This document shows positions 1 to 64,000 of a stretch of 64,000 bases of DNA, in pieces. The notes beneath the pieces were generated by a model that had not been told where the DNA came from, searched no databases, and worked only from the letters and a program-made list of their open reading frames with translations. Both the position numbers and the translations under genes were made by a program. Where the stretch lies: the IMG/VR virus record IMGVR_UViG_3300009514_000374, positions 32,001 to 96,000 of that record; one strand, 5' to 3'. Numbering within the stretch: position 1 is the stretch's first letter; every line of letters begins with the position of its first letter. The stretch is from a virus.

Positions 1-2
1 GT

Positions 3-884
3 GGTTTCAACGCGCCGTGGCTCACGAAAAACAAGAACCCGCGAGGTCAAGCATGGGCCGGGGGCTCGTTCAAGACAGCGGTGCGTATCACCGTTGAGAT
101 CCCCAACAGCGACCCCAAGCTCAAGCACTGGCCTGAGCTTGCAGCCGAAAAGAACGTCTCGGACTCGTGGTTCCTGGCGCTCGACAAGGCGGGTGGCGGT
201 GGCTCGGACGACTGGTACATCTACATGGGCTCGATCCCCGTGAGCCGGATCAAAGAGGTCGAGGTCAACGGAAAGACGGTGAAGGTCGGGAAAGCGGTGG
301 GCTTCCATGGATGGAAGATGTCACCAGAGTCGATGCGCTTGCCCGGCCCACAATTCACCGACAAGAAACCGATCCCGGCCGAGGACATCGAGGAAGCCGT
401 TGAGTATCTGGACGAGGTAAAGCCCGGTGTGCTCGTCGGCTACAGTCGCGGCGGTGCCATCACCATGCTCGCGCTACGCAAGCACCGGGGCGCCAAACCC
501 AAGGTGATCTACGTGGCGCCGGCTTGGCTCCGAGGGTGGGCTCATGCTCAGCCACCGCACACCCAAGGCGTGATCCTCCACGGGGACAAGGACAAGCACG
601 TTCCCCTGGAGCACTCCTGTGAGCTTGCCAAGGACACGGGGATGCCGCTTCGCGTCGTGGAGGACAGGAACCACATCACGATCCTCAAGGACAAGCTCAA
701 CCCGAATGCAGGCAAGCCCGTGCCGCGCTCGATGTTGGACGACTGTGTGAACAAGTTGCCTGATTGGGGCACGAGCGGCGTGGGCACCCCTGAGCAGGTG
801 AAGCAGCAACAGGAATTCGCAGACCGCCTTGGGATGGCGGTCAAAGTAGCCGCCCGCTATCTCAACGGGGGCTCTCGCCGGTAG
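3..884 (+). CDS. 5'-truncated fusion: possible ADP-ribosyltransferase-like domain + alpha/beta hydrolase + C-terminal KVAARYL tag
   Basis: Frame is open from nt 3 (GFNAPWLTKN...). Nucleophile elbow GYSRGG, HGDKD Asp and a later His (RNH) fit an alpha/beta hydrolase. WLT...WYIYMGSIP in the N-terminal part resembles ART-like folds (weak). Confidence 0.7.
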   Translation, partial: GFNAPWLTKNKNPRGQAWAGGSFKTAVRITVEIPNSDPKLKHWPELAAEKNVSDSWFLALDKAGGGGSDDWYIYMGSIPVSRIKEVEVNGKTVKVGKAVGFHGWKMSPESMRLPGPQFTDKKPIPAEDIEEAVEYLDEVKPGVLVGYSRGGAITMLALRKHRGAKPKVIYVAPAWLRGWAHAQPPHTQGVILHGDKDKHVPLEHSCELAKDTGMPLRVVEDRNHITILKDKLNPNAGKPVPRSMLDDCVNKLPDWGTSGVGTPEQVKQQQEFADRLGMAVKVAARYLNGGSRR

Positions 885-939
885 GTACCGATTGGCGGGT
901 CGATGGCGATACTCCGAACCTTCCCCGTGAACGCGGAGC

Positions 940-1431
940 GTGCGGGTGAAAGGCCCGCCCATCTCGGTACAGTGGTGCATGGGCATTGTGGCTCCCCGAA
1001 AGCCGTGGGCGAAAGGCGCTCACGGGAATTACTCGTGCTTCACCATCGAGGTAATGGTCGTCCGCGACGCCCAAGGCGACGTGTGGAGCCAACACGACTT
1101 ACAATCGGATCAGGATCGGGAGGTTGCTGGAGCGATGCCAAGCGGAGGCATCGAACAGGCGGCACATGCGCTATTGTGCGAGTCGATCAAGCGCGAGGCG
1201 CTGCTCGACATCCTGATCAAGATGTCCAACGATCCTGTATTCCGCGAGGAAATTCGGGACGAGAGCCCGGAAACGGTGAAACGCCTCTCGGATGGCGTAG
1301 TAAATGCTATCCTCGGGACATTCCAGCAAGCGGTGGTGAAATTGGGGCCGGAAGCGGCGCGAGGGGCGCTCGACCTAATTCGCCAGGAGATGAATGAGCA
1401 AGAAACGAAACCCGGACCCGACGATGTTTGA
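940..1431 (+). CDS. hypothetical protein
   Basis: ORF with genome-typical codon usage, no motif recognised. Confidence 0.6.
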   Translation: MRVKGPPISVQWCMGIVAPRKPWAKGAHGNYSCFTIEVMVVRDAQGDVWSQHDLQSDQDREVAGAMPSGGIEQAAHALLCESIKREALLDILIKMSNDPVFREEIRDESPETVKRLSDGVVNAILGTFQQAVVKLGPEAARGALDLIRQEMNEQETKPGPDDV

Positions 1432-1630
1432 GCGGAACGCACAGGCCATGAAGCCCGTTCTGGAGCGTCGGCACGCCGCGAGCCAGCGAGCTATCCTACT
1501 GCGGCTCCAAGCCGCTCTGGAGGCCGGTGAGGACGTTGAGGCGGCTGTCACGGAGGCTGCGTCGGACGTGTACTGGCAAGGCGTGAAGGACGGGCTCGAT
1601 TTGACCCTCCCGAACCCCGACGCGGCCTGA
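1394..1630 (+). CDS. small hypothetical protein
   Basis: AGGAG upstream; overlaps the previous ORF end. Confidence 0.55.
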   Translation: MSKKRNPDPTMFERNAQAMKPVLERRHAASQRAILLRLQAALEAGEDVEAAVTEAASDVYWQGVKDGLDLTLPNPDAA

Positions 1631-1686
1631 TTCGCCCACGTTTTTCGGCCTATGCGCCCCCTAGGAATAGGGAGTCCTACGCGCGC

Positions 1687-2544
1687 GTGCCGATTGATTG
1701 GGATACTCAGCCCCTCGGGCAAATGACCGACGCTTCTTTGGCGGACAGGATTGGTGTGTCCTCTGGAGTGGTTCAGTACCAGCGCGCGAAACGCAAGATC
1801 CGACCTTTTCATCCGAATCGATCGATCAAAGGGATCCAATGGGACGACCAACCGCTAGGGCAGGTTAGCGATTCGGATCTTGCCCGCCAACTTGGAGTCG
1901 CCCCTGCCGTGGTGTGTAACGCCCGAAAAAGAAGAGGGATTGTAGCACTCACTCCCCGTTGTGCAGAGGTCGATTGGCGTACCCTTCCCCTCGGTGATTT
2001 TCCCGATCAAGCGATTGCGTCTTTGATCGGTGTGTCGCAGCCGACCGTCACCCGCCATCGTAATCGGCTTGGAATTGCTCCTTGTAAGCATCCGTTTCTG
2101 ACAAAAGAAGGGCGCGCTGCCAATTACCCCGAAGCCCTAATTGATCTGTACTGGCACGAGAGGAATATCGAGCACGAATTCCAGGTCCCGATCGGCCAGT
2201 ACATCGCTGATTGGGTTTTGGAAGGCAGACAAGTCGTAGAGTATGCTGGATTTTCGGCGAGCCCTCGATGGGGCAAGGCTTATCGGGCTCGTTTGCGTGA
2301 AAAGGTTGGCTTTTATACCTCAGAGGGGTGGGAGGTCCGTGTGATCTGGCCCCAAGATCTCAAAGAATACGATCTCGGTTTTCGACCCAAACCTTGTCGG
2401 GATCTGAGGTCCAATGGGGTTGTCTGGTCGGAGCAGCCTTTGGGGCAGATGCTTGACACCGCCCTGGCAAAACACCTTGGCGTGACTCAATCCACGGTTA
2501 CACGATGGCGGCAAAAGCTCGGCATCCCAAGATACCATGCGTAA
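1687..2544 (+). CDS. putative free-standing homing endonuclease: Vsr/DUF559-like nuclease with four HTH-like repeats
   Basis: Four W-x-x-x-PLG-x-x-x-D-x-x-(L/I)A-x-x-(L/I)GV repeats flank EFQVPIGQYIADW...VVEYAG...GWEVRVIW. Codon usage is more AT-rich than its neighbours. Confidence 0.6.
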   Translation: MPIDWDTQPLGQMTDASLADRIGVSSGVVQYQRAKRKIRPFHPNRSIKGIQWDDQPLGQVSDSDLARQLGVAPAVVCNARKRRGIVALTPRCAEVDWRTLPLGDFPDQAIASLIGVSQPTVTRHRNRLGIAPCKHPFLTKEGRAANYPEALIDLYWHERNIEHEFQVPIGQYIADWVLEGRQVVEYAGFSASPRWGKAYRARLREKVGFYTSEGWEVRVIWPQDLKEYDLGFRPKPCRDLRSNGVVWSEQPLGQMLDTALAKHLGVTQSTVTRWRQKLGIPRYHA

Positions 2545-3139
2545 AGCAGCTAAAGCCGATTTGGTGCCACAGAGGCAACCTTCCCAATTTTCGTGCATGA
2601 CAACATCCATGCAGATGTGTCTGCTCGCGCTCGGAATTCCTGCCGCAGAAGCGACGTATGAATTGGTCAACAAGGTCATGGGCGCCAAGCCGATGAATGG
2701 CGCGACGTGGGAGGATGCCGCCGCATGTGCTCAGCACTACGGGTGCCGTGCCACGTTGGTCGTACCCTCGACCATTCGTCAGATGAAGGAGTGGACTGAC
2801 GCCGGGACGCCCGTGATGATCGCGTGGAACCCCGAGGGCCGCGACTGGTCGCACGCCTCCGTCGTGTTCCACGTTGACGACGACCTCACCGTTCACGTCG
2901 CCGACCCGAATATCCCAGACCCCGACGAGACCGTGCGGGTCGTACCCAAAAGCGAATTCTATTCCAAGTGGTCCGAAAAATGGCCTCGCTACCTTGTGCG
3001 TCGCCCGGCGATGGCGATCGAGCGCGAGATCAGTGATGGCAAACAGGTCATGGCAAGCATGGCCCGTACCGCTTCGACCCGTTCCGTGGGGGCCACGATC
3101 GTAGCTGCCCGCTTCCGAGCCAGACAGGAGAAACCATGA
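2537..3139 (+). CDS. C39-like (papain-fold) cysteine peptidase with C-terminal IVAARF tag
   Basis: Q-x5-C (QPSQFSC), SHASVV His, VADP Asp. Confidence 0.75.
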   Translation: MRKAAKADLVPQRQPSQFSCMTTSMQMCLLALGIPAAEATYELVNKVMGAKPMNGATWEDAAACAQHYGCRATLVVPSTIRQMKEWTDAGTPVMIAWNPEGRDWSHASVVFHVDDDLTVHVADPNIPDPDETVRVVPKSEFYSKWSEKWPRYLVRRPAMAIEREISDGKQVMASMARTASTRSVGATIVAARFRARQEKP

Positions 3140-4545
3140 GCCGTTCCCGCCTTACCGATCCTAGCCGCATCGAGAACAAGTGGGGTCAGACCCTTGGCAA
3201 GAAGGCCGCCAGGGCTCCCTCGGGACTCTACGGGTATCCCAAATCGATCCAAGCCTCGTGCGAGGCCAGCGTTCGCAAGCTGCGGAAGGCCGCACTCAAG
3301 ATCGTCAAGGCCGCGTACCAGAAGGACGCCAAGGTCGCCGATTTCCTTGAGGTCCACGCCAAGCGAAACAAGAGCGTCCCGGCCAAGGTGCTGCTCGCCA
3401 CGCTCAACGAGGCTCGTCCTGTGTTCGGCAAGTTTGGCGTCGAGGGTGGCAAGACAGCGGCCCGAGGACGGTACGGGCTCTATGGCTACCCGGCCCGCAC
3501 CGCCAGCCTCGGTGTCCAGGCGTGTGCCCAATTCCGTGAGGCGGCGGGGCACATCGCTTCGGATCTTCACCGACGCAAGGCGGCTAAGTACGAGCGCATC
3601 ACCGGGTTTCTCCAGTCACACTGGAAACAAGGCAAGTGCGGCTACTCCCGCTTGCTCCACGCGAGCTACCCCGATGCCTCGATGCGGCTTGCATCTGGCG
3701 CCGAGAAACAATCGGGCCGTAAGCAAGCTGGCCCTGGCGCTGGCGTGGATGTGATCCTCTCGGGCGATAAGCGAGGGTATCGCTTGCCTGACCGCATTGA
3801 CTACGACGGCGACCTCAAGGTCACAGAGAAGGGGAAAGTGACGGGAAAAGCAACCTGTACGAACCTTTACATCGCCTCGTACTACGACAGCGCCTTCATT
3901 CGTAACCCCGGCACGATCGAGGTTGACGATTTGGGGGATGCTTTCACCGACGAGATGGAATACGTGTTCGGCCCGGAGGGGAAGCAAGGTAAGGTCAAGC
4001 TCACCGCTCAGGTCAGTGGCGTGGAGAATGCCATGCTGAGCGGTGGGTACGTCCGCAGCAATGCCCCCTCGCATTTCGATGTCAAAGGCGTCTTGCTGGT
4101 CGAGGTTGAGGATGAAGGCGGCTACGTCGGATCCTTTGAGGTACCTTTCGACGGCACCATGAACACAACGCCTGCGTTCAAAGAGGCGTGGGAAAGCCTG
4201 GACGACCCGGATTGGGACGAGCGTGACGAGGACGGGAACTTCATCGAGGAAGGCCCCGAAAAGCGCTTTGCTTCGGGACCACCTACGACGGTTGCTGGCT
4301 GGCTCGGAGAATCCAAGACGGCGGGGTCCTACCTCACCGTCGTCCCGGCCCACGGACGCGACTACAGCAGCAAGGCGGCCGTGATGAAGGATTGGGCCGA
4401 CAACATGGATTTCCTCGTCATGGATATGTCGTCCCCTTGGGACGGCAAGCCGATCAACAAGCAGGATGCCGACAACGCTGGCAACTTGCGCGCGATCAAC
4501 ATCCGCTACAACAAGCTGCGCAAGGTCGTAGTGATCAACCTCTAG
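3136..4545 (+). CDS. multidomain protein: two GLYGYP repeats, an acidic domain and a C-terminal small phage-type domain
   Basis: Internal repeats SGLYGYP and YGLYGYP; C-terminal VPAHGRDY...DF...INIRY module; KKAA/KTAA/KQA/KTA junctions. Confidence 0.7.
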   Translation: MSRSRLTDPSRIENKWGQTLGKKAARAPSGLYGYPKSIQASCEASVRKLRKAALKIVKAAYQKDAKVADFLEVHAKRNKSVPAKVLLATLNEARPVFGKFGVEGGKTAARGRYGLYGYPARTASLGVQACAQFREAAGHIASDLHRRKAAKYERITGFLQSHWKQGKCGYSRLLHASYPDASMRLASGAEKQSGRKQAGPGAGVDVILSGDKRGYRLPDRIDYDGDLKVTEKGKVTGKATCTNLYIASYYDSAFIRNPGTIEVDDLGDAFTDEMEYVFGPEGKQGKVKLTAQVSGVENAMLSGGYVRSNAPSHFDVKGVLLVEVEDEGGYVGSFEVPFDGTMNTTPAFKEAWESLDDPDWDERDEDGNFIEEGPEKRFASGPPTTVAGWLGESKTAGSYLTVVPAHGRDYSSKAAVMKDWADNMDFLVMDMSSPWDGKPINKQDADNAGNLRAINIRYNKLRKVVVINL

Positions 4546-4549
4546 TCCG

Positions 4550-5137
4550 ATGTCAATTTCTCTCCGCGAAGGCGTCCAAGCGGACGTAGAACTGATGAAA
4601 GGCGGGGACCGCTTCCCGGTCGCCGCAGGTCCAATTCTACGCAGCACGGGTTGGCGCGGGGGCCTTTGGGTTCGTTACGTTCCACCCACGGGCGCCGATG
4701 ATTTCGTGGTCGAGGCAAGTGACGGCATCGACGGCACGGGGTTCTTGTTGTTCCCGAGCGAGAACTACAGCACGCCAGGCGGTTTCGCCTCCGGCGTGGC
4801 ACAAACTACCAACGAGCAAAATTGGACCTCGTACCAATTCACGACTGAGCCTGCGGTCGCCACGAACGTCGTGACGATGGTGAACGGAGGCACCCGAGTC
4901 CTGTTCCGCGTGTTTGAGACGGTGAGCCTGACGGGCGCTGGCGTCCGCTCGGGTCCACCGATCACGTACAGCCTCAACGACCCGCTCAAAATCAGCGAGA
5001 ATGGCTTGCTGTGCAACGACCCCGACGCAGCCTTGCTGGCCGCAACCGGGGGCGTGGTGACTCTCGTCGTGGGGTTCTGTTGCTCGGTGCCGTCACCCCG
5101 CAACGACAACCGACTCGGGCTCGACCTCAAATTCTAG
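4550..5137 (+). CDS. putative virion structural (head decoration-like) protein
   Basis: Beta-rich, Gly/Thr/Val-rich 195-aa ORF; the function is inferred. Confidence 0.45.
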   Translation: MSISLREGVQADVELMKGGDRFPVAAGPILRSTGWRGGLWVRYVPPTGADDFVVEASDGIDGTGFLLFPSENYSTPGGFASGVAQTTNEQNWTSYQFTTEPAVATNVVTMVNGGTRVLFRVFETVSLTGAGVRSGPPITYSLNDPLKISENGLLCNDPDAALLAATGGVVTLVVGFCCSVPSPRNDNRLGLDLKF

Positions 5138-5139
5138 CC

Positions 5140-5454
5140 ATGTCCGACGCAAGTGCCAAACGAATCGCCGCTGCGTACCGGAGGACCAAACCCACCCCTC
5201 CGGGGTTTCGGCATGGGTACGTTGCTACGGTGACCGTCGAGCTATACGCTACCTCGGAAGCGCAAGCTCGGCGTCAACTAGATCGGTTTCTGGCCGGTGG
5301 CGACAAAACCGTGGCGCGGCATGTGATCGACACCCTTCACACGGGCTCGATCGGCGGTCGGAACCCCCCGGAGCCACGATGGACCCCTTCCGAGTGGGAG
5401 GGGTGGGATCCATGGGAGGGGTACGGCGACAAGCAGGCGGCCCCCGACGATTGA
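5140..5454 (+). CDS. hypothetical protein with N-terminal KRIAAAY tag
   Basis: ATG at 5140, 2 nt after the previous stop. Confidence 0.6.
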   Translation: MSDASAKRIAAAYRRTKPTPPGFRHGYVATVTVELYATSEAQARRQLDRFLAGGDKTVARHVIDTLHTGSIGGRNPPEPRWTPSEWEGWDPWEGYGDKQAAPDD

Positions 5455-5460
5455 CGAGTG

Positions 5461-5664
5461 GTGGGAGCGAGCCATGACCACGGGCATCCCATACCGGAAG
5501 CCGTTTGACCCACCCCCGCCGCACCGAGAGGCCGTATCACAGCGACGCCCCCGGCCTGCCCACCGACCGCGACTGATGCTGGTCGCGCTGCTCGTGTTCG
5601 CGGCGCCGGGGTTCGCTATGTCCGCCGCAGCCACGTCATGTGGGAGCGAGCCATGACCACGGGC
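5461..5664 (+). repeat. perfect 25-bp direct repeat (5461-5485 and 5640-5664) flanking a small ORF
   Basis: gtgggagcgagccatgaccacgggc occurs twice. Confidence 0.95.
5474..5656 (+). CDS. 60-aa putative membrane peptide
   Basis: GGGAG RBS; hydrophobic LMLVALLVFAAPGFAMSAAA after a basic, Pro-rich N-terminus. Confidence 0.5.
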   Translation: MTTGIPYRKPFDPPPPHREAVSQRRPRPAHRPRLMLVALLVFAAPGFAMSAAATSCGSEP

Positions 5665-6770
5665 TAGCGGTCGAAAGCCTCGTCCAGACGGCCGCGACCA
5701 GCCTCGCGCTCACGCTGGATGATATTCTTGGCCGTCCGCAGCAAGCTCGCGGCCTGGTTGCGGGTGATCTTCATGTGCTCGCTGATCTCCCGCACGGTCA
5801 TTTCCAGCACGATCCGGTTGTAGAGCACTTGCTTGTACTGCTCGGCGTTTTGCGGAGCACGGCGACGCAAGATGTCCTCGACGGCCGCGAAACCAGCATC
5901 GAAGGCGAGCTTCTGCTCGACCATCGAGACGGTCGTTTCATCCTCAACCGCTTCCATGGGGACAGTCGCACCCTCGTTCAGCCCATCGCTGTTCGCCGCC
6001 CAAGTGAAATTGGGGTTCTCGTGCGCCTTGGAAGGCTGCGTGGAACGAACGGTGAGTGGTTTACGGACGCGGTATTCCTTGACCTCTTTGGGCGTGAGCG
6101 CGCCGTGGATGGCGCGGCAAACAGGGTTGCGGGAGGCGTCCCGCGTGTCCGTCCGGCCCTGGTTGTGGGCGTAGCCCTTGACCTTGGCAAAGCTGATCTT
6201 GTCCCCGGTGAGCAAAGCCTCGCGCAACGAGTCACGCTTGATCATGTTCAACAAGAATTGCTGGACGTGATCCTCTACCTGCCCGAGTACCTGCGACCGA
6301 CGCATCTTTCCGCCGAGCCACACGCGGAGTTGATCGATCAAGGGTTGGCCTTGCTTCTCGATCCACTTGGCCGTGAGGTTCACGTTGGGGTCGTCGGTCA
6401 GATCGACAACCTTCATGCGAGTACGCTGACGACGGCGCGTGGGAGTTTCGTTCACGACGGAAGGCAAACCGTCGTACACGAGATTCTTGGCGTGTTCCGT
6501 GCCAGCGATGGTGAGAGCCCAACCGTCGTCGCTGCTACCATCGACGTTGATCCTGCCGATTAGCTTGGGCTGGCGAAGCGCCTGTAGGACGATGCCGTGT
6601 AGTTCCGAGTCGGAACCCAAGACGCCCGCGAGATGGATGACCCGATCGATGATCGAGCGTTCCGACACCACGTTGTAGGGTCGGAAATCGGAAAGTTCGC
6701 CAATAGCGAGTATGGCATGATCCGAAAATTGTTCGGCATACCAGTGCGGTTTGGATGCAGCGCGATTCAT
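5664..6770 (-). CDS. RNA polymerase sigma-70 (ECF-like) factor with N-terminal extension
   Basis: Region-2-like VEDHVQQFLLNM...YAHNQGRTD; region-4 HTH VLEMTVREISEHMKITRNQAASLLRTAK; GGAGGA RBS. Confidence 0.7.
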   Translation of the reverse strand: MNRAASKPHWYAEQFSDHAILAIGELSDFRPYNVVSERSIIDRVIHLAGVLGSDSELHGIVLQALRQPKLIGRINVDGSSDDGWALTIAGTEHAKNLVYDGLPSVVNETPTRRRQRTRMKVVDLTDDPNVNLTAKWIEKQGQPLIDQLRVWLGGKMRRSQVLGQVEDHVQQFLLNMIKRDSLREALLTGDKISFAKVKGYAHNQGRTDTRDASRNPVCRAIHGALTPKEVKEYRVRKPLTVRSTQPSKAHENPNFTWAANSDGLNEGATVPMEAVEDETTVSMVEQKLAFDAGFAAVEDILRRRAPQNAEQYKQVLYNRIVLEMTVREISEHMKITRNQAASLLRTAKNIIQREREAGRGRLDEAFDR

Positions 6771-6872
6771 GTTGTCCTCCCGCTCGGTCTTGGGAGGGAC
6801 CGAGCTTTGTCAGTTGGCGTCGCCAAAGTGACTAGGGCTCGCAGTGAGCACGGGGTCGGCGGCGACGACCTC

Positions 6873-6902
6873 TTGATACCCCCGCGCGGCGCCCGCTGTC
6901 AA
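6873..6902 (-). promoter_or_regulatory. sigma70-type promoter for the minus-strand sigma gene
   Basis: TTGACA-N18-TATCAA on the minus strand. Confidence 0.6.
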
Positions 6903-7044
6903 GAAAACAGCGGATCCGTAGGTCCACAAGTCCAAGCTGGAAAGAGCCGAGAAATTCTGCGCATTTGGGCGGCGGTTTTCCACCCTTTCCCCAAGCTCCG
7001 GCCGCGAGGAATTTGGGGGCGATCTCCTTGCTCGGTGGCTGGAA

Positions 7045-7056
7045 TACTCGGGCTAT
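7045..7056 (+). promoter_or_regulatory. candidate late promoter TA-N6-CTAT
   Basis: TACTCGGGCTAT 20 nt before ATG 7077; the motif recurs at 5 other operon heads. Confidence 0.5.
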
Positions 7057-7076
7057 AGCTACCCCTGTGCGAGAGC

Positions 7077-8372
7077 ATGAGCGCCTACCTCACAAGCCTT
7101 TTTCGCCGGGCCTCCAAGACCCCTGTGACGGAGCCCTCCCACCTACGGGTGGCAGGACGCTACCTACGGGCCTATCTGAGCCCGAAAACAGACCTCTTGG
7201 CCCGCGTCCAGATGCTTGAGGGTGCGGCAGACGTGCCCCGAGGGGCTTGGACACGGCGGCTCGTACCGGCCGAGGCCAAGGACTATTTCGGGGAGGGCCT
7301 GGCCCCGGAGTGGACGCTTCGATCCGATTCAGGGCTCGCCAATGCAGCCGTCGAGGCAGTCAAAAAGAACATCGGTGAGCACGGCACTCCGGGTGTGATC
7401 CGATCCAAGCTCCGCGATATGTCGGCCGACGAGATGGTGAATTCGTTTATTGGGGGGTTGTGGCCTTGGCCCGCCCCCTCGTACTACGAGTGCCTCCAGT
7501 GTGGCAAGCGGTCCAAGAAGGACATTTCTAAGTGCCCCAAGTGCGGGGGAGAGGTTGAGCCGAGGGGTGCTGAGCACTCGATTATGAAGGCACCGCCCTT
7601 CTACGCCATCGGACAGAAGATGGACGAGCCGACCATCGAGGGTTTGCGTGACGGCTCGATCAAACCTGACCGCTTCACCCCCATTGTGTACTCGTGGGTG
7701 CAGCAACGTGCTCGTGACGAGCTACGCAAGTGGATGCGCGCTGTGGGCCGGGGCAGGGGACATGAGACTGAGTGGCTCCCCTCGGGAACCTCGCGCTTTG
7801 ACGTGATGGAAACCGACGCTGAACCCACCAGCGTTCTGTCTCGGATTCTCGGGATGAAGCACAACCCCAAGGCGAAGCGCCTGCGCAAGCTCTTGCGGGC
7901 CATCTCGGACGAGAACCCCCGCCGCGCCGATGCCGAGGTATTCAAGGAATTCCTGTCGATCATCGAGGGGATGTCGGCCGGGGAAACCTCCGTGGAATTC
8001 GGCCGGGTGGATGAACGCGGTATCCCGCGTGGGATTTCTGGAGTCATCGCCGAGCGCATGGGCAAGTCCCGGCAATTTGCTGGTCAGGCTCTCAAGCGGT
8101 CCTTTGAATTCTTGGCCGAGCGAGCCCAACGCAAACCGCAGCTAAAGCGTCTGTGGGAGGAAATCAGGGATGCCGAATTTGGAGCCGGGGAAATGGGTCG
8201 TTCCGCTTCGGCTACCGAGGAATTCCTGGCGGACCTCCAAGCATGTGGCGACGAGGTAATGGCTGCGTGCGACGCTGACGAGCACGAGGCTGATCGCACC
8301 GTCACTGTTGGACCTCTGGAGCTTACGATCGGGAAATTCCCCGGAGCGGGGTCGGGTGCCTACAGCAAGTAA
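7077..8372 (+). CDS. divergent sigma-factor-like protein with zinc ribbon and N-terminal RVAGRY tag
   Basis: CLQC...CPKC zinc ribbon; region-2-like FTPIVYSWVQQRARDELRK; HTH IAERMGKSRQFAGQALKR. Confidence 0.55.
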   Translation: MSAYLTSLFRRASKTPVTEPSHLRVAGRYLRAYLSPKTDLLARVQMLEGAADVPRGAWTRRLVPAEAKDYFGEGLAPEWTLRSDSGLANAAVEAVKKNIGEHGTPGVIRSKLRDMSADEMVNSFIGGLWPWPAPSYYECLQCGKRSKKDISKCPKCGGEVEPRGAEHSIMKAPPFYAIGQKMDEPTIEGLRDGSIKPDRFTPIVYSWVQQRARDELRKWMRAVGRGRGHETEWLPSGTSRFDVMETDAEPTSVLSRILGMKHNPKAKRLRKLLRAISDENPRRADAEVFKEFLSIIEGMSAGETSVEFGRVDERGIPRGISGVIAERMGKSRQFAGQALKRSFEFLAERAQRKPQLKRLWEEIRDAEFGAGEMGRSASATEEFLADLQACGDEVMAACDADEHEADRTVTVGPLELTIGKFPGAGSGAYSK

Positions 8373-8769
8373 ACCTTCGGCGCTTCGGGTTGCTCGGCTT
8401 TTCACAGCCCGTGCTGCCGAGGGCGACTGCTACGAGGCCGCCGCGAATTACATCGTGGAGCGCGGCCTTGGGCTATGGGGCGGCAAGGGCAAGCCCAAAT
8501 CAGGCTTGATTCTCGTCCATGGCGAGGTAGCGGGCCAAGGTCCGTTGGAGGGTGTCAATTTTGGGCACGCGTGGGTGCTCGACGGCAACACCGTGATCGA
8601 CAACTCCAATGGTCGGAACCTGCGGATGCCGAAATCCGCTTACTACGCGCTCGGCAAGATTGACGAGATCAACAATTTCCACGAGTACGATGTCGAGACG
8701 GCCCGACACATGCTGCTTCGGTTCAAGACCTACGGGCCGTGGGATCTGGAAACCTCGACAGGTCTGTGA
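8356..8769 (+). CDS. transglutaminase/papain-like Cys-His-Asp protein with RVARLF tag
   Basis: GDCYEAA, GHAWV, VID; GTG at 8356 with GGAG upstream. Confidence 0.65.
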   Translation: MPTASKPSALRVARLFTARAAEGDCYEAAANYIVERGLGLWGGKGKPKSGLILVHGEVAGQGPLEGVNFGHAWVLDGNTVIDNSNGRNLRMPKSAYYALGKIDEINNFHEYDVETARHMLLRFKTYGPWDLETSTGL

Positions 8770-9551
8770 TGCCGAAGATTCTTTTCACTGGACCCTCGCG
8801 TAAGCGGAAGCGGATCAAGCGGAAGCTGATCGAGGAAATGGAGCACCCGGAACTGCGGGTCGCGTCTCGATACCTCCAAGCGCGTGGGATGTACGACGAG
8901 GCGGAGCGGGAGCTTCGCAAGAAAGACCCGGATGGCTTCTGCATGGCGTTGCCGGGGACGGTCGTGTTTCAGCACTTGAATCTGAGCCCGCGCGGCAAGG
9001 TGATGAAGTGGTTTTCGATCCACGATCCCCCAACAGCCAGCGCCAAGGTCGTTGGGCACATCGCGGGGCTCGTGCAGACGAATGCCACGTTTGTCGTCGG
9101 GGAAGCCGGCTACAAGCAGGTGTCCGTGCTCGACAAGCCCAAGTTTGTGTTCGCCGGGGCGGTCGGAAAGCTCGTCGCCGTGGACGGTGCCGGCGGGGAT
9201 GAATTCGGAACCGTGCCCTCACGGGACCAGGAATGGATCCGATACAACCCCAAAAAGCGCGACGAAGGTCTGATCGCCCGATGGTTCTGCCGCCAGAATC
9301 CTGAGACTGGCGAATGGGACATCCCCGTGATCAAGGCACGTCGCGTGGTCGCACGAGGGCACAGGATCTACGCGAGCGGCATCACGGACATGCCCCGCAA
9401 ACACTACGAGCCGCTGCTTGAGCAGTTGGGGCTTGGCGCCTACCAGGCGGCCTCGATCAAACTGGCACACGAGGACAGCGAGCACGGGCCGCACATCCTC
9501 GCCATTCACCGAGAAGCCTTGCGTGCTCTCGATGGGGAACCAAACACATGA
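8769..9551 (+). CDS. hypothetical phage protein with RVASRY tag and degenerate IKLAH tag
   Basis: TGATG coupling; central domain with a YNP motif of phage-hypothetical type. Confidence 0.7.
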   Translation: MPKILFTGPSRKRKRIKRKLIEEMEHPELRVASRYLQARGMYDEAERELRKKDPDGFCMALPGTVVFQHLNLSPRGKVMKWFSIHDPPTASAKVVGHIAGLVQTNATFVVGEAGYKQVSVLDKPKFVFAGAVGKLVAVDGAGGDEFGTVPSRDQEWIRYNPKKRDEGLIARWFCRQNPETGEWDIPVIKARRVVARGHRIYASGITDMPRKHYEPLLEQLGLGAYQAASIKLAHEDSEHGPHILAIHREALRALDGEPNT

Positions 9552-10600
9552 GTCTCCGCAACAAAGCGATTAAGCTCGCCTACGAAAACCCCGAACTACG
9601 TGATGCGATCCTGCCGATCGTCACGGCCAAGGAGCACGCGACTGAGGACGCCCGCCGCAAGTACCTCCAAGAGCACCCCAAGGCTGATCCGGCGAAGCAC
9701 ACGATCAGGACCAAAAAGCCTCGCAAGAAAAAGGGGCCGTCTGAGAAGGACAAGGAAATCCTCAAGATCTTGGACGAGCACGACAAGGAGCAAGCCTTGC
9801 TCGCAGAAAAAGCCATCGCCGAAAGGGTGAAGGCTGAGCAGGCCAAATCGGACGAACGAGCCAAGGCTCGTGCGGAACGAGCCAAGGGGAAGGCGCCTCC
9901 GCATTTGGAGGGGCTGTCAAAGCACCTCCAAGACGCCGTGGGCAAGATGCCTACCAAGGGCATGGACAAGGAAGAAGCCTACAGCCACCCGAAGATCAAG
10001 GCGATGGCAAAGGCGCTGATGAAGCTCCCACGCGGAACCGTCGCTCGTATGTACGAGCAGCTACAAACTCGGATGCTTGAGCTTGGGCAGCCTGAGAAGC
10101 GCGGAGAACCGGGACGTGATGACGCCTTGAATCAGATTCATGCCGCGTGGCGTGCAACCAACGATGCCCTGTTCACGATGGGAGACGCACACAAGGAACG
10201 CGAAAAGGGCGAGGGCATGGGCAAATACCTTCCACGCGCTGAGTTGAAAAAGCGCCGCAAGGTTGAGCTAGATCTCGACCCCTTGAAAGACCTCCAGGGG
10301 CACAAGAAATCCGATCCGGTCTACAAGGTGCTCAAGGAGTACCGGAACGACGGAAAATACGTTCGGCTCAAGACGTTGGAGAAGGCGATCACGCATCTCG
10401 ACAAGATGCTCGACAACCCGGCTCACGACGGCGACGAGGACAAGATCGAGAAGGCCAAGAAGCTGCTTGAAAGGATCAATCGCGGAGGCCCCGAGTCTCG
10501 TCCGTCGAAAAAGGGCAGCCTTCGCAGCGGTCTGATCCGTCTGGCCCACGCTCGCCCTGACCTCCGTGATCGGCTGCTGCCTCTGCTCGCAAAGGACTAG
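9548..10600 (+). CDS. basic protein carrying LIRLAH-type tags at both termini
   Basis: MSLRNKAIKLAYENPELRDAILPI at the N-terminus and SLRSGLIRLAHARPDLRDRLLPLL at the C-terminus. Confidence 0.8.
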   Translation: MSLRNKAIKLAYENPELRDAILPIVTAKEHATEDARRKYLQEHPKADPAKHTIRTKKPRKKKGPSEKDKEILKILDEHDKEQALLAEKAIAERVKAEQAKSDERAKARAERAKGKAPPHLEGLSKHLQDAVGKMPTKGMDKEEAYSHPKIKAMAKALMKLPRGTVARMYEQLQTRMLELGQPEKRGEPGRDDALNQIHAAWRATNDALFTMGDAHKEREKGEGMGKYLPRAELKKRRKVELDLDPLKDLQGHKKSDPVYKVLKEYRNDGKYVRLKTLEKAITHLDKMLDNPAHDGDEDKIEKAKKLLERINRGGPESRPSKKGSLRSGLIRLAHARPDLRDRLLPLLAKD

Positions 10601-10603
10601 TTT

Positions 10604-12988
10604 GTGCCGACGATGCGAAAGATGGCCGCCCGTGTTGCGCGGCGGCACTTTCGCCGCGTAGCGGGCATCTTTGAGGCGCCTCCAAAGCTCGTCAAGGACG
10701 TAACCGAGCAGGTCACGCAGGTCTACGCGGAGCACATTTGGGCGAAGGCTGAGTATGAGATCCAAGAGCGCAACTCGGCCTATCATTGGGGTCAAAAACA
10801 GATCCGTGCGGCGATCAAGCAAGGGGAGGCCGAGGCGAAGGTCTTTTTGCAGGAAAACGACGCACAAGTGTTTATCGACGCCGGGTGGCACGAGATCGAT
10901 GAAAACAACGGCGAGTACACCACCCTTGCAGTGACCGCTGTCCCCATCGTTGAACGCGAGCAGAGTGGTCGCACAACGATCAAATGGGCTGCGGTTTGGG
11001 TGACGGGAAGGCGGACCTTCGGAGAACCTACGCCAGAAATCCCCGAGATGCCGGAGTACCCGAAGCTGCGGGACGAAGATTACGTTTACTACCCGTACCG
11101 AAGCGAGTATTCGACCGACGAAGAGTACGAACGAGCCCTTGCTGAACACCCCGGAAAAGTAAAAAGGTACGAGGAAAAGCAGAAGGCCCAAGAAGCGTGG
11201 CATGACCTCAAGGCACAGAACGATTGGGAATTCGAGCTTACGAGCTATGGCGGCTGGCAAGAGTTTGATACGCCAACTGCGGCCATCGTCGCGGCCAGGA
11301 ACAGTCCTATCAGGGGCGACAGCGAGGATTACAACACGGGCAGTCTGACTCAATCGGATATGTCGGCGGCAAAGGTCTTTGCGGAGATGGTCAAGGTAAC
11401 GCACGCGCGAGCACAGCGATACCTCAAGCGCGCTCGTGAGGCCATGAAGGACAAGCGAGCCGATGAAGCCTGGATGCAACGGATCGTGGATCTTAACCTC
11501 ACGATCAACGAGGCGAAAAAGTACGCCTCCATGCCCGATCGTAAATCTTGGACGATCGAACGCACGATCAAAGTAGACCTGACTGGTTGGAAATACGTCG
11601 ATGAAAAGCTCGGCGAATTGGAGAGCGAGTACGTCGAGGCTGCCGCGCACAACGAACGCGAATTGGAGGCGCTTGATCGTGACGTTCGTGCTCTGCGGGA
11701 AGATCAGATAACGAGAGTCTTTGAGTTCAAAAACGGGCCTCGCCGTAAACCGTGGAGGTTCCGAGTGGAGCGTGTATCGAAGGGCTACATGGAGGCTGAC
11801 AGGCGAAGGGGAGTTTACCTGATCTCGCACAACTACCACGGCTCTTGGACTACTGATGACTCCGCGACTCTTTCGCCCGAGAGGGTGCTCCGCGACATAC
11901 ACCGTGAGGTTCCAGCGCCCCTTTTGGACGAGGCCGCCAAACTACGCGAGTACAAACGTGGCAAGGTCTTGGCGGGGCAATCGATCAAGCTACGCATAGA
12001 CTTTGAAGGGCACCGCCGAGGTTGGGGAGGGTGGTGGAGCCCGCAGTCGAGGGAGATGAAGATCTTTTTCTATGACGAGAAGATCAAGCTCGACCCGGCC
12101 TCCTTCAAAGAAGCGATCTGGGAAATTCGGCGAATTTCTCGGCACGAGTCCCAACACGCTGGACAGACCATGCTCAATCATTGGCTTGAGCTTCACGTTT
12201 CCGGCTACAAGCCGGGTCTCCCGTCGCGTTCAACGTGGACCCCAAGCGTTGATCCGTGGGGGGCGGTTCGTCGTGAACGAGGAAAGCCAATCGTAGACCC
12301 GGAGACCGTTTACGAGGAATTCGGCAAAGACGAGGATTGGGAACAGGTCCACCATCACCACCGCGAGGTTGAGTTCTACACGAACCTTGCCGATGACATT
12401 GACAGGTTTGAGGCTACGCTGCGCAAAGTACCCAAGCCCTATTGGCCTGCTTATGCCCGCGTCGTTGTTGGCCTTGCTGAACCACAGCCCTTGAAGGATG
12501 AAATCGCCGAGCGTTACGGCTCCCAAAAATATCGTTTCCTGCAAGGCCCGACCACGGCTATGCCGGAGATGAACCGTGACTCGTTGGGCTGGCGCTTTCG
12601 CAGGTTCAAGCAAAAGAACAAGCCGAAATGGCGCAAGGCGGTCAAGGAATTCTACAACGAGCTTCGCAGGCGGGGGTATCGACTCCAAGGCGGCATCGTC
12701 CCCATGTCTCTCGACTACGTGAAGATCGAGGACGCGCTCAAAGAATGGCGTGATCGGTTCTATGACAAGACCGGCGTCTGGTATACGTGGCGTGACGTGC
12801 CCGGCGTGAATCTGCCCCCGAAAAAGCGTGTCGAGCAGGGGTGGATTTACGGGATGTTCGATGTGACCAATTTCGATCCTGACGAGTTGCACAGAGGCAA
12901 ACACGTCACACCTGACTCACCGAAGCCGGGGCGACAGCGGATCCGCGTCTTGGTTGGACCTACGGGCAAGGTCCAGAAGATCCGATAG
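10604..12988 (+). CDS. large protein with zincin-like HExxH metallopeptidase motif and N-terminal RVARRH tag
   Basis: RHESQHAGQ plus a downstream HREVEF candidate third ligand. Confidence 0.65.
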   Translation: MPTMRKMAARVARRHFRRVAGIFEAPPKLVKDVTEQVTQVYAEHIWAKAEYEIQERNSAYHWGQKQIRAAIKQGEAEAKVFLQENDAQVFIDAGWHEIDENNGEYTTLAVTAVPIVEREQSGRTTIKWAAVWVTGRRTFGEPTPEIPEMPEYPKLRDEDYVYYPYRSEYSTDEEYERALAEHPGKVKRYEEKQKAQEAWHDLKAQNDWEFELTSYGGWQEFDTPTAAIVAARNSPIRGDSEDYNTGSLTQSDMSAAKVFAEMVKVTHARAQRYLKRAREAMKDKRADEAWMQRIVDLNLTINEAKKYASMPDRKSWTIERTIKVDLTGWKYVDEKLGELESEYVEAAAHNERELEALDRDVRALREDQITRVFEFKNGPRRKPWRFRVERVSKGYMEADRRRGVYLISHNYHGSWTTDDSATLSPERVLRDIHREVPAPLLDEAAKLREYKRGKVLAGQSIKLRIDFEGHRRGWGGWWSPQSREMKIFFYDEKIKLDPASFKEAIWEIRRISRHESQHAGQTMLNHWLELHVSGYKPGLPSRSTWTPSVDPWGAVRRERGKPIVDPETVYEEFGKDEDWEQVHHHHREVEFYTNLADDIDRFEATLRKVPKPYWPAYARVVVGLAEPQPLKDEIAERYGSQKYRFLQGPTTAMPEMNRDSLGWRFRRFKQKNKPKWRKAVKEFYNELRRRGYRLQGGIVPMSLDYVKIEDALKEWRDRFYDKTGVWYTWRDVPGVNLPPKKRVEQGWIYGMFDVTNFDPDELHRGKHVTPDSPKPGRQRIRVLVGPTGKVQKIR

Positions 12989-13036
12989 GTTTCGATCCGA
13001 TCTCGCGCGGCGTAATTGGTACGGAGGCCCGTACCG

Positions 13037-13345
13037 ATGTCCAGCGCATACAACGCACTTTCCGTCCTGACCAAGAGCCCCGTGACTCGCGCGTTCTTGG
13101 AGGCCAACGACCCCAAGGCGCTCGCACAGGCGGACGCTGCCTTGGCTGAGATGGACGCTGAGCGAGACGCCCTGGACGCCCACCTGGACGCCACGGACCC
13201 CGCACGAGCCGAGCACGAGGCGTACATCGCCGATCTGGAGCGGGTCGCCAACCAGGACGCCGAGGATTACATCGAGCAGCTTCACGCGGAGGCCCTGGAG
13301 GCCGACCTGTGGGGCTCGCGGGAGTGGGACAACGCCAACGGCTGA
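13037..13345 (+). CDS. acidic hypothetical protein
   Basis: GGAGG RBS, ATG 13037. Confidence 0.65.
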   Translation: MSSAYNALSVLTKSPVTRAFLEANDPKALAQADAALAEMDAERDALDAHLDATDPARAEHEAYIADLERVANQDAEDYIEQLHAEALEADLWGSREWDNANG

Positions 13346-13391
13346 GTTTCGCTTAGTGCGCGTCTAGCGTTCTAGGTCTGGAGGCAACGAA

Positions 13392-14477
13392 ATGGGACAT
13401 TTCAGCTACATCTGCAAGCACTGTGACCGTCCGATTCTCGACTCGCAGTCCACCTGGCGCGGGCTCAACGAGTGGATGGCGACGACCGTCGTTCTGATGG
13501 CATCCGGCAGCCGCGTCGTCGGCGAGTACGACGGCTACGGTCGTGTCGGCCGTATAGACGCCAACGAGCAGGCCGACGCCGACGAGGGCGTGTGGACGCA
13601 CAAGGCGTGTTGGGAGCAGGCTGGCAAGCCCGAGCACGAGGCGTACACCGGCCCGAGTGTTGGCTGCCAGCACAGCGGGTACGACGAGAAGGATCTCAGG
13701 CCCGAGCCAGGCAAGCCTTTCGACCAGGCCGCATGGGACGCGGCGTTGCAGGAGCGCGCCGACAAGATCCGAGCCGACCTTGTGCGCAAGGCGTGCGAGA
13801 TGGTGAACGACGGGCACTACAACAACGCGGACAGCGTTCGCCGAACCGAGAAGCCCTGGACCCGTCGCTTCCACGTCTACCATTTCGACGGGCAGTACCA
13901 GATCGACCCGAAGAACCCGGAGCCCGCAGGTTGGGTCTGGTATGACGAGTCGCCTGAGATGGGTGGCTACGCCGATGTTCCAGCGATGCGCGACGACCCC
14001 AAGCATGGGCCTCAGATCCAGTCAGGGGGCACCTGCGAAACCGAGGCGGAAGCCGAGGCCGCGTGCAAGGCCCGGTGGGATGCCTGGATGCAGAGCGACG
14101 AGCTTGCTCAGATGAAGCGCGAGCGTGCGGCCACCTTGCGCAAAAGGAGCCTGGAGCGCGCCAAGGAGTTGCTGATCGAGGGCGAGGATCGCTACGAGGT
14201 GACCGACTACGGCCCCGCTCCGGCACGCTTGGAGGCGCTGCTTGACGAAAAGGAGAAGCTCACCGCCGCCATCGACACCCTGAACGGCGCGCAAGTGGCT
14301 CGCCTCGGTGAGATCAACGACGAGATCGCCAACACCCCGCGTTGGGGTGTCTACGATCGCGCGGATTTCCGTGGCGAGGACGGCGACGAGGACGACCGCT
14401 ACGTCCTCACGGGCGCGACCGAAGACGATGCCAAGGCCCACGCTGCCGATCTGAACCGCATCTGGCGCGGGGCGTGA
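13392..14477 (+). CDS. hypothetical protein with N-terminal CxxC
   Basis: GGAGG RBS; MGHFSYICKHC...HKAC possible Zn site. Confidence 0.7.
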   Translation: MGHFSYICKHCDRPILDSQSTWRGLNEWMATTVVLMASGSRVVGEYDGYGRVGRIDANEQADADEGVWTHKACWEQAGKPEHEAYTGPSVGCQHSGYDEKDLRPEPGKPFDQAAWDAALQERADKIRADLVRKACEMVNDGHYNNADSVRRTEKPWTRRFHVYHFDGQYQIDPKNPEPAGWVWYDESPEMGGYADVPAMRDDPKHGPQIQSGGTCETEAEAEAACKARWDAWMQSDELAQMKRERAATLRKRSLERAKELLIEGEDRYEVTDYGPAPARLEALLDEKEKLTAAIDTLNGAQVARLGEINDEIANTPRWGVYDRADFRGEDGDEDDRYVLTGATEDDAKAHAADLNRIWRGA

Positions 14478-14530
14478 AACGGCGATGTTCCACGGGGAAC
14501 GTCTCGACTCGGCTTGAATGATCCTCACCT

Positions 14531-15208
14531 ATGTCCTTGTTCGCACGAGAGTTTTGGAGGCGCCGCCGCTGGCGGCTCACGAGCCGGTTTCCCTGGCTCG
14601 TGCGGCCGTGGTCGAGCTACAACGGTCGGTACGAGATCGAGCGGGCCGGGAGGGAGTACAGGCTGTGGGATCGCACCGAGCGGGGCCGATGCTTGTGCTC
14701 GGGCTCGTTCGATGCGTGTGCGGCTGCGGCCGAGGCCGATTCGCCGGGGCTGGTGATCTCACCGGACTACCTCGTGTACGACCGGGGGCGCTACGTGTGG
14801 GACAAGGGCAGGAGCAACGTGGCGTGGGCCATCGCGCTCGGGATGCTCAAGATGGTCCTGAGCAGGCCAGAGGTCCATCGTCTCGTGCTTCTCGTGGGTT
14901 TGCCGGGCTCGGGCAAGACGACGTGGCTCGCCGCTCAGGCGGAGTCTGGAGCCGTCTACCTGGACGCCACGAATCTCAGGCGGACCTACCGGACCAAGCT
15001 CGTGAAGCTCGCCCACAAGGCAGGCAAGCCGACCGAGGCCGTCGTGTTCTCCACGCCCTTGGCGGTGTGCGCGGAGCGCAACGCGCTCAGGCCCGTAGAC
15101 AGGCGCATCCCCGACGAGGCCATGGAGAGACTGGCTGGACAGTGGGAGCCCATCGAGGCTGATGAAGCCCTCTCAGGGGTCGTGACGGTCCCCTACGCGG
15201 AAATTTGA
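14531..15208 (+). CDS. polynucleotide-kinase-like (AAA_33-type) P-loop protein
   Basis: GLPGSGKT, DATN, CAERN...IP. Confidence 0.65.
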   Translation: MSLFAREFWRRRRWRLTSRFPWLVRPWSSYNGRYEIERAGREYRLWDRTERGRCLCSGSFDACAAAAEADSPGLVISPDYLVYDRGRYVWDKGRSNVAWAIALGMLKMVLSRPEVHRLVLLVGLPGSGKTTWLAAQAESGAVYLDATNLRRTYRTKLVKLAHKAGKPTEAVVFSTPLAVCAERNALRPVDRRIPDEAMERLAGQWEPIEADEALSGVVTVPYAEI

Positions 15209-15560
15209 CGCCCTTCCGGGCCAGGTGTAGTCCTCTTGGTCCCCGGTGGGGCGAGTATGTAGGAACGGAAAGCCGAAGCCGGTCACCACAACAAACCAAT
15301 TAGGAGATCCTTAGTAAAAGGATCCTACCTATCACTCACAATCACAATCACTCTGAAAATCACGATCCTCGACCTGATCTTCTACACCTTCATTGTCATC
15401 TATACGGTCCTACTCGTGAAACTCTTGGGAGGCCGGACTCGATCCGACTGTACCCACCCCCTACAACTTGTCGTCTAGCCCCTTGCGGGCTCCGGTTGCT
15501 GGACGGCCAACCGTGAACAACTGAAACCACGCCTGATTGCTGGAATTTCCAGGGATCTGG

Positions 15561-15572
15561 TAGGGCTCCTAT
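15561..15572 (+). promoter_or_regulatory. candidate late promoter TA-N6-CTAT
   Basis: TAGGGCTCCTAT 15 nt before ATG 15588. Confidence 0.5.
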
Positions 15573-15587
15573 CGCCTGCCTTTAGCG

Positions 15588-16793
15588 ATGGGCTCCCGAC
15601 GATCAGGGTTCGGGGCTAACCGAACCCCTGAGCAAGCCAAGACAGAATTGGCGATCCCCTGCTTCCTCTGCTTGTTGGGAGCGGCTAAGGCTGATTTTGC
15701 CCTGAGTACCATCACCGGCCCTGCACGGGTCGTCACGATTAGGAGAACTGCACTCACCACACGCGCCCTGAGTATCCGGGGACGGCAAGACCTCAATGCT
15801 TTCAAGAAGGTAACGATCAATCGGTTCCAGTGGGACGAGGCTGTACGGCCTGTTCTACAGCAGGAGCAATTCGATCTTCGCTCGCCGATCAACCGCGCCC
15901 TGATGGATCAGGGTTCGGCGAATCAGATCATCGAGTGGATCGGATTGGCCTTGGAGCAGTCGTTCATCGACGCCGGGTACGGACCCACGGCGAGCTTTCC
16001 TGATCCTACCCTGCCATTCGTTCCTACGGACCTGGCGGATTTGGATCTGTGGCTCGATGCCTCGGACTCCGCAACGCTCGTTCTCGATGGAGGGTCCGGG
16101 GTAGAGCGGTGGCTCAACAAGACAACCAACACATTCCATGCCAGCCAGCACGTTCTTGCGGAGCAGCCGACCCTGACAGCGGCGGGCCTCAACGGGCTCG
16201 ACGTGATCGATTTCGATGGGACGGCCGACCATCTCACGTTGCCGCTTCCGGCCGTCAACGACTGGACCCTGTTCGTCGTGGGTAAGTACCTGTTCTCCGG
16301 TCTTTCGGATCGGGGTTCTTGGCTCTCAGCCGCAGGCTTCGATGGCTCGTTCGGCGGTATCGACGCCCGTGTGTTTCAGAACGCGGCAATCACCACTGCG
16401 GGCTTGCTCTACTCGACCGTCGCAGGAGAGGATCGAATCGGAACGTCAGCCCTTGCTGACGATACGTGGGCAATTCTTGAGTACGACGAGAAACTGGATC
16501 ACTCCGGCACGGTTCGCGCGGGTTGGAACGTCGGTTTCGGCGGCAACGATCTGGAAACCATCTACAACGGGAGCACCTTGAACGACGGTTGGGATCCCAC
16601 GCGCCAGCTATTCGGGGAGAGTCCGCCCATCTTGGCGAGCATTGGGCGTTACCTCGGGTCGATCAACGGCGCCACAGACGGCCCCGCCTACCTTCACGGC
16701 TCCGTCGCGGAGCTACTGCTCTACACGCGGGTATTGTCTGAGGACGAGCGCGCCAGCGTGCGTGCGTACCTGCGAGGAAAGTGGGCGCTATGA
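15588..16793 (+). CDS. virion protein with LamG/concanavalin-A-like domain
   Basis: LWLDASD...W...QPT...GLNG...IDFDG and G.VAELLLY.R.LS..ER..V..YL..KW. Confidence 0.75.
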   Translation: MGSRRSGFGANRTPEQAKTELAIPCFLCLLGAAKADFALSTITGPARVVTIRRTALTTRALSIRGRQDLNAFKKVTINRFQWDEAVRPVLQQEQFDLRSPINRALMDQGSANQIIEWIGLALEQSFIDAGYGPTASFPDPTLPFVPTDLADLDLWLDASDSATLVLDGGSGVERWLNKTTNTFHASQHVLAEQPTLTAAGLNGLDVIDFDGTADHLTLPLPAVNDWTLFVVGKYLFSGLSDRGSWLSAAGFDGSFGGIDARVFQNAAITTAGLLYSTVAGEDRIGTSALADDTWAILEYDEKLDHSGTVRAGWNVGFGGNDLETIYNGSTLNDGWDPTRQLFGESPPILASIGRYLGSINGATDGPAYLHGSVAELLLYTRVLSEDERASVRAYLRGKWAL

Positions 16794-16993
16794 CCGACGA
16801 GCAAAAAGAGACTCCCCAAAAGGCCGCCGATCCCAAGGATGACCCCGATGTCGTGTGGATGTCCTGTCGCGCGTCCGAGAAATGCCCCGGCAACTACGCC
16901 AAGATCTCGCGCAAGTGGAAAGGCGACAGCGGCGGCGCTGCGGTGCGCTACACCTGCACGACCTGCAAGCGTCCCTTCCACGTTAATTTCTGA
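16790..16993 (+). CDS. small zinc-ribbon protein
   Basis: C-x5-C ... CTTC; ATGA coupling. Confidence 0.65.
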   Translation: MTDEQKETPQKAADPKDDPDVVWMSCRASEKCPGNYAKISRKWKGDSGGAAVRYTCTTCKRPFHVNF

Positions 16994-17016
16994 CCGCGCT
17001 GGCGTAACGGTCAGAC

Positions 17017-17676
17017 GTGGGAGAGACGCCTTACACGTCCGCGCTTTTGTTCCACGGACCCGGAGCACGCGAAGCTGCGGTCGCCGAGCAACACAACCTC
17101 GGCCGTCCGATCTCGGAGCCCATTGGGGACGAGGGGATCAAGATTGACGATGCGCGTCGGATAATCGACCTGATGGAGATGGCGCCGGTTGGAGATCAAC
17201 CAGGCGTCCTCGTGTTTGGTCCGATCGATCGCGCGCAGCAATCGGCATCCGATGTGTTGCTCAAGGTGGTCGAGGAATTCCATTCGGACGGGGTGCGCCC
17301 GGTTATCTGGGCAACTGACCTCGGCAGCGTCTCCAACACGATCCGTTCTCGATGCTTGCACCGCTGGTGCCCATACGCCGAGCATCCGATCGATGACTCG
17401 GCGGCCCGATCGGCGGCTTCCGTGATCATTAGCGCTGTCTTGCATGGGGATCGGGCGGGCGTGATCAGTGAAACCAAGGATTTCCTCGACGCCTTGCCCG
17501 ACGCAAAGGTTGCGATGTTCGACCTGCTTGCTGGCATCGCCAAGGTGCTTGCGGAACAACCCGACGAATTGAATGGGCCGCGCTACGAGCTTTGGATGCG
17601 AGCCCGCAAGCTGCTGAGCTACAGACACATTTCTCGCCTGGAGTTGACGGCTCGGCTCGTGGAGGCGATCGAGTGA
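17017..17676 (+). CDS. holB: DNA polymerase III delta' subunit-like clamp loader
   Basis: ALLFHGPG, IKIDDAR, LLKVVEE, IRSRC. Confidence 0.75.
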   Translation: MGETPYTSALLFHGPGAREAAVAEQHNLGRPISEPIGDEGIKIDDARRIIDLMEMAPVGDQPGVLVFGPIDRAQQSASDVLLKVVEEFHSDGVRPVIWATDLGSVSNTIRSRCLHRWCPYAEHPIDDSAARSAASVIISAVLHGDRAGVISETKDFLDALPDAKVAMFDLLAGIAKVLAEQPDELNGPRYELWMRARKLLSYRHISRLELTARLVEAIE

Positions 17677-18668
17677 GCAAATGGCGAAACCCGCCTCCGG
17701 TGACGATCATCGCGGGCACGCAGGATTATCTGCGCAGGAAAGAGCTAGCGGCGGCAAAGGCGGCTGCGGATCAAAGCGGCAGGCGCGTTGAAACGATCGA
17801 CGGAGCGGATCGGGAAGGGCTGCTCAACACCCTGTCGGCCGGTGGCGTGCTGTTTCAGGACAAAGTGCTGCTCGTGATCCGAAACCCTGACAAGCTCGAC
17901 CCCAAGCACATCGTCCCGCACGGGAACGGGACCGACAACGATGTGGCCCTGCTCCTGTACTACGAGGGAGAGATCAAGAAGCGGGGTGCCGTGGCGCGCA
18001 TCTCCGAGCGCATCCCCGACAAATTCTCGATTGATTTCAAAGGGCCAAAGGCGTGGGAGGCCGACGAGTACGCTCAGAAATTCGTCGCCAAAGAAGCCAA
18101 GCGGCTCAAGCTCACGATGCCCGAGACGTTGGCCGCCAATCTCGTGACCATCTGCGGCACGGACCTCGGAGTTTTGGCCTTTGAGATGCAGAAGGTTGCT
18201 GCGCTCGTGCGCTACGAAGGGGAAACGGAGGTCAAAGCCGCGCATCTCCGGCAAACGGTTGCGTCGATCTCGGAGGCCGGCACGATGCCTGTGGTCGAGT
18301 ACCTGGCGCGGCGAAACGCGCCGCGACTCATGCGCGCCCTCGCTTCGATGCGCCGGACCCACGCGAGTGATCCGACGATGAAGGGAATTGCGTTCGTCGG
18401 AAGAAATGTTCTCCAGTGGCTCCAAGCCGCGTCCCTAATTTCTCAGGGAAATTCGGAAGGCGAAATTTCGGCCGGTTTGGGAATTCACCCGTACATCTAC
18501 AAAACTAAAATTGCCCCAACGGCGAAAAAGTGGGGCGAGAAAAATTTGGCGGCCCTACTTTCTTCGCTCGCAGACATTGAAAGAGGGGTTCGGTCTGGTC
18601 ACGTAAATCCTTGGGTGGAATTTGAGTGCGCCCTTTTGAGGGCGTGCAAGCGAGACGGCCGTGGGTAG
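17673..18668 (+). CDS. holA: DNA polymerase III delta subunit
   Basis: G...YL, LF, GTDL..L..E.QK, LGIHPY, D..VRSG. Confidence 0.75.
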   Translation: MSKWRNPPPVTIIAGTQDYLRRKELAAAKAAADQSGRRVETIDGADREGLLNTLSAGGVLFQDKVLLVIRNPDKLDPKHIVPHGNGTDNDVALLLYYEGEIKKRGAVARISERIPDKFSIDFKGPKAWEADEYAQKFVAKEAKRLKLTMPETLAANLVTICGTDLGVLAFEMQKVAALVRYEGETEVKAAHLRQTVASISEAGTMPVVEYLARRNAPRLMRALASMRRTHASDPTMKGIAFVGRNVLQWLQAASLISQGNSEGEISAGLGIHPYIYKTKIAPTAKKWGEKNLAALLSSLADIERGVRSGHVNPWVEFECALLRACKRDGRG

Positions 18669-18685
18669 AGTCCACTCCCCGTCGA

Positions 18686-18697
18686 TAGGCGGCCTAT
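18686..18697 (+). promoter_or_regulatory. TA-N6-CTAT motif (near-palindromic) upstream of the RNR gene
   Basis: ATAGGCGGCCTAT. Confidence 0.4.
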
Positions 18698-18786
18698 ACC
18701 CACGCCTACCATGGCGGCCATCGAGCATCGCTCGACTGCTTCCCCGTCACAACCTGCAACCGTGAAAGACTCGGCCGAGGCTTCCG

Positions 18787-21447
18787 ATGTATCAACCGTC
18801 CGTAGAGGGTTTCAGCGCGAAGGGTTCCCTCCCTTCCACCAGCACCAACCTCCATCCCGAGAAGCCGAAGCTGGCCGCCGTTGACCCTCCGACGTATTCG
18901 TTCGATGAAGCCTCCGAGGCGAGCCTCGCGTATTTCGGTGGTGATCCGTTGGCGGCGAACGTGTGGGTGACCAAGTATGCCTTGCAAGACAAGCAAGGCC
19001 GGTACCTGGAGCGCACACCGACCGATATGCACCATCGCCTCGCCCGTGAATTCGCACGCATCGAGGCTAAGTATCCGAACCCCATGAGCGAGGCGGAGAT
19101 TTTCGATCTACTCGATCGGTTTCGCTACATCGTGCCGCAAGGCTCGCCCATGAGCGGGATCGGAAACACCAACAAGATCCAGTCCATCTCCAATTGCTTT
19201 GTGATCTCGGCGCCGCACGACAGCTACGGCGGCATCCTATGGACCGACCAGGAGCAGGTTCAGATTATGAAGCGCCGTGGCGGCGTGGGAATGGACATCT
19301 CGACCATTCGTCCGCAGGGGCTCCCTACCGCTAACGCCGCGAACACGACCGATGGGATCGGCGTTTTCATGGAGCGGTTTTCCAATTCGTGCCGCGAGGT
19401 TGCACAGGGAGGTCGTCGCGGAGCCCTGATGCTCACGCTGGACGTTCACCACCCCGACATCCGAACCTTCATCACGATCAAAAAGGACAAGATGCGCGTC
19501 ACGGGAGCGAACATCTCTCTGCGCCTGTCCGACGAATTCATGGAGGCGGTCAAAGAGGGTAAGCAAGTTCAGCTTCGCTACCCCGTCGATGCGGCTCCCG
19601 GCGAGTATGACGTGGAGCGGTGGGTCGATGCGAACGAGCTTTGGACCGAAATCATTGAGTCCGCTCACCAGTGCGCCGAGCCCGGCCTTCTGTTTTGGGA
19701 CAACGCCAAAAAGAACACACCCTCGGACCTCTACTCGGCCGAGGGTTTTGGATCGACCAGCACGAATCCGTGCGGTGAGATCATCCTGAGCCCCAACGAT
19801 TCCTGTCGTCTGATGGTCGTTAACCTGTCGAGTTTCGTGCAGGACTCCTTCGGCGAGTCTCCGACATTCGATTGGGCCACCTACGGCGCAGTCGTCCGCA
19901 AAGCCCAACGGCTCATGGACGACATGATCGATCTGGAGATCGAGCAGGTGGACAAGATCCTCGCCAAGATCGCCGACGACCCAGAGCCCGACGAGGTAAA
20001 GCACATCGAGCGTCGCTTGTGGCTCAAGATCCGAGACGCCGCCGAGCGCGGTCGCAGGACGGGTCTCGGCGTAACTGCCGTGGGCGACGCCTGCGCGCAG
20101 ATGAATTTGGTCTACGGGTCAGACGACTCGATCGAATTCATCGAGGACTGTTACCGACACCTTGCCAAGAACAGCTACCAGTCCTCGATCGAGATGGCTG
20201 CTGAGCGCGGCGCCTTCCCCGTGTTTGACATCGCCCGTGAGGCCGACCACCCGTTTCTGGCTCGGGTGTTTGACGAGCTTGACGAAGGCACCCGTGCCGC
20301 CTATCGGCAGTACGGGCGTCGAAACATCGCCAACACGACTACGGCGCCATGCGGTTCCGTGTCGATCCTGACACAGACAACCAGTGGCATTGAGCCTGCC
20401 TACCTGCTCCAATACACCCGTCGCAAGAAGGTCAATCCGAACGACGAGAACGCTCAGGTCGATTTCGTTGACGATCTTGGGGACGAGTGGACGCATTTTC
20501 CTGTGCTTCATCACCAGTTTGCTGAGTGGTGCAAGGTGACGGGCCGTGACGTGGACGAGGTACTCGGCAAGCTCACTCGGACGAAAAAGGTCAACGGCAA
20601 AGATACGCCCGATCCTGATCTCTCAGACGTGGAGCAGAGCCCCTACTGGAAAGCCACGAGCAACGATGTCGATTGGGTTCAAAAGGTGACGCTCCAAGGG
20701 GCGGCACAGCGTTGGATCTGCCACGCCATCTCCAACACGACGAACCTCCCGGCTGACATCGACGTGGAGACGGTCAAGCAGGTCTACGAGAAGGGTCACG
20801 AGGTCGGCTGCAAGGGTGTGACGATCTACGTGCAGGGCTCACGCGACGGCGTGCTCGTGTCTGAGGAAGCCAAGCCCGAGGAATTCGACTACAACAAAGC
20901 ACCGAAGCGCCCCGACAAGCTGGCTTGCGACATTCACCGTTCTCGCGTCAAGGGTGACGACGGCGAGTACGTCGAGTGGATGATTTTCGTGGGTCTGATG
21001 AACGGCAAGCCGTTTGAGGTATTCGGAGGCATCCAGCCCGCCAAGCTCCGCATCCCCAAGAAGGTCAAATCCGGGTGGATTGTGAAGCGGTCGTTCAAGG
21101 ACGGCGGCAAATACGATCTGCACTTTGGCGACGAGGATGACCCGATGGTGATCGAGGATCTACCGGAGACCTTCGACAACCCGACGCAAGGCTCGTTCAC
21201 CCGGATCCTGAGCTACGGGCTTCGCCATGGCGGAGCGCCGCAGTACGCCCACGAGCAGCTTCTCCGTGAGCGAGACAGCGATATGTTCCACTTTGCGAAG
21301 GTGCTCGGTCGCGTGCTCAAGAACTACATCGAGGACGGGACCAAGGCGAGCACGCGGATCTGCAAAGGGTGTGGCGCCGAGGACAGCTTGATCTACCAAG
21401 AGGGCTGTCCAAAGTGCTCCGTCTGCGGCGCGCAAAAGTGCGGCTAG
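18787..21447 (+). CDS. nrdJ: adenosylcobalamin-dependent (class II) ribonucleotide reductase with C-terminal TSCPD/Zn-ribbon region
   Basis: SNCFV, RRGA, TNPCGEI, SC, RRTGLG, KGVTIY, terminal CxxC...CxxC...CG; no nrdB in the window. Confidence 0.9.
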   Translation: MYQPSVEGFSAKGSLPSTSTNLHPEKPKLAAVDPPTYSFDEASEASLAYFGGDPLAANVWVTKYALQDKQGRYLERTPTDMHHRLAREFARIEAKYPNPMSEAEIFDLLDRFRYIVPQGSPMSGIGNTNKIQSISNCFVISAPHDSYGGILWTDQEQVQIMKRRGGVGMDISTIRPQGLPTANAANTTDGIGVFMERFSNSCREVAQGGRRGALMLTLDVHHPDIRTFITIKKDKMRVTGANISLRLSDEFMEAVKEGKQVQLRYPVDAAPGEYDVERWVDANELWTEIIESAHQCAEPGLLFWDNAKKNTPSDLYSAEGFGSTSTNPCGEIILSPNDSCRLMVVNLSSFVQDSFGESPTFDWATYGAVVRKAQRLMDDMIDLEIEQVDKILAKIADDPEPDEVKHIERRLWLKIRDAAERGRRTGLGVTAVGDACAQMNLVYGSDDSIEFIEDCYRHLAKNSYQSSIEMAAERGAFPVFDIAREADHPFLARVFDELDEGTRAAYRQYGRRNIANTTTAPCGSVSILTQTTSGIEPAYLLQYTRRKKVNPNDENAQVDFVDDLGDEWTHFPVLHHQFAEWCKVTGRDVDEVLGKLTRTKKVNGKDTPDPDLSDVEQSPYWKATSNDVDWVQKVTLQGAAQRWICHAISNTTNLPADIDVETVKQVYEKGHEVGCKGVTIYVQGSRDGVLVSEEAKPEEFDYNKAPKRPDKLACDIHRSRVKGDDGEYVEWMIFVGLMNGKPFEVFGGIQPAKLRIPKKVKSGWIVKRSFKDGGKYDLHFGDEDDPMVIEDLPETFDNPTQGSFTRILSYGLRHGGAPQYAHEQLLRERDSDMFHFAKVLGRVLKNYIEDGTKASTRICKGCGAEDSLIYQEGCPKCSVCGAQKCG

Positions 21448-21463
21448 GCGGTAGGGTAGTCGC

Positions 21464-21997
21464 ATGGCCGACTACCCTGTGAAATGGAAGCACGGCGACC
21501 CTCCTACCAAGGCGCTCGTTCGATCTGAGGCCCCTTCGATCCGTGACTACATGGATCAGGGGGTTGCTGGCGACACGACGATCGCTCGGATTATCGGGCA
21601 GTTGTACCGGGCCACGCTGGACGGGAAGATCAGTTGGTTCCGTGACGCCGAGTATTTCGCCGTCACCTACTTTCCGATGCTCGCCGTGACGTTCCGGCTC
21701 CAGGTGTCGGGGTCCATTTCGTCTTTCGGGAATGTGATCGCATCCACTCCGAGCGGGAAGGGCACGGATCCAACACGGGCGCAGCATCTCACCATCGCCT
21801 TCATGGACAACAAGGAGTACAAGTGCCTCCCGGCGAGCTACCCGACGCTCCACCAGCTTACTGAGCTTGTGTGGAGCACGTTTGAGCGCCCCTATGTCCG
21901 TGACCGCAACGAGCGTCTGGAATGGCTCGACAAGGCGCTCAGGGTGTTCCTGCCGCACGTTGTTTCGTCCAGCGTCGAGCCCGAAGATCAGACGTAG
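21464..21997 (+). CDS. hypothetical protein
   Basis: ORF; TAGGGT 6 nt upstream. Confidence 0.65.
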   Translation: MADYPVKWKHGDPPTKALVRSEAPSIRDYMDQGVAGDTTIARIIGQLYRATLDGKISWFRDAEYFAVTYFPMLAVTFRLQVSGSISSFGNVIASTPSGKGTDPTRAQHLTIAFMDNKEYKCLPASYPTLHQLTELVWSTFERPYVRDRNERLEWLDKALRVFLPHVVSSSVEPEDQT

Positions 21998-22140
21998 AGA
22001 TCGATCTTGAAATCGACGTTGGGATCGTGCTCGGGCTTTGGCTCAGCAGGCTTCTTGACCGGCACCGGCTGCCGCACCAGCGGCAGGGGCAGAACGGGCT
22101 GCTCCTGCTTGCGTGGCGGGGGGTGGCGGAAGATCACCAT
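21988..22140 (-). CDS. 50-aa Pro-rich peptide (not in the ORF track), probably leaderless
   Basis: MVIFRHPPPRKQEQPVLPLP...VDFKIDLYV; promoter directly upstream. Confidence 0.5.
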   Translation of the reverse strand: MVIFRHPPPRKQEQPVLPLPLVRQPVPVKKPAEPKPEHDPNVDFKIDLYV

Positions 22141-22146
22141 AAGCTA

Positions 22147-22174
22147 AGCGTAGGTCGTGCGTCGAGCGCGTCAA
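22147..22174 (-). promoter_or_regulatory. sigma70-type promoter
   Basis: TTGACG-N16-TACGCT, 6 nt before ATG 22140. Confidence 0.55.
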
Positions 22175-22176
22175 CC

Positions 22177-22443
22177 TTAGCGGTCGTCGTTGGGATCGCG
22201 GCCCTCGGCGATGGCGATCCAGTAGTCGTTGGGGACATCCTCACCGTTGATCACTTCGCCGCCCCACTGGAGCAGCAGGTCCATTTCCACGGCGTCTCCG
22301 CCGTGATAGTCGTGGTTTGGGTCTTGGGCCGCCGCGACCATCGCCTCACCGGCCGCTTCGTACACGGCCTCCATGCAGGCGATACGATCTTGCTCGGCTT
22401 CGTAGCGATTGAGGGCGGCCAGGTTTCCGTCGAGGGCTTTCAT
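22177..22443 (-). CDS. acidic hypothetical protein
   Basis: ORF with typical codon usage. Confidence 0.6.
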   Translation of the reverse strand: MKALDGNLAALNRYEAEQDRIACMEAVYEAAGEAMVAAAQDPNHDYHGGDAVEMDLLLQWGGEVINGEDVPNDYWIAIAEGRDPNDDR

Positions 22444-22531
22444 GTACCGTTAACGACGCGACCGCGCACAACGAAACCTGCGAGGTCGCGGCATTTCGGC
22501 CACGACCTCGCAGGATGTCTTGGAACTCGGC

Positions 22532-22858
22532 TTACGCCAGGATCTCAACGCCGTCTTGGTCGCCGCCGATAAGGCCAGGCGTGCCGTTGAGCGGCGGGAA
22601 AAACAGCGTGTCGTCGGCAAAGTCGCGCTCGGCCCCACCCGCGATTCGGCGCGTCGGGCGGATCACGTAGCGGTCGCAATCCCAACCTTCGCGGGAGACG
22701 CCTTCGACCACGCCCTCGATGAAGCACGCTCGCTCGCCCTCCAGGTCGCGGTTGTACGGAGCAAAATCGAAGGATCGGACGCGAGCGCCGACCTCGATGA
22801 CGTTGCCGTGGCGGTCGTGGGTGATGGGCAGGTCGTTCAGGATTTCGGGCTGGTTCAC
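22532..22858 (-). CDS. hypothetical protein (SH3-like beta-rich)
   Basis: GGAGG RBS before GTG 22858; DRHGNVIEVGARV. Confidence 0.6.
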   Translation of the reverse strand: MNQPEILNDLPITHDRHGNVIEVGARVRSFDFAPYNRDLEGERACFIEGVVEGVSREGWDCDRYVIRPTRRIAGGAERDFADDTLFFPPLNGTPGLIGGDQDGVEILA

Positions 22859-22928
22859 GGTTCGTTTCCTCCACACTCTTAACGACACGACGGCGTTCCG
22901 CGAAACCCTCCGGGGGGTACTGTAATTC

Positions 22929-23453
22929 GTGGACGAGAAGCCCACTGTGATGCTCCTAGAGGGCGTTTTCTACGAGGGTGACGACGGAACCCTGATGGTG
23001 GCCGATCACAAGCTCGGGGCCGTGAGCGTGGACGACGCGCTTACACCGCTGATTGGGCGCAAGGTGGTCCTGGTCGTTCACCACAAGCCCCCTGAGCCTG
23101 CCGACGAGGGAAGGTGGGCTGGTGGGGCCTGCATGTACGAACCCTCTGGTGAGTGTCCCTGCGGCCATCACGAGCGAAAAGGTTGGCTCTACACCTACCA
23201 CCACGCGGGTACTTTGGATTGGGACGGATCGAAATGGGCCGTCACAACTGACCAGGGGAGACAAGAGCCGTGGCTCGCGTCACTTGTCGGACATCGATCG
23301 CAGATCGTGATTTCCGCACTCCCCGACGTTGAGAAGCTGAAAGAGGATCTGAACCTCGGCGAACAGCCGACGAAGATCGAGGATCTTGAGGAACGAATTA
23401 CCAAACTGCGTGACCTGTTCGTGGCAGTCGATGAAATGAAGGACAAGCTGTAG
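22929..23453 (+). CDS. hypothetical protein with Cys/His cluster
   Basis: C...CPCGH; abuts recD. Confidence 0.65.
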   Translation: MDEKPTVMLLEGVFYEGDDGTLMVADHKLGAVSVDDALTPLIGRKVVLVVHHKPPEPADEGRWAGGACMYEPSGECPCGHHERKGWLYTYHHAGTLDWDGSKWAVTTDQGRQEPWLASLVGHRSQIVISALPDVEKLKEDLNLGEQPTKIEDLEERITKLRDLFVAVDEMKDKL

Positions 23454-25832
23454 GTGGCCGAGCATTTTTCAGGGCGGGTTACGTCCGTTGTTTTCGCTAA
23501 CGAGGCGCAGTCGTTCTACGTGCTCCGCGTCAAGTTGGATGCGGCCGACGACGGCGGTTGGATCGACACGAGCAGATTCGTGGCGAGCACGGTTGTCGTG
23601 AAAGGGACGATTCCTGGCCTCACGATGGACAGCGGCTCCTGGTTCGGCTTTGAGGGTAAGTGGATCACGCACCCGGAGTACGGGAGGCAACTGGAGATTG
23701 TGCGAGCCCCCGTGCTCAACGGCCCGTGGACTCCCGAGAATGCGATCAAGATCCTTAGCTCGCATGGCATTGGGCAATTCACCTGTCAACGGATCGCGGA
23801 CCATTTCGGTGACGGTCTGATCGAGGCGTTGTCTGACGATGCCAAGCTGGCCGAGGTCAACGGGCTCACTGAATTCGACGCGCTCCACATCTCGTCACGA
23901 TGGCGGGCTGTGCGAGCAATGTTCCAGACGCTCACGTTCCTGTCGGATCTGAAACTGCCCAAGACCAAGGTGGATCAGGTGTGGGCGAAATTCGGAGACG
24001 ATGCTGAACAGATCCTCGCCGAAAACCCTTGGCGACTCACCGAGATTGACGGGATCACGTTCAAGCAGGCGGACGAGGTTGCCAAGAAGATGGGGCTCGA
24101 CCTCAACAGCCCTTACCGGCTCAAGGGAGCCATGCTCGCCTCGGTCAAGACGCAGCGCGGCATGGGTCATCTCTACATGACCTCGGGGGAGGTCTTGGCG
24201 ACGACGCAGCAGTTGGTCTACGACGCGACCGTTCAGGATGTCGCCGTGGCGATCAAAGAGTGCCATCTGGAGGGCTCGCTCGTGCTCGACCGTGAAACCC
24301 GGCCGGGGACGACTGCGATCTACGAGCCTTGGCTGCACCGGGTCGAGGTCGAGTCAGCGATTGAGCTTGCCGAGCGGCACGAGACCGCCCGGTTGACCGA
24401 GGACCAGATTCTTTCGTACACGAAAATGCTCGGGAGCGTGGGCAAGAAAACCATGGAGGTCGCGGAGGCCCATCCTTCCGACATCGAGGTCGTGGCCCAA
24501 TCCGCCATCGCGGAATGGTCGAGCACGTCGAAGCTCACGTTGTCCGCGTCCCAAATGAAGGGCGGGGTGAACGCCCTGATCCACCCCGTTTCGATCATCA
24601 CCGGCTTGCCGGGCACGGGTAAGACGACCCTGCTCAAGACCGTCGTGAAGGTGCTCCAAGATGCGGAGGTTCCTTTCCTGCTTGTCGCCCCAACCGGGAT
24701 CGCCGCCAAGCGTGTGATGTCCGTGACGGGCGCGGAGGCGTCCACGATCCATCGAGCGTTCCAAGCAAGCGGGATGGATATGGACGATGATCGTGAGGCT
24801 ACCTATGCAGGGATCGTGGGGCATTCGGCCGATGACGTTGGGGCAGATGGCTCTGACGAGGTGTGGGGGTACTCGTCCCACAACCCCCACCCGGCCGAGG
24901 TGGTGATCGTGGACGAGTCCTCGATGGTCGATCAGCACGTTCTGTACCGGCTGCTCTCCTGCACGTCGAAAAAGTGCCGACTCGTGTTCGTAGGCGATGC
25001 GGCGCAGTTGCCTTCCGTGGGGCCGGGGAACGTGCTCCGTGATCTGATCGAGTGCGGGGAGTTTCCCGTCACCGATCTGCGTGAGATTTTCCGTCAAGAG
25101 GATACGAGCGACATCGTGACGGCCGCCCATGCAATTCATGCGGGTGTGGTCCCCGAGGTCGGCAAGAAGGGGTCTGATTTCACCCTGATCGAGATGCGAA
25201 ACGACGCGGACATTCTCGCGGCCATTCTGAAAGCTGTGAGCAAGCTGTATGCTGCTCATGCGAATTTTCAGGTGCTTTCACCCCGCCACGCCGGGACGCT
25301 CGGGGTTACGAACCTGAACAGTCGAATTCGTGAGGTGCTAAATCCCAAATCGCCGGGTGTGCAGGAGATGCGTCTCGGATCAGAAACGATCCGAGAGGGC
25401 GATCGGGTGATGGTGGTCAAGAACAACTACCGCTATGACATTTTCAACGGCGACGTGGGGAAAGTGATGAACCTTGATCGGAAAGAGAAAGAGGTTTCGG
25501 TCAAGATTCACGGGCCGCCGAGCGTAACTGTCCGTCTGCCGTTCAAAGAGGCGCCGTCACACCTTCGCCTGGCCTACACCATGACGGTCCACAAAAGCCA
25601 GGGGCAGGAGTACGACACGATCCTTTTGCCTTGGGTCACGTCGTTTTCCCGACAGCTACAACGAAACCTGATCTACACGGGCATCACCCGTGCCCGGAAA
25701 AAGGTGGTGCTGTTCGGCCAAACCCGTGCGCTCGCCAAGGCCATCGCCAATAACAAGGTGGATGCTCGCAACACCCTGTTCCCAGACCGTCTTGGAGCGC
25801 TGATAGGAGCCCATGGGGAGCCCTCGGAGTAG
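23454..25832 (+). CDS. recD2: RecD2/TraA-like SF1B helicase
   Basis: N-terminal OB/HhH region, GLPGTGKT, APTGIAA, DESSM, GDAAQLPSVG, TVHKSQG, YTGITRA. Confidence 0.92.
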   Translation: MAEHFSGRVTSVVFANEAQSFYVLRVKLDAADDGGWIDTSRFVASTVVVKGTIPGLTMDSGSWFGFEGKWITHPEYGRQLEIVRAPVLNGPWTPENAIKILSSHGIGQFTCQRIADHFGDGLIEALSDDAKLAEVNGLTEFDALHISSRWRAVRAMFQTLTFLSDLKLPKTKVDQVWAKFGDDAEQILAENPWRLTEIDGITFKQADEVAKKMGLDLNSPYRLKGAMLASVKTQRGMGHLYMTSGEVLATTQQLVYDATVQDVAVAIKECHLEGSLVLDRETRPGTTAIYEPWLHRVEVESAIELAERHETARLTEDQILSYTKMLGSVGKKTMEVAEAHPSDIEVVAQSAIAEWSSTSKLTLSASQMKGGVNALIHPVSIITGLPGTGKTTLLKTVVKVLQDAEVPFLLVAPTGIAAKRVMSVTGAEASTIHRAFQASGMDMDDDREATYAGIVGHSADDVGADGSDEVWGYSSHNPHPAEVVIVDESSMVDQHVLYRLLSCTSKKCRLVFVGDAAQLPSVGPGNVLRDLIECGEFPVTDLREIFRQEDTSDIVTAAHAIHAGVVPEVGKKGSDFTLIEMRNDADILAAILKAVSKLYAAHANFQVLSPRHAGTLGVTNLNSRIREVLNPKSPGVQEMRLGSETIREGDRVMVVKNNYRYDIFNGDVGKVMNLDRKEKEVSVKIHGPPSVTVRLPFKEAPSHLRLAYTMTVHKSQGQEYDTILLPWVTSFSRQLQRNLIYTGITRARKKVVLFGQTRALAKAIANNKVDARNTLFPDRLGALIGAHGEPSE

Positions 25833-25895
25833 GCGGAAAAAACTCGTGACGAGGACGCTCACTCTGCCTCGGGTCGGAGTAGGAGTTAGAGAGCG

Positions 25896-26267
25896 ATGAC
25901 CAAGGACGAGATCAAACAACGCCTGGCCTCGATCGAATCGAAGATTCGGGTGACGAAAGTTGTGGCTACCCGTTCGGTCAAGGGGAAGGGGGGCGATGTT
26001 TTCGCTGGTTTTTCTGCCGGGTGGGAGTCGGTTCAGGACGACAGCGCCATGGTGGTCGAGGACAGCGACGTGACGAGCCAGGGCATGACCTTGGACGAGG
26101 CACGGATCGCTCACCTGATCGTTGCGCAAGCTGCCGACATCGCAGCCCACGAACAAGCCCTGGCGACGGGTAGCATCTCGACTGAATTTTTCAGGGACCG
26201 CGTGCGAGGACTCCAAACAAACTACGCGAAACTGATCGCACACGCGATGGGAGTTCCCCATGGCTGA
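25896..26267 (+). CDS. hypothetical protein
   Basis: AGGAG upstream; lies within the replication operon. Confidence 0.7.
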   Translation: MTKDEIKQRLASIESKIRVTKVVATRSVKGKGGDVFAGFSAGWESVQDDSAMVVEDSDVTSQGMTLDEARIAHLIVAQAADIAAHEQALATGSISTEFFRDRVRGLQTNYAKLIAHAMGVPHG

Positions 26268-27069
26268 TCTGAACCCGCAAGCGCCTATCGTGGACGAGGC
26301 TCGGATCAAGCGGGTCTACGACGAGTTGAAAAGGCTCAACATGGATCTGGACCCGGATCCCTTGGAGCTTGGTCCGAAACGGATGAACAACAAGCTCGCC
26401 AAGGTCCGTAACATGATCAAGCGGTGCGTGGACATCGAGCTACAGGTTGCAGAGGATCTGCACTGGTTCAAACGCACCCTCAATCGCCAACAGGGCCACT
26501 ACGAGCTTGAATTCCAAGACTTGATCGCCAACGACCCCCATGTTCGTGCGGGTCGGAACATCCAAGACCGTGAGGCCGTGGCGAAGGTCCGCCTGTCTGA
26601 GCGGTACAAGGCGATTCGCCATTTGGAGGAAAGCGTTAGTGACCTGGAGGCGATGCTTGTCGTGGTGCGGACCAAGGCGAAGGATCTGCGGGACACACAG
26701 AGCCGCCTCAAGGACCAATTTAAGATCTGTGAGCACGAGCTTGGTCTCGGGTCCAGGTGGGGCAAGCACAAGCCCACCGTGTTCGATGACGAGCCTCGTG
26801 CGACGGCTGCGGATGCCCACGACATCGACAGCCTGCTCAACGAGGTCGATGCCGCAGTGCCGGAGACACCCAACCACGGCATCGAGCAGAATGTCGAGGC
26901 TGCGGCCGAGGCGCTGCCGGGAACGGCCTCTAGCGACGAGACTGACTCGTTTCTTGACTCGCTCAATGACCTCGGTAAATCCGAGGACGCGGCACAGGAA
27001 ACTCCTGTGCCGCTACACACACAGACAGATGGAGATGGAGTGATCGACAGCCTGCTCGATGACCTTTGA
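26260..27069 (+). CDS. coiled-coil protein with acidic tail (possible recombination mediator)
   Basis: Heptad-rich N-terminal half; tail VIDSLLDDL. Confidence 0.6.
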   Translation: MADLNPQAPIVDEARIKRVYDELKRLNMDLDPDPLELGPKRMNNKLAKVRNMIKRCVDIELQVAEDLHWFKRTLNRQQGHYELEFQDLIANDPHVRAGRNIQDREAVAKVRLSERYKAIRHLEESVSDLEAMLVVVRTKAKDLRDTQSRLKDQFKICEHELGLGSRWGKHKPTVFDDEPRATAADAHDIDSLLNEVDAAVPETPNHGIEQNVEAAAEALPGTASSDETDSFLDSLNDLGKSEDAAQETPVPLHTQTDGDGVIDSLLDDL

Positions 27070-27204
27070 GCAGGCCGGTATTGTCCGAAACCGCGCTGCA
27101 AACACGGAGCGCATAATCCCAAAAAGTGACTGCCCTAGTCCCGTCCTAGCCGACACGAACCCCGTGCAGTCATAGCAACACAGCAAAAAAGGAGCACATT
27201 CGTC

Positions 27205-27942
27205 ATGTCAGACGACAACTTTACCGAATTCAGTTTCGACCAAGGCGACGACGCCGTTCAGACGCGCGCCAAGAAATTCAAGGGCGAGGAAGGGCGGATC
27301 TACCGCTTGTCCTTCGTCTGGTTTGAGGGCCTGGACGACGGCGCCGACGCTCTGCTCAAGAGCATGTCTGCCGGGGACGACGAAAAGGACCCGGCCCCGA
27401 AATTCATCGGGGCCAAGCGCCACTACAAGCCTGGCGCGGGCTACTTTCTCCACAAGGGGCCGGAGTACAGCAAGATCGCTGGCGGCCCCCCCAAGATGCA
27501 GGTGGCGACGATCATCGTGTCCTGGCCTTGCGATTCCAAAGGCAACGTCACGTCCATTGACCAGCCTCCTGCGGTCATGCCGTGGATCTTTTCGGCGGAC
27601 AAGTACGATGCGATCAAGGGCAACCACGGGCAGTTCCCTTTCGGGAAGCATGACCTGATCGCCAAATGCACGCGCGCTCAGTTTCAGAATTTCACGTTCA
27701 CGCCCGCGAAGAACAACGCGGTGCGGAAGCTGATCGAAAGCGGCAAGGCGCCCGCGATCATCGACCATATCATCGACTCCGCGATCGAGATCAAGGGTAA
27801 TATCAAGAACGAGATTGCCCGTGATCTCACCATTGATCAGATCCGCGAGAAGCTCGGGGAGGAAGGCTCGTCCCCGGTTGGCGACGTGGCCCCGGCGACG
27901 AACGCGGACATCGACAACGCCCTGGACGGGATCCTCGACTAG
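27205..27942 (+). CDS. probable phage single-stranded DNA-binding protein
   Basis: Aromatic/beta-rich core, acidic tail ADIDNALDGILD, position before ruvC-recA, AAGGAG RBS. Confidence 0.65.
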   Translation: MSDDNFTEFSFDQGDDAVQTRAKKFKGEEGRIYRLSFVWFEGLDDGADALLKSMSAGDDEKDPAPKFIGAKRHYKPGAGYFLHKGPEYSKIAGGPPKMQVATIIVSWPCDSKGNVTSIDQPPAVMPWIFSADKYDAIKGNHGQFPFGKHDLIAKCTRAQFQNFTFTPAKNNAVRKLIESGKAPAIIDHIIDSAIEIKGNIKNEIARDLTIDQIREKLGEEGSSPVGDVAPATNADIDNALDGILD

Positions 27943-27963
27943 CCCCTCTCGGTGGGAGGGGTC

Positions 27964-28611
27964 GTGATCGTTCTCGGTCTGGACCCCTCCCTCACCAACT
28001 TTGGTTGGTGCCTCCACGACACGAACGGCAAAGACAATGCCGCAGTTGTGGATAGGGGGCGCTGGAAAACCCCCGCGAAGATGGAATTCATCGACCGCTA
28101 CATGCAGATGCGGTCGTGGCTCCAAGAGAAGATCAAGGAGTCGAAGCCCGATTTCATGGGCATCGAGTATCCGGTTTTCAACGATCTGTGGTCTGAGGGA
28201 ATGTACGGTCTGTTTCTATACTCGTGTGAGGCGATCAAATCGCAGGGTCAGGACGTGGTGTTCTTTTCGCCCGGCCAGATCAAGGCCCACGCACGACATT
28301 TCATCGCCCGCCCGAAGGGGTGGAAGATGGGCAAGCCCGATATGGTCGAGGCATCCAAAAAGGCCGCTGGCGGTGGGCGGTGGAACCACAACGAGGCTGA
28401 TGCCTTTTGGGTCGCCCGCACGGCAGGTCGGTTTTGGGAATTCCAATTGGGAAACTTGGAGGTTGACGACCTCACCCCTCTTGAGCGCAAACAGTTTACT
28501 GAGATTCACACGTACAAACGAGGAAAGCGTGCCGGAGAAACCGTGAAGCGCGGGATCGTACACCGCGAGGACGAACGGTTTTTCAGGTGGTCGAGGTCCA
28601 ACGATGGCTAA
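27964..28611 (+). CDS. ruvC: RuvC-like Holliday junction resolvase
   Basis: LGLDPS, IE, K, NEADA; alternative start 27952. Confidence 0.8.
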   Translation: MIVLGLDPSLTNFGWCLHDTNGKDNAAVVDRGRWKTPAKMEFIDRYMQMRSWLQEKIKESKPDFMGIEYPVFNDLWSEGMYGLFLYSCEAIKSQGQDVVFFSPGQIKAHARHFIARPKGWKMGKPDMVEASKKAAGGGRWNHNEADAFWVARTAGRFWEFQLGNLEVDDLTPLERKQFTEIHTYKRGKRAGETVKRGIVHREDERFFRWSRSNDG

Positions 28612-29821
28612 GAAAAAGACGACAAAAAAGGCCCCGGCCAAGCAAAAGACCACGAGTACCAAGACGAGTGGTAGCCCGTTGCTGGCTGCTCAAGCGGTGC
28701 TCGACAAGGCCCTGCCGGACAAGGATTGGAGGACCGACCTGGACCCCGCCTCGTTGCGTCAGAGTCTCCCTCACCTTCCCACGGGCAGTCTTACGGTGGA
28801 CTACCTGATCGGAGGCAAGCCTAACGATTTCGGGGTCGCCCCGTGTCCAGGGATGCCGCGTGGTCGGATCATGCAGCTTTACGGGCACGAGGGTTCGGGC
28901 AAGACCACCCTGGCGCTCACGTTGGCTGCGACCACCTGCGACAACGGGGGCACCGTCTGCTTCATTGATTGGGAGAACGAGATTGTCCCGTACTACGCGA
29001 AGGCGCTCGGTGTTCCGATCGAGGACAAGACCAAGTTCACGCTTGCCGTTCCTGAAACGCTGGAGCAGGGCATCGTGATCGCGTACACGATGGCGAAGCA
29101 CGGCGTCGATCTGATCGTGTTCGACTCGGTGGGCGCAGGCATCCCCAAGAAGCAGTTGGAGGGCAAGCTGGAGGAAATGGCCGACCTTGGCCGCATTGGG
29201 CTCAACGCGGCCATCTGGTCGAACACCCTGCCCAAGCTGAAATCCGTCGCCATGCGCACGGGCACCTCGATCATCGGCATCTCGCAGCTACGCGAGAACA
29301 TCAACACGTCGGGCTACGGCGAAACCTCCAACGCGCAGGGAGGCAAGGCGTGGCGCTTTTACTCGGCCCTACGAGTCAAGCTCGCGCGGATCAAGACCGA
29401 AAAGGCAACGCACACCAATTCTCTGACCAACAAGAAAGAGGACAAGGTGGTCGGGGCGGTGATCAAGGTCAAGCTCGACAAGTGCAAGGTGTCGCCGCAA
29501 CAGGGCAACGAAGAGGTCATGTACATCCGTCAGGGCGAGGGTATTGACGACTACCGCACGATCATCGAGGTGGGTATCGCCTATGGCATCGTCAAGAAGG
29601 GCGGCGCCTGGATCGAGTGGGCTTCGCCGGATGGAGCGCACCATGTCAAGCGGCAGGGCATGGATCGGTTCCGCAAGACCATGCTGGAAACGGAAGGGGC
29701 CTTTCAAGCCCTGTACGGTCAGATCCTCCCTTACCTCGGTGCGACGACGACTCCGATCGAGGACGACGACGAGGACGAGCCACCGGGCATTGACGCCGAC
29801 ATTGAGGATCTGCTGGCGTGA
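28604..29821 (+). CDS. recA: RecA recombinase
   Basis: GHEGSGKT, FIDWE, VFDSV, SQLR, GGKAWRFYS. Confidence 0.93.
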   Translation: MAKKKTTKKAPAKQKTTSTKTSGSPLLAAQAVLDKALPDKDWRTDLDPASLRQSLPHLPTGSLTVDYLIGGKPNDFGVAPCPGMPRGRIMQLYGHEGSGKTTLALTLAATTCDNGGTVCFIDWENEIVPYYAKALGVPIEDKTKFTLAVPETLEQGIVIAYTMAKHGVDLIVFDSVGAGIPKKQLEGKLEEMADLGRIGLNAAIWSNTLPKLKSVAMRTGTSIIGISQLRENINTSGYGETSNAQGGKAWRFYSALRVKLARIKTEKATHTNSLTNKKEDKVVGAVIKVKLDKCKVSPQQGNEEVMYIRQGEGIDDYRTIIEVGIAYGIVKKGGAWIEWASPDGAHHVKRQGMDRFRKTMLETEGAFQALYGQILPYLGATTTPIEDDDEDEPPGIDADIEDLLA

Positions 29822-30921
29822 TCAGGGTTCACGTCAAGAATTTCCAGAGCATCGCAGATGCCACGGTCGAGATTGACGGGTTCACCGTCATTACCGGCAC
29901 GAACAACACTGGCAAATCTGCGCTCATGCGGGCAATTCATGGCGTGTTCACGAACCCGGCTCCGGGGTCCATCGTCCGTACCGGCGCGGATTTCTGCTCG
30001 GTCAAACTTGAGTTCCCTGATGGGAATACGGTCAAGTGGGAGAAGGGCCACAAGGGGGTCAACCGCTACTGGCTCAACGACAGGTTCTTCGACAAGGTGG
30101 GCGCGGGCGTCCCTGACGAGATCCAAAAGCTCGGCTACTCGGCCATCGAGGTTGGAGGCAACCGCCTGTGGCCGCAGTTTGCCAAGCAAAAGAAGGGAGA
30201 CGTGTTCCTGCTCGACCTCCCCGGCTCGGCGGTTGCCGATGCGGTGGCGAACGTCGAGCGGATCCGTGTCCTGAACCATGCCTTGAAAGCCTGCGAATCG
30301 GAGCGGCGCACGGTCAACGGCGACCTCAAGCTGCGGCGCAAGGACGGCGAGAAGCTGGACGCGGCGGTTGAGAAATTCGAGGGGCTGGACGATGCAGTGG
30401 CTCTGCTCGATGGCTTGGCGGAGCAACGGGAGAAGGCCGAGAAGATGGTCAAGCTCCAAAAGCTGCTCTCCGGGTTGCAGGCGCAGATCGCCAAGGCCAC
30501 GGCGGGCATCGAGAAGCTGGACGGGTTCGACATCGCTAAGGGCACCTTGCCCGGTCAGGGCGTGCTGGACGAGATCAAGACCGTTCGCGCCGACCGTAAA
30601 GCCCTCACGGCGCTCAAGGGACGCCTGGAGACACGGAGAGAGCGAGTTGAGCACTGGCAAGGCGCTGCCGAGGTCGCCACCTCGGCCTCTCCAGGGGACG
30701 ACCAGACGGTTGTGCAGGCCAACAAGATCCGACAAGGGCGGAAGGTGCTGGTACGTCTGCAAAAAGGGATCGCCGATGGTCGCGCTGGTGTCGAGCGGGA
30801 GGAAAAACTGCTCGCTCAAAAGAAGGACGAGTTGAAACAAGCGGAGGCAGCCGTCGTGTTGATCCTCGGAGACTACGAGGACTGTCCGACCTGCGGAACG
30901 ACGCTACACGGAGCAGCATGA
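29818..30921 (+). CDS. SbcC/Rad50-like ATPase, N-terminal half ending at the zinc hook
   Basis: KNFQS, Walker A GTNNTGKS, Q-loop, coiled coil, terminal CPTCG; no Walker B. Confidence 0.8.
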   Translation: MIRVHVKNFQSIADATVEIDGFTVITGTNNTGKSALMRAIHGVFTNPAPGSIVRTGADFCSVKLEFPDGNTVKWEKGHKGVNRYWLNDRFFDKVGAGVPDEIQKLGYSAIEVGGNRLWPQFAKQKKGDVFLLDLPGSAVADAVANVERIRVLNHALKACESERRTVNGDLKLRRKDGEKLDAAVEKFEGLDDAVALLDGLAEQREKAEKMVKLQKLLSGLQAQIAKATAGIEKLDGFDIAKGTLPGQGVLDEIKTVRADRKALTALKGRLETRRERVEHWQGAAEVATSASPGDDQTVVQANKIRQGRKVLVRLQKGIADGRAGVEREEKLLAQKKDELKQAEAAVVLILGDYEDCPTCGTTLHGAA

Positions 30922-31280
30922 AGATCAAACTCAAAGCAGGAGACTACGACGCCACCCTCGACATCGGTGTGATGGAGGTTGAGCTTGTGGGGGCCTACAA
31001 CGGCGTCGGGATCCAAACGGACCAGGGCCACTTTGGCATCGCTCAGCGAGACTCCGGCATCGAGGTCTTGCTCGACGGTAAGACGGTGTTTGCCAGCCAC
31101 GACGATGTGGGCAAGCTCAGGACGCTTAATCAGGCCATCCTCGATTTCCGCGACGAGGTTCACGATGACAGTGACCCCGAGTGGGTCGTGGATCGGCTCA
31201 ACAGTTTGCGTGATCTGATCCCTGGCTGGATCAAGGCGGCGGATACGCCGACCGATATTGTCACCGAGGGTGGGGGATGA
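30918..31280 (+). CDS. hypothetical protein
   Basis: ATGA coupling at both ends. Confidence 0.65.
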   Translation: MKIKLKAGDYDATLDIGVMEVELVGAYNGVGIQTDQGHFGIAQRDSGIEVLLDGKTVFASHDDVGKLRTLNQAILDFRDEVHDDSDPEWVVDRLNSLRDLIPGWIKAADTPTDIVTEGGG

Positions 31281-32266
31281 TCCGATTCATCACGAGAACC
31301 GACGTTCACATTTCCGATCACACGCCCAAATCGCGGACGGATGATTGGACGGAGACTGTCGTGGGCAAGCTGCGGGAGGTTGGGCGCATCGCTCACCAGA
31401 CCAAGGCCACTGCGGTTCTCGACAACGGCGATTTCTTTGACGTGAAGGCGCCGACTCGGAACAGCCACTCGCTGACACGCGAGGTTGCTGATCTCCACAA
31501 CGAGTATCCCTGCTCCGTTTACGCGAACGTGGGCAACCACGATTGTACGCGACAGGACTACAGGTATCTGCCACAGCAGCCGCTCGGGGTGCTGTTTGCG
31601 ACCGGCGTGTTCAAGCGTTGCTACGACGAGCACGAACACGTTTTCATGGACGATGACGGGCTCACCGTGCGGGTCGTGGGCATCCCCTTCCACGGGGTCA
31701 AATACGACCTGGAGCGGTTCAAAATCGAGAAGGGCAAAGAGGACTACCTGCTCGTCATGGCGCACGTCCTGGCCTCCCCGACCGGGGGCTCGATGTTCGG
31801 GAACGAGGATGTGATCCGGTACACGGACCTGCTTGACCTGGCGCCGGATGTGGACGTGTGGCTGTTCGGCCATTGGCACAAGGACCAGGGCATCACGGAG
31901 GTCGCGGACGGGAAATGGATCATCAATATCGGCAGCCTCACCCGAGGCAGCCTCGCGTGGGACGACGTGGAACGGATCCCCGGCGTTGGGATCGTGACCT
32001 TCACGCGCGAAGGGATCGAGATCGAGAAACGCGACCTGAGCATCCGGCCGCACGCCGAGGTATTCGACATCGACGGCCGAGTGCGCGAGGAATCTCGTGC
32101 TGCGACCATGGACTATTTCGTGGACTCCATCGCCAAGACGCTGGCGGAAACCGATACCTCGGAATCTCTGCTCGACAAAGTGGACGCGATGAAAGACCTC
32201 CCGCAAAAGGTCAAGGATCGGGCCATCGAATTCATTGAGAAGGCCGAGGGCGCTTCGGCCCGGTAG
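31277..32266 (+). CDS. sbcD: SbcD/Mre11-like metallophosphoesterase nuclease
   Basis: DVH, GDFFD, GNHD, H, GHWH, GSL. Confidence 0.85.
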   Translation: MIRFITRTDVHISDHTPKSRTDDWTETVVGKLREVGRIAHQTKATAVLDNGDFFDVKAPTRNSHSLTREVADLHNEYPCSVYANVGNHDCTRQDYRYLPQQPLGVLFATGVFKRCYDEHEHVFMDDDGLTVRVVGIPFHGVKYDLERFKIEKGKEDYLLVMAHVLASPTGGSMFGNEDVIRYTDLLDLAPDVDVWLFGHWHKDQGITEVADGKWIINIGSLTRGSLAWDDVERIPGVGIVTFTREGIEIEKRDLSIRPHAEVFDIDGRVREESRAATMDYFVDSIAKTLAETDTSESLLDKVDAMKDLPQKVKDRAIEFIEKAEGASAR

Positions 32267-32274
32267 AGTGCGCT

Positions 32275-33237
32275 ATGGCCTGGAAACCAAGGCCGTACTC
32301 CCTTTGGTGGACCCATCTCAAGGAGTACGAGGAATGCCCGCTGAAATTCCTGTGGAGTCGAGGGTGGGCAGGGATCGACGTGGGAGGCGGCGTGGGCCGC
32401 AAAAAGCCCAAGACGACCCCTCGATCGAGACACCACGCGGTCATGGGAATCGCCATCCAGGCGGCGGTTGAGGATCTCTACAACGAGGAATTGTGGCGGC
32501 ACGATGGCTTGCCTCGTCGGCTCAGCCAGATCGCTAGGATTGCGCTCAAGAAGGAGCTTTCCGACACAAAGCGCAATTGGATCGATTGGAAATTCGCCGG
32601 TATGGGCGAAGCGGATATGGAGGAAATCGTCGTCAACGGGGTACTCGGCTACCTAAAGACGATGAAGGCCCACCGACTGCTCGGCCCCTACGCGCGGGCG
32701 GAGAAAAAGCTGTCCGGCTGGATCGACAAGTACAACGAGGTCGCGGGCATCGCCGATACGATCATCCGGCGCGAGGATACGGGCATCACGATCCTCGACG
32801 GCAAGAACAGCAAGACCAAGCTGGAGTACGTCGATCCCGATCAGCTTCGCTACTACGCGCTGTGTTTCTTTTTGGCCTACGACAAGATGCCCGATCGGTT
32901 GGCATTTGTCTGGTACCGCTACCCCTACGACAAGGAAACTGGAGAGCAGGGGCTCGATTGGGTGGAGTTTACCGAGCGTGACCTCCAGGGCCTCGCCGCA
33001 CGCGCCCGCGATGCGCGCAAGGGCATGAACAAGGAGATGTTCTCGGCCACGCCATCGACTAAGGCGTGCCAATACTGCGACTACAAGGACGTGTGTCCCG
33101 AGCGCGTGGCGATCGACACGGCCAACGCGGAGAAACGCAAGGACAAGCTGCCCATCGTGGGTCACGCGGATGGTTTTGTGGAATTCGACCTGCACAGCGA
33201 CGGTCAAACCGTCCCAGACAAGGGTAAGGGGGAGTAA
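32275..33237 (+). CDS. PD-(D/E)XK nuclease, AddB/Cas4-like with 4-Cys Fe-S motif
   Basis: ECP, GIAD, LDGK, QLRYY, CQYCDYKDVC. Confidence 0.8.
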   Translation: MAWKPRPYSLWWTHLKEYEECPLKFLWSRGWAGIDVGGGVGRKKPKTTPRSRHHAVMGIAIQAAVEDLYNEELWRHDGLPRRLSQIARIALKKELSDTKRNWIDWKFAGMGEADMEEIVVNGVLGYLKTMKAHRLLGPYARAEKKLSGWIDKYNEVAGIADTIIRREDTGITILDGKNSKTKLEYVDPDQLRYYALCFFLAYDKMPDRLAFVWYRYPYDKETGEQGLDWVEFTERDLQGLAARARDARKGMNKEMFSATPSTKACQYCDYKDVCPERVAIDTANAEKRKDKLPIVGHADGFVEFDLHSDGQTVPDKGKGE

Positions 33238-33239
33238 CC

Positions 33240-33533
33240 ATGCCCACGACCGACACGGATAGCCGCTTGGAAGCAGCGGTAAAGGATCGCAACACTCTGG
33301 TTGCCGAGATCCAACGGATCGAAGGGCGGTTGGAAGCTGCCCAAAGCCAGCTTGACCAGGCGGAAGCCGAGTGCCGAGAAAAAGGGATCGAACCCGATCA
33401 GCTTGACTCGGCGCTCTCACGTTTGGACGAGCGTTACACCAAGTTGGTGGACGGGTTGGAGGCAGAAATCGCAGACGCACGAGCAGCCCTTGCTCCGTAC
33501 ATGGGAGACACCGATGAAGATCGAGATAGCTAA
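33240..33533 (+). CDS. small coiled-coil protein
   Basis: Continuous heptad pattern. Confidence 0.7.
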   Translation: MPTTDTDSRLEAAVKDRNTLVAEIQRIEGRLEAAQSQLDQAEAECREKGIEPDQLDSALSRLDERYTKLVDGLEAEIADARAALAPYMGDTDEDRDS

Positions 33534-34665
33534 GAGTGATTTGGAAGCCGCGTTGCAGGTCGTGTCTATCGGCACGTCCGGCACAGGATCCGACCTGTCC
33601 ACCCATTTCCTGTTCCGGCATGAGCCGGACGATGAAGGGGATCGTGTAAGCGTCCTGGCTTACAACGGGCGCCTTGGGGCGAGCATCCCGATCGTCTGCA
33701 AAGTCGATGTGGCCGAGGATGGCCCGACCGCCTTCACCGTCGAGAATTGGCGTCTGCGGCAGTGGCTCGCAGCGGCGGCCGACACCGCGCTCACGTTGGA
33801 GTACGACGATGGCGTGGTCAAGGCGACGGCGCTCAAGGGCAGCGTCAAGTTTCGATCCCTCGATCCAGGGACGTTCCCGTATTGGGACGAGTCCTTGTCG
33901 AAGGCCAAGAAGATCGTAGACATCGACGCGGCCCGGCTCCATGCGGCGCTCTCCCACGCCAAGCTGTTTATCTCGGACAAGGACACGACCAAACCGCACC
34001 TGGCCGTGACCGAGATCCAAAACGGCTCGCTCCGCGCGACGGACCAGGCCGCGCTCACGTTGATCACCATCGCCGAGCTTGCTGAATCCAACATGCGGAT
34101 TCACGGCAAGGATCTGCAACAAGTGCTCTCGTATCTGAGCCTGGCCTCGGAGGAAACGGTCGAGATTCTGGAGCATGACCGCACCCTGTTTCTCAAGCGG
34201 AGTGACGAGGGTGTGCTCTCCGTGGGCCGTCCCCACAACGAATTCCCGCCGATCAAGGTGGACAAGGATTCGGACGATATGCACTGGTGGGTCGTCTCGA
34301 CCTCCGAGTTGGACAGTGCGATCAAGCAGCTTGCTTCCGCCGCCGCCCGCGAGGATGTGCGGCTTACGATCGATTTCGATCCCGAGGCGTCGCAAGTGCT
34401 CTTGTCCATGACCTCGGCTTCGGGCTCGACTGACATCCTCCAGGTGGAGTGCCCTGAGCACGGGAGCCGTGACGATGCCGAGAACCCGTTGCCCGAGGGA
34501 GGGTTCTCGCTCAAGTACCCCTACCTCCAACGGCTCTTGTCGCAGTACAAGGAGAAGACGATCCGTTTCGGGCTCAACCCGCAGAAAAAGGGCGGTTGGA
34601 TCCGTTTCCGCGACGACCGTGACGGCGACGACTACCTCACTTTGCTCGTCTGGCTGATGGCCTGA
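33514..34665 (+). CDS. dnaN: DNA polymerase III beta sliding clamp
   Basis: 383 aa; MKIEI.K.DL..AL, FP, ATD, FP, F...YL three-domain pattern; GGGAG RBS. Confidence 0.8.
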   Translation: MKIEIAKSDLEAALQVVSIGTSGTGSDLSTHFLFRHEPDDEGDRVSVLAYNGRLGASIPIVCKVDVAEDGPTAFTVENWRLRQWLAAAADTALTLEYDDGVVKATALKGSVKFRSLDPGTFPYWDESLSKAKKIVDIDAARLHAALSHAKLFISDKDTTKPHLAVTEIQNGSLRATDQAALTLITIAELAESNMRIHGKDLQQVLSYLSLASEETVEILEHDRTLFLKRSDEGVLSVGRPHNEFPPIKVDKDSDDMHWWVVSTSELDSAIKQLASAAAREDVRLTIDFDPEASQVLLSMTSASGSTDILQVECPEHGSRDDAENPLPEGGFSLKYPYLQRLLSQYKEKTIRFGLNPQKKGGWIRFRDDRDGDDYLTLLVWLMA

Positions 34666-35303
34666 TGCTCGCACCGATTCCCGACATCGCTGATCTCAGG
34701 TCTGCGGCCGACAAGGCCATCGGGTTTCGTGATGCCTTGACCAAGCAGCGTGACGACAACACGAAAGAGATCAAGCGACTGGAGAACGAGGACGCGACTT
34801 TGCGATTGGTCGCGTCCTTGATCCGTTCTCTTGCAGACGCCGAGGTAAAAGAGGGCATCGACGCGGTGACCAAACTCCAGACGGAGGGGCTGCAAGAAAT
34901 CTTCTATGACCAGGATCTTCGGATGGAGGCCGAGATCACAGAGCAGCGAGGTAAGGTCGCCGTCAACCTGCTCACCGTGGATACGAAAGCGGAAGGCATC
35001 GAGATCAAGGACGATCCGTTGGAGTCGATGGGTGGGGCAGTGGCGACGGTGGAATCGGTGCTCTTGCGGGTGATCGTTGTGTTGCGCCGAAATATGCGCC
35101 CGATGCTTCTGCTGGACGAAACCCTTGGGGCCGTCGCCAAGGGTTACATCGAGCGCGTGGCCGGGTTTCTCACGACGCTGTGTCAGCGCCTCGACATGGA
35201 CATCCTTGCCGTAACCCACGACCCGTTGTTGATCGACGCCGCCCAAAAGGCGTATGTGATCGAGCCCACCCCACGCGGGGTGGTATTCAAGGAGCGGCGA
35301 TGA
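34665..35303 (+). CDS. SbcC/Rad50-like ATPase, C-terminal half
   Basis: Signature SMGGA, Walker B LLLDE, H-switch VTHD; no Walker A. Confidence 0.8.
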   Translation: MLAPIPDIADLRSAADKAIGFRDALTKQRDDNTKEIKRLENEDATLRLVASLIRSLADAEVKEGIDAVTKLQTEGLQEIFYDQDLRMEAEITEQRGKVAVNLLTVDTKAEGIEIKDDPLESMGGAVATVESVLLRVIVVLRRNMRPMLLLDETLGAVAKGYIERVAGFLTTLCQRLDMDILAVTHDPLLIDAAQKAYVIEPTPRGVVFKERR

Positions 35304-35818
35304 AACGGCGAGGCGCGATCAAGCACAAACTAAAGCAGGTGATCTTTCGTCACCGCTCCAAATACGTCGAGGAAGGGCTCAAGCGTCGTCCGGCCAACTG
35401 TTCGTACAACGCCCCGATTCAGGTTTACGACCCCTCGACCACGAACAAGGCGGTTCTCCGGGTTTGCCTGTACGACGTATCGAATCGCCGTCGCTGGAAC
35501 AACGCGACGTGCGACGAGTCCCTCGGTGGTCTGGAGCAGTGCCGCAAGTGCCCGATGTTCAAGGCACGGAACGAGGCCGATGACCTCAAGGCCGAGTTTG
35601 CTACCATGCTCGGCATCGACGGCACGGAGGTAGACATCGGCTGGATCGCCAAGCAGTACCCTGACGTGGCTGCGCTCATGTGGGTGCTCGGCTCCGAGCC
35701 GCAGAGCGACGAGCCTCCGCCTCCGGTTGAGGACAAGCGCGAGAACATCCTGACGTTCTTTGGTTCGACGGAGATGACCGAGGACGAGATTCCCGAGGAA
35801 CCTCTGGCAGACGAATGA
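35300..35818 (+). CDS. hypothetical Cys-containing protein
   Basis: ATGA coupling; several Cys including CxxC. Confidence 0.65.
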   Translation: MKRRGAIKHKLKQVIFRHRSKYVEEGLKRRPANCSYNAPIQVYDPSTTNKAVLRVCLYDVSNRRRWNNATCDESLGGLEQCRKCPMFKARNEADDLKAEFATMLGIDGTEVDIGWIAKQYPDVAALMWVLGSEPQSDEPPPPVEDKRENILTFFGSTEMTEDEIPEEPLADE

Positions 35819-36384
35819 CCGATCTGCTTGACGTTTTGAATTTCGACTACGCGGTTCGTGGGCCGCGTGGCGCCCCTCCGCGCATGTTGGAATTCCCCGT
35901 GTCTCCAGACGCCGCTCCGTTCCTTGTGTCGTCTACGAGGGCGGTCTTGTGGGTGAGCCGGTCCTCGACCCAACGGACTGTCCGAGCCGCTGTGCGACCG
36001 TCGAGTGGCTTCTACCGTGAGGTCGTGGACGAGATCACCGGGGCGGGCCGAGAGAACAAGTGGGGAAACGTCCAGCCGTTCACGACGGAAGGTGTCGAGG
36101 CGTGCGTGGCCTATCTTCGCTCGTTCGGCTTGGAGGATGTGCAGGCCCTCGGTAACCCGGATGTGTGGCCCGAGCACTTCGATCCGAAATTCAAAGACAA
36201 TATGCCGCTGGTTCATGCGGACTGGCTGCCGGAAAACAGCGTGGTCTTTGTGCCCAAGGATCGCAGTTTCCTTGGCTTCATGGGGACGGTTGGCCCTGGT
36301 CGCATCGTAGCGGTCGTGCATAACCCGACTCGTGGCTTTGCCATCGCTCAAAACGAGCCGGGCGAGCACAACGGGGCTGAATGA
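35815..36384 (+). CDS. hypothetical protein
   Basis: Coupled ORF. Confidence 0.65.
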   Translation: MTDLLDVLNFDYAVRGPRGAPPRMLEFPVSPDAAPFLVSSTRAVLWVSRSSTQRTVRAAVRPSSGFYREVVDEITGAGRENKWGNVQPFTTEGVEACVAYLRSFGLEDVQALGNPDVWPEHFDPKFKDNMPLVHADWLPENSVVFVPKDRSFLGFMGTVGPGRIVAVVHNPTRGFAIAQNEPGEHNGAE

Positions 36385-37055
36385 GAGAGTGGGCGACCAA
36401 AGCCCTGTTGGGCATGGAGCTTTCGGCGAACGATCGAGGCTACCTGCTCGGCCGTGGTGCGCGCCCTGATCTACTGGCGGGCATGGGCGTATGTACGTGG
36501 AGCCCACCCGACGATCCTGCGCCCGACGAGGCGTTCCGCGAGAAATACGGTGATCACGGTCGCTTCTTTGAGGATCGGATCATCTTCCCGCTGTGGAGCC
36601 CACGCGGCCAGCTTCTCGGGTGGGACAGTCGCCATGCGGATCGGAAAGACCTGAGCCGCTATATCATCCCCAAGTTTCAGTACCAGACGGTTTGGATTGG
36701 GATGCCGGTGGCGATGCCCCGGATCTGGGAAGGCAAGACGGTCTGGATCTGTGAGGGGATTTTCGATCTGTTCGCGCTTGACCAGGCGTGTCCCACGAGC
36801 CCGGTCTTGGCGTGTGGCACGGCCAACCTGCACAGGGGCCACACGGAGTTTCTGAGACGTTTTGCCACGTCGGTACGAATGGTCCTCGACCGTGACCCCG
36901 CAGGGCGTAGAGGCACGGAGAAGGCGCTCAGCTACCTCAGTCGTGTCGGGGTAGAGTGCAGAGACTTTCCCTACGGGCCGGGCAAAGACCCCGGCGAGAT
37001 CTGGGATAACCACGGCTTTGAGGGCGTGAGACACGCCTTTCCCCTCGCTGTTTAG
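36381..37055 (+). CDS. dnaG: DnaG-type primase catalytic core (TOPRIM) lacking a zinc-binding domain
   Basis: YL..RG, RIIFP, CEGIFD, GTA, LDRDPAG, KDPGE. Confidence 0.8.
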   Translation: MREWATKALLGMELSANDRGYLLGRGARPDLLAGMGVCTWSPPDDPAPDEAFREKYGDHGRFFEDRIIFPLWSPRGQLLGWDSRHADRKDLSRYIIPKFQYQTVWIGMPVAMPRIWEGKTVWICEGIFDLFALDQACPTSPVLACGTANLHRGHTEFLRRFATSVRMVLDRDPAGRRGTEKALSYLSRVGVECRDFPYGPGKDPGEIWDNHGFEGVRHAFPLAV

Positions 37056-37066
37056 GAGCACCCGAA

Positions 37067-37552
37067 ATGGACATCTGGAAAGCTGGACCCGACGTACAGA
37101 AAATGCTGCTTGATCTGATCAAGAAGCACCACCCGCGACTCCTACTCGTGCAAGACGAGATTGCGGTCGTGTTCAAGGAAAAGGCATCGACGCCCGGCGG
37201 CGTGACGGTGTTTGGCAAGAGCAGCAAGGCACCCCCTTTGCTCGGCGCGCTGACGCAAACCGACTGGAAATTCGTGATCACTCTCGCGGCTGACCAGTGG
37301 GAGCACAGCCTTTCCGAGACACAGCGCATGGCGTTGCTCGACCATCACCTGTGCTCGATGATCGTGGAGGAGGATGGGGATCAGGGCACGATCAAGTGCT
37401 CGATCAAGCCACCCGAGGGTTGGTACCGGGAGGAAATCGAGCGATGGGGATTCTGGCGTCCGTCGTGTGACCCTGACGCCCCGACGCCCGTGGAGCAGAT
37501 GTTCGGCGTGGAGAAGGACGAGGACGACGATGGCGACGGCGACGGAGACTGA
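37067..37552 (+). CDS. phage metallopeptidase-like protein (degenerate motif)
   Basis: W..LS..QR.ALLDHHLC resembles ALxDHELxH families but lacks the Glu and second His. Confidence 0.55.
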   Translation: MDIWKAGPDVQKMLLDLIKKHHPRLLLVQDEIAVVFKEKASTPGGVTVFGKSSKAPPLLGALTQTDWKFVITLAADQWEHSLSETQRMALLDHHLCSMIVEEDGDQGTIKCSIKPPEGWYREEIERWGFWRPSCDPDAPTPVEQMFGVEKDEDDDGDGDGD

Positions 37553-37817
37553 CAAGGAATGGTTCAGGCTCGCACCACCTGCTGTCCAGGCGGTGTGGCG
37601 TGAGTACGAGCGGGCGACTCAGAAATTTGGGACGTTCAATTCGACTCACGAGGGCTACGCCGTGATCAAAGAGGAATTGGACGAGCTTTGGGACGACATC
37701 AAAGCGAATGCCGACGTGGGGCCGATGGCGGGGGAGGCGACCCAAGTGGCGGCGATGGGGATCCGGTTTCTCATGGACTGCTGCGACGCGGGCGAGTGGC
37801 GCGGCGAAGGCTCATAG
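37530..37817 (+). CDS. MazG-like all-alpha NTP pyrophosphohydrolase
   Basis: HEGYAVIKEELDELW...EATQVAAM. Confidence 0.65.
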   Translation: MATATETDKEWFRLAPPAVQAVWREYERATQKFGTFNSTHEGYAVIKEELDELWDDIKANADVGPMAGEATQVAAMGIRFLMDCCDAGEWRGEGS

Positions 37818-37871
37818 GCGGCCTACCGGCATTCTCTCGGCTATACTGTCCTCGTAGGTGGAGGACAGAAG

Positions 37872-38306
37872 ATGCCAAGCGGTGACCATTGGAACGGCCT
37901 GAACGTGTTGGACCCTTATGGGGTTCACTCGTACTCGGGTGTGATTGACAGTACGAATTTGTGGCGACAGCCCGACACCGGAGATGGTGAGGTTTTGTGG
38001 GTGCCTTTTGACCCTGAGTACATGATCCAAAGCAGCATGGGGGTCTACGGGCAAGATGCTTGCGGTGACACAAGTACGCAGCCGATCGCTGCCGACCTCG
38101 TACAGTTTCCCGAGGGCAAGTGCCCCATGTGTGGCGAGCAAGGCCACGACATCAATGCCAAGGACTGCAAAAATCCCCTCGTGTCGATCAGGTCGGAGTT
38201 CTACGGCTGCCGACGCTGCTACGACGCCAAATACACCGGCCTAGCGAACCGCTACCTCTACGATATGTGCCGCCTGATGGGCTTGGAATTTGACTGGCTG
38301 GCGTAA
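37872..38306 (+). CDS. hypothetical zinc-finger protein
   Basis: CPMC...CRRC; GGAGG RBS. Confidence 0.6.
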   Translation: MPSGDHWNGLNVLDPYGVHSYSGVIDSTNLWRQPDTGDGEVLWVPFDPEYMIQSSMGVYGQDACGDTSTQPIAADLVQFPEGKCPMCGEQGHDINAKDCKNPLVSIRSEFYGCRRCYDAKYTGLANRYLYDMCRLMGLEFDWLA

Positions 38307-38315
38307 AGTACCCTC

Positions 38316-39734
38316 GTGAGCCTCGACACCAAGTATCGCCCTCTTACCTACGACGACGTACTCGGCCAAGAAGGCACGATCAAGGTCTGCCGAGAATTCG
38401 TAAAGACCGGAGCGGGCTTCCAACAATCCTATCTGTTCGGCGGCCCTTGGGGTTCAGGCAAGACGACGCTCGGCCGTATCCTCGCCCGCGCGCTCTTGTG
38501 TGAGAACCCCAAGGATGGCAACCCCTGCGACGAGTGCCACTCGTGCAAGGCCATCTTGGAAACCGGCACCGTCGAGGCGTTCGTAGAGGTCGATGCCGCG
38601 ACGAACAGCGGCAAGGCCGACGTAGCGAAGATCGTTGAGGACATCGAATTCGGGACGTTCTCCGGCAATCGTCGGATCTATTTGTGGGACGAGTGCCATG
38701 AGCTTTCCCGCTCGGCGATGGACGCGATGCTCCTGCCATTGGAGGAATGTGTTTCAGGGTCGCAGAACAAGAAGCTGATCTGTATTTTCTGCACCACGGA
38801 GCCCGAGAAGATGCGACCCGCGATCCTGTCGCGTTGCGCCCCGGCCTTTCTGATCCGGCCCGTCGAGCCCGAGGTCATCGCCAAGCGGCTCGCCCACATT
38901 TGCACACAAGAAGGGATCTCCTACGAGGACGAAAGCGTGCTTGCGCTTATCGCGGAGGCTACGGAGTGCCACATCAGGGACGCCCTCAAGGCTGTCGAGG
39001 GTATCGCCATGCTCGGAGGGGTGACCCGCGAGAACGTGGTGAGCTACCTTCACATGGACGCCAACGCGCTCTATCTGGATGTGCTCGCGGCGATCGGCCG
39101 CGACCTCCCGGCAGCCATGGAGTCGGCTGAAAATTTGCTGGCGAAGGTTTCACCTTCCACCGCGTACTCTGAAATTTCCAACCTGGCAATTTTGGGGTAT
39201 CGGGTCGGAAATTTGAAAGTAGGAAATCCGCCTTCGTTTGTAGATCGAGAACGGCTGATCGATGTCGCAAACAATCACGGCGAGTTTATGGTCGAAATTG
39301 CATCGCGCTTGGCGAGCCATCCGAGTCGCGCGTCGGCTTCGATGTTCCTTTGCGACCTTGCGGTTCTGCACCAATTGAAGACAGGTACAGTGTCCTCGGT
39401 AATTCGCACTGCGACGCCACTTGCGGTACAACCTCCGGTGTTGGATCCGGCGCCGGTTTCGGAACCGGCGCCAGTGAAAGGGGATGCCTCAAGCGGATCT
39501 TCGGATCGCCCGGTAGAAGATCCGGGTAGTGTGGGGTCGGAGCCGTATCTAACCTCGACGGGTGTTTGGATTGAACCTCACGGACAACGAAGCCAGAGTG
39601 TACGACGAGACACAGGTAGCGGACCCCCCGCTCTTTCCGTTGAGCAATTCTCCGAGAGCCTTGATCGCCACCTCCAAGAGCACGAACACGAGCATGGTCG
39701 ATCTTCGGGATGGAACAACGTGGGTAGCACTTGA
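38316..39734 (+). CDS. dnaX: DNA polymerase III gamma/tau subunit
   Basis: KYRP, GPWGSGKT, Zn module, EVDAA, DECH, LEE, TTEP, ILSRC. Confidence 0.92.
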   Translation: MSLDTKYRPLTYDDVLGQEGTIKVCREFVKTGAGFQQSYLFGGPWGSGKTTLGRILARALLCENPKDGNPCDECHSCKAILETGTVEAFVEVDAATNSGKADVAKIVEDIEFGTFSGNRRIYLWDECHELSRSAMDAMLLPLEECVSGSQNKKLICIFCTTEPEKMRPAILSRCAPAFLIRPVEPEVIAKRLAHICTQEGISYEDESVLALIAEATECHIRDALKAVEGIAMLGGVTRENVVSYLHMDANALYLDVLAAIGRDLPAAMESAENLLAKVSPSTAYSEISNLAILGYRVGNLKVGNPPSFVDRERLIDVANNHGEFMVEIASRLASHPSRASASMFLCDLAVLHQLKTGTVSSVIRTATPLAVQPPVLDPAPVSEPAPVKGDASSGSSDRPVEDPGSVGSEPYLTSTGVWIEPHGQRSQSVRRDTGSGPPALSVEQFSESLDRHLQEHEHEHGRSSGWNNVGST

Positions 39735-40248
39735 GCTAACCCGACAAGGAGAACAGAAGGTCGAGGACGGCACGCTGGCGACGGAGCTACGGAGCATCCT
39801 GAGCGTAGACCCTGATTGGCCGATCTTCATCCCGGCGCGCGTTTACCATCGAGGGGGCCGTCGAATTACGGTGCATCTGATGGAGGGTTACGCCTTTGTC
39901 GCTTCCGGGCTCAACGAGGTTGACTACTTTCGGCTGGAGGCCGACAACAACAAATTCGTTTCCAGAATAATGACCGCCAGCAGCCCTGGCGGTCTACGTG
40001 TTTTGAAAACCATCCCTGACCGCCAGATCCAAACGCTGCGCCGTCAGCTTGTCGAGGAAATCTCGTCGGACATTGTGACCGGACTCCAGGTCCGTGTAGC
40101 CGAGGGTAAGTACAAAGGGCTCGATGGGCTTGTGCTTGGAGTTGACGACGAATACGCTTTCGTCAAGATTGAGCTTCGGTCATTGAAAATCGTCGCTAAG
40201 ATCCCTAGGATCCTGCTCGTCGGGGACGACGAATCCTTCGCAAACTAG
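39694..40248 (+). CDS. nusG: NusG-family transcription factor (NGN + KOW)
   Basis: IFIP, LMEGYAFV, G..V.V..GKYKG.DG.V KOW. Confidence 0.75.
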   Translation: MVDLRDGTTWVALELTRQGEQKVEDGTLATELRSILSVDPDWPIFIPARVYHRGGRRITVHLMEGYAFVASGLNEVDYFRLEADNNKFVSRIMTASSPGGLRVLKTIPDRQIQTLRRQLVEEISSDIVTGLQVRVAEGKYKGLDGLVLGVDDEYAFVKIELRSLKIVAKIPRILLVGDDESFAN

Positions 40249-40860
40249 ATGGCTACCCGTTGGACAGACTGCCGGACCATCGACCCGGTTGAGTTAGAGA
40301 CTCGGTTCTCCACCGAGGACTCGATCGCGTTTATCAGGGACATCGTGAACGACGAGCCGAGCGAGGAATCGCTCAGGTCGCTGGAACGGATCCGCGAGAT
40401 CATGGAGCACTTGCCCAAGCGCGAGGCTGATTTCGTTGACCTGTACTTTTTCCGGCATCTCAAGCAGACCGACATCGCGGGCATTTTCCGGGTGAGTCAG
40501 CCGACCGTCTGCTACCGGCTCAAGCGTGCGACCCTTCGCATCCAATTCATGCTGTCGCTCCCCGACCTGACGCTTGATCAGATCCGCGATGCGATGTGCG
40601 GGTTCCTGTCGGATCCGCTCGATGTGGAGATCATGGTGCTCATGTACACGACCACCTGCCAGTCCGAGGTCGCTAAGCGGCTCGGTGTAACGCAGGGGCT
40701 CGTGAGGCACCGTTTCATGCGGGCCACGCAGCGGATGCTGAAAAACGAGGCGATGGAGGTCTACGCGACCGTGTTCGATGCGATCTCCAAGAACCTGAAC
40801 ATTCTCCGTGAGGTCCAGCGGCCAGCGTGGGATGCGCAGGTCGCTTGCGTCGTGGACTAG
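40249..40860 (+). CDS. protein with two tandem sigma70 region-4 HTH domains
   Basis: LPKRE..V.LYF...KQTDIA.IF.VSQPTV..RL.RA and QSEVAKRLGVTQGLV..R. Confidence 0.75.
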   Translation: MATRWTDCRTIDPVELETRFSTEDSIAFIRDIVNDEPSEESLRSLERIREIMEHLPKREADFVDLYFFRHLKQTDIAGIFRVSQPTVCYRLKRATLRIQFMLSLPDLTLDQIRDAMCGFLSDPLDVEIMVLMYTTTCQSEVAKRLGVTQGLVRHRFMRATQRMLKNEAMEVYATVFDAISKNLNILREVQRPAWDAQVACVVD

Positions 40861-40989
40861 GTTTCGGAGCCCGGCCCGCCGTCGTAAGGGTCACGTCCAG
40901 CGGGATGACCCTTGTTTAGTCAGCTTGGGGGAGAGCGCCGACCGGCAACGGCGGCTGGCTCACTAACAGGTGAGTGCCCGCGAGGACCA

Positions 40990-41030
40990 CGAAAGCCCCC
41001 TGATTGACTACCAGGGGGCTTTCGCGTTTG
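40990..41030 (+). terminator. intrinsic terminator closing the replication operon
   Basis: 13-bp stem cgaaagccccctg/cagggggctttcg followed by cgtttg. Confidence 0.75.
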
Positions 41031-41035
41031 CGCGG

Positions 41036-41047
41036 TAGCCGTCCTAT
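41036..41047 (+). promoter_or_regulatory. candidate late promoter TA-N6-CTAT
   Basis: TAGCCGTCCTAT just after the terminator, 27 nt before ATG 41075. Confidence 0.55.
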
Positions 41048-41074
41048 CCTGCTGATCGGTAGGAGACTTTGCCG

Positions 41075-41842
41075 ATGAAAAAACTGGCCGCCACTGCACT
41101 GGTTGTCGGGCTTGCGCTGCCCGCTACTGCCTGCAAACCCAAGAAGGGCACTGCCCACCCGGAGGACTACTACCCGTTGATCCTCGTTGCCCTGGAGAGC
41201 GGAAAAACCGCTGCCATGATTGGGCGCAACGAGGCGATCAGCAAGGAGAATTTCGCGGGCTGCGTCACGTCTGAGGTTCTGATCTCGGCGACAGGGGCTT
41301 CGATGGAAGCCCTGTCCGGCAAGCTCGGAGGGACGGTCGTGATCCCCGGCATCGACGTGGACCTGTCTGAGTGTATGCCCTTCAATCCCAAGGATCCGAA
41401 GGGCAACGACGACGTGGGCGTGATCGTGGAGCAGGCCGTTGGCGTCGCTCTCGGGCTCGGAGCCCACTATGCGACCAAGCTGGAGGCCACGGACTGCAAG
41501 AAATCCAAGGCGGCGATGGGTGCCATCGCGTACCTCCAGAGCCTCGTGGGACCTGTTGCGGCTGAGATCGCCGAACCCGATGGGGTGTTCACGGTGCCTT
41601 CGCTCACCATCGATCTTGGCGAGTGCGGCGGCGGGGAGCCTCCGGCCGACGACGGATCCGATTCGACTGAGGACGCTCCGGCGGACGCTCCGGCGGACGC
41701 TCCGGCTGAGCCCCCGGCCGAGGACAAGACCGAAGCTCCCGCCGAGGACAAACCCGCCGAGGACAAACCAGCCGAACCGGCTGCGGAAGGTGACTCGACC
41801 GAGGAAGCCAAGCCCGCCGAGGGCGAAGGCGACGGCGGCTAG
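41075..41842 (+). CDS. lipoprotein with acidic Pro/Ala/Glu/Asp tail
   Basis: MKK + hydrophobic stretch + ATAC lipobox; AGGAG RBS. Confidence 0.8.
   Translation: MKKLAATALVVGLALPATACKPKKGTAHPEDYYPLILVALESGKTAAMIGRNEAISKENFAGCVTSEVLISATGASMEALSGKLGGTVVIPGIDVDLSECMPFNPKDPKGNDDVGVIVEQAVGVALGLGAHYATKLEATDCKKSKAAMGAIAYLQSLVGPVAAEIAEPDGVFTVPSLTIDLGECGGGEPPADDGSDSTEDAPADAPADAPAEPPAEDKTEAPAEDKPAEDKPAEPAAEGDSTEEAKPAEGEGDGG
41671..41706 (+). repeat. 3 x 12-bp tandem repeat (DAPA)
   Basis: ggacgctccggc x3. Confidence 0.9.
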
Positions 41843-41857
41843 AACGCGCGTCACGCG

Positions 41858-41902
41858 ACAAAGGGCCAGATCTCGCTTCTAGCGGGGTCTGGCCTTTGTT
41901 TT
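41858..41902 (+). terminator. intrinsic terminator
   Basis: Long stem acaaagggccagatctcgct/agcggggtctggcctttgt followed by a T-run. Confidence 0.8.
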
Positions 41903-41913
41903 GGGCTGTTCGC

Positions 41914-41925
41914 TATTCCGGCTAT
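41914..41925 (+). promoter_or_regulatory. candidate late promoter TA-N6-CTAT
   Basis: TATTCCGGCTAT after the terminator, 25 nt before ATG 41951. Confidence 0.55.
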
Positions 41926-41950
41926 GCCCTGCCCCGATTGAGGCTTACCT

Positions 41951-42259
41951 ATGCCGTCGAAGCCCTCAGAACGCCGCGTGATCATGGCGAAAAAGGTTGC
42001 CGCCGATTGGCTGGCTAACAACGCCTCGGCCGAATACCGTTTCCGTGTCTACCACAACGCGGACGCGGGGGTATTCGTGAACCTGCTTCGGGGCTTCCGT
42101 GACAACCGGGTAAAGCTCGCGGGCGTAGATCCGATTCCTGACCTTGGGCTCAAGAACGAGGTCAGTGGCTTCACCATTTGGTCGTCGGACTGGTCGGCAC
42201 TCCAATCACTCAAGACCTTCTTGGAAAAGAGGGGCATGGATACGTCGTGGATTTGGTGA
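41951..42259 (+). CDS. hypothetical protein with KKVAADW tag
   Basis: First ORF of the late operon. Confidence 0.65.
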   Translation: MPSKPSERRVIMAKKVAADWLANNASAEYRFRVYHNADAGVFVNLLRGFRDNRVKLAGVDPIPDLGLKNEVSGFTIWSSDWSALQSLKTFLEKRGMDTSWIW

Positions 42260-42262
42260 CCG

Positions 42263-42691
42263 ATGGCCTTGACTCTGATCGAATCCGCGTTCACCTACCG
42301 CTCCGAATTTGGAGGGGAGATCTGGCAATTCACTGTCGTCAACAACCAGAACGCAACGCAAGGTATCCGCGAGATCATCGGACCCTTCGGGCTCGTCCGT
42401 GACACGCAGACGCAGATCCCCGGCTTCGTTCTTGACGACCAATCAACTGCCATCGGGCAGGTGGAGAATCTCTTGGCACAAACATCAGCGGTAAACGGCA
42501 TCCTGACCTTCGCGGGTGAAACGTCCAAGACAGTTACGTTCTCCACCCCCATGGTCAACACGAACTACAGGGTGATCCTCAGTGTCGGGGATTTCGTGCC
42601 CTTCCGAATCCAATTCAAGAGCCTCACGCAGTTTGTGGTCGAGGCGGGCATCACCTTCACCGGCACAGTCGGCTTCGACGTGTTCGTATAG
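42263..42691 (+). CDS. virion structural protein (fibre-tip-like C-terminus)
   Basis: VTFSTPM..TNY.V beta-sandwich pattern shared with the end of 43456-45108. Confidence 0.55.
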   Translation: MALTLIESAFTYRSEFGGEIWQFTVVNNQNATQGIREIIGPFGLVRDTQTQIPGFVLDDQSTAIGQVENLLAQTSAVNGILTFAGETSKTVTFSTPMVNTNYRVILSVGDFVPFRIQFKSLTQFVVEAGITFTGTVGFDVFV

Positions 42692-42699
42692 GAGACACC

Positions 42700-43446
42700 A
42701 TGAGCCTACGCAACGATTTGATCCGACTCGCCCACGTTGACCCCGAGATCCGTGAGGCCGTCATGCCCATGCTCAGCAAGCAGGCTTTCGACACCGACCA
42801 GGAGCGGCTGCTCGACGCGATCGTTCTAGCTGCGGAGAACGAGGGCCGGTTCTACGACAAACGCGATGCCAAGGGGGCGGTGGACGCCGCGTGGAAAACC
42901 CATCGCAAGGCGACCATCGAAGATTTCGACCACGATTTCAACGCGATCAAAAAAGAGGCCATCAAACAGGTCCGTAAATCGTGGGGGCGTAAGCCCAAGA
43001 AGGCCACTCTCCATTCCAAGCTCGTCCGCCTTGCCCACGCGCAGCCCGAGCTACGCGACGTTCTGATGCCACTGCTCGTTGCGCCGACTCTCACGTTCGG
43101 CAAGGCTGCGGCGGAGCAACGGCCACGCCCCTACGCGGACGAGGATTCGGTGGTTGAGCGGTTGCACGCGGAGCTTTACAAGCTCGCAGAGCAACATCGC
43201 CTTGGTAACGGCCGAGCCCCGGATGGCACGGGAGCCCTGGAGTACCAGATCCGGTTCCTGCGAGCGTCTTCGCACCGTTCGCTTCCCTGGATCTACGACC
43301 ACATTATCCACACGGCCAACTCTGCGATGGCGCAGTCCCCTGTGTTGGAGCCGGTCGCCAAAAAGGTGATCAAAGAAGCCGAAGCTCGGGCGAAGGAATG
43401 GGCCGAGCGCGACCTCGCCCGCCGAACAAAGCGGACGCACGCATAG
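42700..43446 (+). CDS. protein with two LIRLAH-type tags
   Basis: MSLRNDLIRLAHVDPEIREAVMPML and TLHSKLVRLAHAQPELRDVLMPLL. Confidence 0.8.
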   Translation: MSLRNDLIRLAHVDPEIREAVMPMLSKQAFDTDQERLLDAIVLAAENEGRFYDKRDAKGAVDAAWKTHRKATIEDFDHDFNAIKKEAIKQVRKSWGRKPKKATLHSKLVRLAHAQPELRDVLMPLLVAPTLTFGKAAAEQRPRPYADEDSVVERLHAELYKLAEQHRLGNGRAPDGTGALEYQIRFLRASSHRSLPWIYDHIIHTANSAMAQSPVLEPVAKKVIKEAEARAKEWAERDLARRTKRTHA

Positions 43447-43455
43447 AGGTAACAG

Positions 43456-45108
43456 ATGGCGCAACCACCATACCAAGTAGACGCCCTAGAGATCGTTGGC
43501 GATAGCGGCCTCGGGTCGCGCCTGATCGAGTCGGGTGCGACGGATGGGACGTTGCGTTTCACCGATACCAAGGTCACCTCCCTTGCGCTGTACGAGCTTA
43601 CCGGGCTCCAGCAAATTGGCGGCGTCATTGTTCTCGGCAAGAGCGGTTCGGGTCGAACCAAGGACGTGGAAGGTAACGAGATCGACACCTTCCAAAAGGC
43701 GTTCGATGCTGTCCCCACGTCGGCAAGCGCAACGAGCCCTTGGGTCGTGCTTGCGATGTCTGGCGTCTACACCGAGGACGTGTTGCTGGAGAAGGATGGC
43801 GTCGAGGTCTTGGGCTTCGGCAACGTCGTCCTGACCAACGCTACGCCGGGTGCCCATACGCTCACGATCGTGGAAGGCCCCTTCTCGGTCCCCAAGCGGG
43901 TTCGTTTCCGTGGGGTTCGCATCGAGAACACGAGCGCTACCGAGGCGTGTGTGCGTCTCACGTCGGCCCTGTTCGCTACAGGCACGGTGACGGTTGCCAC
44001 GGTCCCGTTCGTCGGAGACACGTTCACCGTCTCGGCTACGACGCTCACGGCGGTTGCCAACGGGACGACCCCGGTGGTCGGCGAGTTTGAGCTTGGGACG
44101 GACACGGCCTCTACGGCTGTGAACCTGGCGGCTGCACTCAACGACCCGTTGAATGGCCTGACGACGACCATTCAGGCGTTCGTAGTGGGCAGCGTCGTGA
44201 CGCTCAAGGCGTTCACGCCGGGGCTTGTGGGGAACGCGATTACCATAGCGACCTCTGTGCCCATCGTTCTCGTCCTGTCGGGAGCTTCCCTGGCGGGTGG
44301 GCTCGATTCGGCAGCGGGCTCGACCCTGGCCGATGATCGGATCGATTTCGACGGTTGCGACCTCGTGGCGTCTGGCGTGACCGGGTTCCAGATGATCGCT
44401 GAGTCGGTCAACAACATCTCCATCGTCGGTGGGAATTCAGCCGGGTCAAGTTCCGGCTCGGCCATTCGGGTCCGTGAGTGTGCGAGCTTTGAGGCCAAGG
44501 ATGTCGAGAACCTGGAGATCCTTGACCTGCGGTACGACACCGTGGGCGGAGGGCCGATCCCGAGCGTTGCCACGTCGAGCTACGTGCTGGACGAGCTTTC
44601 GGCCGGCGGCACCCTGACCGGCGCTTTCGACGGTGGCGTGGGCAGCCTGACCATCACAGGGGGCACCTATGCGGGCACCTTGACCTGTACGACTACGGGC
44701 GGAGAGGCTCTTGTAACGACGGGAGGCGCGAGCTTTGGGGCTGTGACCCTGGCGGGCTCCGGCCCCGCGAGCCTCAACCACGTCGCCTGTCCTGGCGTGC
44801 TGACGGTTGGAGGCACGGTTGCTGCCGTGTCGAGGAATTCGGCATGGGGTAGCTTTTTGGGCGCCGGGACGCTCGACATCGACGTGTTTCAGATGTCCGT
44901 GCCGTTTGTGGCCGTCGCTTCGGTGCCTGTTGTGTTCCCGGTGGCACAGCCCGACACGGCCTATCACGTCTACCTCGATTCTGGCCTTGGGGCAGCCGCA
45001 GCTATCACCGATGTGCCGGGAACGTCAGCACGGACGACAGCCGGCTTCTCGCTTGATTTCGGTGCGGCCCAAACAACGACGGTGGGCGTCACCGTGCGGA
45101 GGATCTAA
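43456..45108 (+). CDS. virion fibre/structural protein (beta-helix-like)
   Basis: Gly/Thr/Ala/Val-rich; FQKA.D...GVYTE start; TA.NLAAALN module. Confidence 0.65.
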   Translation: MAQPPYQVDALEIVGDSGLGSRLIESGATDGTLRFTDTKVTSLALYELTGLQQIGGVIVLGKSGSGRTKDVEGNEIDTFQKAFDAVPTSASATSPWVVLAMSGVYTEDVLLEKDGVEVLGFGNVVLTNATPGAHTLTIVEGPFSVPKRVRFRGVRIENTSATEACVRLTSALFATGTVTVATVPFVGDTFTVSATTLTAVANGTTPVVGEFELGTDTASTAVNLAAALNDPLNGLTTTIQAFVVGSVVTLKAFTPGLVGNAITIATSVPIVLVLSGASLAGGLDSAAGSTLADDRIDFDGCDLVASGVTGFQMIAESVNNISIVGGNSAGSSSGSAIRVRECASFEAKDVENLEILDLRYDTVGGGPIPSVATSSYVLDELSAGGTLTGAFDGGVGSLTITGGTYAGTLTCTTTGGEALVTTGGASFGAVTLAGSGPASLNHVACPGVLTVGGTVAAVSRNSAWGSFLGAGTLDIDVFQMSVPFVAVASVPVVFPVAQPDTAYHVYLDSGLGAAAAITDVPGTSARTTAGFSLDFGAAQTTTVGVTVRRI

Positions 45109-45683
45109 TGAGCGGACAAGACGATTTCTGGAGCGACCTGAGCCTGAGCCCCTTCACGGGGCCAACCTCGATGGATCACCATCTGTCGGAGGATACGATC
45201 GGTGGCCCTAAGTTCTCCTCGCTGCAAGACCTGACCGACCGAGGACGGGATGCGAATGGGCTGGACCTTGGGGTTCCCGCTGGCACGCGCGTTGTGGCCG
45301 TCACGAACATCGGTTCGGTCCTGACACACCCCGATCTCCCCGAGCCTGACGTGGAGGGCACGGTCGTCACGGTGCGCACGGCTCAGGGCGACCTGACCAG
45401 TCTCAACGACGAGGTTTTCGTCAAGTGGGACGACGGTAAGCTCCGCGCCATCCACAGACATTTCCTGCGTCGTGCAAAGACGAGTCGCAAGCGCGCGTCG
45501 GCGTTTTGCGTTCGCGCCAGCGGCATCGGAGACATCAGCCAGTTTTTCACTCGTGCGAACGATGGGAAGGCGAACGACCTCGTTCACAAGAGCACGAAAG
45601 ACCTGTGGAGCTTTGAGCAGAGCGACGACGGGATCGTGATTTCTCGTCTGTTCGATGACACCGGGGAACCCTTGAAAGGCTAG
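45108..45683 (+). CDS. hypothetical virion-associated protein
   Basis: SH3-like GTRV...GTV...VFVKWDDG, then a KRA junction. Confidence 0.65.
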   Translation: MSGQDDFWSDLSLSPFTGPTSMDHHLSEDTIGGPKFSSLQDLTDRGRDANGLDLGVPAGTRVVAVTNIGSVLTHPDLPEPDVEGTVVTVRTAQGDLTSLNDEVFVKWDDGKLRAIHRHFLRRAKTSRKRASAFCVRASGIGDISQFFTRANDGKANDLVHKSTKDLWSFEQSDDGIVISRLFDDTGEPLKG

Positions 45684-45685
45684 CC

Positions 45686-46951
45686 GTGAACATCGGCAAT
45701 CCACTTAGCTGGTCCCTTGAGGGGATGAATGCCCGCAACTTGCGGCCGGGGGATCCTCGTATCTCGTGGATGTACTACGACGACGACAATTGGGAGTTTG
45801 AGGCGCACGCGGAACGAAACGAGCGCGAAGATCGTCGTCTGATCGGGTTCCACCTATTCGTGCGGCCAAAGGGTGCTGATCTTGACGAGCGGAAACGGAT
45901 CAAATTCGATCTCCCCAACGAGCGCACTGTGGCGCGTACCGCTGAACAGTGGCTTCGCCAACACGGGCGCACTGCTAAGGCGCCCAAGGTACCAAAGCCA
46001 ACCAAGAGGCTGACACCCAAGGCCCCTCCGAAAGCCAAGCCCGCCAAGGCGCCCAAGGCCCCGAAGCCCAAGAAGGCGCCTTCTCCCGTGCAAAAAGCTG
46101 TGCGCACGGTTCAAAAGGGCGTTCGGCAGTTTGAACGGGGGCGGTCTAAATCACCAGCGGCGAAGGGGATCCGCACCCTCACACAGCTTGGGGAGCGTGC
46201 GCACGGTTTGCTGATGCAGCACAAGGGAGACACGGATCTCTCTATAGGAAACCCCCGTACAGGAGCGCCAATGACGCAAATCGATCCATCTCGGCTCGCC
46301 GAACGCCATGAATGGCGGGAATTGGCGCGTGAAGCGGAGCCTTTGCTCTCCGAAGCCAAGGCGATTCTCAAGGCCGAGGGTCGAATCAAGGCCGCGAATC
46401 GGATCAAACTCGCTGGCGAGGTCATTTTCAAAAAGGATCGCGGAGGCGACAAGGACCAGTGGGCCTACGCCGACGTGGCCCCGTCCGAGCGCATGGTGCC
46501 CGGCGATTTCAATTTCTCGCCCAAGAACGCCAAGCCGCTCGCCAAAGTGCTTCGCGCGAGCCTGGCCGCGCTCGGGCATGTTCTGTCGGCGTACCACACC
46601 TTCGCCAAGATCAAGAGTGCGCGGGTAAGCCCTGACGGTAACCTCGGCGGCAAGGGCTACATCCAGAAAATCGCCGACATGCGGCGACAGTACATGAATG
46701 TCGTGGAAGCGTTGTCGGCTCTGACCGACACGATCTACGACGAGGTTCACGCCCCACATTGGGCTGCGGTTTCTCGCCAAGAGGACCCGCAGGACGCGGC
46801 TCAGGTGAAGGAGATGCTCGGCGACGCCGAGGAAATCCGTGAGGATCCCGAAGGGTGGGCCAAGGATCAGATCAAAGACGAATTCGGTGACGACCAAGGT
46901 GCAAAGAAAACTGCGTCCTTGGAAGCCGCCTATTGGGAAGGTGTCGTATGA
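45686..46951 (+). CDS. multidomain hypothetical protein with Lys/Pro/Ala linker
   Basis: KAPK repeats; internal AGGAG-ATG at 46271. Confidence 0.65.
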   Translation: MNIGNPLSWSLEGMNARNLRPGDPRISWMYYDDDNWEFEAHAERNEREDRRLIGFHLFVRPKGADLDERKRIKFDLPNERTVARTAEQWLRQHGRTAKAPKVPKPTKRLTPKAPPKAKPAKAPKAPKPKKAPSPVQKAVRTVQKGVRQFERGRSKSPAAKGIRTLTQLGERAHGLLMQHKGDTDLSIGNPRTGAPMTQIDPSRLAERHEWRELAREAEPLLSEAKAILKAEGRIKAANRIKLAGEVIFKKDRGGDKDQWAYADVAPSERMVPGDFNFSPKNAKPLAKVLRASLAALGHVLSAYHTFAKIKSARVSPDGNLGGKGYIQKIADMRRQYMNVVEALSALTDTIYDEVHAPHWAAVSRQEDPQDAAQVKEMLGDAEEIREDPEGWAKDQIKDEFGDDQGAKKTASLEAAYWEGVV

Positions 46952-48894
46952 CCGCCAAGCTGCCGACCGACGAGAACACCCCGGACATGGGGTCCAGCTT
47001 TCTTCTGGACACCTTCGATTTCGCCGATGAAATGAACGAGGGCGTTCTCGACGGAGCCGCGCAGCCGGAAGCCTACGGGCTCTCGGGACTCCCTGACGGT
47101 GTGGTGACGAGCGAGGGACACGAGGACCTTGACGTTCCCGATTTCTTGCAAGACACCGAGGAAGGAATGGACCTCGGAGAGCTTGGGATGCTTGCCAGTG
47201 TTTCTGGGCTCCCCCAAGACGAGGACTCTGAGGATCGAGCCCATCAGGACAATGTATCCAACGTGGTCGATTTCTCCTGGCTGGAGGACACCCATCAGGA
47301 TCCCGGCCGTCTCCCCAACCTCAACACGACAACCGTGATCCCCGAGCTTGTTGAGGCATGGGGCACGCGCACCGATGGGATTGAGCGTGTTCCGATGCAG
47401 GAGCACTCGGCAAGCGTCGAGCCCAAAAAGGCTTCCAACGCGGACCTCCGCCGGGTGCTGGCTCGTGCGATGCGTCGTTCGGCCTATGGCGACAACATGG
47501 ACGAGATCAAGGTGGAGATCGTCCGTGACCTCGGCCACGAGGCGAAGCGTGTTGCCAAGGCAGTGAAGGCCATGGAGGCTGAGCACGGCCTGGTCGGCAA
47601 CGTCTACATCCGTGCGACTGCGTTCCCTGGTATCGACCAGGCCAAGTGGGCCAAGCACGTCAAGGCCAAGTGCCCAAATGCCCGTTACCTGATTGCGTGT
47701 GGCTCGTGCGATGCGTGCAAGGGCGGGTGCCCCAAGGACTGTGCCTGCAATCGTTCGCTCGGCCTCAAGGCGGTCGCCAGCGTTCCGTGGGACAAGGCTT
47801 ACGACCACTACGCCCCGCAGTTGGAGATCACGGGTCGGCTCGATCGCATGGCGACCGTGATGGACAAGCGCCTGTCACTCCGCCAAGCGTTCCTGTCTCC
47901 AACCCGAGATACCAGCGCGAAGATCTACGACGAGCGGCCGATCCACAAGACCCCGGTTGAGCGCGTCACGATGGCCGAGGCCAAGGCCGAGTTCGCTGCT
48001 GCGCAACCGGAGGCCCGAGAGGTCGTTCGCCAAGCTGAGCGAGCCCACGCGGCCAAGGTCAAGAAGGTCCAAGCCAAGCTCGGCCAGTGGGTCAAGGCCA
48101 GTCTGCTTTCGGCGGACGAGGCCAAGAAGCTGCTCACCGCTTCCGCGAAGCAGCCCGAGGCGGTTCTGAAAGCTGCGAGCCGTGTCATCACTGCCCGTAA
48201 GAAGCAGGCGTCTTACCAAGGCGACGGCAAGCACTACGACCCCCGCGTGTCGGCGAAGGCCGCCTTCGCTGAGCTTCGGGAGGCCGCACAAGCGCCCGAG
48301 GATCCGGCCTTCCCCAAGCTGGCTGGCGAAACGCTCCACGAGGCCCAAAAGATGATCCGGTACGCCCGTCAGGCGATGTCGGAAGGCTTCATGGGCAAGG
48401 ATCTGAAAGACCTGCTCGCGGGTCGGTTCAGCAAGAAGCTCCGCAAGGCTGCCAAGGAGCAGCTTGTCCAGATCCGCAAGCAACACGAGGGCCTGTCGGG
48501 TGTCGCGTATGTGGACACGGCGGCCTACGCCTCCAAGACGGGAGCGACGGGTTGTGAGCAGGGCGCGGCGAAGCACCGCGCCAACGCCATCCCAACCGCC
48601 CTGGAGATGGATCGGTGTGCCTCGTGCGTGTACCGCAACCAGGACAACCGCTGCCAAAAGTACAACAAGCCGCTCGTCGCTTCCGCTCCCGTGAAGGACG
48701 AGAAAAAGTACCAAGCGGAGCAGATTCGTTTGGCGGACGCGCCCGACCAAGAGGTCACGGCGTCGATGTTCAGCCCGAGTGAATTCGATCTGACCAACAA
48801 CAACTTGGAGGATTTCTCCATCCAAGATGCGCCTGCGCTGGACGACCTCGCCGAGTACACGTTCGGGGGCACGATCATGCACGACGAGGGGTAA
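46948..48894 (+). CDS. protein with two Cys-rich repeats and acidic ends
   Basis: EHGLVGNVYI...Cys cluster and HEGLSGVAYV...Cys cluster. Confidence 0.7.
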   Translation: MTAKLPTDENTPDMGSSFLLDTFDFADEMNEGVLDGAAQPEAYGLSGLPDGVVTSEGHEDLDVPDFLQDTEEGMDLGELGMLASVSGLPQDEDSEDRAHQDNVSNVVDFSWLEDTHQDPGRLPNLNTTTVIPELVEAWGTRTDGIERVPMQEHSASVEPKKASNADLRRVLARAMRRSAYGDNMDEIKVEIVRDLGHEAKRVAKAVKAMEAEHGLVGNVYIRATAFPGIDQAKWAKHVKAKCPNARYLIACGSCDACKGGCPKDCACNRSLGLKAVASVPWDKAYDHYAPQLEITGRLDRMATVMDKRLSLRQAFLSPTRDTSAKIYDERPIHKTPVERVTMAEAKAEFAAAQPEAREVVRQAERAHAAKVKKVQAKLGQWVKASLLSADEAKKLLTASAKQPEAVLKAASRVITARKKQASYQGDGKHYDPRVSAKAAFAELREAAQAPEDPAFPKLAGETLHEAQKMIRYARQAMSEGFMGKDLKDLLAGRFSKKLRKAAKEQLVQIRKQHEGLSGVAYVDTAAYASKTGATGCEQGAAKHRANAIPTALEMDRCASCVYRNQDNRCQKYNKPLVASAPVKDEKKYQAEQIRLADAPDQEVTASMFSPSEFDLTNNNLEDFSIQDAPALDDLAEYTFGGTIMHDEG

Positions 48895-48897
48895 ACC

Positions 48898-49227
48898 GTG
48901 TCTCTACGCAAGAAACTGATTCGACTCGCTCACCAGAAACCTGAGCTTCGCCCTCACTTGCTGCCGCTGCTCAAGACGGCGATGTACGGCAAGGCGTGGA
49001 TCACGAATTTCAACCGGGCCACGAACATGCTGTGGGTCGGCGTGCAGGGCTACGACGGCATGGTTCGGATGTCGATCAGTGGATCGGGCATGGTCACGTC
49101 GCATGGGCGCCATCCCTCACAGGTGTCTCACAAAGCGCACCAGATCGTTTCCAAGTTTCGGAATGAAGGATTCCCTCGCATTCCACCGCACGGCCACTGG
49201 CCGCCCGAGGTGAAGCCGGACAAATGA
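48898..49227 (+). CDS. LIRLAH-tagged small protein
   Basis: MSLRKKLIRLAHQKPELRPHLLPLLKTA + ~80-aa domain. Confidence 0.75.
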   Translation: MSLRKKLIRLAHQKPELRPHLLPLLKTAMYGKAWITNFNRATNMLWVGVQGYDGMVRMSISGSGMVTSHGRHPSQVSHKAHQIVSKFRNEGFPRIPPHGHWPPEVKPDK

Positions 49228-50519
49228 CCAAGCAGGCATATTGGGAAGGGGTAGACCCCCTTCCCGGCGGCAACATGGACGAGGGCGACATCCACACTTG
49301 TCGGTCCCTGCTTGTCGATGTGCTCGCGTGCCTACGTGCTCAGTCGTGGAACTACCAGACGGCTCACTGGCAGACGGCCGGTGTGCCTGCCTACGGCAAC
49401 CACCTGCTCTTTGAGCGCCTCTACAAATCGGTTCAAGACGAGATCGATACGCTTGCGGAGAAGCTCGTTGGCTACTTTGGCCTCCATGCTGTTGACCCAT
49501 GCGACGTGATGGACAGGGCTCACAAGCTCGTCAAGCAGTGGAAGGCGTATTCGACCTGCCATGTCGAGCGTGGGCTCCACGCCGAGGAACATTTCCAATC
49601 GGGCGTGTCCAATGCGTACCACCAGATCAAGCAGAAGGGGCGCATGACCCTCGGGCTTGACGATTTTCTGATGGCGGCTGCGAACAACCACGAGTCGCAC
49701 ACGTACCTGCTCCAGCAGCTTCTCGTGGACATAAACAAGCTCAACGACGCCTACAAGGAGATGGGCGAGGCTCCGTACAAGGACATGACTCCGCCGTACA
49801 AGACGGCCACGCTGGAGGACGGCGTGGACTGGAGTGCGTGGAAGGGCCTCGATGGCAAGTGGAACATCGAGGGCGATGTGACCGCCGCTGAGTTGGAGCG
49901 CGTTGAGGGATTGATCAAGGCCGACCTTTCCGAAAAGTGCGGCACGCCGCACGGCGGGTGGGGTGGTGAGATGTCCTCGATGGAAAAATCGTGGGGAGGC
50001 TTCTCGTCCTTTCGTCCGGTGCGCCGTGGAGAGCGCGAGGATCAGATCCCTGGCGGTCTTGGCGACAAGGCCAAGACGGACGATTTTGATATTGAGCAAG
50101 TGCTGAAAGGAGTCGATGTCGAGCTTGAGCACACGACCGACCCTGACATCGCCCTGGAGATCGCACTTGATCATCTCACCGAGCACGACGACTACTACAC
50201 GCGACTGGAGAAGGTAGAGAAGCACGCGGCCATTGGTGACCGTGCTGCACCCTCTGTCGAATACTTGTTCCGCGACGATCCCAAGCGCTACGAGTTGACG
50301 GAATTCGTCAAATCGAAAGCCGTGACCAACCTCGACAATGACCCGGCGACACCGCCAACGCCCGTAGAGATCAAGGACGAGCCCGGAGGTAAGGCTCTCT
50401 CTACTTTGCATCGGTACGTGGTCGATACCGAGGAACCCGCTGCTAAGGATGCAGAGGGCATCGAGGAACACCCACCCCTGTCCGATTTCAAGGACTGGAC
50501 GACCGTGAGAGAGAAATAA
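49224..50519 (+). CDS. Dps/ferritin-like domain fused to a DUF5661-like domain
   Basis: AHW..AG.....H.LFE.LY......D.LAE Dps motif; G.DVELEH...IALDHL.E..DYY.RL. Confidence 0.7.
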   Translation: MTKQAYWEGVDPLPGGNMDEGDIHTCRSLLVDVLACLRAQSWNYQTAHWQTAGVPAYGNHLLFERLYKSVQDEIDTLAEKLVGYFGLHAVDPCDVMDRAHKLVKQWKAYSTCHVERGLHAEEHFQSGVSNAYHQIKQKGRMTLGLDDFLMAAANNHESHTYLLQQLLVDINKLNDAYKEMGEAPYKDMTPPYKTATLEDGVDWSAWKGLDGKWNIEGDVTAAELERVEGLIKADLSEKCGTPHGGWGGEMSSMEKSWGGFSSFRPVRRGEREDQIPGGLGDKAKTDDFDIEQVLKGVDVELEHTTDPDIALEIALDHLTEHDDYYTRLEKVEKHAAIGDRAAPSVEYLFRDDPKRYELTEFVKSKAVTNLDNDPATPPTPVEIKDEPGGKALSTLHRYVVDTEEPAAKDAEGIEEHPPLSDFKDWTTVREK

Positions 50520-51098
50520 ATGTCCGTTGAAAAGCTATTTCCAAGCATCCATGCTCGCGGTGGCGCACAGCCCCCTTTCACGATCCTCGTCGCCAACCTG
50601 ACCTCGCCGGGCGACCCGAGTGTGGGTCGCAACCCCGTGCGGGCTCGTAACGGGTTCCGGCAGCAGAACACAACCCCTGTGGGCCATGCTCCGCATGGCA
50701 CGGTGGTTGGAGCGCGTACCGGGACACTGCTCGGCGGCGCCTTCACTCGTAGCGGGGGCACTGTCACGATCGCCAGCGACGATTTCACTGTCCCGGCCGA
50801 GGTACTGGTCGGCCCGTTCGTACTCGTGACTGACGAGGATTTCGATGCGGATGGCCTTGGGGTCAACGTCGTGGCAACCAATCTTGCGGCGGCCATTGAT
50901 GCCCTGCCTGGCTACAATGCCGTCGCGGCTCTCGCTGTCGTCACGGTGACGGGGCCGCTTGGCGCCAAGATCGATCCGATCGCACAGCGTTGGCAGTTCC
51001 GCACGTTTGGTGCGGTTGCCAACTTTACCACCATCACGCCTGACGGCGGGTTCCTGACGGGAGGGCTGCCCGAGCCGAGGGCGATGGAGATTCTGTGA
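50520..51098 (+). CDS. virion structural protein
   Basis: ATNLAAAID module like that in 43456-45108. Confidence 0.55.
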   Translation: MSVEKLFPSIHARGGAQPPFTILVANLTSPGDPSVGRNPVRARNGFRQQNTTPVGHAPHGTVVGARTGTLLGGAFTRSGGTVTIASDDFTVPAEVLVGPFVLVTDEDFDADGLGVNVVATNLAAAIDALPGYNAVAALAVVTVTGPLGAKIDPIAQRWQFRTFGAVANFTTITPDGGFLTGGLPEPRAMEIL

Positions 51099-51647
51099 AT
51101 GCTTCCGCCGTGGGTTCGACCTCCCGATGCTTCTTGGACGGAGAAGCAGGTAGCCAAGGCGATCCTTCGGCATCTCAGTCCCGATCTGCTGCACAAGGAT
51201 TGGGGGCCAGGCGGCAAGCACTACAAGCCAGGGCGGCACGAGCATTTCGGGTACTGCAACGTCGCCAGTCAAGCCTTCTACTGGCTGATGGGTGCCCGCG
51301 AGGCGGGCTACAAGGCCATGCGGGTGAAGCACGAGGGAGGCACCCATTGGTGGATCCAGTCTCCCAAAGGCAAGGTCTGGGATCTGACCAAAGAGCAATT
51401 CACGACCCCTGTGCCTTACGCCCAAGGGCGTGCGGCGGGGTTCCCCGGCCGAGGGTATTTCCCGACCCTCGCTGCCAAGAAACTGATTGAGAAGGCTCGG
51501 GCCGACCTGGAGAGACGAGGCAAAAAAGCTATGAAAGACCTACGCAAGAACCTGATCCGCCTCGCGCATTCCAAGCCCGAGCTTCGCGCTGATCTGCTTC
51601 CGTTGATCACGGCTGCCGACCCGACCAAATCAAAGATGGTGCGCTGA
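51099..51647 (+). CDS. papain/transglutaminase-like Cys-His-Asp protein with C-terminal LIRLAH tag
   Basis: GYC.VAS, THWW, WDLT..QF; MKDLRKNLIRLAHSKPELRADLLPLI. Confidence 0.65.
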   Translation: MLPPWVRPPDASWTEKQVAKAILRHLSPDLLHKDWGPGGKHYKPGRHEHFGYCNVASQAFYWLMGAREAGYKAMRVKHEGGTHWWIQSPKGKVWDLTKEQFTTPVPYAQGRAAGFPGRGYFPTLAAKKLIEKARADLERRGKKAMKDLRKNLIRLAHSKPELRADLLPLITAADPTKSKMVR

Positions 51648-52342
51648 TGGAAACGAAGAAACTAGAACGCGACGAGCTACTGCGCCTGATCCCGAATGGG
51701 GCTAAGCGTGTTGCGGTCGTGGATGAATTGGGCAAGGAAAAGTGGCGCAAGGTTGACGAGGTTTTGGACACGGACCTGATCCAATTCAAGGCCGGGAAGC
51801 CTCGCACGATGAAGCGCGACCCTGGTCGCAAGAAGGATCCGACCGCCGCACCGGCCGTGAGCGAGCACGTCGAGGGGTTGATCAAGGCCAAGTACAAGGC
51901 GTTGGACGAGGACCCGCTCACGACGGTCATCGGACGTGACCCCGAGTCGATCGACGTGCTTCACGAGGTCATGCGGGGCATCGCGCAAGAGTCTGCATCG
52001 CTGGAGTTTGAGCGCAAAGAGGCCGAGCGGAAGGGCGAGGACACGCGCCAGGTTTCCGTGAGCCGTCTGCAAGCCCTCAAGGCCGTGGGCGACACCTGGA
52101 TCAAGCGCGCCGAACAGCTACAGGCCAAGGGCGTGAACCTGAGCAGTCCTGAATTCAAGTTGCTGTTCGGATTCATCGTCCGCACGTTCCGTGAGGTCAT
52201 GGTCGATGCCGGCCTTCGACGTGAGAACATTGACCGGATCTTCTCCCTGCTTTCGCAACGCCTGGAGGACGAAACGTGGGAGGACGAGGCCCGTGCTGCG
52301 ATGCGCGGCCAAGCCCGACCTGATGGGGTAGTGGAGCACTAA
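51647..52342 (+). CDS. probable terminase small subunit
   Basis: Helical 231-aa ORF immediately upstream of terL (assigned by position only). Confidence 0.45.
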   Translation: METKKLERDELLRLIPNGAKRVAVVDELGKEKWRKVDEVLDTDLIQFKAGKPRTMKRDPGRKKDPTAAPAVSEHVEGLIKAKYKALDEDPLTTVIGRDPESIDVLHEVMRGIAQESASLEFERKEAERKGEDTRQVSVSRLQALKAVGDTWIKRAEQLQAKGVNLSSPEFKLLFGFIVRTFREVMVDAGLRRENIDRIFSLLSQRLEDETWEDEARAAMRGQARPDGVVEH

Positions 52343-52343
52343 G

Positions 52344-54380
52344 ATGGGCCTTGGGCTTGGGAACATTGTCCTCGATGAAGGGCGCGATGCTGACAGCACC
52401 GCCGAAATCGCGGACATTATCACCTTCATCGAATCGGATTGGGGACTCGGCCAAACGCTGTTCCCGGTTCAGAAGGTGATCCTCAAGGCCCACTACGGCA
52501 TCCCTTTGGACGACGTGCCCGAGGGTATGGACGAGGGGCAGCTTGAGCTACTGGAGCACCACAAGTTGCTCAAGCTCGCGCAGGTCGAGAACCCTCTCAT
52601 TGACCCTACGGCCAACGAGAAATACCTGATCCGCTACATCCTGCGGAAACACATCCACGTCACGGATTTCCGCAAGCATCCCATCCCTGACGTGGCCGAG
52701 TGGATGTCCGAAGCCGAGTACCTTCGCCATCTGTACGCGGAAGGTCGGTCGAACATCGCCGAGGTAATCGAGGGGCAGGAGCGCCGGGAGATGATCCTGA
52801 GCGTTGGCCGTCGCTCGGGTAAGACGACCATCTCAGCCTGCATCGCTGCCTACGAGACATACAAGCTGCTCTCCAAGGGCAACCCACAGCAGTTCTATGG
52901 TCTGCCGGATGGCAACACGATCCAGTTGATCTCGGTCGCTACGGACAAGGACCAGGCGGGTCTGCTCTACCGCGACGTTGCCAAGTATTTCGCGCAGTGT
53001 GAATTCTTCCGCACCTATCAAGCCAACGCCACGCAGTCCTTTGCTCGTTTCCAGACGCCCTCGGACATCGAGCGTCACGGCCGGTACGCGGACAATCCTA
53101 ACGCTTCGGCCGCCTCGATCAACGTCACCTTCCGGTCTTGTATCGCTAAGGGACTCCGTGGTGCTGGTAACATCGTGATCATTCTTGACGAGGTTGCCCA
53201 CTTTACGGACGGCGGGCAGTCCTCGGCCGACGAGGTGTACCAAGCGGTCAAGCCCTCGCTGGCTGCCTTCACTGAAAAGAACCCCTACAACAAGGCCGAG
53301 CCCATCGGACCCGTCGAAGGACGGATGATCCTGATCTCGTCGCCGCTTGGCCGTCAGGGCAAATTCTACGAGCAGTTCCAGATCGCCATGAGAGGCGGCA
53401 AGGCGTCGCAGACGATGCTCGCCATCGAGGCACCAACGTGGGAGGTCAACCCGACCATCCCGGCTGAGTTCTTTGAGTCGGAGTACGTGAAGGACACCAA
53501 CATGTTCTTTACGGAGTACGGCGGCAAGTTCTCCGACCGTACTCTCGGCTGGATCGAGGACGCCCGCGACCTGCTCAACTGCGTGGACCCCAACCTCAAG
53601 CCTCGGACCCGTGGCCTTCCCCGTGCGCCCTATTTCATCGGGCTCGACGTTGGCCTCGTGAACGACGGCACGGCGGTTGCCATCGGCCACATTGAGCAGG
53701 AGAAGATCGTTCTCGACTACATCGATCAGATCAAGGCGGGCGAGGGCGAGTACGCCAACTACGAGCGCCTGGAATTTGAGGACGTGTCAAAATGGATCCA
53801 CGACCTCTCGCGGAAATTCCTGATCGATGAAGGCATGTTCGACCAGTGGGCGGGTATTCCGTTGGAGCAGGCGTTGCTCAAGAAGGGCCTGAAACAGATC
53901 AAGGCCACGCACTTTACTCAGGTGCTCAACAGCCAGGTCTTTCGGAATTTCAAGGACATGCTGTTCGACAGCCGCCTCGTTCTGTACGACTACACGGACG
54001 AGCAACGCGAGAAGCTGCGTGACAAAGAGGGCAAGGCACCGGACCACATGCCCTACTTGACCGAGCTATTGACGCTCCAGGCTGACTACCGGAGCAAGTA
54101 CGTCGTGAACGTGTCCGCGCCGAACATCGCCGGGGCACACGACGACCTTTCCGACGCGCTTGTACGCATGGTTTGGCTCGCCAGCCAAAAGCTCTCCAAC
54201 CGGGCGTACATCGCTGGACGGGGCCGACAGACCGGGCCGAACCGGCATCGGATCTCGGCGGGCAAGCAGCGGAAACAGATCCTCGCCTCCAAGAAGGGGG
54301 GCAGCATGGAGCAGCGGCAGCTACGTCGTGTAGGCCGGCAAGGTTTCATGCCTGTTCGTGGTGGAAGGCTCAAGGGGTGA
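52344..54380 (+). CDS. terL: terminase large subunit
   Basis: Q motif, GRRSGKT, IILDE, ISSP, IGLDVG, FDQW, HDDLSDA. Confidence 0.92.
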   Translation: MGLGLGNIVLDEGRDADSTAEIADIITFIESDWGLGQTLFPVQKVILKAHYGIPLDDVPEGMDEGQLELLEHHKLLKLAQVENPLIDPTANEKYLIRYILRKHIHVTDFRKHPIPDVAEWMSEAEYLRHLYAEGRSNIAEVIEGQERREMILSVGRRSGKTTISACIAAYETYKLLSKGNPQQFYGLPDGNTIQLISVATDKDQAGLLYRDVAKYFAQCEFFRTYQANATQSFARFQTPSDIERHGRYADNPNASAASINVTFRSCIAKGLRGAGNIVIILDEVAHFTDGGQSSADEVYQAVKPSLAAFTEKNPYNKAEPIGPVEGRMILISSPLGRQGKFYEQFQIAMRGGKASQTMLAIEAPTWEVNPTIPAEFFESEYVKDTNMFFTEYGGKFSDRTLGWIEDARDLLNCVDPNLKPRTRGLPRAPYFIGLDVGLVNDGTAVAIGHIEQEKIVLDYIDQIKAGEGEYANYERLEFEDVSKWIHDLSRKFLIDEGMFDQWAGIPLEQALLKKGLKQIKATHFTQVLNSQVFRNFKDMLFDSRLVLYDYTDEQREKLRDKEGKAPDHMPYLTELLTLQADYRSKYVVNVSAPNIAGAHDDLSDALVRMVWLASQKLSNRAYIAGRGRQTGPNRHRISAGKQRKQILASKKGGSMEQRQLRRVGRQGFMPVRGGRLKG

Positions 54381-54381
54381 G

Positions 54382-54630
54382 ATGTCGAAAAGCATCCAAC
54401 CCGATGATCCAGTCCGGGCGGACTACCGAATGATCAAGACCTTGCTGGACGGCAAGAAGGTCCAGCATCTCCCCCACGAGTACGACCATGTTCTCAAGGT
54501 CTTTGGTCGGATGGGTGGTTCGTGGGAGGCAGTGTTTCGGGGGTCCGTTGCCCAGACCGCTCTCCTGAAACGAATCCTCAAGGTAGGGATCAAGAAGGGC
54601 TACATCTCCAAGGCTCCCAAGTGGGGGTAG
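54382..54630 (+). CDS. hypothetical protein
   Basis: ORF between terL and portal. Confidence 0.6.
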   Translation: MSKSIQPDDPVRADYRMIKTLLDGKKVQHLPHEYDHVLKVFGRMGGSWEAVFRGSVAQTALLKRILKVGIKKGYISKAPKWG

Positions 54631-54642
54631 AGTGCAGGGCCG

Positions 54643-54987
54643 ATGCCGAAAGGACCGCAGACCGAGGAACGTGCTGAGCGTCAGGCGAGGGACCAGGAGA
54701 TCCGTCTTGCCGCGCAGGCACGGGAAAACATCGAGATGCACAAAGCGGCTGACGCGCATCTCGACGTGGCTGCGGCGGCGCTACGCAACGCCCTAAGATC
54801 GCTCCAGAACGTCCGTGTGGCGCGTCGTACTGCGGAAGGCCAGGTGCTCAAACGCAAGCTCAGGGCCGTTGAGCAGGCTGCTGCGGCTCTCAAGCCCATC
54901 GGAAGGGATGCTGGCCGGGTTCGGGCGACCGGGCCGGACTATTCCGACCCCGATTTGTCTATGGGAGGGCCAGGGGTGAATGGCTAA
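54643..54987 (+). CDS. hypothetical helical protein
   Basis: ORF overlapping the portal start. Confidence 0.6.
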   Translation: MPKGPQTEERAERQARDQEIRLAAQARENIEMHKAADAHLDVAAAALRNALRSLQNVRVARRTAEGQVLKRKLRAVEQAAAALKPIGRDAGRVRATGPDYSDPDLSMGGPGVNG

Positions 54988-56980
54988 GAAACGCCAAAAG
55001 CGGCGTCGAAAGACCGCTCCACGGCGCTATATCGCCGGATCGGGGGACATCCCCAAGAACGAGGACGCCCAAACGGTTGCCAGCGTGCCGGACAAGCATA
55101 AGCGGCCTCAGTTGTCGGTTGGCAAGCCGCAGCCGATCGTCCTTGGGTCGATGCGATCCAAGGTGGCGAATATCGGCGCAGGCGGATCGGGTTTCGGGGG
55201 CGGTGGGATCGGAGGACCCGGATCGGGTAACACGGGTGCTTTCGGATCCGGGCTTGGTTCGGTTGGCGGCTCGGCGATCGGAAGCGGCGGGAATTTCTAC
55301 TCGCCCGAGCTTTCGACCGATTTCCTTGAGCTACCGCAGAGCCTAGACGAGCAGCGTAACTACTTTCGGTTTTTCTACCGCGCTGACCCGTTCGTCGGGC
55401 AGGCGATGGACATTCACCGCGAGCTTCCGCTGTCGAAGATCCGGCTTGGTCGCCCCGAGGCCAAGGACAAGGATCTTGCTCAGCAGTCGCTCGATTTCTG
55501 CAAGCGGTGGACGAAGATCGTTGGGCTGCTCCAACGGCTGTCGGAAGGGCTGCACGAGTACAACGTCATTGGCGAAACGCACTGGTTCATCGAGGACGAC
55601 AACCCCGATATGCCGGAGGACGTTCGATACGAGATCAAGAACATTCTCCACGAGGATGGCAACTTGGAGGAGACCAAGGAGCTTTGGCCGGACGCGGACG
55701 AGCGCGCCTCCGCGTGGATGAAAAAGAACTACAAGGGGTGGACGCAGGTTCGCATCCTTCCGCCTGAGCAGATTCACATGGACTCGTTCCCGATGTCGGA
55801 CGAGATCCTGGTATCGCTCATTCCCGACTCCAAGACTAAGAGTGTGATCGAGCAGGCCGACCAGGGTGACCAGCGTGCGGTCAAGGTCATGGAGTCGATG
55901 CCGCCTGACATCGTGATGGCGGTGCGGCACGGCGAGAACGTCCCGCTCAATACGGACCCAGACGCAGGGTCGTTCTACTACTACATGGCGAACAAGGTGA
56001 GCCAGTACGAGCCGCGAGGGCACTCTCGGCTTGAACGGTGTATCCGTACCCTCGTCTACAAGGACAAGCTGCGCCAGGCGCAGACCTCCATCTCGTCGCG
56101 GCACATGACGCCTATCCGGCTCGTGTACGCCGAGAACATGAACGAAGCGGACACCGAGGCGCTGCGTGATCAGATCGACCTCGCGCTCCAAGACCCCGAC
56201 TACTCGATCGTCACCAACTTTCAGGTGACGTGGGAGGAAATGACGCCGCAAGGGCGTCTGCTGGAGCTTTCGTCCGAGTACGACCTGATCAACCGGGAGC
56301 TTTATGCGGGTCTTGGAGTGACAGAGAGCCTGCTCTCAGGTGAGTCGAGCTACAGCGGCGATCGGATCAACCTGGAGGTGATCAACGTCCGCTACATGCT
56401 CGTCCGTGAGTTCCTACAGGATTTCGTGGAGAAGAACCTGTTTGAGCCGATGTGTCGGCGCATGGGGTTCATCGAGACGGACGATTGGGGCAACGATGTC
56501 GTCGTTTGCCCGAAGCTCTCGTTCACGAGGCTGGCCCTCCGCGACAACCAGGACGTGTACGACGCCCTGTTCAACCTCTACCAGAAGGGCTCGTTGCCGA
56601 TTAGCGTGATCTACGACCTGCTCAACGTGGATGGGGAGGGTGCGACCGAGGAATTGCAACGCGATTTCGCCACGTTCAAGGACCCCACCTACAACGAGGT
56701 ACTGCGTGGCCTGTACTCGCAGGCGGGGACCAAGCTCGGCGACCAGTCGAATTTCGTGGAGAAGCAGGCCGAATACCTCGGACTGGACTACAAAGAGGAA
56801 GCCGAGGGGATGCAGCGGTTCGGATCGCAACAGGCGCCCTCGCAGCCCCAAGGTCAGCCCGCCGGGATGGACGTGTTGGCTTCTCTCGTGGCTGAGCGGA
56901 TCGCCGGCCAGGTCGCCGATTTGGTCGCCGACAAGATCGTGGAAAAGCTACAAAAGCGGTCTCCTGAGAGCACCGAGTAG
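54980..56980 (+). CDS. portal protein
   Basis: FY..DP.V..A.D, RG.S.L, LYAGLGV...L.G...YS, size and position after terL. Confidence 0.8.
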   Translation: MAKKRQKRRRKTAPRRYIAGSGDIPKNEDAQTVASVPDKHKRPQLSVGKPQPIVLGSMRSKVANIGAGGSGFGGGGIGGPGSGNTGAFGSGLGSVGGSAIGSGGNFYSPELSTDFLELPQSLDEQRNYFRFFYRADPFVGQAMDIHRELPLSKIRLGRPEAKDKDLAQQSLDFCKRWTKIVGLLQRLSEGLHEYNVIGETHWFIEDDNPDMPEDVRYEIKNILHEDGNLEETKELWPDADERASAWMKKNYKGWTQVRILPPEQIHMDSFPMSDEILVSLIPDSKTKSVIEQADQGDQRAVKVMESMPPDIVMAVRHGENVPLNTDPDAGSFYYYMANKVSQYEPRGHSRLERCIRTLVYKDKLRQAQTSISSRHMTPIRLVYAENMNEADTEALRDQIDLALQDPDYSIVTNFQVTWEEMTPQGRLLELSSEYDLINRELYAGLGVTESLLSGESSYSGDRINLEVINVRYMLVREFLQDFVEKNLFEPMCRRMGFIETDDWGNDVVVCPKLSFTRLALRDNQDVYDALFNLYQKGSLPISVIYDLLNVDGEGATEELQRDFATFKDPTYNEVLRGLYSQAGTKLGDQSNFVEKQAEYLGLDYKEEAEGMQRFGSQQAPSQPQGQPAGMDVLASLVAERIAGQVADLVADKIVEKLQKRSPESTE

Positions 56981-56996
56981 TCCCTTCGTAATCCGC

Positions 56997-57008
56997 TATT
57001 CGGGCTAT
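56997..57008 (+). promoter_or_regulatory. candidate late promoter TA-N6-CTAT
   Basis: TATTCGGGCTAT 22 nt before ATG 57031. Confidence 0.5.
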
Positions 57009-57030
57009 GGGCGTGCCTCTAGCGAAGGCT

Positions 57031-60000
57031 ATGGCCCACAAGCCCACAAAGGCGCGGACAGCGTACACCGTCGAACCCACTGAGGGTGGCGTTGTGATCT
57101 GGCCCGAGAATCGGATCGAGCAGGCGTTTATCGACACGTTTGCCGCTCGGGTTGCGGGTCAGAGGCTTGGCGTGGCGAAGGGTCACAATATCGACCTGTC
57201 CGAAGATCCAATTCACCCGGACGAGGACGACGAGGACGAGTGGAAGGTGGACGAGGAACCGATGTCCATGGGGCATTCGGAGCTTCCCGGCGCCGAGGGC
57301 CGGACGGCGCGGGACTGGACCGCGCCAGGCAGAATCCTCGGCTTTAAGATCCGGTACGACGCCGAAAATGTAATGAGCCACCATCCCATCGTGATGGCCT
57401 TCGACGGGGAGACGGAGATTGGTTTCGTTGAGTTGGTCATGCTCGATGACCCTCCCTCTCATTGCGAGGACGAGTGGACTGAGGTTAGGGACGAGTTGGA
57501 ACGACGGGGTGCCCTTGGTGTCTACACCTACGCGGTAGTGGAGTCCTGGCTGGCGGACGAGTATCACCACAACCGTATCGGGGTGGGGATGTACGAGGCG
57601 GCGATGGCTGCTCTGTCAGACCCCCAGGAGCCAGTCATCCTGGTTGCGAGTCGGTGCAGAGGCGGCCCTACGAGCCATCAAGCGAGTCGTGTGTGGGAGT
57701 CCATGGCGCGTCGCTACGTGTCCTCGGGACAGGTTGTTTCGTCCGTTCCCAAGGCCAAAGCTCGGGTGGCGAATGTGGCTCGCCGCTTCATGGCGAAGGC
57801 GACGGGCACCCGTGCCGGCGACGGCTCCAGCGTGGGGTTGTTCATCCGCCTGCCGAAGCACCTGGCGACGCAATTCCCTGGCCTCGGAGAGAACGACTCG
57901 TCTCCAAGCCACGTCACGTTTCTCTACATCGGGGATTTCAAGGACAAGGACGAGCAGGCCCGGTTGGTCGTCACTCTGCGCGACATCCTTCGACGCTGGT
58001 GGCCCAAGTGTAAGGCAAGCCTCGGTGACCTGGAGTATTTCGACCACCCCGACAAGAACCGCCGCGTCCCGCATGTGTCCGTCGATTTCGACAAGGATCT
58101 GTCGGGGTTCAAGCAGCGGGTCATGCAGGAGCTTCGGGACGAGGGCTTTGAGGTCGGTGACAAGTTCCCCGAGTTCAAGCCACACGTCACGCTCGCGTAC
58201 ATGCCAGGCATGGACGGGGAGTGGGACAAGCCCGTGCCAGAAGGCTCGTGGGATGTCACTGAGATGGAGATATGGGGGATGCCCCGCGTACACACGATTC
58301 CAATTGGCAAAGCGTCGAGTCAACGAGTGGCTTCTTTGTGGCTTGAGGGGAGCACCCACGCGAAATCGGTTGCTTTGATGCGGTTCCTGTCCCGATTGGC
58401 TCAGCGTCTCGGGGTTGCCCGTCACACCTACGTCGTTGGCGGGGCCATTCGGAATTTCCTGATCGAGCAACCGATCAAGGACATCGACGTAGTGATCGAC
58501 TCGGTTGCTGCGGGCAAGGATTCCGAGTGGTTTGCCGAGCAGGTTGCGCGTGCCATTCCGGCGCCAACAAACCTGACGACGAACCAGTACGGCGTTGCCA
58601 TCCTGACCGTGAAGGGGGATTGGGATCTGGACGGCGAAAGCCTCAAGGGCGAGGTGATCGAAATCGCCAACGCTCGCAAGGAGAGCTACGGCGGTGCGGA
58701 GGGTAAGGGCTACAAACCACACATGGTTGAGCCGACAACCATTGACGAGGATGTCTACCGGCGCGAATTCACGTTCAACTGCATGGGAGGGGATACTCTG
58801 ATTCCCACCAAGCGGGGTATCCTTCGCATTGATGAGATCGCGTCTCGTGAGAACGGGGACCGGCAAGATATTCATTTGACAGTGGCGGGACAGGACGGTC
58901 CTTCGGAGGCTGTGGGATGGCAGTACAGCGGGTACGCGCCGACTCTGCGGGTGACCTCCGAGTGGGGACACACCTTCACCTGCACCCACCACCACCCCGT
59001 TCTGGTTCTGCGGGGGCATGACCATGAGTGGGTTCAGGCAGATCAGCTTGCAGAGGGCGACCTGCTTTGCGTGCCCGTGCGGCAGGTGTCGAGGCGAGAC
59101 CCTCTCGCTTTGGATTTGCCTGACCCGGTGCAGCCCAAGAGGGGCAGGCTCAAGGGTGCTCGGAAGCCTGAGATAATGACGCCGGAGTTGGCGTTTTTGA
59201 TCGGGTGTGTGGTGGCAGAGGGTTCCAACACCCACAAGCGGGTGTCTTTCAGTAACTCCGACCCCAATCTCATTTCCCGCTACGCCGAGTGCTTCCACGC
59301 CACTTTTGGATTTCTCCCCTCCCGTAATAAGGTGGTGAGCAAAGGCTCTGTCCGTGTCCTACGGGGGGTGGAATTTGTCGCCAACCATGACGGCTACGAC
59401 ATTTACGCCGACAGTAAAGCAGTGGTGGGCTGGTTGGAAGACCTCGGCTTGTACTGCGGAGGCTCCAAGGACGGGAAATCCGCTTCCCATCACAAGGTTG
59501 TTCCGTGGTCGATCCTACAAGCGGACGCGCGTAGCCAGTGGGCGTTTCTTGCGGCTTATCTTGAAGGGGACGGATCTATCCGGCCGGATACCGGGCGCAT
59601 CACATACTGTTCGGCCTCCCCGAAAGTGCGTCAACAGTTGCAGGTGCTCCTGGGAGCGCACGGCATCTTGAGCAAGGTGAAGGATAGGTTTGTCTACCTT
59701 AGCGCCGTGGATTCGGCTCTCTTGTGGGAGAAGGTTCGCCCGTGGATGGTTACCAAGGGGTTCGACTACACGCGAGACAGCAAGTCCCGTAACCGTTACG
59801 GAATTCCCGCAGATCACATCCGGGGGTTTCTTGCGGGCCGTAAACAAGCTCGTTCCGTGTACGCCACGGACGAGGGCGGGCTCCGGTCCCTTCCAGACGC
59901 TCACGAGCCTGTCCGTAAGGTTCAGCGGCTTCTACACGACGCCTACGCTCGGGGAGATTTCGACGGGCTCCTGTCGAGTCTCAAGATCATTAGCGGAGAC

Positions 60001-60888
60001 GAACACGCCAAGCTACAGCGGTTGTTTGACCTGGGCTACCAGTATGTCGAGGTTGCGTCAGTTGAAGATGCTGGAGATCAGGACGTATTCGACATTTCGA
60101 TGGGTGAGGGGGTAGAGCCCGCTTTTGTGGCGAACGGTGTGGTGGTTCACAACACGCTCATGTGGCGGTTGCTGGACCTGACCCACGGACCCGAGAAGGC
60201 CGAGGTAATCGACCTGACCGGCTGTGGTCGCCGGGATCTGGAGCAGGGCGTTCTCAAATGCCCGCGTGACCCCGACATCGTGTTCGCGGACGACGCGACT
60301 CGTATCCTTCGGGCGATCAAATTCACCGGCAAGTACGGATTCAAGATCCCGCCTGACCTGGCCGCCGCGATCAAGCGCAACGCTCCGAAGATGAAGCAGA
60401 TGCCCTACGAGGCGTTGAAAGACATCCTCGTGGATAACATCTTGCCCGAGCCGACCGCTCGCAAATCGCTCCAGCAGATGAAGGATCTCGGCATCCTCGA
60501 TGTGCTGCACGACATGATTCAGGAGCAGAAGCCGTTTGCTTCGGCCATCGCCAAGGTGCTCGGTCGGGAGCGTCGGGTTCAGGTTCTACTCGACTGGCTG
60601 CATCTTGGCCTGCCCGCCAAGACCCCGCTGCATTTCCTTGGGGCGCATGAGCGAGTCCGAGTCCGCGAGATCACGGTTCCGATGGACGAGGACAAGGCGA
60701 CTGATTGGATGCACCGGCTGATCAAGCCTCCGGTCAACAATAACGAGGTCATCGAAGCTCACTCGCTCGTTGGGCGGGACCGCGCGATGATCATGCCGCT
60801 TGCTCGCAAGCTGATTCTCGTAGACCCCGACCTCGCCTACGACGGCCGCGCCCTGACGCGCGAGGTGATTGAAAGGTGGGTGCGGTGA
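57031..60888 (+). CDS. polyprotein: GNAT-like + 2H phosphoesterase + CCA/poly(A)-type nucleotidyltransferase (intein-containing)
   Basis: GNAT-like ~57330-57745; HVTF/HVTL 2H motifs ~57830-58305; VGGAIRN, DID, EIA, RREFTFN|TL, DDATRILRA; alternative start 57007. Confidence 0.85.
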   Translation: MAHKPTKARTAYTVEPTEGGVVIWPENRIEQAFIDTFAARVAGQRLGVAKGHNIDLSEDPIHPDEDDEDEWKVDEEPMSMGHSELPGAEGRTARDWTAPGRILGFKIRYDAENVMSHHPIVMAFDGETEIGFVELVMLDDPPSHCEDEWTEVRDELERRGALGVYTYAVVESWLADEYHHNRIGVGMYEAAMAALSDPQEPVILVASRCRGGPTSHQASRVWESMARRYVSSGQVVSSVPKAKARVANVARRFMAKATGTRAGDGSSVGLFIRLPKHLATQFPGLGENDSSPSHVTFLYIGDFKDKDEQARLVVTLRDILRRWWPKCKASLGDLEYFDHPDKNRRVPHVSVDFDKDLSGFKQRVMQELRDEGFEVGDKFPEFKPHVTLAYMPGMDGEWDKPVPEGSWDVTEMEIWGMPRVHTIPIGKASSQRVASLWLEGSTHAKSVALMRFLSRLAQRLGVARHTYVVGGAIRNFLIEQPIKDIDVVIDSVAAGKDSEWFAEQVARAIPAPTNLTTNQYGVAILTVKGDWDLDGESLKGEVIEIANARKESYGGAEGKGYKPHMVEPTTIDEDVYRREFTFNCMGGDTLIPTKRGILRIDEIASRENGDRQDIHLTVAGQDGPSEAVGWQYSGYAPTLRVTSEWGHTFTCTHHHPVLVLRGHDHEWVQADQLAEGDLLCVPVRQVSRRDPLALDLPDPVQPKRGRLKGARKPEIMTPELAFLIGCVVAEGSNTHKRVSFSNSDPNLISRYAECFHATFGFLPSRNKVVSKGSVRVLRGVEFVANHDGYDIYADSKAVVGWLEDLGLYCGGSKDGKSASHHKVVPWSILQADARSQWAFLAAYLEGDGSIRPDTGRITYCSASPKVRQQLQVLLGAHGILSKVKDRFVYLSAVDSALLWEKVRPWMVTKGFDYTRDSKSRNRYGIPADHIRGFLAGRKQARSVYATDEGGLRSLPDAHEPVRKVQRLLHDAYARGDFDGLLSSLKIISGDEHAKLQRLFDLGYQYVEVASVEDAGDQDVFDISMGEGVEPAFVANGVVVHNTLMWRLLDLTHGPEKAEVIDLTGCGRRDLEQGVLKCPRDPDIVFADDATRILRAIKFTGKYGFKIPPDLAAAIKRNAPKMKQMPYEALKDILVDNILPEPTARKSLQQMKDLGILDVLHDMIQEQKPFASAIAKVLGRERRVQVLLDWLHLGLPAKTPLHFLGAHERVRVREITVPMDEDKATDWMHRLIKPPVNNNEVIEAHSLVGRDRAMIMPLARKLILVDPDLAYDGRALTREVIERWVR
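58780..60153 (+). mobile_element. 458-aa intein with LAGLIDADG homing endonuclease
   Basis: Starts CMGGDT; block B TCTHHHP; LIGCVVAEG and FLAAYLEGDG; block F VFDI; ends VVHN followed by Thr(+1). Confidence 0.92.
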
Positions 60889-61970
60889 AGCCATCGGCAA
60901 ACCGCGTCGCGTCGCTCCACCGCGCTGGCTATTTCAGCGTCGGCGACCTGATCTTGTTTGGAAAGTACAAGAACAAGAAGGGCAAGATCGTCGGGTTTGG
61001 CCGCACGGAAAAGAACGTGCCTACGGTCATTGTCGAACCCATCCCCAAGGGCCGCAAAAAGAACAAGGAGATCGGCCTGTTCAAGATCTGGCATGGCGTG
61101 CCTGAGAAGCGTGCGATGACGATGGAGGCTCGTGTAGCTCACCGCTATGCTTTTGAGCACCCAAGCGAGAAGGCTCGCCAGCAGTACCTCAAAGATCACC
61201 CCGGAGCCGATCCTAAGAAGCACCATGTCAAGGGGCCGTCGAAGCCGAGCAAGGTCAAGAGTCTCGTAGATCGGGCGCTCGCCAAGGTGAAGGGCGCGAA
61301 GGACCACATGGTCGCTGCGGTTCGTGCGGCCCCGGCCGAGGTTCACTCGTTCCTGTTCGACAAGGCCCATCGGAACAAGCGGACCAAGGAGCTTGCCGCG
61401 AAGCTCAAGGAGAACGCACCCAAGGCTAAGAAGGCTCTGTTCAGCGCCCTCAAGCGCGAGCTTTCGTCGTTCCCGAAAGCGGGGGCCATCCTCAAGCGGG
61501 TCGCAACGGGAGGCAAGCTCCAAAAGGGCGATGTCAAGACCCTCTATGGTGTCGGCGTCTACATCGCGGGCACTGTTCTTGGCGCGATGTCGGGAGGGGC
61601 TGCGGGCGCGGCTTTGTTTGGGGCCTCCAAGGCGCTCCTGCACAGCCTCAGTTTGCACGCTTCGATCAAGGCAGTCAGCCATCTCGCCGACGAGGGGTTC
61701 CTTGGCTACGAGGCGGTGGAGAGTGGCGCGATGGCGACGGGCCTGGCCGATGCGTTGCCGGTGAACACGAGTGACCTGCCTGGCTTGGGCAAGGTGTTTG
61801 ACGTGCTCAAAGAGGTGGTCACAGCAGCCGACGAGAAGGACGACGAATACCTGCGCAAGTTTGTTGAGGCCATGTACGACGACATTGTGAAGCAACTGGA
61901 GCAGGGCATCAGCGACGCTGACATTCGGGACGTTCTCGTTCACGGGGTTCAGCCAAAGGGGGCCGCATGA
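60885..61970 (+). CDS. tagged multidomain protein (SH3/KOW-like + hydrophobic Gly/Ala segment)
   Basis: RVASLH and RVAHRY tags; VGD.ILFGKYKNKKGKI; GVGVYIAGTVLGAMSGGAAGAALFG. Confidence 0.7.
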   Translation: MKPSANRVASLHRAGYFSVGDLILFGKYKNKKGKIVGFGRTEKNVPTVIVEPIPKGRKKNKEIGLFKIWHGVPEKRAMTMEARVAHRYAFEHPSEKARQQYLKDHPGADPKKHHVKGPSKPSKVKSLVDRALAKVKGAKDHMVAAVRAAPAEVHSFLFDKAHRNKRTKELAAKLKENAPKAKKALFSALKRELSSFPKAGAILKRVATGGKLQKGDVKTLYGVGVYIAGTVLGAMSGGAAGAALFGASKALLHSLSLHASIKAVSHLADEGFLGYEAVESGAMATGLADALPVNTSDLPGLGKVFDVLKEVVTAADEKDDEYLRKFVEAMYDDIVKQLEQGISDADIRDVLVHGVQPKGAA

Positions 61971-64000
61971 GCGCAGCACGCATCGCCGCCCTTCACATGG
62001 CGAAGGCCAGGTACAAGGACAAAAAGGTCGTCAAGGACTCGGACGGGAAGGATATGACCGTGTACGAGTACAGTGACCGCCAGGTTTCCAAGCGGAACAA
62101 CGACAAGGCCGATCGTGTGCAGAAGCTCCGGTCCCTTCGATCCGATCTCGTGAAGCGGGTCAAGAAGGACTACAAGGCCAAGGATCTCAAGACGCGGCTC
62201 ACGGCGTTGGCCGTGGGTTTGATCGACCATACCTACGAGCGTGTTGGCAACGACGAGAGTGCGGGCGAAGGCCACTTTGGCGTGACCGGCTGGCTCGTCA
62301 AGCATGTCTCGTTCTCGGGCGGCAAGGCGACGATCCGGTACGTCGGTAAGAGTGCAGTCAAGCAGACCAAGGTCGTGACTGATCCGGGGGCGGTCAAGCT
62401 GCTCAAAGAAGCGGTCAAGGGCAAGAGCCCCGGCGATCAGATCTTCACCTGCGACGACGCGGGCGAGAAGGTGTGCGTGACCTCGGCCGAGGTCAATGCC
62501 TACCTGCCGGAAGGGATCACGGCAAAGGATCTACGAGGGCTTCACGCGAACGAGGAAATGCTCGTCAAGCTCAAGGCGCAGCGTAAGGGTCCGCTCCCGA
62601 GTGACAAGAAAAAGCGCGAAAAGAAGCTCAAGGACGAATTCAAGCGGGCGCTGGAGGAAACGGCCAAGGTGGTCGGCCACGAGCCGAGCACGCTCCGTAG
62701 CCAGTACCTCGTCCCTGCGATGGAGGACGCCTACATGAAGGACGGCACGGTGATCGACAAGCTCAACGAAAAACGCTCGTCGCTGGAGGCCGCGTGGGAT
62801 CACTTGGCGACCAAGACGGACGAGGAAAAGAAGGACGAGGACGCTGATAAGAACGTCCGCAAGGACCCGAAAAAGAAGCCTCCGCGCTACGACCTCCGTG
62901 ACAACAAGATTCACGATCCTGATCTCAATGGGGATCCCGACATGAAGGACGAGGCCAAGGCCGACAAGGACCCTGATCTCTCCCTCAACTACAAGCGAGT
63001 TGCGCGACGGTTCTTTGCGCGCAAGACCTCACCTACGGAATCCGGCGCCAAGGCGCTGTGGGAGCGGCACAAGCAAAAGAGCCCCGGCACCAAGCTCAAT
63101 TGGCAGGATTTCTTTGAGCGCAAGGACAAGGGCACCATCCAAGAGGTTCGGGACGCGATCAAGCCCAAGGACAAGCCCAAAGACGAGCCCGCGAAGCCCA
63201 AGAAGCCCAAGGCCCCGGAGGACGAGGGCGAGGCTAAGGAGAAGCCCGAGGACGAGGACAAGGCCAAGAAGAAGCCCGCCGAAGGCGAGGCGCCCACTGA
63301 GGATCCGCAGGCTGAGCAAGCCGCCAAGGAGAAGGAGCACAAGGAGCGTGTTCAGAGTGCCGTGACCGATTCGGCGCAGGCATACGACTCCGTGTTCGGC
63401 GGAGGCCGTGTCCAGGTTCCCCGCGAGGTAAGCCGATACCTTCCCCAAGCCCTCTCCAACATGACGCCGGAGCAGGTCGAGAGTTTCAACCAGGCCACGC
63501 AACAGCGCGCTCAGGCGATGCAGAACGAGGGTTTGCGTGGTGAAAATGTGGTCGAACGGGCTGAACGGACGCTGGATGACTACAGCGACGAGCAGATCGA
63601 GAACATCTCTGATCCAGCACGGCTGGCACAGGTAGTTGCTGATCTTACGTTCTCCGAGCACGTCCTGTCCCTCGACAAGAAGCGGCAAAAAGGCGTGAAG
63701 CGGGCGCTTAGCAAAGCGTTCGACCAGATCGAGAAGCAGTTGCAAAAGGAAACCAAGGACGGGCGGTACCGCCTGCCTTCGGAAATTCGACGCACGATCT
63801 CAGACCAGATGGGGAGCTTGGAGCCCGATCAGATCCAACAGTTCGTCCAGGGCGTGACGGAAAACCTGGCGGACAATGCGACCAAGTACGACGACAGCGA
63901 TGAATCTGTCGAGCGCGCCCAAGGTGATCTTGAGGAATTCTCCGAGCTAATCGAGGGAGTTTCGGATCCGAATGTGATGGCGCAAGAGGTCGCTTCGCAG
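61967..64000 (+). CDS. topoisomerase IB catalytic domain fused to a long C-terminal region (3'-truncated; missing from the ORF track)
   Basis: ATG 61967, open to the window end; RVGN, GK, KDLR, GH, catalytic Tyr (SQYL, codon 62705-62707). Confidence 0.85.
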   Translation, partial: MSAARIAALHMAKARYKDKKVVKDSDGKDMTVYEYSDRQVSKRNNDKADRVQKLRSLRSDLVKRVKKDYKAKDLKTRLTALAVGLIDHTYERVGNDESAGEGHFGVTGWLVKHVSFSGGKATIRYVGKSAVKQTKVVTDPGAVKLLKEAVKGKSPGDQIFTCDDAGEKVCVTSAEVNAYLPEGITAKDLRGLHANEEMLVKLKAQRKGPLPSDKKKREKKLKDEFKRALEETAKVVGHEPSTLRSQYLVPAMEDAYMKDGTVIDKLNEKRSSLEAAWDHLATKTDEEKKDEDADKNVRKDPKKKPPRYDLRDNKIHDPDLNGDPDMKDEAKADKDPDLSLNYKRVARRFFARKTSPTESGAKALWERHKQKSPGTKLNWQDFFERKDKGTIQEVRDAIKPKDKPKDEPAKPKKPKAPEDEGEAKEKPEDEDKAKKKPAEGEAPTEDPQAEQAAKEKEHKERVQSAVTDSAQAYDSVFGGGRVQVPREVSRYLPQALSNMTPEQVESFNQATQQRAQAMQNEGLRGENVVERAERTLDDYSDEQIENISDPARLAQVVADLTFSEHVLSLDKKRQKGVKRALSKAFDQIEKQLQKETKDGRYRLPSEIRRTISDQMGSLEPDQIQQFVQGVTENLADNATKYDDSDESVERAQGDLEEFSELIEGVSDPNVMAQEVASQ

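Follow-up and report, generated by a model that had tools for sequence, protein, structure and literature searches.

Portable peptide tags on unrelated accessory proteins of an uncultured huge bacteriophage are candidate labels for loading into the phage head

Two recurrent peptides, here called tag 1 and tag 2, mark unrelated proteins encoded in a 64,000-nt stretch of DNA (the window), which is part of a 141-kb huge-phage fragment, about 30% complete, from an uncultured bacteriophage. The tags are clade-wide, selected as peptides, portable and carried on polyvalent-protein domains, they avoid replication genes, and both are conserved at the peptide level and not as DNA. An earlier note on this DNA had read them as address labels that package host-takeover enzymes. 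The recurrence itself proved real, by profile search for tag 1 and by shuffle test for tag 2. Labels that load enzymes into the phage head for injection with the DNA would be the best reading of the tags, one to which we give about an even chance. New here are a composite with a third motif (motif 3), a link to head genes, the passenger set, a junction motif and the conservation of the capsid protein.

Tag 1 is a 26-residue peptide with the consensus LRxxLIRLAHxxPELRxxLLPLL. A profile built from the copies detected six in-frame copies in four ORFs of the window, with per-copy E-values of 1e-13 to 1e-17; they are given below with the motif 3 that adjoins one of them.

9548..9640, + strand: tag 1, N-terminal copy in ORF 9548-10600, beginning at the initiator codon (M-S-L-R); profile match at ~1e-14
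9638..9712, + strand: motif 3 (ARxKYLxEHPxADPxxHxI/V), directly after tag 1 of ORF 9548-10600; motif-3 profile, 3e-14
10511..10597, + strand: tag 1, C-terminal copy in ORF 9548-10600, preceded by SKKG; profile match
42700..42792, + strand: tag 1, N-terminal copy in ORF 42700-43446; profile match
43000..43095, + strand: tag 1, internal copy in ORF 42700-43446, preceded by KPKKA; profile match
48898..48990, + strand: tag 1, N-terminal copy in the small ORF 48898-49227 (109 aa); profile match
51531..51626, + strand: tag 1, C-terminal copy in ORF 51099-51647, whose body is weakly YunG-like; profile match

Pfam found nothing on the body of ORF 48898-49227. In the 141-kb record as a whole there are 15 copies, spread over 9 ORFs; six related huge-phage records (G+C 42% to 64%) have 5-11 copies each, and the profile matched 3,827 protein-cluster representatives, all metagenomic, in which the tag lies at exact N-ends, at exact C-ends or between K/E-rich linkers. 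Because the copies vary freely at synonymous codon positions, it is the peptide that is under selection, not a DNA repeat. AlphaFold2 modelled each tag 1 as a helix-turn-helix (pLDDT >90) with a disordered linker between two copies. The tag is basic (three Arg plus Lys), often recurs 2-7 times within one protein and is flanked by charged disordered linkers; no solved structure matched its profile by sequence. Some carriers consist of tags only, for example a 115-aa protein of two tags and an acidic linker, and a structural or bridging function suits these better than that of a disposable address.

Tag 2 is a shorter basic helix that lies at protein ends or domain joints. Its strict form, R[VI]AxR[YF], occurs at 8 sites in called genes against 0.13 expected from shuffles, and a relaxed form at 17 sites against 3.4; a loose form counted in six frames gave 13 sites on the + strand and 1 on the - strand. 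Observed/expected values in six phage records were 11/1.2, 8/1.1, 5/1.9, 9/0.1, 6/2.9 and 14/1.0. The sites outside the head-gene proteins described further below, and those in ORF 60876-61970, are as follows.

843..860, + strand: tag 2 (KVAARY; strict/near-strict), 7 residues from the C-end of an alpha/beta hydrolase ending at 884
3065..3115, + strand: RTAS junction, then relaxed tag 2 (IVAARF; 3098-3115), at the C-end of the C39-like peptidase ORF 2537-3139
7146..7163, + strand: tag 2 (RVAGRY; strict/near-strict), residue 24 of ORF 7077-8372 (DUF7129 zinc ribbon)
8386..8403, + strand: relaxed tag 2 (RVARLF), near the N-end of ORF 8308-8769
8856..8873, + strand: tag 2 (RVASRY; strict/near-strict), residue 40 of ORF 8739-9551 (Phage_L5_gp82-like)
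10631..10648, + strand: tag 2 (RVARRH; strict/near-strict), residue 10 of ORF 10604-12988 (794 aa)
41993..42010, + strand: relaxed tag 2 (KVAADW), N-end of ORF 41951-42259
46292..46309, + strand: relaxed tag 2 (RLAERH), immediately ahead of the conserved domain in ORF 45686-46951
60903..60920, + strand: relaxed tag 2 (RVASLH), N-end of ORF 60876-61970
61131..61235, + strand: tag 2 (RVAHRY; 61131-61148), then motif 3 (61161-61235), in ORF 60876-61970

Relaxed sites recur in orthologues: those of the C39-like peptidase carry KVATRF (G001) and KVADLF (G002) just past the peptidase domain, and xVAxRW(L/V) stands at the same place in 5/5 orthologues of ORF 41951-42259. ORF 45686-46951 has a probable internal start at 46268. 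The start codon of ORF 7077-8372 is preceded, at a distance of 18 nt, by a CTATAG. Motif 3, ARxKYLxEHPxADPxxH, comes after tag 1 or tag 2 interchangeably, head-cluster proteins included, and this is the sole basis for regarding the two tags as possibly one code.

The earlier figure of about 16 tagged proteins is fair only under the relaxed motif, by which 15-16 proteins in the window are tagged, compared with 10 by strict criteria. The earlier note's claim that the long tag is missing from the replication block was borne out and holds for both tags: neither kind occurs in frame within 17017-40860, and the sole match there is an off-frame 42-codon ORF at 21141 (E = 0.002). Pfam gave no family match over the tags, and PHROGs, searched with one tag carrier (window 61967-63997 left out), gave no family over the tag.

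Among the passengers named in that note, Pfam or PHROGs confirmed the alpha/beta hydrolase, C39-like peptidase, 2H phosphoesterase, CCA/poly(A)-type nucleotidyltransferase and topoisomerase IB; nothing at E <= 0.01-0.05 was obtained for the two transglutaminase-like enzymes, the GNAT or the sigma-like factor, and the HExxH protein rests on a single HESQH string at residue 514 of ORF 10604-12988. Carrier domains include ART-PolyVal, InPase, 2H, ParB-like, PARP, SAM lyase and TopoIB, a repertoire that matches the virion-delivered polyvalent proteins of the framework in PMC5512222, as far as its matched passages describe them. The tags are portable across phages, in that one passenger domain can be tagged at either end or inside a larger protein. 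The ART-PolyVal gene that stands alone and has tag 2 at its N-end corresponds to a domain of a G005 head-cluster polyprotein; the body of ORF 8308-8769 shares 45% identity with the C-terminal portion of the TopoIB head-cluster protein in G003; the CCA enzyme carries a tag where it is encoded inside the head cluster (G000, G005) and none where it is encoded elsewhere (G001, G002); and a unit of tag 1 plus domain, stand-alone in three phages, makes up the C-end of a 1238-aa protein here.

The head genes of the window and their polyvalent proteins are the following.

52344..54380, + strand: large terminase (PHROG 2, E = 1e-23)
54980..56980, + strand: portal protein (PHROG 16240, E = 1e-26)
57007..60888, + strand: polyvalent protein directly after the portal, with an N-region, 2H phosphoesterase and CCA/poly(A)-type nucleotidyltransferase
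57763-57789 and 58324-58341, + strand: tag-2-like helices (relaxed sites) in ORF 57007-60888
61967..64000, + strand: start of the topoisomerase-IB polyvalent protein (1322 aa)
61979-61996 (relaxed) and 62996-63013 (strict, RVARRF, past the TopoIB domain), + strand: tag 2 in the TopoIB polyvalent protein

The nucleotidyltransferase of ORF 57007-60888 is interrupted by an intein with LAGLIDADG. The portal is 53-60% identical in five relatives, and the TopoIB gene lies between portal and protease in 6/6 relatives. Tag 2 was enriched in this interval, with 12/53 sites against 2.75 expected (4-fold), a count to which G005 contributes 7/12 and in which sites within one polyprotein are not independent; tag 1 showed no positional enrichment, with 3/53 copies in the head cluster against 2.5 expected. 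The connection of tag 1 with the head is a weak one. Distances of 40-60 kb separate many tagged genes from the head genes. Small proteins with an N-terminal tag 1 do directly follow the portal in G001, G003 and G005, and one lies between the scaffold and capsid genes of LR745208.1. ORFs outside the interval had a homologue inside another phage's portal-to-protease interval in 2/18 cases for tag 2, 2/22 for tag 1 and 9/1,160 for untagged ORFs, an excess of about 13-16x (Fisher p = 0.011 for tag 2 and 0.016 for tag 1) in shuffling statistics that rest on small counts. The capsid protein has 91% identity across relatives (range 88-93%), with third codon positions only 46-60% identical, and the next most conserved protein reaches 58%. 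This conservation makes the capsid protein a candidate tag reader, while other causes of it are possible. The conserved capsid-facing C-terminal tail of the scaffold (LSKLWESAPDVSKVF) is unlike both tags, and the tag-2 profile did not match it.

A (K/R)xA junction was present near some tags, but the earlier statement that it is usually there was too strong: of 326 tag-1 copies taken from the whole family, roughly 30-40% have a K-x-A after them, and [KR]TA lies within 25-30 residues of 12/62 tag-2 sites (about 2.5 expected). [KR]TA[SG] exceeded shuffles 1.5-3.6-fold in 6/6 phages, modestly so in G002 and G004 (z about 2). Of the eight such sites in G000, three fall within the head protease and the scaffold, and their positions are conserved in 6/6 phages. 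In the ORF-45686 family the junction motif flanks the conserved core on both sides in 6/6 orthologues, the downstream element being as follows.

46907..46918, + strand: KTAS junction near the C-end of ORF 45686-46951; K[TR]A[SA] in 6/6 orthologues

Since [KR]TA[SG] occurs beside tags and also at conserved positions of protease and scaffold, it may be a cut site of the head protease.

The carriers could instead dock on a hub other than the capsid, such as an AAA+ unfoldase/chaperone of host or phage origin (with ClpX-type adaptor peptides), the polymerase, the ribosome or a multi-enzyme assembly in the cytoplasm; in that case the tags would control where accessory enzymes are located in the infected cell, their timing or their turnover. 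The tags do sit on flexible ends and linkers, as short docking motifs do, most tag-1 genes are far from head genes, and carriers composed solely of several tags point to the bridging of a multivalent partner. We nevertheless consider such a hub unlikely: it leaves unexplained both the concentration of tag 2 and passengers between portal and protease and the recurrence of the junction motif in protease and scaffold, and ClpX zinc finger, ClpP and tubulin were not found in five fragments (each 30-57% complete).

Even less probable, in our view, is that the tags have separate readers, tag 2 and the junction serving head loading and processing of polyvalent proteins, and tag 1 serving DNA binding or a self-association that builds an internal core or condensate. 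Strict tag 2 was found in 0/150 of the best tag-1 carriers, with no shared protein in the sets examined, head-interval enrichment is confined to tag 2, and the basic, multi-copy character of tag 1 between charged linkers would suit such roles. Against this, the same motif 3 follows both tags, carriers of both have head-cluster polyprotein homologues at similar rates, tag-1 genes occur inside the head clusters of four relatives, and AlphaFold2 shows no confident tag-tag packing (pTM 0.29). We give least credence to the motifs being conserved inter-domain linkers or processing elements of polyproteins without an address role, their terminal copies being leftovers of fission or fusion. Internal copies do lie at domain borders, and the same domain is fused or free depending on the phage, as with the tag 1 plus domain unit. 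Leftovers would decay, however, yet terminal tags persist in orthologues only 35-60% identical (ORF 41951 family in 6/6 phages, ORF 45686 family, C39-like peptidase), C-terminal tags 5-12 residues from the end separate nothing, and tag-only proteins exist.

Several known systems resemble the one proposed here. In T4, the capsid targeting sequence (CTS) marks internal proteins IPI-III and Alt and is removed by the prohead protease gp21 (PMC3012670, PMC9026906). Like the CTS, the tags are short portable peptides on unrelated, non-essential, host-directed proteins, including an ADP-ribosyltransferase, with a (here candidate) protease site adjoining and carrier genes scattered outside the head cluster. 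Unlike it, they lack a matching family annotation (Pfam; PHROGs on one carrier), lie also at C-ends and between domains, and comprise two alternative tags with a common motif 3, tag 1 being a two-helix unit that is often repeated; loading and cleavage are here predictions from sequence. In SPN3US (gp245) and phiKZ heads, many internal or ejection proteins have propeptides cut at one consensus motif that also serves self-cleavage of the protease (PMC10052503, PMC7411985), whereas the candidate motif here is not a Glu-type site and the propeptides would be short, shared and portable instead of long and protein-specific. The polyvalent proteins described for phages and conjugative elements by Iyer, Burroughs, Anand, de Souza and Aravind (2017, PMC5512222), in the passages matched, are likewise multi-domain effectors beside portal/terminase genes with predicted delivery with DNA, and the families ART-PolyVal, InPase, 2H and ParB-like nuclease are common to both; peptidases occur in both but differ in class (C39-like here, MPTases there). 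A term search of that source gave no 'linker', and among 12 of its 31 matched passages none describes a shared address or junction peptide, whereas here the same short peptides punctuate polyproteins and also label single-domain genes that stand alone at other places in the genome. Encapsulin cargo-loading peptides are also short terminal peptides on flexible linkers of unrelated enzymes, directed to the inner face of an HK97-fold shell; the present case concerns a tailed phage, which has a terminase, portal, scaffold and protease, its tags differ in sequence and are also internal, and docking is predicted from sequence. The phage P22 scaffolding protein has a coat-binding helix-turn-helix at its C-end. 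Tag 1, a predicted small basic helix-turn-helix, resembles it, and carriers built from two tags plus an acidic linker look like mini-scaffolds, although no solved structure matches the tag profile and the phage's own scaffold has a different conserved tail.

In the head-loading reading, tag 1 and tag 2 (a 7-10-residue basic helix, RVAxR(Y/F)L), optionally with motif 3, would be portable docking peptides on flexible ends and linkers of accessory enzymes, recruiting them to one common, highly conserved phage partner, most likely the interior of the head during assembly (capsid protein, scaffold core or portal). The head maturation protease would probably cut the tag from its passenger at the nearby [KR]-T-A-[S/G], as it would cut itself and the scaffold at such junctions. 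Host-modifying and counter-defence enzymes would then end up inside the head, to be delivered along with the DNA. The earlier note's reading of the tags is partly supported by the comparative evidence.

Unrelated proteins of this phage do share recurrent peptides, as the earlier note had observed. Tag 1, a 26-residue peptide (LRxxLIRLAHxxPELRxxLLPLL), was located by a regular-expression scan and then by a profile built from the copies, which gave six in-frame copies in four ORFs of the window and, for the record as a whole, 15 copies spread over nine ORFs (E-values per copy of 1e-13 to 1e-17). Synonymous positions vary freely among the DNA copies, indicating that the peptide is what is conserved and ruling out a DNA repeat or mobile element. 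N-terminal copies begin at the initiator (M-S-L-R), and a basic (G)KKA stretch precedes internal and C-terminal copies; the 150 best carriers held 116 N-terminal, 47 C-terminal and 184 internal copies. An AlphaFold2 model of a two-tag protein predicted each tag 1 to be a helix-turn-helix (helices 3-15/17-34 and 90-100/102-113, pLDDT >90) with a disordered linker. Tag-tag self-association was rejected on the same model, which had a pTM of 0.29 and no confident packing.

Tag 2, the shorter RVAxR(Y/F) helix, occurred eight times in called genes under the strict pattern R[VI]AxR[YF] compared to 0.13 expected, and 17 times under a relaxed pattern compared to 3.4 expected. Chance and composition were ruled out as the source of the tags by shuffles and by strand asymmetry. 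Tag-2 sites lie within about 40 residues of the N-terminus, 5-12 residues from the C-terminus, or between domains; the model of protein A4, which has tag 2 at both ends, was too poor for use (mean pLDDT 55). The earlier estimate of about 16 tagged proteins in the window was borne out when relaxed matches were counted (15-16), strict criteria giving ten. So was the absence of the long tag from the replication block: no tag of either kind was found in 17017-40860, which is 37% of the window (0.63^15, or about 0.001, if genes are independent).

The source record is 141,007 bp and was estimated by CheckV to be about 30% complete, which implies that it comes from a huge phage. The window has a G+C content of 60%, and the + strand carries nearly all genes. 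Its layout, from gene calls made with a simple GC3-based script (stop-to-stop ORFs were used for the relatives), is as follows.

Gene layout of the window and its downstream edge
window start to ~17 kb: accessory-gene island
17017-40860: replication block, with clamp loader, sigma-70 region 4 protein and phage metallopeptidase
41-52 kb: conserved genes, function unknown
52344-54380: large terminase
54980-56980: portal
57007-60888: 1293-aa protein, 2H phosphoesterase and intein-split CCA-type nucleotidyltransferase
60876-61970: 364-aa protein
from 61967: 1322-aa topoisomerase-IB protein
just past window end: head maturation protease, very acidic scaffold-like protein and 290-aa HK97-type major capsid protein

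Tag 1 was also carried, in 5-11 copies each, by five IMG/VR contigs (G001-G005; 148-257 kb, 45-57% complete, G+C 42-64%) and by the 485-kb GenBank record LR745208.1. These are true relatives, as shown by 44-60% identity in terminase, portal and protease and by a common gene order. The order terminase, portal, polyvalent genes, protease, scaffold, capsid protein was found in 7/7 records, all incomplete except one. In the present record the genes from portal to capsid protein span genome 86980-103007. Several other features of these loci were recorded. The intein, which has a LAGLIDADG homing endonuclease (Pfam Intein_splicing, LAGLIDADG_3), occupies window 58822-60153, residues 606-1049 of ORF 57007-60888, and interrupts the CCA/poly(A)-type nucleotidyltransferase. 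In G005, the ORFs for terminase and head protease are far longer (1078 and 1104 aa) and likely contain inteins as well, because the terminase ORF matched this intein segment. Directly 3' of the capsid gene is an 830-aa ORF (window-equivalent 71119-73611; 7119-9611 of the downstream segment L004) with HNH/LAGLIDADG endonuclease matches and a DNA methyltransferase-like region (PHROGs). The portal homologue of LR745208.1 (406124-407737, - strand) is reported with one in-frame TAG, which a split gene, an error or recoding could explain. Gene 49224-50519, just 5' of the terminase and flanked by two tag-1 genes, fuses a weakly matched ferritin/Dps-like N-terminal domain to DUF5661 and is itself untagged by the tag profiles.

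Neither tag occurs in the replication block, and of the two only tag 2 is concentrated among the head genes. Tag 2 was over-represented in every relative, most clearly in G003 (9 compared to 0.1 expected) and G005 (14 compared to 1.0). It was also enriched in the interval between portal and head protease (12/53 sites compared to 2.75 expected, binomial p = 1.4e-5), although seven of the 12 sites come from G005 and those in a single protein cannot be counted as independent. Tag 1 was not enriched in this interval (3/53 copies compared to 2.5 expected). In G001, G003 and G005 the gene directly after the portal encodes a small protein with tag 1 at its N-terminus, and in LR745208.1 such a gene lies between the scaffold and capsid genes.

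Tagged domains appear to have been shuffled among these phages. The present record encodes a stand-alone ART-PolyVal protein with tag 2 at residue 7. It shares 54% identity with the final domain of a head-cluster protein in G005 that also has 2H and PARP-like domains and tag 2 at residues 487 and 982. ORF 8308-8769, with tag 2 near its N-terminus, has its match in the C-terminal region of the TopoIB head protein of G003. The CCA enzyme bears tag-2-like helices in the head cluster of this record and G005, whereas in G001 and G002 it is untagged and encoded elsewhere on the other strand. The C-terminal domain of a 1238-aa three-tag protein exists in G001, G002 and G004 as a free protein consisting of an N-terminal tag 1 and that domain. 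When every ORF with homologues in other genomes was counted, 2/18 tag-2 ORFs (Fisher p 0.011 compared to untagged), 2/22 tag-1 ORFs (p 0.016) and 9/1,160 untagged ORFs had one within the interval of another phage, several of those nine having relaxed tags or being intein matches.

The enzymes that carry the tags are those of the polyvalent proteins of Iyer et al. 2017 (PMC5512222), where such proteins are predicted to travel in the virion. A Pfam scan of 86 tagged ORFs from six phages returned InPase (2), ART-PolyVal (2), TopoIB, HAD_SAK_1, WGR, SAM lyase, PARP, ParB-like nuclease, YunG and others, and no replication or shell proteins. Two families diagnostic of polyvalent proteins were present, ART-PolyVal (PF18760; E = 1.5e-10 and 1.3e-16) and InPase (PF18823; E = 3.9e-35). 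Polyvalent proteins join several unrelated effector domains in one polypeptide, as do ORF 57007-60888 (2H and CCA-type transferase), the 1238-aa protein (two DGHHRW, ParB-like segments) and the G005 head-cluster proteins (2H, PARP and ART-PolyVal; zinc ribbon and InPase), and their genes sit among portal and terminase head genes, a placement seen here in 7/7 records. A term search of PMC5512222 gave no match for 'linker', and none of 12 passages, out of 31 that matched, describes a shared address or junction peptide.

The (K/R)xA junction proposed in the earlier note is best defined as [KR]TA[SG]. This motif was 1.5-3.6-fold over shuffles in 6/6 phages (8 compared to 3.5 in this record, 31 compared to 8.7 in G005) and lay within 25-30 residues of 12/62 tag-2 sites compared to about 2.5 expected, often as KTAS-RVA. 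Among the eight sites of this record, one falls at residue 25 of the head protease, a position at which 6/6 phages conserve W..VR[TVI]A[SA]; two are in the scaffold, with SKTAS about 25 residues from the C-terminus in 5/6 phages and VRTAS in G005; and one lies just ahead of the tag of the C39-like peptidase. The others are in ORF 3136-4545 (two), at the C-terminus of ORF 45686-46951, and in the replication block. In 6/6 orthologues of the ORF 45686 family, [RK]TAG (KLAG in the copy of this record) precedes the conserved core and K[TR]A[SA] comes after it. T4 and giant-phage prohead proteases cut one common motif in the protease itself, the scaffold and internal proteins (PMC10052503; PMC3012670), and [KR]TA[SG] is a putative head-protease cut site here. 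A visual likeness of the scaffold tail to tag 2 (KTAS...VAxL..W) was not backed by the tag-2 profile. The 469-aa protein of window 3136-4545 combines its two junction sites with two K(K/T)AAR...GLYGYP copies and has no Pfam match.

A further motif, ARxKYLxEHPxADPxxHx(V/I) or motif 3, was found immediately after tag 1 in ORF 9548-10600, in a G005 protein beside the portal and, twice, in the 1238-aa protein. In ORF 60876-61970 and the G002 TopoIB protein it comes after tag 2 or a tag-2-like helix. Tags 1 and 2 thus fill one and the same position in a composite module, which is the best evidence that both may form one system. The 1238-aa protein, encoded 5' of the window (genome 28184-31900; 8184-11900 of segment L003), has two DGHHRW (ParB/sulfiredoxin-like) segments, each followed by tag 1 and motif 3, and a third tag 1 ahead of its C-terminal domain; only one DGHHRW segment gave a Pfam ParBc_2 match, and that was sub-threshold. 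The head-cluster protein 60876-61970 has an N-terminal tag-2-like helix, a lysine-rich region, and tag 2 with motif 3. Its Gly/Ala-rich hydrophobic stretch at about residues 225-260 resembles a membrane-inserting segment, and the protein may be an ejection protein.

The CTATAG palindrome was 2-14-fold rarer than random expectation in six records and was found 12-43 nt ahead of the start codon in several tagged genes (window 7053 and 46242, genome 12130, G001 152497, and six G005 sites), a placement suggesting that it may be a promoter element. The copy at 46242 is followed by an internal RBS and, at 46268, by an ATG from which the predicted 227-aa product matches 200-aa orthologues. A k-mer enrichment search for a shared late promoter in intergenic DNA yielded no clear motif.

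No match to a described family was found for the tags. Pfam gave nothing over the tags, a protein-atlas feature search gave no usable match, and the string 'LIRLAH' was not found in the literature. Searching GenBank phages with the two-tag protein (tblastn) gave no match, and a word-indexed homologue search gave only five, all without names; a later profile search found the 11 tag-1 copies of LR745208.1. Against 1.84 billion proteins, the tag-1 profile matched 3,827 cluster representatives at E <= 0.001 and 429 at E <= 1e-10. All carriers checked were unnamed metagenomic proteins, no cultured relative was found, and almost none of 131 carriers had a Pfam domain, the few matches being WGR, DUF7717, DUF2958, DUF7007 and pentapeptide repeats.

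The tags resemble known packaging systems in part. The T4 capsid targeting sequence is an N-terminal leader of about 10-20 residues, whereas the tags here are N-terminal, C-terminal and internal. The T4 sequence is removed by the prohead protease at an adjacent consensus; here [KR]TA[SG], near tags and in the protease and scaffold, would be the candidate for such a site. Tagged proteins of the T4 type are found in the virion, and their tag suffices to load a reporter. Encapsulin shell genes stand next to their cargo gene without portal, terminase or tail genes, while this phage has terminase, portal, protease, scaffold and tail-fibre-like genes. The coat-binding domain of the P22 scaffold is a helix-turn-helix, the shape AlphaFold2 predicts for tag 1, but the tag profile showed no relationship to a solved scaffold domain, matching only designed repeat proteins in the Protein Data Bank and none below E = 2.6.

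If the tags recruit enzymes into the head, the capsid protein is a candidate for the partner that reads them. It averages 91% identity to five relatives (range 88-93%; window-equivalent 70138-71010, L004:6138-7010) whose G+C ranges over 42-64% and whose remaining core proteins do not exceed 58% identity; the next most conserved are the C39-like peptidase (58%), a 219-aa protein of unknown function, the portal (58%) and the terminase (54%). At third codon positions, identity among the capsid genes drops to 46-60%, which points to unusually strong purifying selection and not to recent transfer. Contact with many invariant peptides would so constrain a protein, as would other causes. The C39-like peptidase, second in conservation and itself tagged, is an alternative candidate for the processing enzyme.

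Other explanations of the tags were weighed. They could dock their carriers on a hub other than the capsid, which would fit the lack of tag-1 enrichment in the interval but leave the concentration of tag 2 there unexplained. As a weak negative, a search for phage-nucleus or ClpXP readers found no tubulin, zf-C4_ClpX or ClpP in five phage fragments (30-57% complete), and a ClpX of the host might still serve as reader. The two tags could instead have different readers, as their differing enrichment in the interval might suggest; their shared slot ahead of motif 3 argues for one system. Finally, the tags could be mere linker or processing elements, consistent with internal copies at domain borders; against this, terminal tags persist beside varying flanks in orthologues of the C39-like peptidase, of the ORF 45686 family and, in 6/6 phages, of the ORF 41951 family.

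On balance, the earlier proposal that the tags load enzymes into the head for injection with the DNA held in part: the data argue for it moderately in the case of tag 2 and the junction, and weakly for tag 1. We regard the chances that the tags are head-loading signals as evenly balanced. A fuller scheme, possible though rather doubtful, would give this clade of huge phages a postal code, in which two interchangeable address modules (the 26-residue helix-turn-helix of tag 1 and the 7-residue basic helix of tag 2), motif 3 as an optional shared adaptor and a [KR]TA|[S/G] protease junction would specify which enzymes travel in the head and are set free in the next host, with the near-invariant capsid protein as reader, making the injected proteome predictable from sequence alone. 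To our knowledge, the proteins injected with phage DNA have been determined for no more than a few cultured phages, and sequence does not reveal them. Should the tags be head-loading signals, thousands of dark metagenomic proteins would become candidate injected effectors or counter-defence enzymes, tag 1 alone matching 3,827 cluster representatives, and the polyvalent-protein idea would gain a testable mechanism of address, junction and reader. Cargo might then also be loaded into phage-derived capsids with the tags as natural handles. A peptide so conserved on many unrelated proteins would, even with a reader other than the capsid, point to an undescribed hub in huge-phage infection.

Follow-up and report, generated by a model that had tools for sequence, protein, structure and literature searches.

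A recurrent basic peptide at the ends and joints of unrelated enzymes in uncultured huge phages: a possible address for loading into the head

The closest described counterparts of the peptide considered here are the packaging signals of phages T4 and P1: the T4 internal proteins (IPIII and its relatives) carry a strictly N-terminal capsid targeting sequence (CTS) that is removed at an L/I-x-E site, and P1 DarB, the gene for which adjoins the portal and protease genes, carries an N-terminal packaging signal of 30 residues, the P1 Dar proteins sharing no consensus (PMC9024508). The polyvalent proteins of Iyer, Burroughs, Anand, de Souza and Aravind (2017) are predicted to be packaged and injected, and a search of the text of that article returned domains and architectures, with no shared inter-module or terminal peptide (PMC5512222).

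The 64,000-nucleotide stretch of DNA analyzed here (the window; positions 32,001 to 96,000 of IMG/VR virus record IMGVR_UViG_3300009514_000374) belongs to a phage in which numerous proteins share a basic peptide of 8–12 residues with the consensus S-A-x-R-V-A-x-R-aromatic-L-A (hereafter, the RVAxR-aromatic motif), the core of which, R-V-A-x-[R/L]-[Y/F/H/W]-[L/M]-A, is usually preceded by P-S-A or A-S-A-S. Like the T4 CTS and the P1 DarB signal, it is a short terminal peptide on otherwise unrelated enzyme-like proteins that would have one destination; the T4 and P1 carriers are anti-defence or takeover enzymes, as the putative carriers here appear to be, and, as with DarB, the motif-rich polyproteins of this phage adjoin the portal and protease genes. 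Unlike these signals, it is a single consensus, predicted to be helical, that occurs at N-termini, C-termini and joints. The likeness to the polyvalent proteins (PMC5512222) extends to ART-PolyVal, 2H, papain-like peptidase and GNAT domains and a sub-threshold ParB-like nuclease, and to multi-domain ORFs beside the portal and terminase genes; the difference is that, here, a module is often encoded by a gene of its own and individually tagged. Many carriers in this phage are single-domain genes.

In cells, encapsulin cargo-loading peptides are short, terminal (C-terminal), present on unrelated enzymes and bind the interior of a shell with the HK97 fold, and the encapsulation peptides of bacterial microcompartments are amphipathic helices located at either end or between domains; both kinds of shell are cellular compartments, not virions. 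The HK97 fold is also that of the capsid protein of this phage, a likeness that serves as an analogy only, and the consensus sequences of the encapsulin and microcompartment peptides are unlike RVAxR-aromatic. The Tat signal (an N-terminal S/T-R-R-x-F-L-K with a hydrophobic stretch and an A-x-A site after it) was considered and rejected: the phage motif has R-R-F-L without the spacer residue, is not followed by a hydrophobic stretch and occurs in C-terminal and internal copies too.

All 15 peptide strings listed in the preliminary description are in place, in the frame of plus-strand genes. They were scored with an independent weight matrix trained on 95 instances, all from other phages. Two copies lie 13 aa before a stop codon: KVAARYLN (843..866; a strict match with a borderline score of 8.1) in an alpha/beta-hydrolase whose ORF ends at 884, and the degenerate IVAARFRA (3098..3121; 10.3) in a C39-like papain-fold peptidase (2537–3139; Pfam Peptidase_C39_2). 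The copies toward N-termini are RIAAAYRR (5161..5184; 12.0), 7 aa past an ATG at 5140; RVAGRYLR (7146..7169; 20.9), near the N-terminus of a DUF7129 protein (7077–8372; Pfam); RVARLFTA (8386..8409; 21.7), 10 aa past a GTG start at 8356 with GGAG upstream; RVASRYLQ (8856..8879; 20.9), in the N-terminal region of a mycobacteriophage L5 gp82-like protein (8739–9551; Pfam); RVARRHFR (10631..10654; 17.8), 3–9 aa from the start of a 794-aa protein (10604–12988); and the degenerate KVAADWLA (41993..42016; a borderline 8.3), at the N-terminus of a 102-aa protein that is the first in a string of genes leading to terminase, portal and protease with no gap over 35 bp. The 1293-aa post-portal polyprotein (57007–60888) contains NVARRFMA (57772..57795; 13.2), an internal copy 44 aa before the 2H phosphoesterase domain, and RVASLWLE (58324..58347; 22.0), between the 2H domain (aa 299–400) and the head of a CCA/poly(A) nucleotidyltransferase (aa 474–593), a junction at which the LR745208.1 ortholog also has a copy. 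A 364-aa protein (60876–61970) carries RVASLHRA (60903..60926; 14.5), 6–9 aa from its start, with an orthologous copy in the relative L004, and, internally, RVAHRYAF (61131..61154; a strict match, 8.6), directly before an EHPxxxARxxYLxxHPxADP module. The 1322-aa topoisomerase IB-like protein (Pfam Topoisom_I), which starts at 61967 and extends beyond the end of the window, has RIAALHMA (61979..62002; 20.4) 4 aa from its start and RVARRFFA (62996..63019; 16.1) internally, about 100 aa past the topoisomerase IB core (aa 42–245), with a K/P/E-rich linker coming next. The remaining listed string, AARVAGQRL (57142..57168), is not a supported member, having no aromatic residue at +5 and an independent score below 4.

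The preference for protein ends and domain joints that had been noticed initially holds: of 19 copies, 12 are N-terminal, starting 3–10 residues past the Met, 3 are C-terminal, starting 11–15 residues ahead of the stop (with likely start codons used in both cases), and 4 are internal and fall outside Pfam domain envelopes. When the longest possible ORFs are used, 12 of the 16 strict matches lie at most 40 aa from an end, compared with 28% expected (binomial P = 1.3e-4).

A short motif rich in Arg and Ala, in a genome of 61% GC, could be an artefact of chance or composition, a caveat attached to it from the outset, or else a DNA-level element near gene starts, but the controls refute both. The strict motif, [RK][VI]A.[RL][YFHW], has 16 matches among the 160 proteins (45,218 aa) of the 141-kb contig, compared with 0.86 +/- 0.93 (maximum 5) in 2000 residue shuffles and a single match for the reversed motif. 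By frame, there are 14 strict matches in the coding frame and 3, 0, 1, 0 and 1 in the other five. The independent matrix yields 17 sites scoring at least 12 (0.38 expected) and 24 scoring at least 8 (2.2 expected); 10–11 of the 15 listed copies score at least 12 and 14 pass, the weaker ones still exceeding the background (10.3 for the string at 3092 and 8.1–8.6 for those at 834, 41984 and 61122). In the negative set of replication and structural proteins (RNR, helicase, clamp loader, terminase, portal, protease, scaffold-like protein and MCP; 4,698 aa), there are no matches and the best score is 4.8. Synonymous codons differ at every conserved position of the motif, so that it is not a DNA element and selection acts on the peptide. 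The motif is also present in a relative with 42% GC, is kept at the same place in orthologs, and has conserved flank positions, L or M at +6 in 24 and A at +7 in 18 of 38 sites, although these lie outside the regular expression. An artefact of either kind is thus vanishingly improbable, and RVAxR-aromatic is very probably a selected, shared and functional peptide.

On a helix, V1, A2, the aromatic residue at 5 and L6 would form one hydrophobic face, with R0 and R4 forming an adjacent basic ridge. An AF2 model of the ART carrier, built with an MSA, predicts the tag as a separate helix (residues 4–15, pLDDT about 65) that sits on a coil of roughly 10 residues, with a pLDDT of at least 90 for the body, bearing out, at the level of prediction, the short basic helix proposed originally.

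A clade of huge phages that spans 42–67% GC has kept the motif. In 27 portal-related loci, there are 64 forward and 8 reversed matches on the coding strand, compared with 5 and 8, respectively, on the other strand; LR745208.1 has 12 matches (2.4 expected) and the genome G003 has 27 (1.45 expected). RVAxR-aromatic is present in all four clade genomes counted, and two other tags, IRLAH and YSYDRR, are limited to some lineages. None of the cultured phages searched has the motif or an ART ortholog.

The suggestion that the motif is the IRLAH helix (sLRxxLIRLAHxxPELRxxLLPLL) reduced to a minimum finds no support in the sequences. The two have only R-[VL]-A in common, none of 19 motif sites has the P-E-L-R...L-L-P-L-L part, and 15 of 15 IRLAH copies score –3 to –18, which is background, true sites scoring above +21. 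In an alignment of the homologous EHPxxxARxxYLxxHPxADP modules, IRLAH is found ahead of the module in the paralogs g41548 and g28184 and RVAHRY in g92876; similarly, ART-PolyVal orthologs have either tag in the same spot, about 30 aa ahead of LYHGT. Among 119 ART orthologs, this N-terminal position is occupied by RVAxR-aromatic in 44 (strict) and about 11 more (loose), by YSYDRR in 25 and by IRLAH in 4–5, and 3 have no tag; the tag classes group on the tree of the ART bodies yet change repeatedly. Given that the tags are swapped at one position on orthologs, IRLAH is a positional equivalent rather than a longer version of RVAxR-aromatic. Each tag type recurs on unrelated proteins within its own phage; in the YSYDRR-type phages, other unrelated proteins start with MAYSYDRR or finish with YDYDRR-stop. 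IRLAH and YSYDRR accordingly resemble RVAxR-aromatic in occupying the same positions on homologous bodies and the ends and joints of unrelated proteins, and in being net basic with an R-[VL]-A element, and differ from it in sequence. No published description of these tag sequences was found.

About twenty unrelated enzymes in this phage and its relatives bear the motif at an end or a domain joint, and the carriers amount to about 14 proteins per 141 kb. Domain searches identified among them ART-PolyVal (PF18760, in g12148, its LR745208.1 ortholog and a G003 polyprotein), 2H (PF13563), a CCA-adding enzyme/nucleotidyltransferase, topoisomerase IB, a C39-like peptidase (PF13529), a hydrolase and GNAT-like matches, along with ParB-like PF08857 at 22.3 bits, slightly under the 23.6-bit cut-off; these are effector-like enzymes matching the polyvalent-protein repertoire. 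Three ORFs, flanked by the portal on one side and by the prohead protease, scaffold-like protein and MCP on the other, hold the densest copies, with g89007 (2H and nucleotidyltransferase) immediately after the portal. In every relative examined, the highest motif density adjoins the portal and protease, and the relatives have motif-dense post-portal ORFs of 1,600–2,800 aa. The genome also encodes very acidic proteins or tails (g99977, g20793 and the C-terminus of g119971).

It is established that selection acts on the peptide, that it is portable among unrelated proteins, prefers ends and joints and is conserved in the clade, and that tags are swapped on orthologs and reused within a phage. 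What the peptide does is a more tentative matter: the likeliest reading, though short of an even chance, is a portable helix that serves as an address, or docking element, by which cargo enters the assembling head. Many unrelated effector-like enzymes carry the helix, at a joint or at either extreme terminus, and it would dock all of them onto one common partner. We infer that the motif binds a partner at all and that this partner sits in the head, most likely as a component of the assembling particle (the inner surface of the MCP, the acidic scaffold-like protein or the portal); enzymes with the tag would travel inside the capsid and arrive with the DNA, a route predicted for polyvalent proteins and demonstrated for the T4 internal proteins and P1 DarB. 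With somewhat greater reserve, it can be proposed that dozens of effector enzymes reach the head in this large uncultured clade by means of a small set of interchangeable, partly lineage-specific helices (RVAxR-aromatic, IRLAH and YSYDRR). Several observations count against head loading: the prohead protease and the scaffold-like protein, obligate entrants into the procapsid, do not have the motif; many carriers are scattered far from the head module (at 3, 12, 32–45, 115–120 and 136–138 kb of the contig); several internal copies per polyprotein are unnecessary for simple targeting; and the N-terminal copies are not followed by any conserved site for protease cleavage (neither L/I-x-E nor another Glu-containing motif is conserved after the tag among the copies of this phage, and in the ART orthologs the body begins about 14 residues past the tag, with no conserved linker residue). 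A comparison of potential receptors, in which MCP identity was equal among phages with different extra tags and portal and scaffold differences tracked the overall distance, identified no partner.

The copy number in polyproteins, about one per module (5 in a 1,519-aa ORF of G003 and 2–4 in post-portal ORFs), could instead reflect a processing mark, that is, a recognition site or exosite for a protease that cuts polyproteins into single modules. The candidates for this protease are g98501 (the prohead protease) and the C39-like peptidase, which itself has a degenerate copy; where modules are encoded separately, gene fission would have left these sites as terminal copies. The gene borders of this phage match internal copies in relatives. 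Small residues are kept just upstream of the motif (K-P-S-A in this phage and A-S-A-S in G003), and A-S resembles assemblin-type cut sites, but P-S, like A-S, commonly caps the start of a helix, and the small residues vary by lineage whereas the helix does not. Polyvalent proteins often include peptidases that are proposed as their processors (PMC5512222). Cutting 3–10 aa from the start or 11–15 aa from the stop would, however, free only tiny peptides, and what is conserved is two to three turns of an amphipathic helix rather than an extended site in which P1/P1' are fixed. Processing appears unlikely as the role of the motif; a processing mark and head loading can coexist.

The evidence for a shared docking helix also fits with a hub outside the virion, either a host protein (RNA polymerase, the ribosome, a chaperone or the membrane, for example) or a component of the phage factory, that would concentrate the enzymes at one site in the infected cell. 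The spread of carriers beyond the head module and the untagged state of the encapsidated protease and scaffold-like protein are compatible with this possibility, but conservation over a GC range that probably involves different hosts argues against a host-specific target, the copies are most crowded beside the portal and protease in every relative examined, the carriers have the domains of delivered effectors, and there is neither a hydrophobic stretch for membrane insertion nor a fit to the Tat signal; we consider such a hub, too, to be an improbable destination. There is even less reason to favor an arginine-rich helix that would self-associate or bind nucleic acid, collecting the carriers in a single body or on the phage DNA with no need of a dedicated receptor, although its net basic, amphipathic character, the multivalency that several copies in a polyprotein would confer and the very acidic proteins, as potential counter-ions, speak for it. 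With V-A invariant and the aromatic residue fixed in place, a shaped pocket is indicated rather than charge alone, the x3 position and the flanks vary freely, and YSYDRR, which is quite different in character, substitutes on orthologs.

If the head-loading address is real, the proteins injected along with the DNA by uncultured huge phages could be listed from sequence alone; here they would include ADP-ribosyltransferases, a 2H phosphoesterase, a tRNA-repair enzyme, a topoisomerase and peptidases. The 2H phosphoesterases of this kind degrade defence signalling nucleotides. In that case, the tags could also load foreign proteins, and the notion of the polyvalent protein would widen to take in groups of modules that have their own genes and their own tags. 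With three tag types swapped on one conserved enzyme, co-variation could be used, as in a natural experiment, to find the receptor. The start of one database protein, P0001, is placed 42 codons too late; automatic gene calling has thereby removed the tag from at least one carrier, so that such tags are easily missed.

All 15 copies of the short basic helix that the preliminary description had listed were found at their places, and among the 160 proteins encoded in the contig, the strict pattern [RK][VI]A.[RL][YFHW] has 16 matches, compared with a single match for the reversed pattern. In 2000 shuffles, 0.86 ± 0.93 strict matches were obtained, with a maximum of 5, and in the same DNA, 14 matches fall in the coding frame versus 3, 0, 1, 0 and 1 in the other five frames. 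Four copies are also present in 7,559 amino acids of a relative with 42% GC. Together, the shuffles, the reversed motif, the other frames and this relative rule out a composition artefact and dispose of the caveat that chance hits were to be expected. To avoid circularity, a weight matrix was trained only on 95 instances from other phages; in this contig, it detects 17 sites scoring at least 12 (0.38 expected) and 24 sites scoring at least 8 (2.2 expected). Fourteen of the 15 listed copies score at least 8, the one that drops out being AARVAGQRL at window position 57142, and elsewhere on the contig, outside the window, further copies were detected at 3057, 12166, 114927, 119024, 120001, 136165, 136223 and 138431. 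The replication and structural proteins (4,698 amino acids), which had been proposed as the negative set, contain no matches, with a best score of 4.8. Across the copies, four different codons are used for each of Arg, Val and Ala, and therefore the conservation is at the peptide level; this synonymous variation rules out an element acting at the DNA or RNA level close to gene starts.

The proposed preference for protein termini and domain joints holds as well. In the longest possible ORFs, 12 of the 16 strict matches are located within 40 amino acids of an end (28% expected, P = 1.3e-4). When the most plausible start codons are assumed, N-terminal copies start 3-10 residues past the methionine, for example, M-K-P-S-A-K-RIAARW, and the C-terminal copies start 11-15 residues ahead of the stop codon. 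The four internal copies all lie outside domain envelopes: in the polyprotein g89007 (window 57007-60888), one copy precedes the 2H phosphoesterase domain and another one separates it from the CCA/poly(A)-family nucleotidyltransferase, and in the topoisomerase IB-like ORF (window 61967 onward), the internal copy is found about 100 residues past the topoisomerase IB core. The 2H domain of the polyprotein occupies amino acids 299-400, upstream of the nucleotidyltransferase, which is interrupted by an intein containing a LAGLIDADG endonuclease domain (amino acids 606-1049).

The other carriers are an alpha/beta hydrolase (window 3-884), a C39-like papain-fold peptidase (window 2537-3139), a DUF7129 protein (window 7077-8372), an L5 gp82-like protein (window 8739-9551), an ART-PolyVal ADP-ribosyltransferase (contig 12148-12918) and a GNAT-like protein with a strong C-terminal and a weaker N-terminal copy (contig 136211-138466). 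The carrier domains are the repertoire of the ‘polyvalent proteins' that, in the study of Iyer et al. (PMC5512222), are predicted to be packed into phage heads and injected, and are often encoded beside portal genes. The three ORFs richest in the motif are encoded between the portal and the protease; in relatives, the post-portal ORFs are 1,600-2,800 amino acids long and contain two to four copies each, and in the related contig G003, five copies are found in one ORF of 1,519 amino acids, the next ORF starting with M-I-K-P-S-A-S-RVASRY. The database version of the ART carrier (P0001, 214 amino acids) begins 42 codons late, so that the tag is lost; the orthologs align over the full 256 amino acids.

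The contig (141,007 bp, 60.7% GC, with bases 32001-96000 making up the window) carries nearly all genes on the plus strand, with no intergenic gap longer than 35 bp from window position 41951 to the scaffold-like gene. The window codes for ribonucleotide reductase, a Dda/ExoV-like helicase, a clamp loader, terminase (window 52344-54380) and portal (window 54980-56980), and the prohead protease, an acidic scaffold-like protein of 430 amino acids and the major capsid protein (MCP) follow shortly past its end. The nearest public record is LR745208.1, an uncultured 485-kb phage (64% portal identity), and 27 related loci were identified in IMG/VR, on contigs of up to 618 kb; given these portal relatives, the contig is a fragment of a huge phage genome. 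In two distant relatives, Tunturiibacter phage Tunturi_5 and Bacillus phage G, the motif was not found in the 50 kb around the head genes.

On the coding strand of the 27 portal-related loci, there are 64 forward and 8 reversed matches, compared with 5 and 8, respectively, on the other strand. Positions that the pattern leaves free are conserved in the relatives, namely, L or M at +6 (24 of 38 instances), A at +7 (18 of 38) and S or A at −3 and −2, for the full consensus S-A-x-R-V-A-x-[RL]-aromatic-[LM]-A. Helix geometry would place V1, A2, the aromatic residue 5 and L6 on one face, with R0 and R4 beside it. The whole-genome counts exceed the expectation in LR745208.1 (12 versus 2.4), G003 (27 versus 1.45) and G002 (6 versus 1.9), and the orthologs in LR745208.1 retain the placement of the copies, at the N-terminus of the ART-PolyVal protein and directly after the 2H domain.

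The same contig encodes the 25-residue IRLAH tag, sLRxxLIRLAHxxPELRxxLLPLL, in 15 copies at the ends and joints of nine otherwise unrelated proteins, including window 9548-10600 (both ends), 42700-43446 (two copies), 48898-49227 (N-terminus) and 51099-51647 (C-terminal part) as well as contig 26542-31900 and 115626-115997. This tag is far more strongly conserved than the short motif. The suggestion that the short motif is a minimal version of the IRLAH helix was not borne out: the IRLAH copies have background-like scores under the short-motif matrix, so the IRLAH tag is not an extended version of the short sequence. Judging by placement, the two tags occupy equivalent positions: upstream of the module EHPxxxARxxYLxxHPxADP, the ORFs g41548 and g28184 have IRLAH and g92876 (window 60876-61970) has RVAHRY, and ART orthologs bear either IRLAH or the short motif. 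The longer form of this module, EHPxxxARxxYLxxHPxADPxxH(T)V, which has no family match, follows the tags in g41548 (window 9548-9900), g28184 (twice; contig 29350-29700) and g92876 (window 61150-61230).

A search with the ART carrier retrieved 120 proteins, of which 119 are orthologs (about 50% identity); many of these are encoded on contigs of 100-650 kb, and none was found in any cultured phage. The strict motif is present in 44 of the 119 orthologs, about 30 residues upstream of the catalytic LYHGT and mostly 5-8 residues from the methionine, and about 11 have a degenerate form; in the same place, 25 others contain [A]YSYDRR(VA), four or five contain IRLAH, and three lack an extension. In a quick, unrooted tree built from the protein bodies only, the short motif requires 23 changes versus 35.7 after shuffling, and YSYDRR 9 versus 23, that is, the tag classes are clustered on this tree and have been switched repeatedly. 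In an AlphaFold2 model based on the ART alignment, the body has a pLDDT of at least 90, and the tag (residues 4-15, pLDDT about 65) forms a helix of its own, carried by a coil of 10 residues; g92876 modeled without an alignment reaches a pLDDT of 44, too low to be informative.

YSYDRR is a third terminal tag, found in related huge phages at loci L046/L047, L055, L056 and L058 (contigs G001 and G002). The ±10 kb neighbourhood yielded no YSYDRR, and the matches came from whole-contig scans: in the two contigs with a YSYDRR-type ART, the back-translated pattern has three forward matches each, the reverse strand and the controls having none. Apart from the ART ortholog, these are an unrelated protein of 131 amino acids starting with M-A-YSYDRR and a protein ending with YDYDRR and the stop codon. 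The pattern was not detected in five contigs of the RVAxR type (2.07 Mb in total). The DNA patterns hinted at strict mutual exclusivity of the tag types between phages; for the short motif and YSYDRR, this was refuted by whole-genome protein counts, in which the YSYDRR phage G002 also bears six copies of the short motif, all 8-79 residues from a start. RVAxR-aromatic is, thus, the tag of the whole clade, to which IRLAH and YSYDRR are added in some lineages only.

The motif is a helix-forming peptide that is under selection and portable: it occupies accessible termini and interdomain joints of effector-like enzymes that are otherwise unrelated, one phage uses it repeatedly, and lineages exchange it. 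Under the simplest reading, the tag would be a helix by which all carriers dock onto a single shared partner. A head component would be the favoured partner, given that motif-rich genes are neighbours of portal and protease and that the carriers have the domains of polyvalent proteins. Two precedents point the same way, the capsid targeting sequence of T4 and the P1 protein DarB, which has a 30-residue N-terminal signal and a gene beside portal and protease (PMC9024508); by analogy, a capsid-targeting address peptide is the putative function. In the literature searched, no paper with relevant context was found for the tag strings, and a term search of the polyvalent-protein paper (PMC5512222) yielded no shared peptide of this kind. 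Against a head partner, the protease and the scaffold-like protein (as well as portal and MCP) were searched for the motif, as an encapsidation signal would predict, and lack it; furthermore, many carriers are encoded far from the head genes, and targeting does not require more than one copy per polyprotein. The main rival suggestion is that the motif marks its carriers for processing by the prohead protease or the C39-like peptidase. This would fit the single copy per module and the small residues conserved immediately before the motif (K-P-S-A in this phage, A-S-A-S in G003) but leaves unexplained those copies that lie within a few residues of a start or stop codon; processing could also act together with head loading. 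As for the head component itself, MCP identity is 85-95% in all five contigs compared, so MCP cannot account for the extra tags but is still a candidate partner for the universally conserved RVAxR-type tag. The identities of the portal (49% versus 59-64%) and the scaffold-like protein (32-35% versus 41-54%) vary more than that of MCP, and both track the overall distance.

The conservation of the shell protein MCP (contig 102138-103010) across G001-G005 is unusually strong, with portals only 49-64% identical. The 618-kb contig G004 additionally encodes partial MCP paralogs, short ORFs that resemble MCP residues ~155-227 (241858-242061, 486371-486595 and 494826-494963). The MCP near-match LRVARVYM, considered as a clue to mimicry, was dropped, given that this segment aligns to partial paralogs without R-V-A. 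In G005, the portal match (89818-91407) contains one in-frame TAG, with recoding, interruption or assembly error all possible. Directly 3' of MCP, an ORF of 830 amino acids (contig 103119-105611) has HNH-like, LAGLIDADG and DNA methylase matches; it may represent a methyltransferase gene to which a mobile endonuclease has been fused or into which one has been inserted. Long Asp/Glu/Gly-rich runs are present at contig 99977-101269, 20793-23567, 119971-120192 (C-terminus) and 69067-69552 (C-terminus), a set that includes the scaffold-like protein after the protease and a 73-residue protein consisting only of a tag plus an acidic tail.

What the first reader, a model, noticed from the sequence alone, without database searches (positions are those of the whole stretch)
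9548..51617. 27-aa LRxxLIRLAHxxPELRxxLLPLL tag in six copies on four unrelated proteins
Copies: 9548-9628 MSLRNKAIKLAYENPELRDAILPIVTA; 10517-10597 SLRSGLIRLAHARPDLRDRLLPLLAKD; 42700-42786 MSLRNDLIRLAHVDPEIREAVMPMLSKQA; 43006-43083 TLHSKLVRLAHAQPELRDVLMPLLVA; 48898-48981 MSLRKKLIRLAHQKPELRPHLLPLLKTA; 51531-51617 MKDLRKNLIRLAHSKPELRADLLPLITAA. A degenerate copy lies at 9441-9506 in a fifth protein. The motif is conserved at protein level with diverged codons and appears N-terminal, internal or C-terminal. It looks like a helix-Pro-helix hairpin. Position independence suggests a docking module rather than part of a fold.
Basis: partly seen in the sequence, partly recalled or inferred. Interest (0 to 1): 0.88.

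Follow-up and report, generated by a model that had tools for sequence, protein, structure and literature searches.

The report
Portable peptide tag of huge phages
A 28-residue helix-turn-helix peptide is attached to many unrelated accessory proteins of an abundant clade of huge phages; it matches no known family and is most likely a docking signal, perhaps one that loads proteins into the phage head.

Summary
All six copies are at the stated coordinates (49-56 bits each; next-best six-frame hit 11 bits). They are conserved as protein and sit on four proteins with unrelated flanks. The "degenerate seventh copy" is not significant.

The window is part of a 141-kb fragment of a huge phage. That record holds 15 copies on 9 proteins. 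A profile of the tag finds 3,658 protein clusters in metagenomes. Pfam, PHROGs, NCBIfam and PDB sequences do not match it.

- **Relatives:** genomes sharing a >91% identical capsid protein carry from 0 to 22 tags.
- **Carriers:** tagged genes are accessory insertions between conserved genes.
- **Portability:** one cargo domain family occurs with and without the tag, so the tag is an add-on.
- **Fold:** AlphaFold2 models the tag as a helix-turn-helix.
- **Flanks:** K-x-A-[SA] abuts the tag and is most enriched in the scaffolding protein, so it is probably the head-protease site.

Best reading (about 40%) is a capsid-loading peptide trimmed during head maturation. Binding is untested because the complex predictor was unavailable. 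Other first-stage notes saw the same tag in overlapping windows of this genome, not on other DNA.

The parts
9548..9628 (+). Tag copy 1, exact N-terminus of the 350-aa protein
   Evidence: 53 bits in the six-frame HMM scan; 58 bits with the whole-record model
9626..9718 (+). Companion motif 2 (AKEHxxxxARxKYLQEHPKADPxxHT[IV]), 10 residues after tag copy 1
   Evidence: Shared with the 1238-aa carrier. In the metagenome set, 19 of 24 occurrences lie 10-16 residues after a tag
10517..10597 (+). Tag copy 2, exact C-terminus of the same 350-aa protein
   Evidence: 49 bits
9548..10600 (+). Carrier p350: tag, motif 2, K/E-rich helical body, tag
   Evidence: ORF; no Pfam, PHROG or NCBIfam family
42700..42786 (+). 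Tag copy 3, N-terminus of the 248-aa protein
   Evidence: 56 bits
43006..43083 (+). Tag copy 4, internal (residues 102-130) in the same 248-aa protein
   Evidence: 53 bits
42700..43446 (+). Carrier p248. It is absent from the syntenic position in the 485-kb relative
   Evidence: Synteny comparison
48898..48981 (+). Tag copy 5, N-terminus (GTG start) of the 109-aa protein
   Evidence: 54 bits
48898..49227 (+). Carrier p109. Its cargo domain is an orphan, and the gene is absent from the relative
51531..51617 (+). Tag copy 6, near the C-terminus (residues 146-174) of the 182-aa protein
   Evidence: 52 bits. AF2 pLDDT is 90-96 over the tag; helices 124-158 and 160-172
51099..51647 (+). Carrier p182: transglutaminase/papain-like Cys53-His83-Asp95 domain (YunG-like, phrog_12251), helical linker, tag
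   Evidence: invariant C/H/D in the family alignment. VIA-align matches to NAT, LapG, PeiW, TglA and TGase at Z 4.4-5.5 over 89-109 residues are weak but all from one superfamily. Homologues occur with and without the tag
9441..9506 (+). Claimed degenerate copy at the C-terminus of the 270-aa L5-gp82-like protein. Not significant; at most a decayed relic
   Evidence: 3.4 bits, E=5.5
41036..41062 (+). Promoter-like motif TA-N6-CTAT-N12-TAG at the head of the gene string that holds p248, p109 and p182
   Evidence: 5 strict copies on the coding strand of the record and 0 on the other, against about 0.3 expected
41951..54380 (+). Tightly packed co-directional gene string (junctions from -19 to +9 nt) that holds p248, p109 and p182 and runs into TerS-like and TerL genes
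   Evidence: ORF coordinates. No excess of terminator-like sites and no sigma-70-like promoters. TerL; portal follows at 54980-56980

Best explanation
The tag is a portable helix-turn-helix peptide of about 28 residues. Its consensus is [K]-x-[A/M]-S-L-R-x-x-L-I-R-L-A-[H/Y]-x-[N/K]-P-E-L-R-x-x-L-L-P-L-L-K-x-A.

Shown here:
- It is an add-on module fused by charged, linker-like segments to the N-terminus, C-terminus or domain junctions of fast-turning-over accessory proteins.
- It occurs in an abundant clade of huge phages.

Inferred mechanism:
- The tag's hydrophobic face and its conserved basic residues (R4, R9, R18, K26) dock onto a conserved core component of the assembling head. This would be the unusually conserved HK97-type capsid protein or the very acidic scaffold.
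- Tagged proteins are thereby co-packaged into the procapsid as cargo.
- K-x-A-[S/A] sites border the tag and are inferred to be the prohead-protease cleavage motif. Cleavage there would free the cargo from the tag during maturation.
- Multi-tag proteins made only of tags and charged linkers would bind several sites at once.

Functionally this would resemble the T4 capsid-targeting sequence, the P22 scaffold's coat-binding helix-turn-helix, and encapsulin or microcompartment loading peptides.
For: Module status (strong):
- The record holds 15 copies on 9 unrelated proteins.
- The tag profile finds 3,658 cluster representatives. Among the best 150 proteins, 348 tags are N-terminal (112), C-terminal (52) or internal (184).
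- The p182 domain family occurs with and without the tag.
- AF2 gives a helix-turn-helix: pLDDT 77 in a natural tag-linker-tag protein and 90-96 in p182.
- Carriers are 56-59% disorder-promoting residues, and the tag has a net charge of +2.7.

Effector-like behaviour:
- Tagged genes are indels between syntenic core genes of close relatives.
- Tag counts are 0, 1, 3, 11 and 22 in genomes sharing a >91% identical MCP.

Partner is probably a core component:
- The presence/absence profile found no accessory gene that tracks the tags.
- The MCP is 91-95% identical across genomes that share only about 60 genes and range from 45 to 61% GC. This parallels the tag's own conservation.

Protease link:
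- K-x-A-[SA] abuts the tag upstream in 21% of cases and follows it in 5%, against 0.16% background.
- The scaffold is the most enriched protein in G000 (p=3.5e-6) and G001 (p=4.8e-7) and ranks second in W01 (p=1.5e-5).
- The MCP has an invariant K-L-A-A at residue 24, and there are no sites in protease, portal, TerL or clamp loader.
- In W01, 9-10 of 11 tags are at the exact N-terminus and most are followed by K-E-A.

Context:
- p248, p109 and p182 sit in a tight gene string leading into TerS, TerL and portal.
- The largest carrier has two ParB/Srx-like modules. That domain type is reported in head-packaged polyvalent proteins such as P1 DdrB (PMC5512222).

Precedents: T4 CTS and giant-phage propeptides (PMC10052503); P22 scaffold HTH 268-303 binding coat electrostatically (PMC9962691).
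Against: - No binding was tested or shown.
- No virion proteomics exists for any tag-bearing phage, and the one cultured relative (Tunturi_5) has no tags.
- The clade's own scaffold and protease do not carry the tag.
- Tags are not enriched near the MCP gene: 16 tags in 703 kb of MCP flanks, which is about the genome average.
- A complete 376-kb relative with a 92% identical MCP has no tags at all, so the system is dispensable.
- In this record the K-x-A-[SA] rate in carriers is only 1.4 times the proteome rate. The bordering residues may simply be helix caps that belong to the tag.
- Proteins made of nothing but tags and linkers are not obvious cargo.
- The ParB assignment is marginal: 22-24 bits against a cutoff of 23.6, and E=0.23 to a ParB/Srx-fold kinase in the PDB.
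Confidence: 0.4

Rival explanations
1. The tags bind each other. The helical hairpins pair into four-helix bundles. Multi-tag proteins with charged disordered linkers would then act as multivalent 'sticker and spacer' scaffolds, and single-tag proteins as clients. The result would be a condensate or network such as a replication factory or inner-body-like mass, not direct docking onto the shell.
For: - Many carriers are only tag, charged linker, tag, with up to 5 tags among the best 150 proteins.
- G004 has almost only one such double-tag protein.
- Each helix has about 5 conserved hydrophobic residues, more than a lone hairpin needs.
- AF2 gives the 63-aa tag-linker-tag protein a pTM of 0.55, and its weak Foldseek hits are compact helical domains aligned over 58-66 columns.
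- No dedicated receptor gene was found.
Against: - Coordinates and PAE were not available, so tag-tag packing in the model could not be verified.
- The net charge of +2.7 per tag disfavours simple self-association.
- In W01 nearly all carriers have a single N-terminal tag.
- This reading does not explain the bordering K-x-A-[SA] sites.
Confidence: 0.2
2. The tag docks onto a hub that is not part of the head. The hub could be a conserved host protein (chaperone, RNA polymerase, protease adaptor, divisome) or a conserved non-structural phage protein. This would concentrate diverse accessory proteins at one cellular site.
For: - The architecture is position-independent and linker-flanked.
- The tag is strongly conserved across phages of 45-61% GC.
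- No accessory receptor gene co-varies with the tags.
- Tagged genes also lie outside the head region, for example the cluster at record positions 26.5-32 kb and 41.5 kb.
Against: - Phages spanning 45-61% GC probably infect different hosts, so a host partner would have to be very conserved.
- There is no candidate.
- This reading does not explain the association with protease-type sites or with the late gene string.
Confidence: 0.18
3. The tag is a small nucleic-acid-binding or membrane-binding amphipathic element. It would be a basic helix-turn-helix that tethers proteins to DNA or to anionic lipids.
For: - Net charge is +2.7, with conserved R4, R9, R18 and K26.
- Both helices are amphipathic, with hydrophobic moments of 1.5-1.7 on the Kyte-Doolittle scale.
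- Carriers include ParB-like nuclease modules and Zn-ribbons.
Against: - Residues such as A11, H/Y12, N14, P15, E16 and P23 are conserved too precisely for a generic membrane helix.
- At about 25 residues, without a third helix, it is short for a DNA-reading HTH.
- There is no match to any HTH family in Pfam.
Confidence: 0.12
4. The tag has no docking role. It would be a solitary LRV/HEAT-like structural repeat or a capping element, spread by domain shuffling among paralogous small proteins.
For: - There is a superficial resemblance to leucine-rich-repeat-variant motifs (A-x-N-P...L-L).
- 2 of 128 carriers also have Pfam LRV domains.
- Other mini-modules are shuffled along with the tag.
Against: - No Pfam LRV or HEAT hit covers any tag in the window proteins at E<=1.
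- Tags occur singly, at termini, next to linkers, and not in arrays.
- Carriers are unrelated.
- The same cargo domain occurs with and without the tag.
Confidence: 0.05

Closest known systems
T4 capsid-targeting sequence (CTS) of internal proteins, and N-terminal propeptides of giant-phage head proteins (SPN3US, phiKZ)
   Same: Both are short peptides on otherwise unrelated proteins. Both are often at the exact N-terminus and are followed by a motif that looks like the prohead-protease site. The carriers are accessory proteins (PMC10052503).
   Different: The T4 CTS is about 10 residues, strictly N-terminal, and ends in the protease site L/I-x-E; the giant-phage protease motif is A-x-E. Here the peptide is a 28-residue helix-turn-helix that also occurs internally, at C-termini and in multiple copies. 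The putative site is K-x-A-[SA]. There is no sequence similarity, and packaging is unproven.
P22 scaffolding protein C-terminal coat-binding helix-turn-helix (residues 268-303)
   Same: Similar size and architecture: two short helices joined by a tight turn. Both are basic. The P22 element is used naturally, and in engineering, to bring a polypeptide inside an HK97-fold shell (PMC9962691).
   Different: The P22 element belongs to the scaffold itself. Here the clade's scaffold lacks the tag and has its own conserved C-terminal peptide. No sequence similarity was detected, and binding to the MCP was not tested.
Encapsulin cargo-loading peptides and bacterial-microcompartment encapsulation peptides
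   Same: All are terminal, linker-attached short peptides shared by unrelated cargo proteins. The shell here has the HK97 fold, as in encapsulins.
   Different: Those peptides are 10-20 residues and their cargo genes usually sit next to the shell gene. Here tags are not enriched near the MCP gene. They can be internal or multiple, and they form a two-helix hairpin.
Polyvalent proteins of phages (Iyer et al. 2017), for example P1 DdrB
   Same: These are large multi-module proteins with ParB/Srx-type nuclease domains. They are thought to be packaged and injected, and to be processed into separate units (PMC5512222). The 1238-aa carrier has two ParB-like modules, each followed by a tag.
   Different: No zincin-like or other processing peptidase domain was found in the carriers examined. 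Most carriers are small, with a single domain or none. The tag itself is not among the families reported for polyvalent proteins in the passages read.

Membership tests
T4-type capsid-targeting sequence / head-protein propeptide | Located at the extreme N-terminus of the carrier | tested here: inconclusive
   112 of 348 tags in the metagenome set are N-terminal, as are 9-10 of 11 in the 485-kb relative. In this record 7 of 15 are N-terminal, 3 C-terminal and 5 internal.
T4-type capsid-targeting sequence / head-protein propeptide | Ends at a prohead-protease cleavage site | tested here: inconclusive
   K-x-A-[SA] borders the tag (21% upstream and 5% downstream, against 0.16% background). It is most enriched in the scaffold and invariant near the MCP N-terminus. 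Cleavage itself is inferred and has not been observed.
T4-type capsid-targeting sequence / head-protein propeptide | Carriers are present in proheads or virions, and the tag is sufficient to target a foreign protein | not testable with these tools
   No cultured tag-bearing phage is available: GenBank phages hold only the uncultured LR745208.1, and Tunturi_5 has none.
P22-type scaffold coat-binding helix-turn-helix | Two-helix hairpin of about 30-36 residues that is net basic | tested here: met
   AF2 helices 6-16/18-29 and 37-50/52-62 in P0141, and 147-158/160-172 in p182. Net charge +2.7.
P22-type scaffold coat-binding helix-turn-helix | Forms the C-terminus of the phage's scaffolding protein | tested here: not met
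   The 430-aa acidic scaffold of this record and its homologues carry no tag.
P22-type scaffold coat-binding helix-turn-helix | Binds the coat protein | not tested
Encapsulin / microcompartment cargo-loading peptides | Short terminal peptide on unrelated cargo, joined by a flexible linker | tested here: met
Encapsulin / microcompartment cargo-loading peptides | Cargo genes adjacent to the shell gene | tested here: not met
   11-12 of 80 MCP-flank loci hold a tag (16 tags in 703 kb), which is about the genome-wide density.
Polyvalent proteins (Iyer 2017) | Large protein that combines several effector domains with a processing peptidase | tested here: inconclusive
   The 1238-aa carrier has two ParB-like modules (marginal Pfam ParBc_2, 22-24 bits, plus the DGHHRWAA motif) but no peptidase domain. 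Most carriers are small.
Pfam LRV / HEAT-like repeats | Match to the family model, and occurrence in tandem arrays | tested here: not met
   No LRV or HEAT hit at E<=1 on the window carriers, and tags are solitary. LRV domains in 2 of 128 carriers were not mapped relative to the tags.

The most novel reading that the evidence does not exclude
An abundant, globally distributed clade of huge phages uses one sequence-defined 28-residue helix-turn-helix as a universal loading tag. The tag would address a variable arsenal of accessory or effector proteins to the inside of an unusually conserved HK97-type capsid. Protease sites on either side of the tag would release the cargo tag-free. This would be the first general, position-independent cargo-loading peptide described for tailed-phage heads.
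Probability: 0.33. Interest if true: 0.85.

Novelty: new variant of a known kind. Interest (0 to 1): 0.7.

Why it matters
How giant phages select the many internal proteins that fill their heads is poorly understood. [quoted passage not shown]

A conserved, portable tag found in thousands of proteins would help in three ways:
- It would give a direct handle to list candidate virion cargo or effectors from sequence alone.
- It would allow loading to be tested with a simple reporter fusion.
- It could be used to load foreign proteins into phage-derived shells.

Even if the partner is not the capsid, this is a large unannotated family of modular phage proteins. It has a clear 'address label plus variable payload' architecture, which is typical of conflict systems.

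Tried and rejected
Tools that could not be used:
- Complex prediction (tag against MCP, alignments A5 and A6) was unavailable, so no binding test was made.
- The genome search does not draw 'relatives' for a virus record.

Leads that failed:
- The presence/absence profile for a dedicated receptor gave one apparent hit, an 83-aa ORF. It is an antisense artefact over a RuvC-like gene. The other candidates are weak or are themselves tagged.
- The protease C-terminal tail 'L-[IV]-R-L-[AG]-K-L-L-S' resembles tag helix 1, but hhalign probability is 3%. The scaffold tail scores 0.15%. Both rejected as evidence.
- Within-genome homogenisation of tags, a possible sign of co-evolution with one partner, holds for LR745208.1 (78% aa identity) but not for this record (56% within, 61% to LR745208.1).
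- Tags are not enriched next to the MCP gene.

Searches that found nothing useful:
- Foldseek on the tag-linker-tag model found nothing at E<=0.001. In the VIA-align search of the p182 model, the tag region matched only generic helical hairpins at Z 4.4-5.0.
- The ESM Atlas search of p350 gave no usable hit.
- The PDB sequence profile search with the tag had a best E of 0.14.
- The p109 cargo domain has no homologue.
- The sigma-70 and terminator scan of 40.8-57.2 kb found nothing above shuffles.
- The 'capsid operon' placed near window 37.3 kb by another first-stage note is really a replication module with clamp, clamp loader and primase. The real head module is at record positions 98.5-103 kb.

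Full report
OBSERVATION

An HMM built from them scores the six at 49-56 bits in a six-frame scan of the window, and the next-best hit is 11 bits. The supposed seventh copy at 9441-9506 scores 3.4 bits (E 5.5) and lacks the invariant P15, R18 and P23. A partial match at 15002 lies in a P-loop kinase and is also noise.

The copies sit on four ORFs:
- p350 (9548-10600), with an N-terminal and a C-terminal tag.
- p248 (42700-43446), with an N-terminal and an internal tag.
- p109 (48898-49227), with an N-terminal tag.
- p182 (51099-51647), with a tag near the C-terminus.

With the tags masked, no carrier resembles another. Codon-position identities of 0.63 / 0.85 / 0.40 (chance 0.30 at position 3), and 3-4 codons per invariant residue, show conservation at the protein level.

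WHAT THE WINDOW IS

The window is bases 32001-96000 of a 141-kb IMG/VR virus record, about 30% complete, 60.7% GC, with genes almost all on one strand. Its TerL is nearest to the uncultured 485-kb phage LR745208.1 (55% identity) and to Tunturiibacter phage Tunturi_5 (28%).

The head module lies just beyond the window at record positions 98.5-103 kb:
- prohead protease, 484 aa;
- a very acidic 430-aa scaffold;
- a 220-aa protein;
- a 290-aa HK97-type MCP, PF25209.

These were located. The MCP defines a very abundant clade: 560 IMG/VR contigs and more than 2,000 protein clusters at about 91-95% identity, with genomes up to 619 kb. Six genomes compared in full share only about 60 genes and range from 45 to 61% GC.

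EXTENT OF THE TAG

The whole record has 15 copies on 9 proteins. Nine copies lie outside the window. Three of these are in a 1238-aa protein with two ParB/Srx-like modules, each followed by a tag.

A profile of the 15 copies finds 3,658 cluster representatives at E<=1e-3 among 1.84 billion proteins, and 316 at E<=1e-10. The best 150 proteins carry 2-5 tags each. Of their 348 tags, 112 are N-terminal, 52 C-terminal and 184 internal.

The logo is [K]-x-[A/M]-S-L-R-x-x-L-I-R-L-A-[H/Y]-x-[N/K]-P-E-L-R-x-x-L-L-P-L-L-K-x-A. Carriers are rich in K, E, D and G (56-59% disorder-promoting residues), and the tag has a net charge of +2.7.

Nothing in Pfam, PHROGs, NCBIfam or the PDB sequences matches the tag. 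Among 50,697 GenBank phage records only LR745208.1 carries it, and Tunturi_5 has none. Most carriers have no Pfam domain. The few that do are diverse: WGR, DUF2958, DUF7007, pentapeptide repeats, Zn-ribbons and LRV.

THE TAG IS AN ADD-ON MODULE

The N-terminal domain of p182 belongs to a family (phrog_12251, YunG-like). In that family p182 and one homologue (60% identity) carry the C-terminal tag. The closest homologue (69% identity) ends right after the domain, and four others also lack the tag.

AF2 folds p182 with pLDDT 88 and pTM 0.82. The model has an alpha/beta domain, then a long helix 124-158 that runs through the linker into tag helix 1. The helix breaks at the conserved Pro, and tag helix 2 spans 160-172. 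The tag itself has pLDDT 90-96.

A natural 63-aa tag-linker-tag protein folds as two helix-turn-helix units with pLDDT 77.

The p182 domain has invariant Cys53, His83 and Asp95. It gives weak but consistent structural matches (Z 4.4-5.5 over 89-109 residues) to transglutaminase/papain-like enzymes: NAT, LapG, PeiW/PeiP, TglA and TGase.

EVOLUTIONARY BEHAVIOUR

In the syntenic comparison with LR745208.1, whose MCP is 92% identical, p248, p109 (together with the neighbouring Dps-like gene) and p182 are all absent. They are precise insertions between conserved genes. Conversely, the relative has a tagged 134-aa gene between its scaffold and MCP region that this record lacks.

Tag counts in relatives:
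- 0 in a complete 376-kb genome;
- 1 weak hit in a 619-kb genome;
- 3 in a 290-kb genome;
- 11 in the 485-kb genome;
- 22 in a 497-kb genome;
- 7-12 in four half-complete genomes.

In LR745208.1, 9-10 of 11 tags are at the exact N-terminus and most are followed by K-E-A. This 'common label plus variable payload' pattern, with fast turnover, is typical of delivered or addressed accessory proteins.

SEARCH FOR THE PARTNER

I fetched five relatives in full and profiled gene presence. No accessory gene is present in the tag-rich genomes and absent from the tag-free ones. The one apparent hit was an antisense artefact. A phage-encoded partner is therefore more likely a core component, or else the tags bind each other or a host factor.

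The MCP stands out for its extreme conservation, which parallels that of the tag. Tags are not enriched near the MCP gene. A resemblance between tag helix 1 and the conserved C-terminal helix of the prohead protease is not significant. The planned tag-MCP complex prediction could not be run.

PROTEASE-SITE LINK (INFERENCE)

K-x-A-[SA] directly abuts the upstream border of the tag in 21% of cases and follows the tag in 5%, against 0.16% per position elsewhere in the carriers.

Proteome-wide, the scaffold is the most enriched protein for this motif in G000 (6 sites, p=3.5e-6) and G001 (6 sites, p=4.8e-7), and ranks second in W01 (5 sites, p=1.5e-5). The MCP has an invariant K-L-A-A at residues 24-27. 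Protease, portal, TerL, clamp loader and the 220-aa protein of this record have none.

This is the pattern expected of the prohead-protease cleavage motif. It would let the tag be cut away from cargo on either side. The enrichment in this record's own carriers is weak (1.4-fold), and the bordering residues may be part of the tag's fold.

CONTEXT

p248, p109 and p182 lie in a tightly packed co-directional string (41951-54380). It is headed by a promoter-like motif at 41036 that is over-represented on the coding strand: 5 copies against about 0.3 expected, and 0 on the other strand. One further copy lies 9 nt upstream of a tagged gene outside the window. The string leads into TerS-like, TerL and portal genes.

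CONCLUSION

The tag is a real, widespread, unannotated, portable helix-turn-helix module.

The best-supported mechanism, at about 0.4, is procapsid targeting of accessory cargo with proteolytic trimming. It would be analogous to the T4 CTS and giant-phage propeptides (PMC10052503), the P22 scaffold HTH (PMC9962691) and head-packaged polyvalent proteins (PMC5512222).

The rival explanations are tag-tag networking, docking on a hub outside the head, DNA or membrane binding, and a purely structural repeat.

Other first-stage notes had seen the same tag in overlapping windows of this same genome and proposed capsid addressing. I found the extra copies independently, before reading those notes. Their K-x-A hint prompted the tests.

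Noticed in passing
record positions 102138-103010 (outside the window; L034:6138-7007): The HK97-type major capsid protein is 91-95% identical across genomes that share only about 60 genes, differ in GC from 45 to 61%, and whose other core proteins are 30-60% identical. This degree of conservation is unusual and unexplained.
   Followed up: partly
window 9626-9718; also the 1238-aa carrier outside the window (L035): A second conserved module of about 30 aa, A-[MK]-E-[HF]-x-[ST]-x-E-A-[LR]-K-K-Y-L-x-E-H-P-x-A-D-P-x-x-H-T-V, follows the tag at a fixed distance of 10-16 residues in 19 of 24 occurrences. No family matches it.
   Followed up: partly
metagenome carriers P0041, P0052, P0072, P0079, P0080, P0082, P0097, P0106; the 215-aa carrier just upstream of the window: A set of other shuffled mini-modules accompanies the tag: 'GCEKLPxGPMRxNCEKKK', 'RFEEGKPADPTxNM..W..KYKDKFK', 'FPPxSIG...GEFTQQEF', and a Cys-containing 'PKGWTxxSxxKFW..LTGDVKHKVTKCIKxME.K.DDPGAFCASLAD' domain.
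   Followed up: no
window 57007-60888: A 1293-aa ORF joins a 2'-5' RNA ligase-like domain to a CCA-adding / poly(A) polymerase head domain. The latter is interrupted by an intein with a LAGLIDADG endonuclease.
   Followed up: no
window 61967-64000 (the ORF continues to record position 97935; 1322 aa): A eukaryotic-type topoisomerase IB catalytic core (PF01028, E=9e-23) lies at the start of a very long ORF.
   Followed up: no
window 49224-50519: A 431-aa protein with a Dps/ferritin-like N-terminal half and a DUF5661 domain lies between p109 and p182. Like them, it is absent from the 485-kb relative.
   Followed up: partly
window 41036 and record positions 3008, 115589, 118305, 135777: The motif TA-N6-CTAT-N12/13-TAG occurs 5 times on the coding strand and never on the other, against about 0.3 expected. 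At least three copies lie within about 10 nt of a gene start. It is a candidate phage promoter.
   Followed up: partly
all 15 tag copies: The E16-L17 pair is encoded almost always as GAG-CTT (12 of 13 and 10 of 14), although other Leu columns use mixed codons. This may be avoidance of the palindrome GAGCTC.
   Followed up: no
window 48898-49227: The public gene call for p109 is 89 aa, so it starts inside the tag. Conservation of the tag shows the GTG at 48898 is the true start. Tag-bearing N-termini may be systematically mis-called.
   Followed up: no
L020:13671-14972 (LR745208.1): A 433-aa ORF inserted between the TerS-like and TerL genes of the 485-kb relative looks by eye like an IS200/IS605-type TnpB transposase (not run against any family library). 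It has no counterpart in this record.
   Followed up: no
L034:7119-9608 (record positions 103119-105611): An 830-aa ORF just downstream of the MCP combines a LAGLIDADG endonuclease domain with a DNA methylase domain.
   Followed up: no
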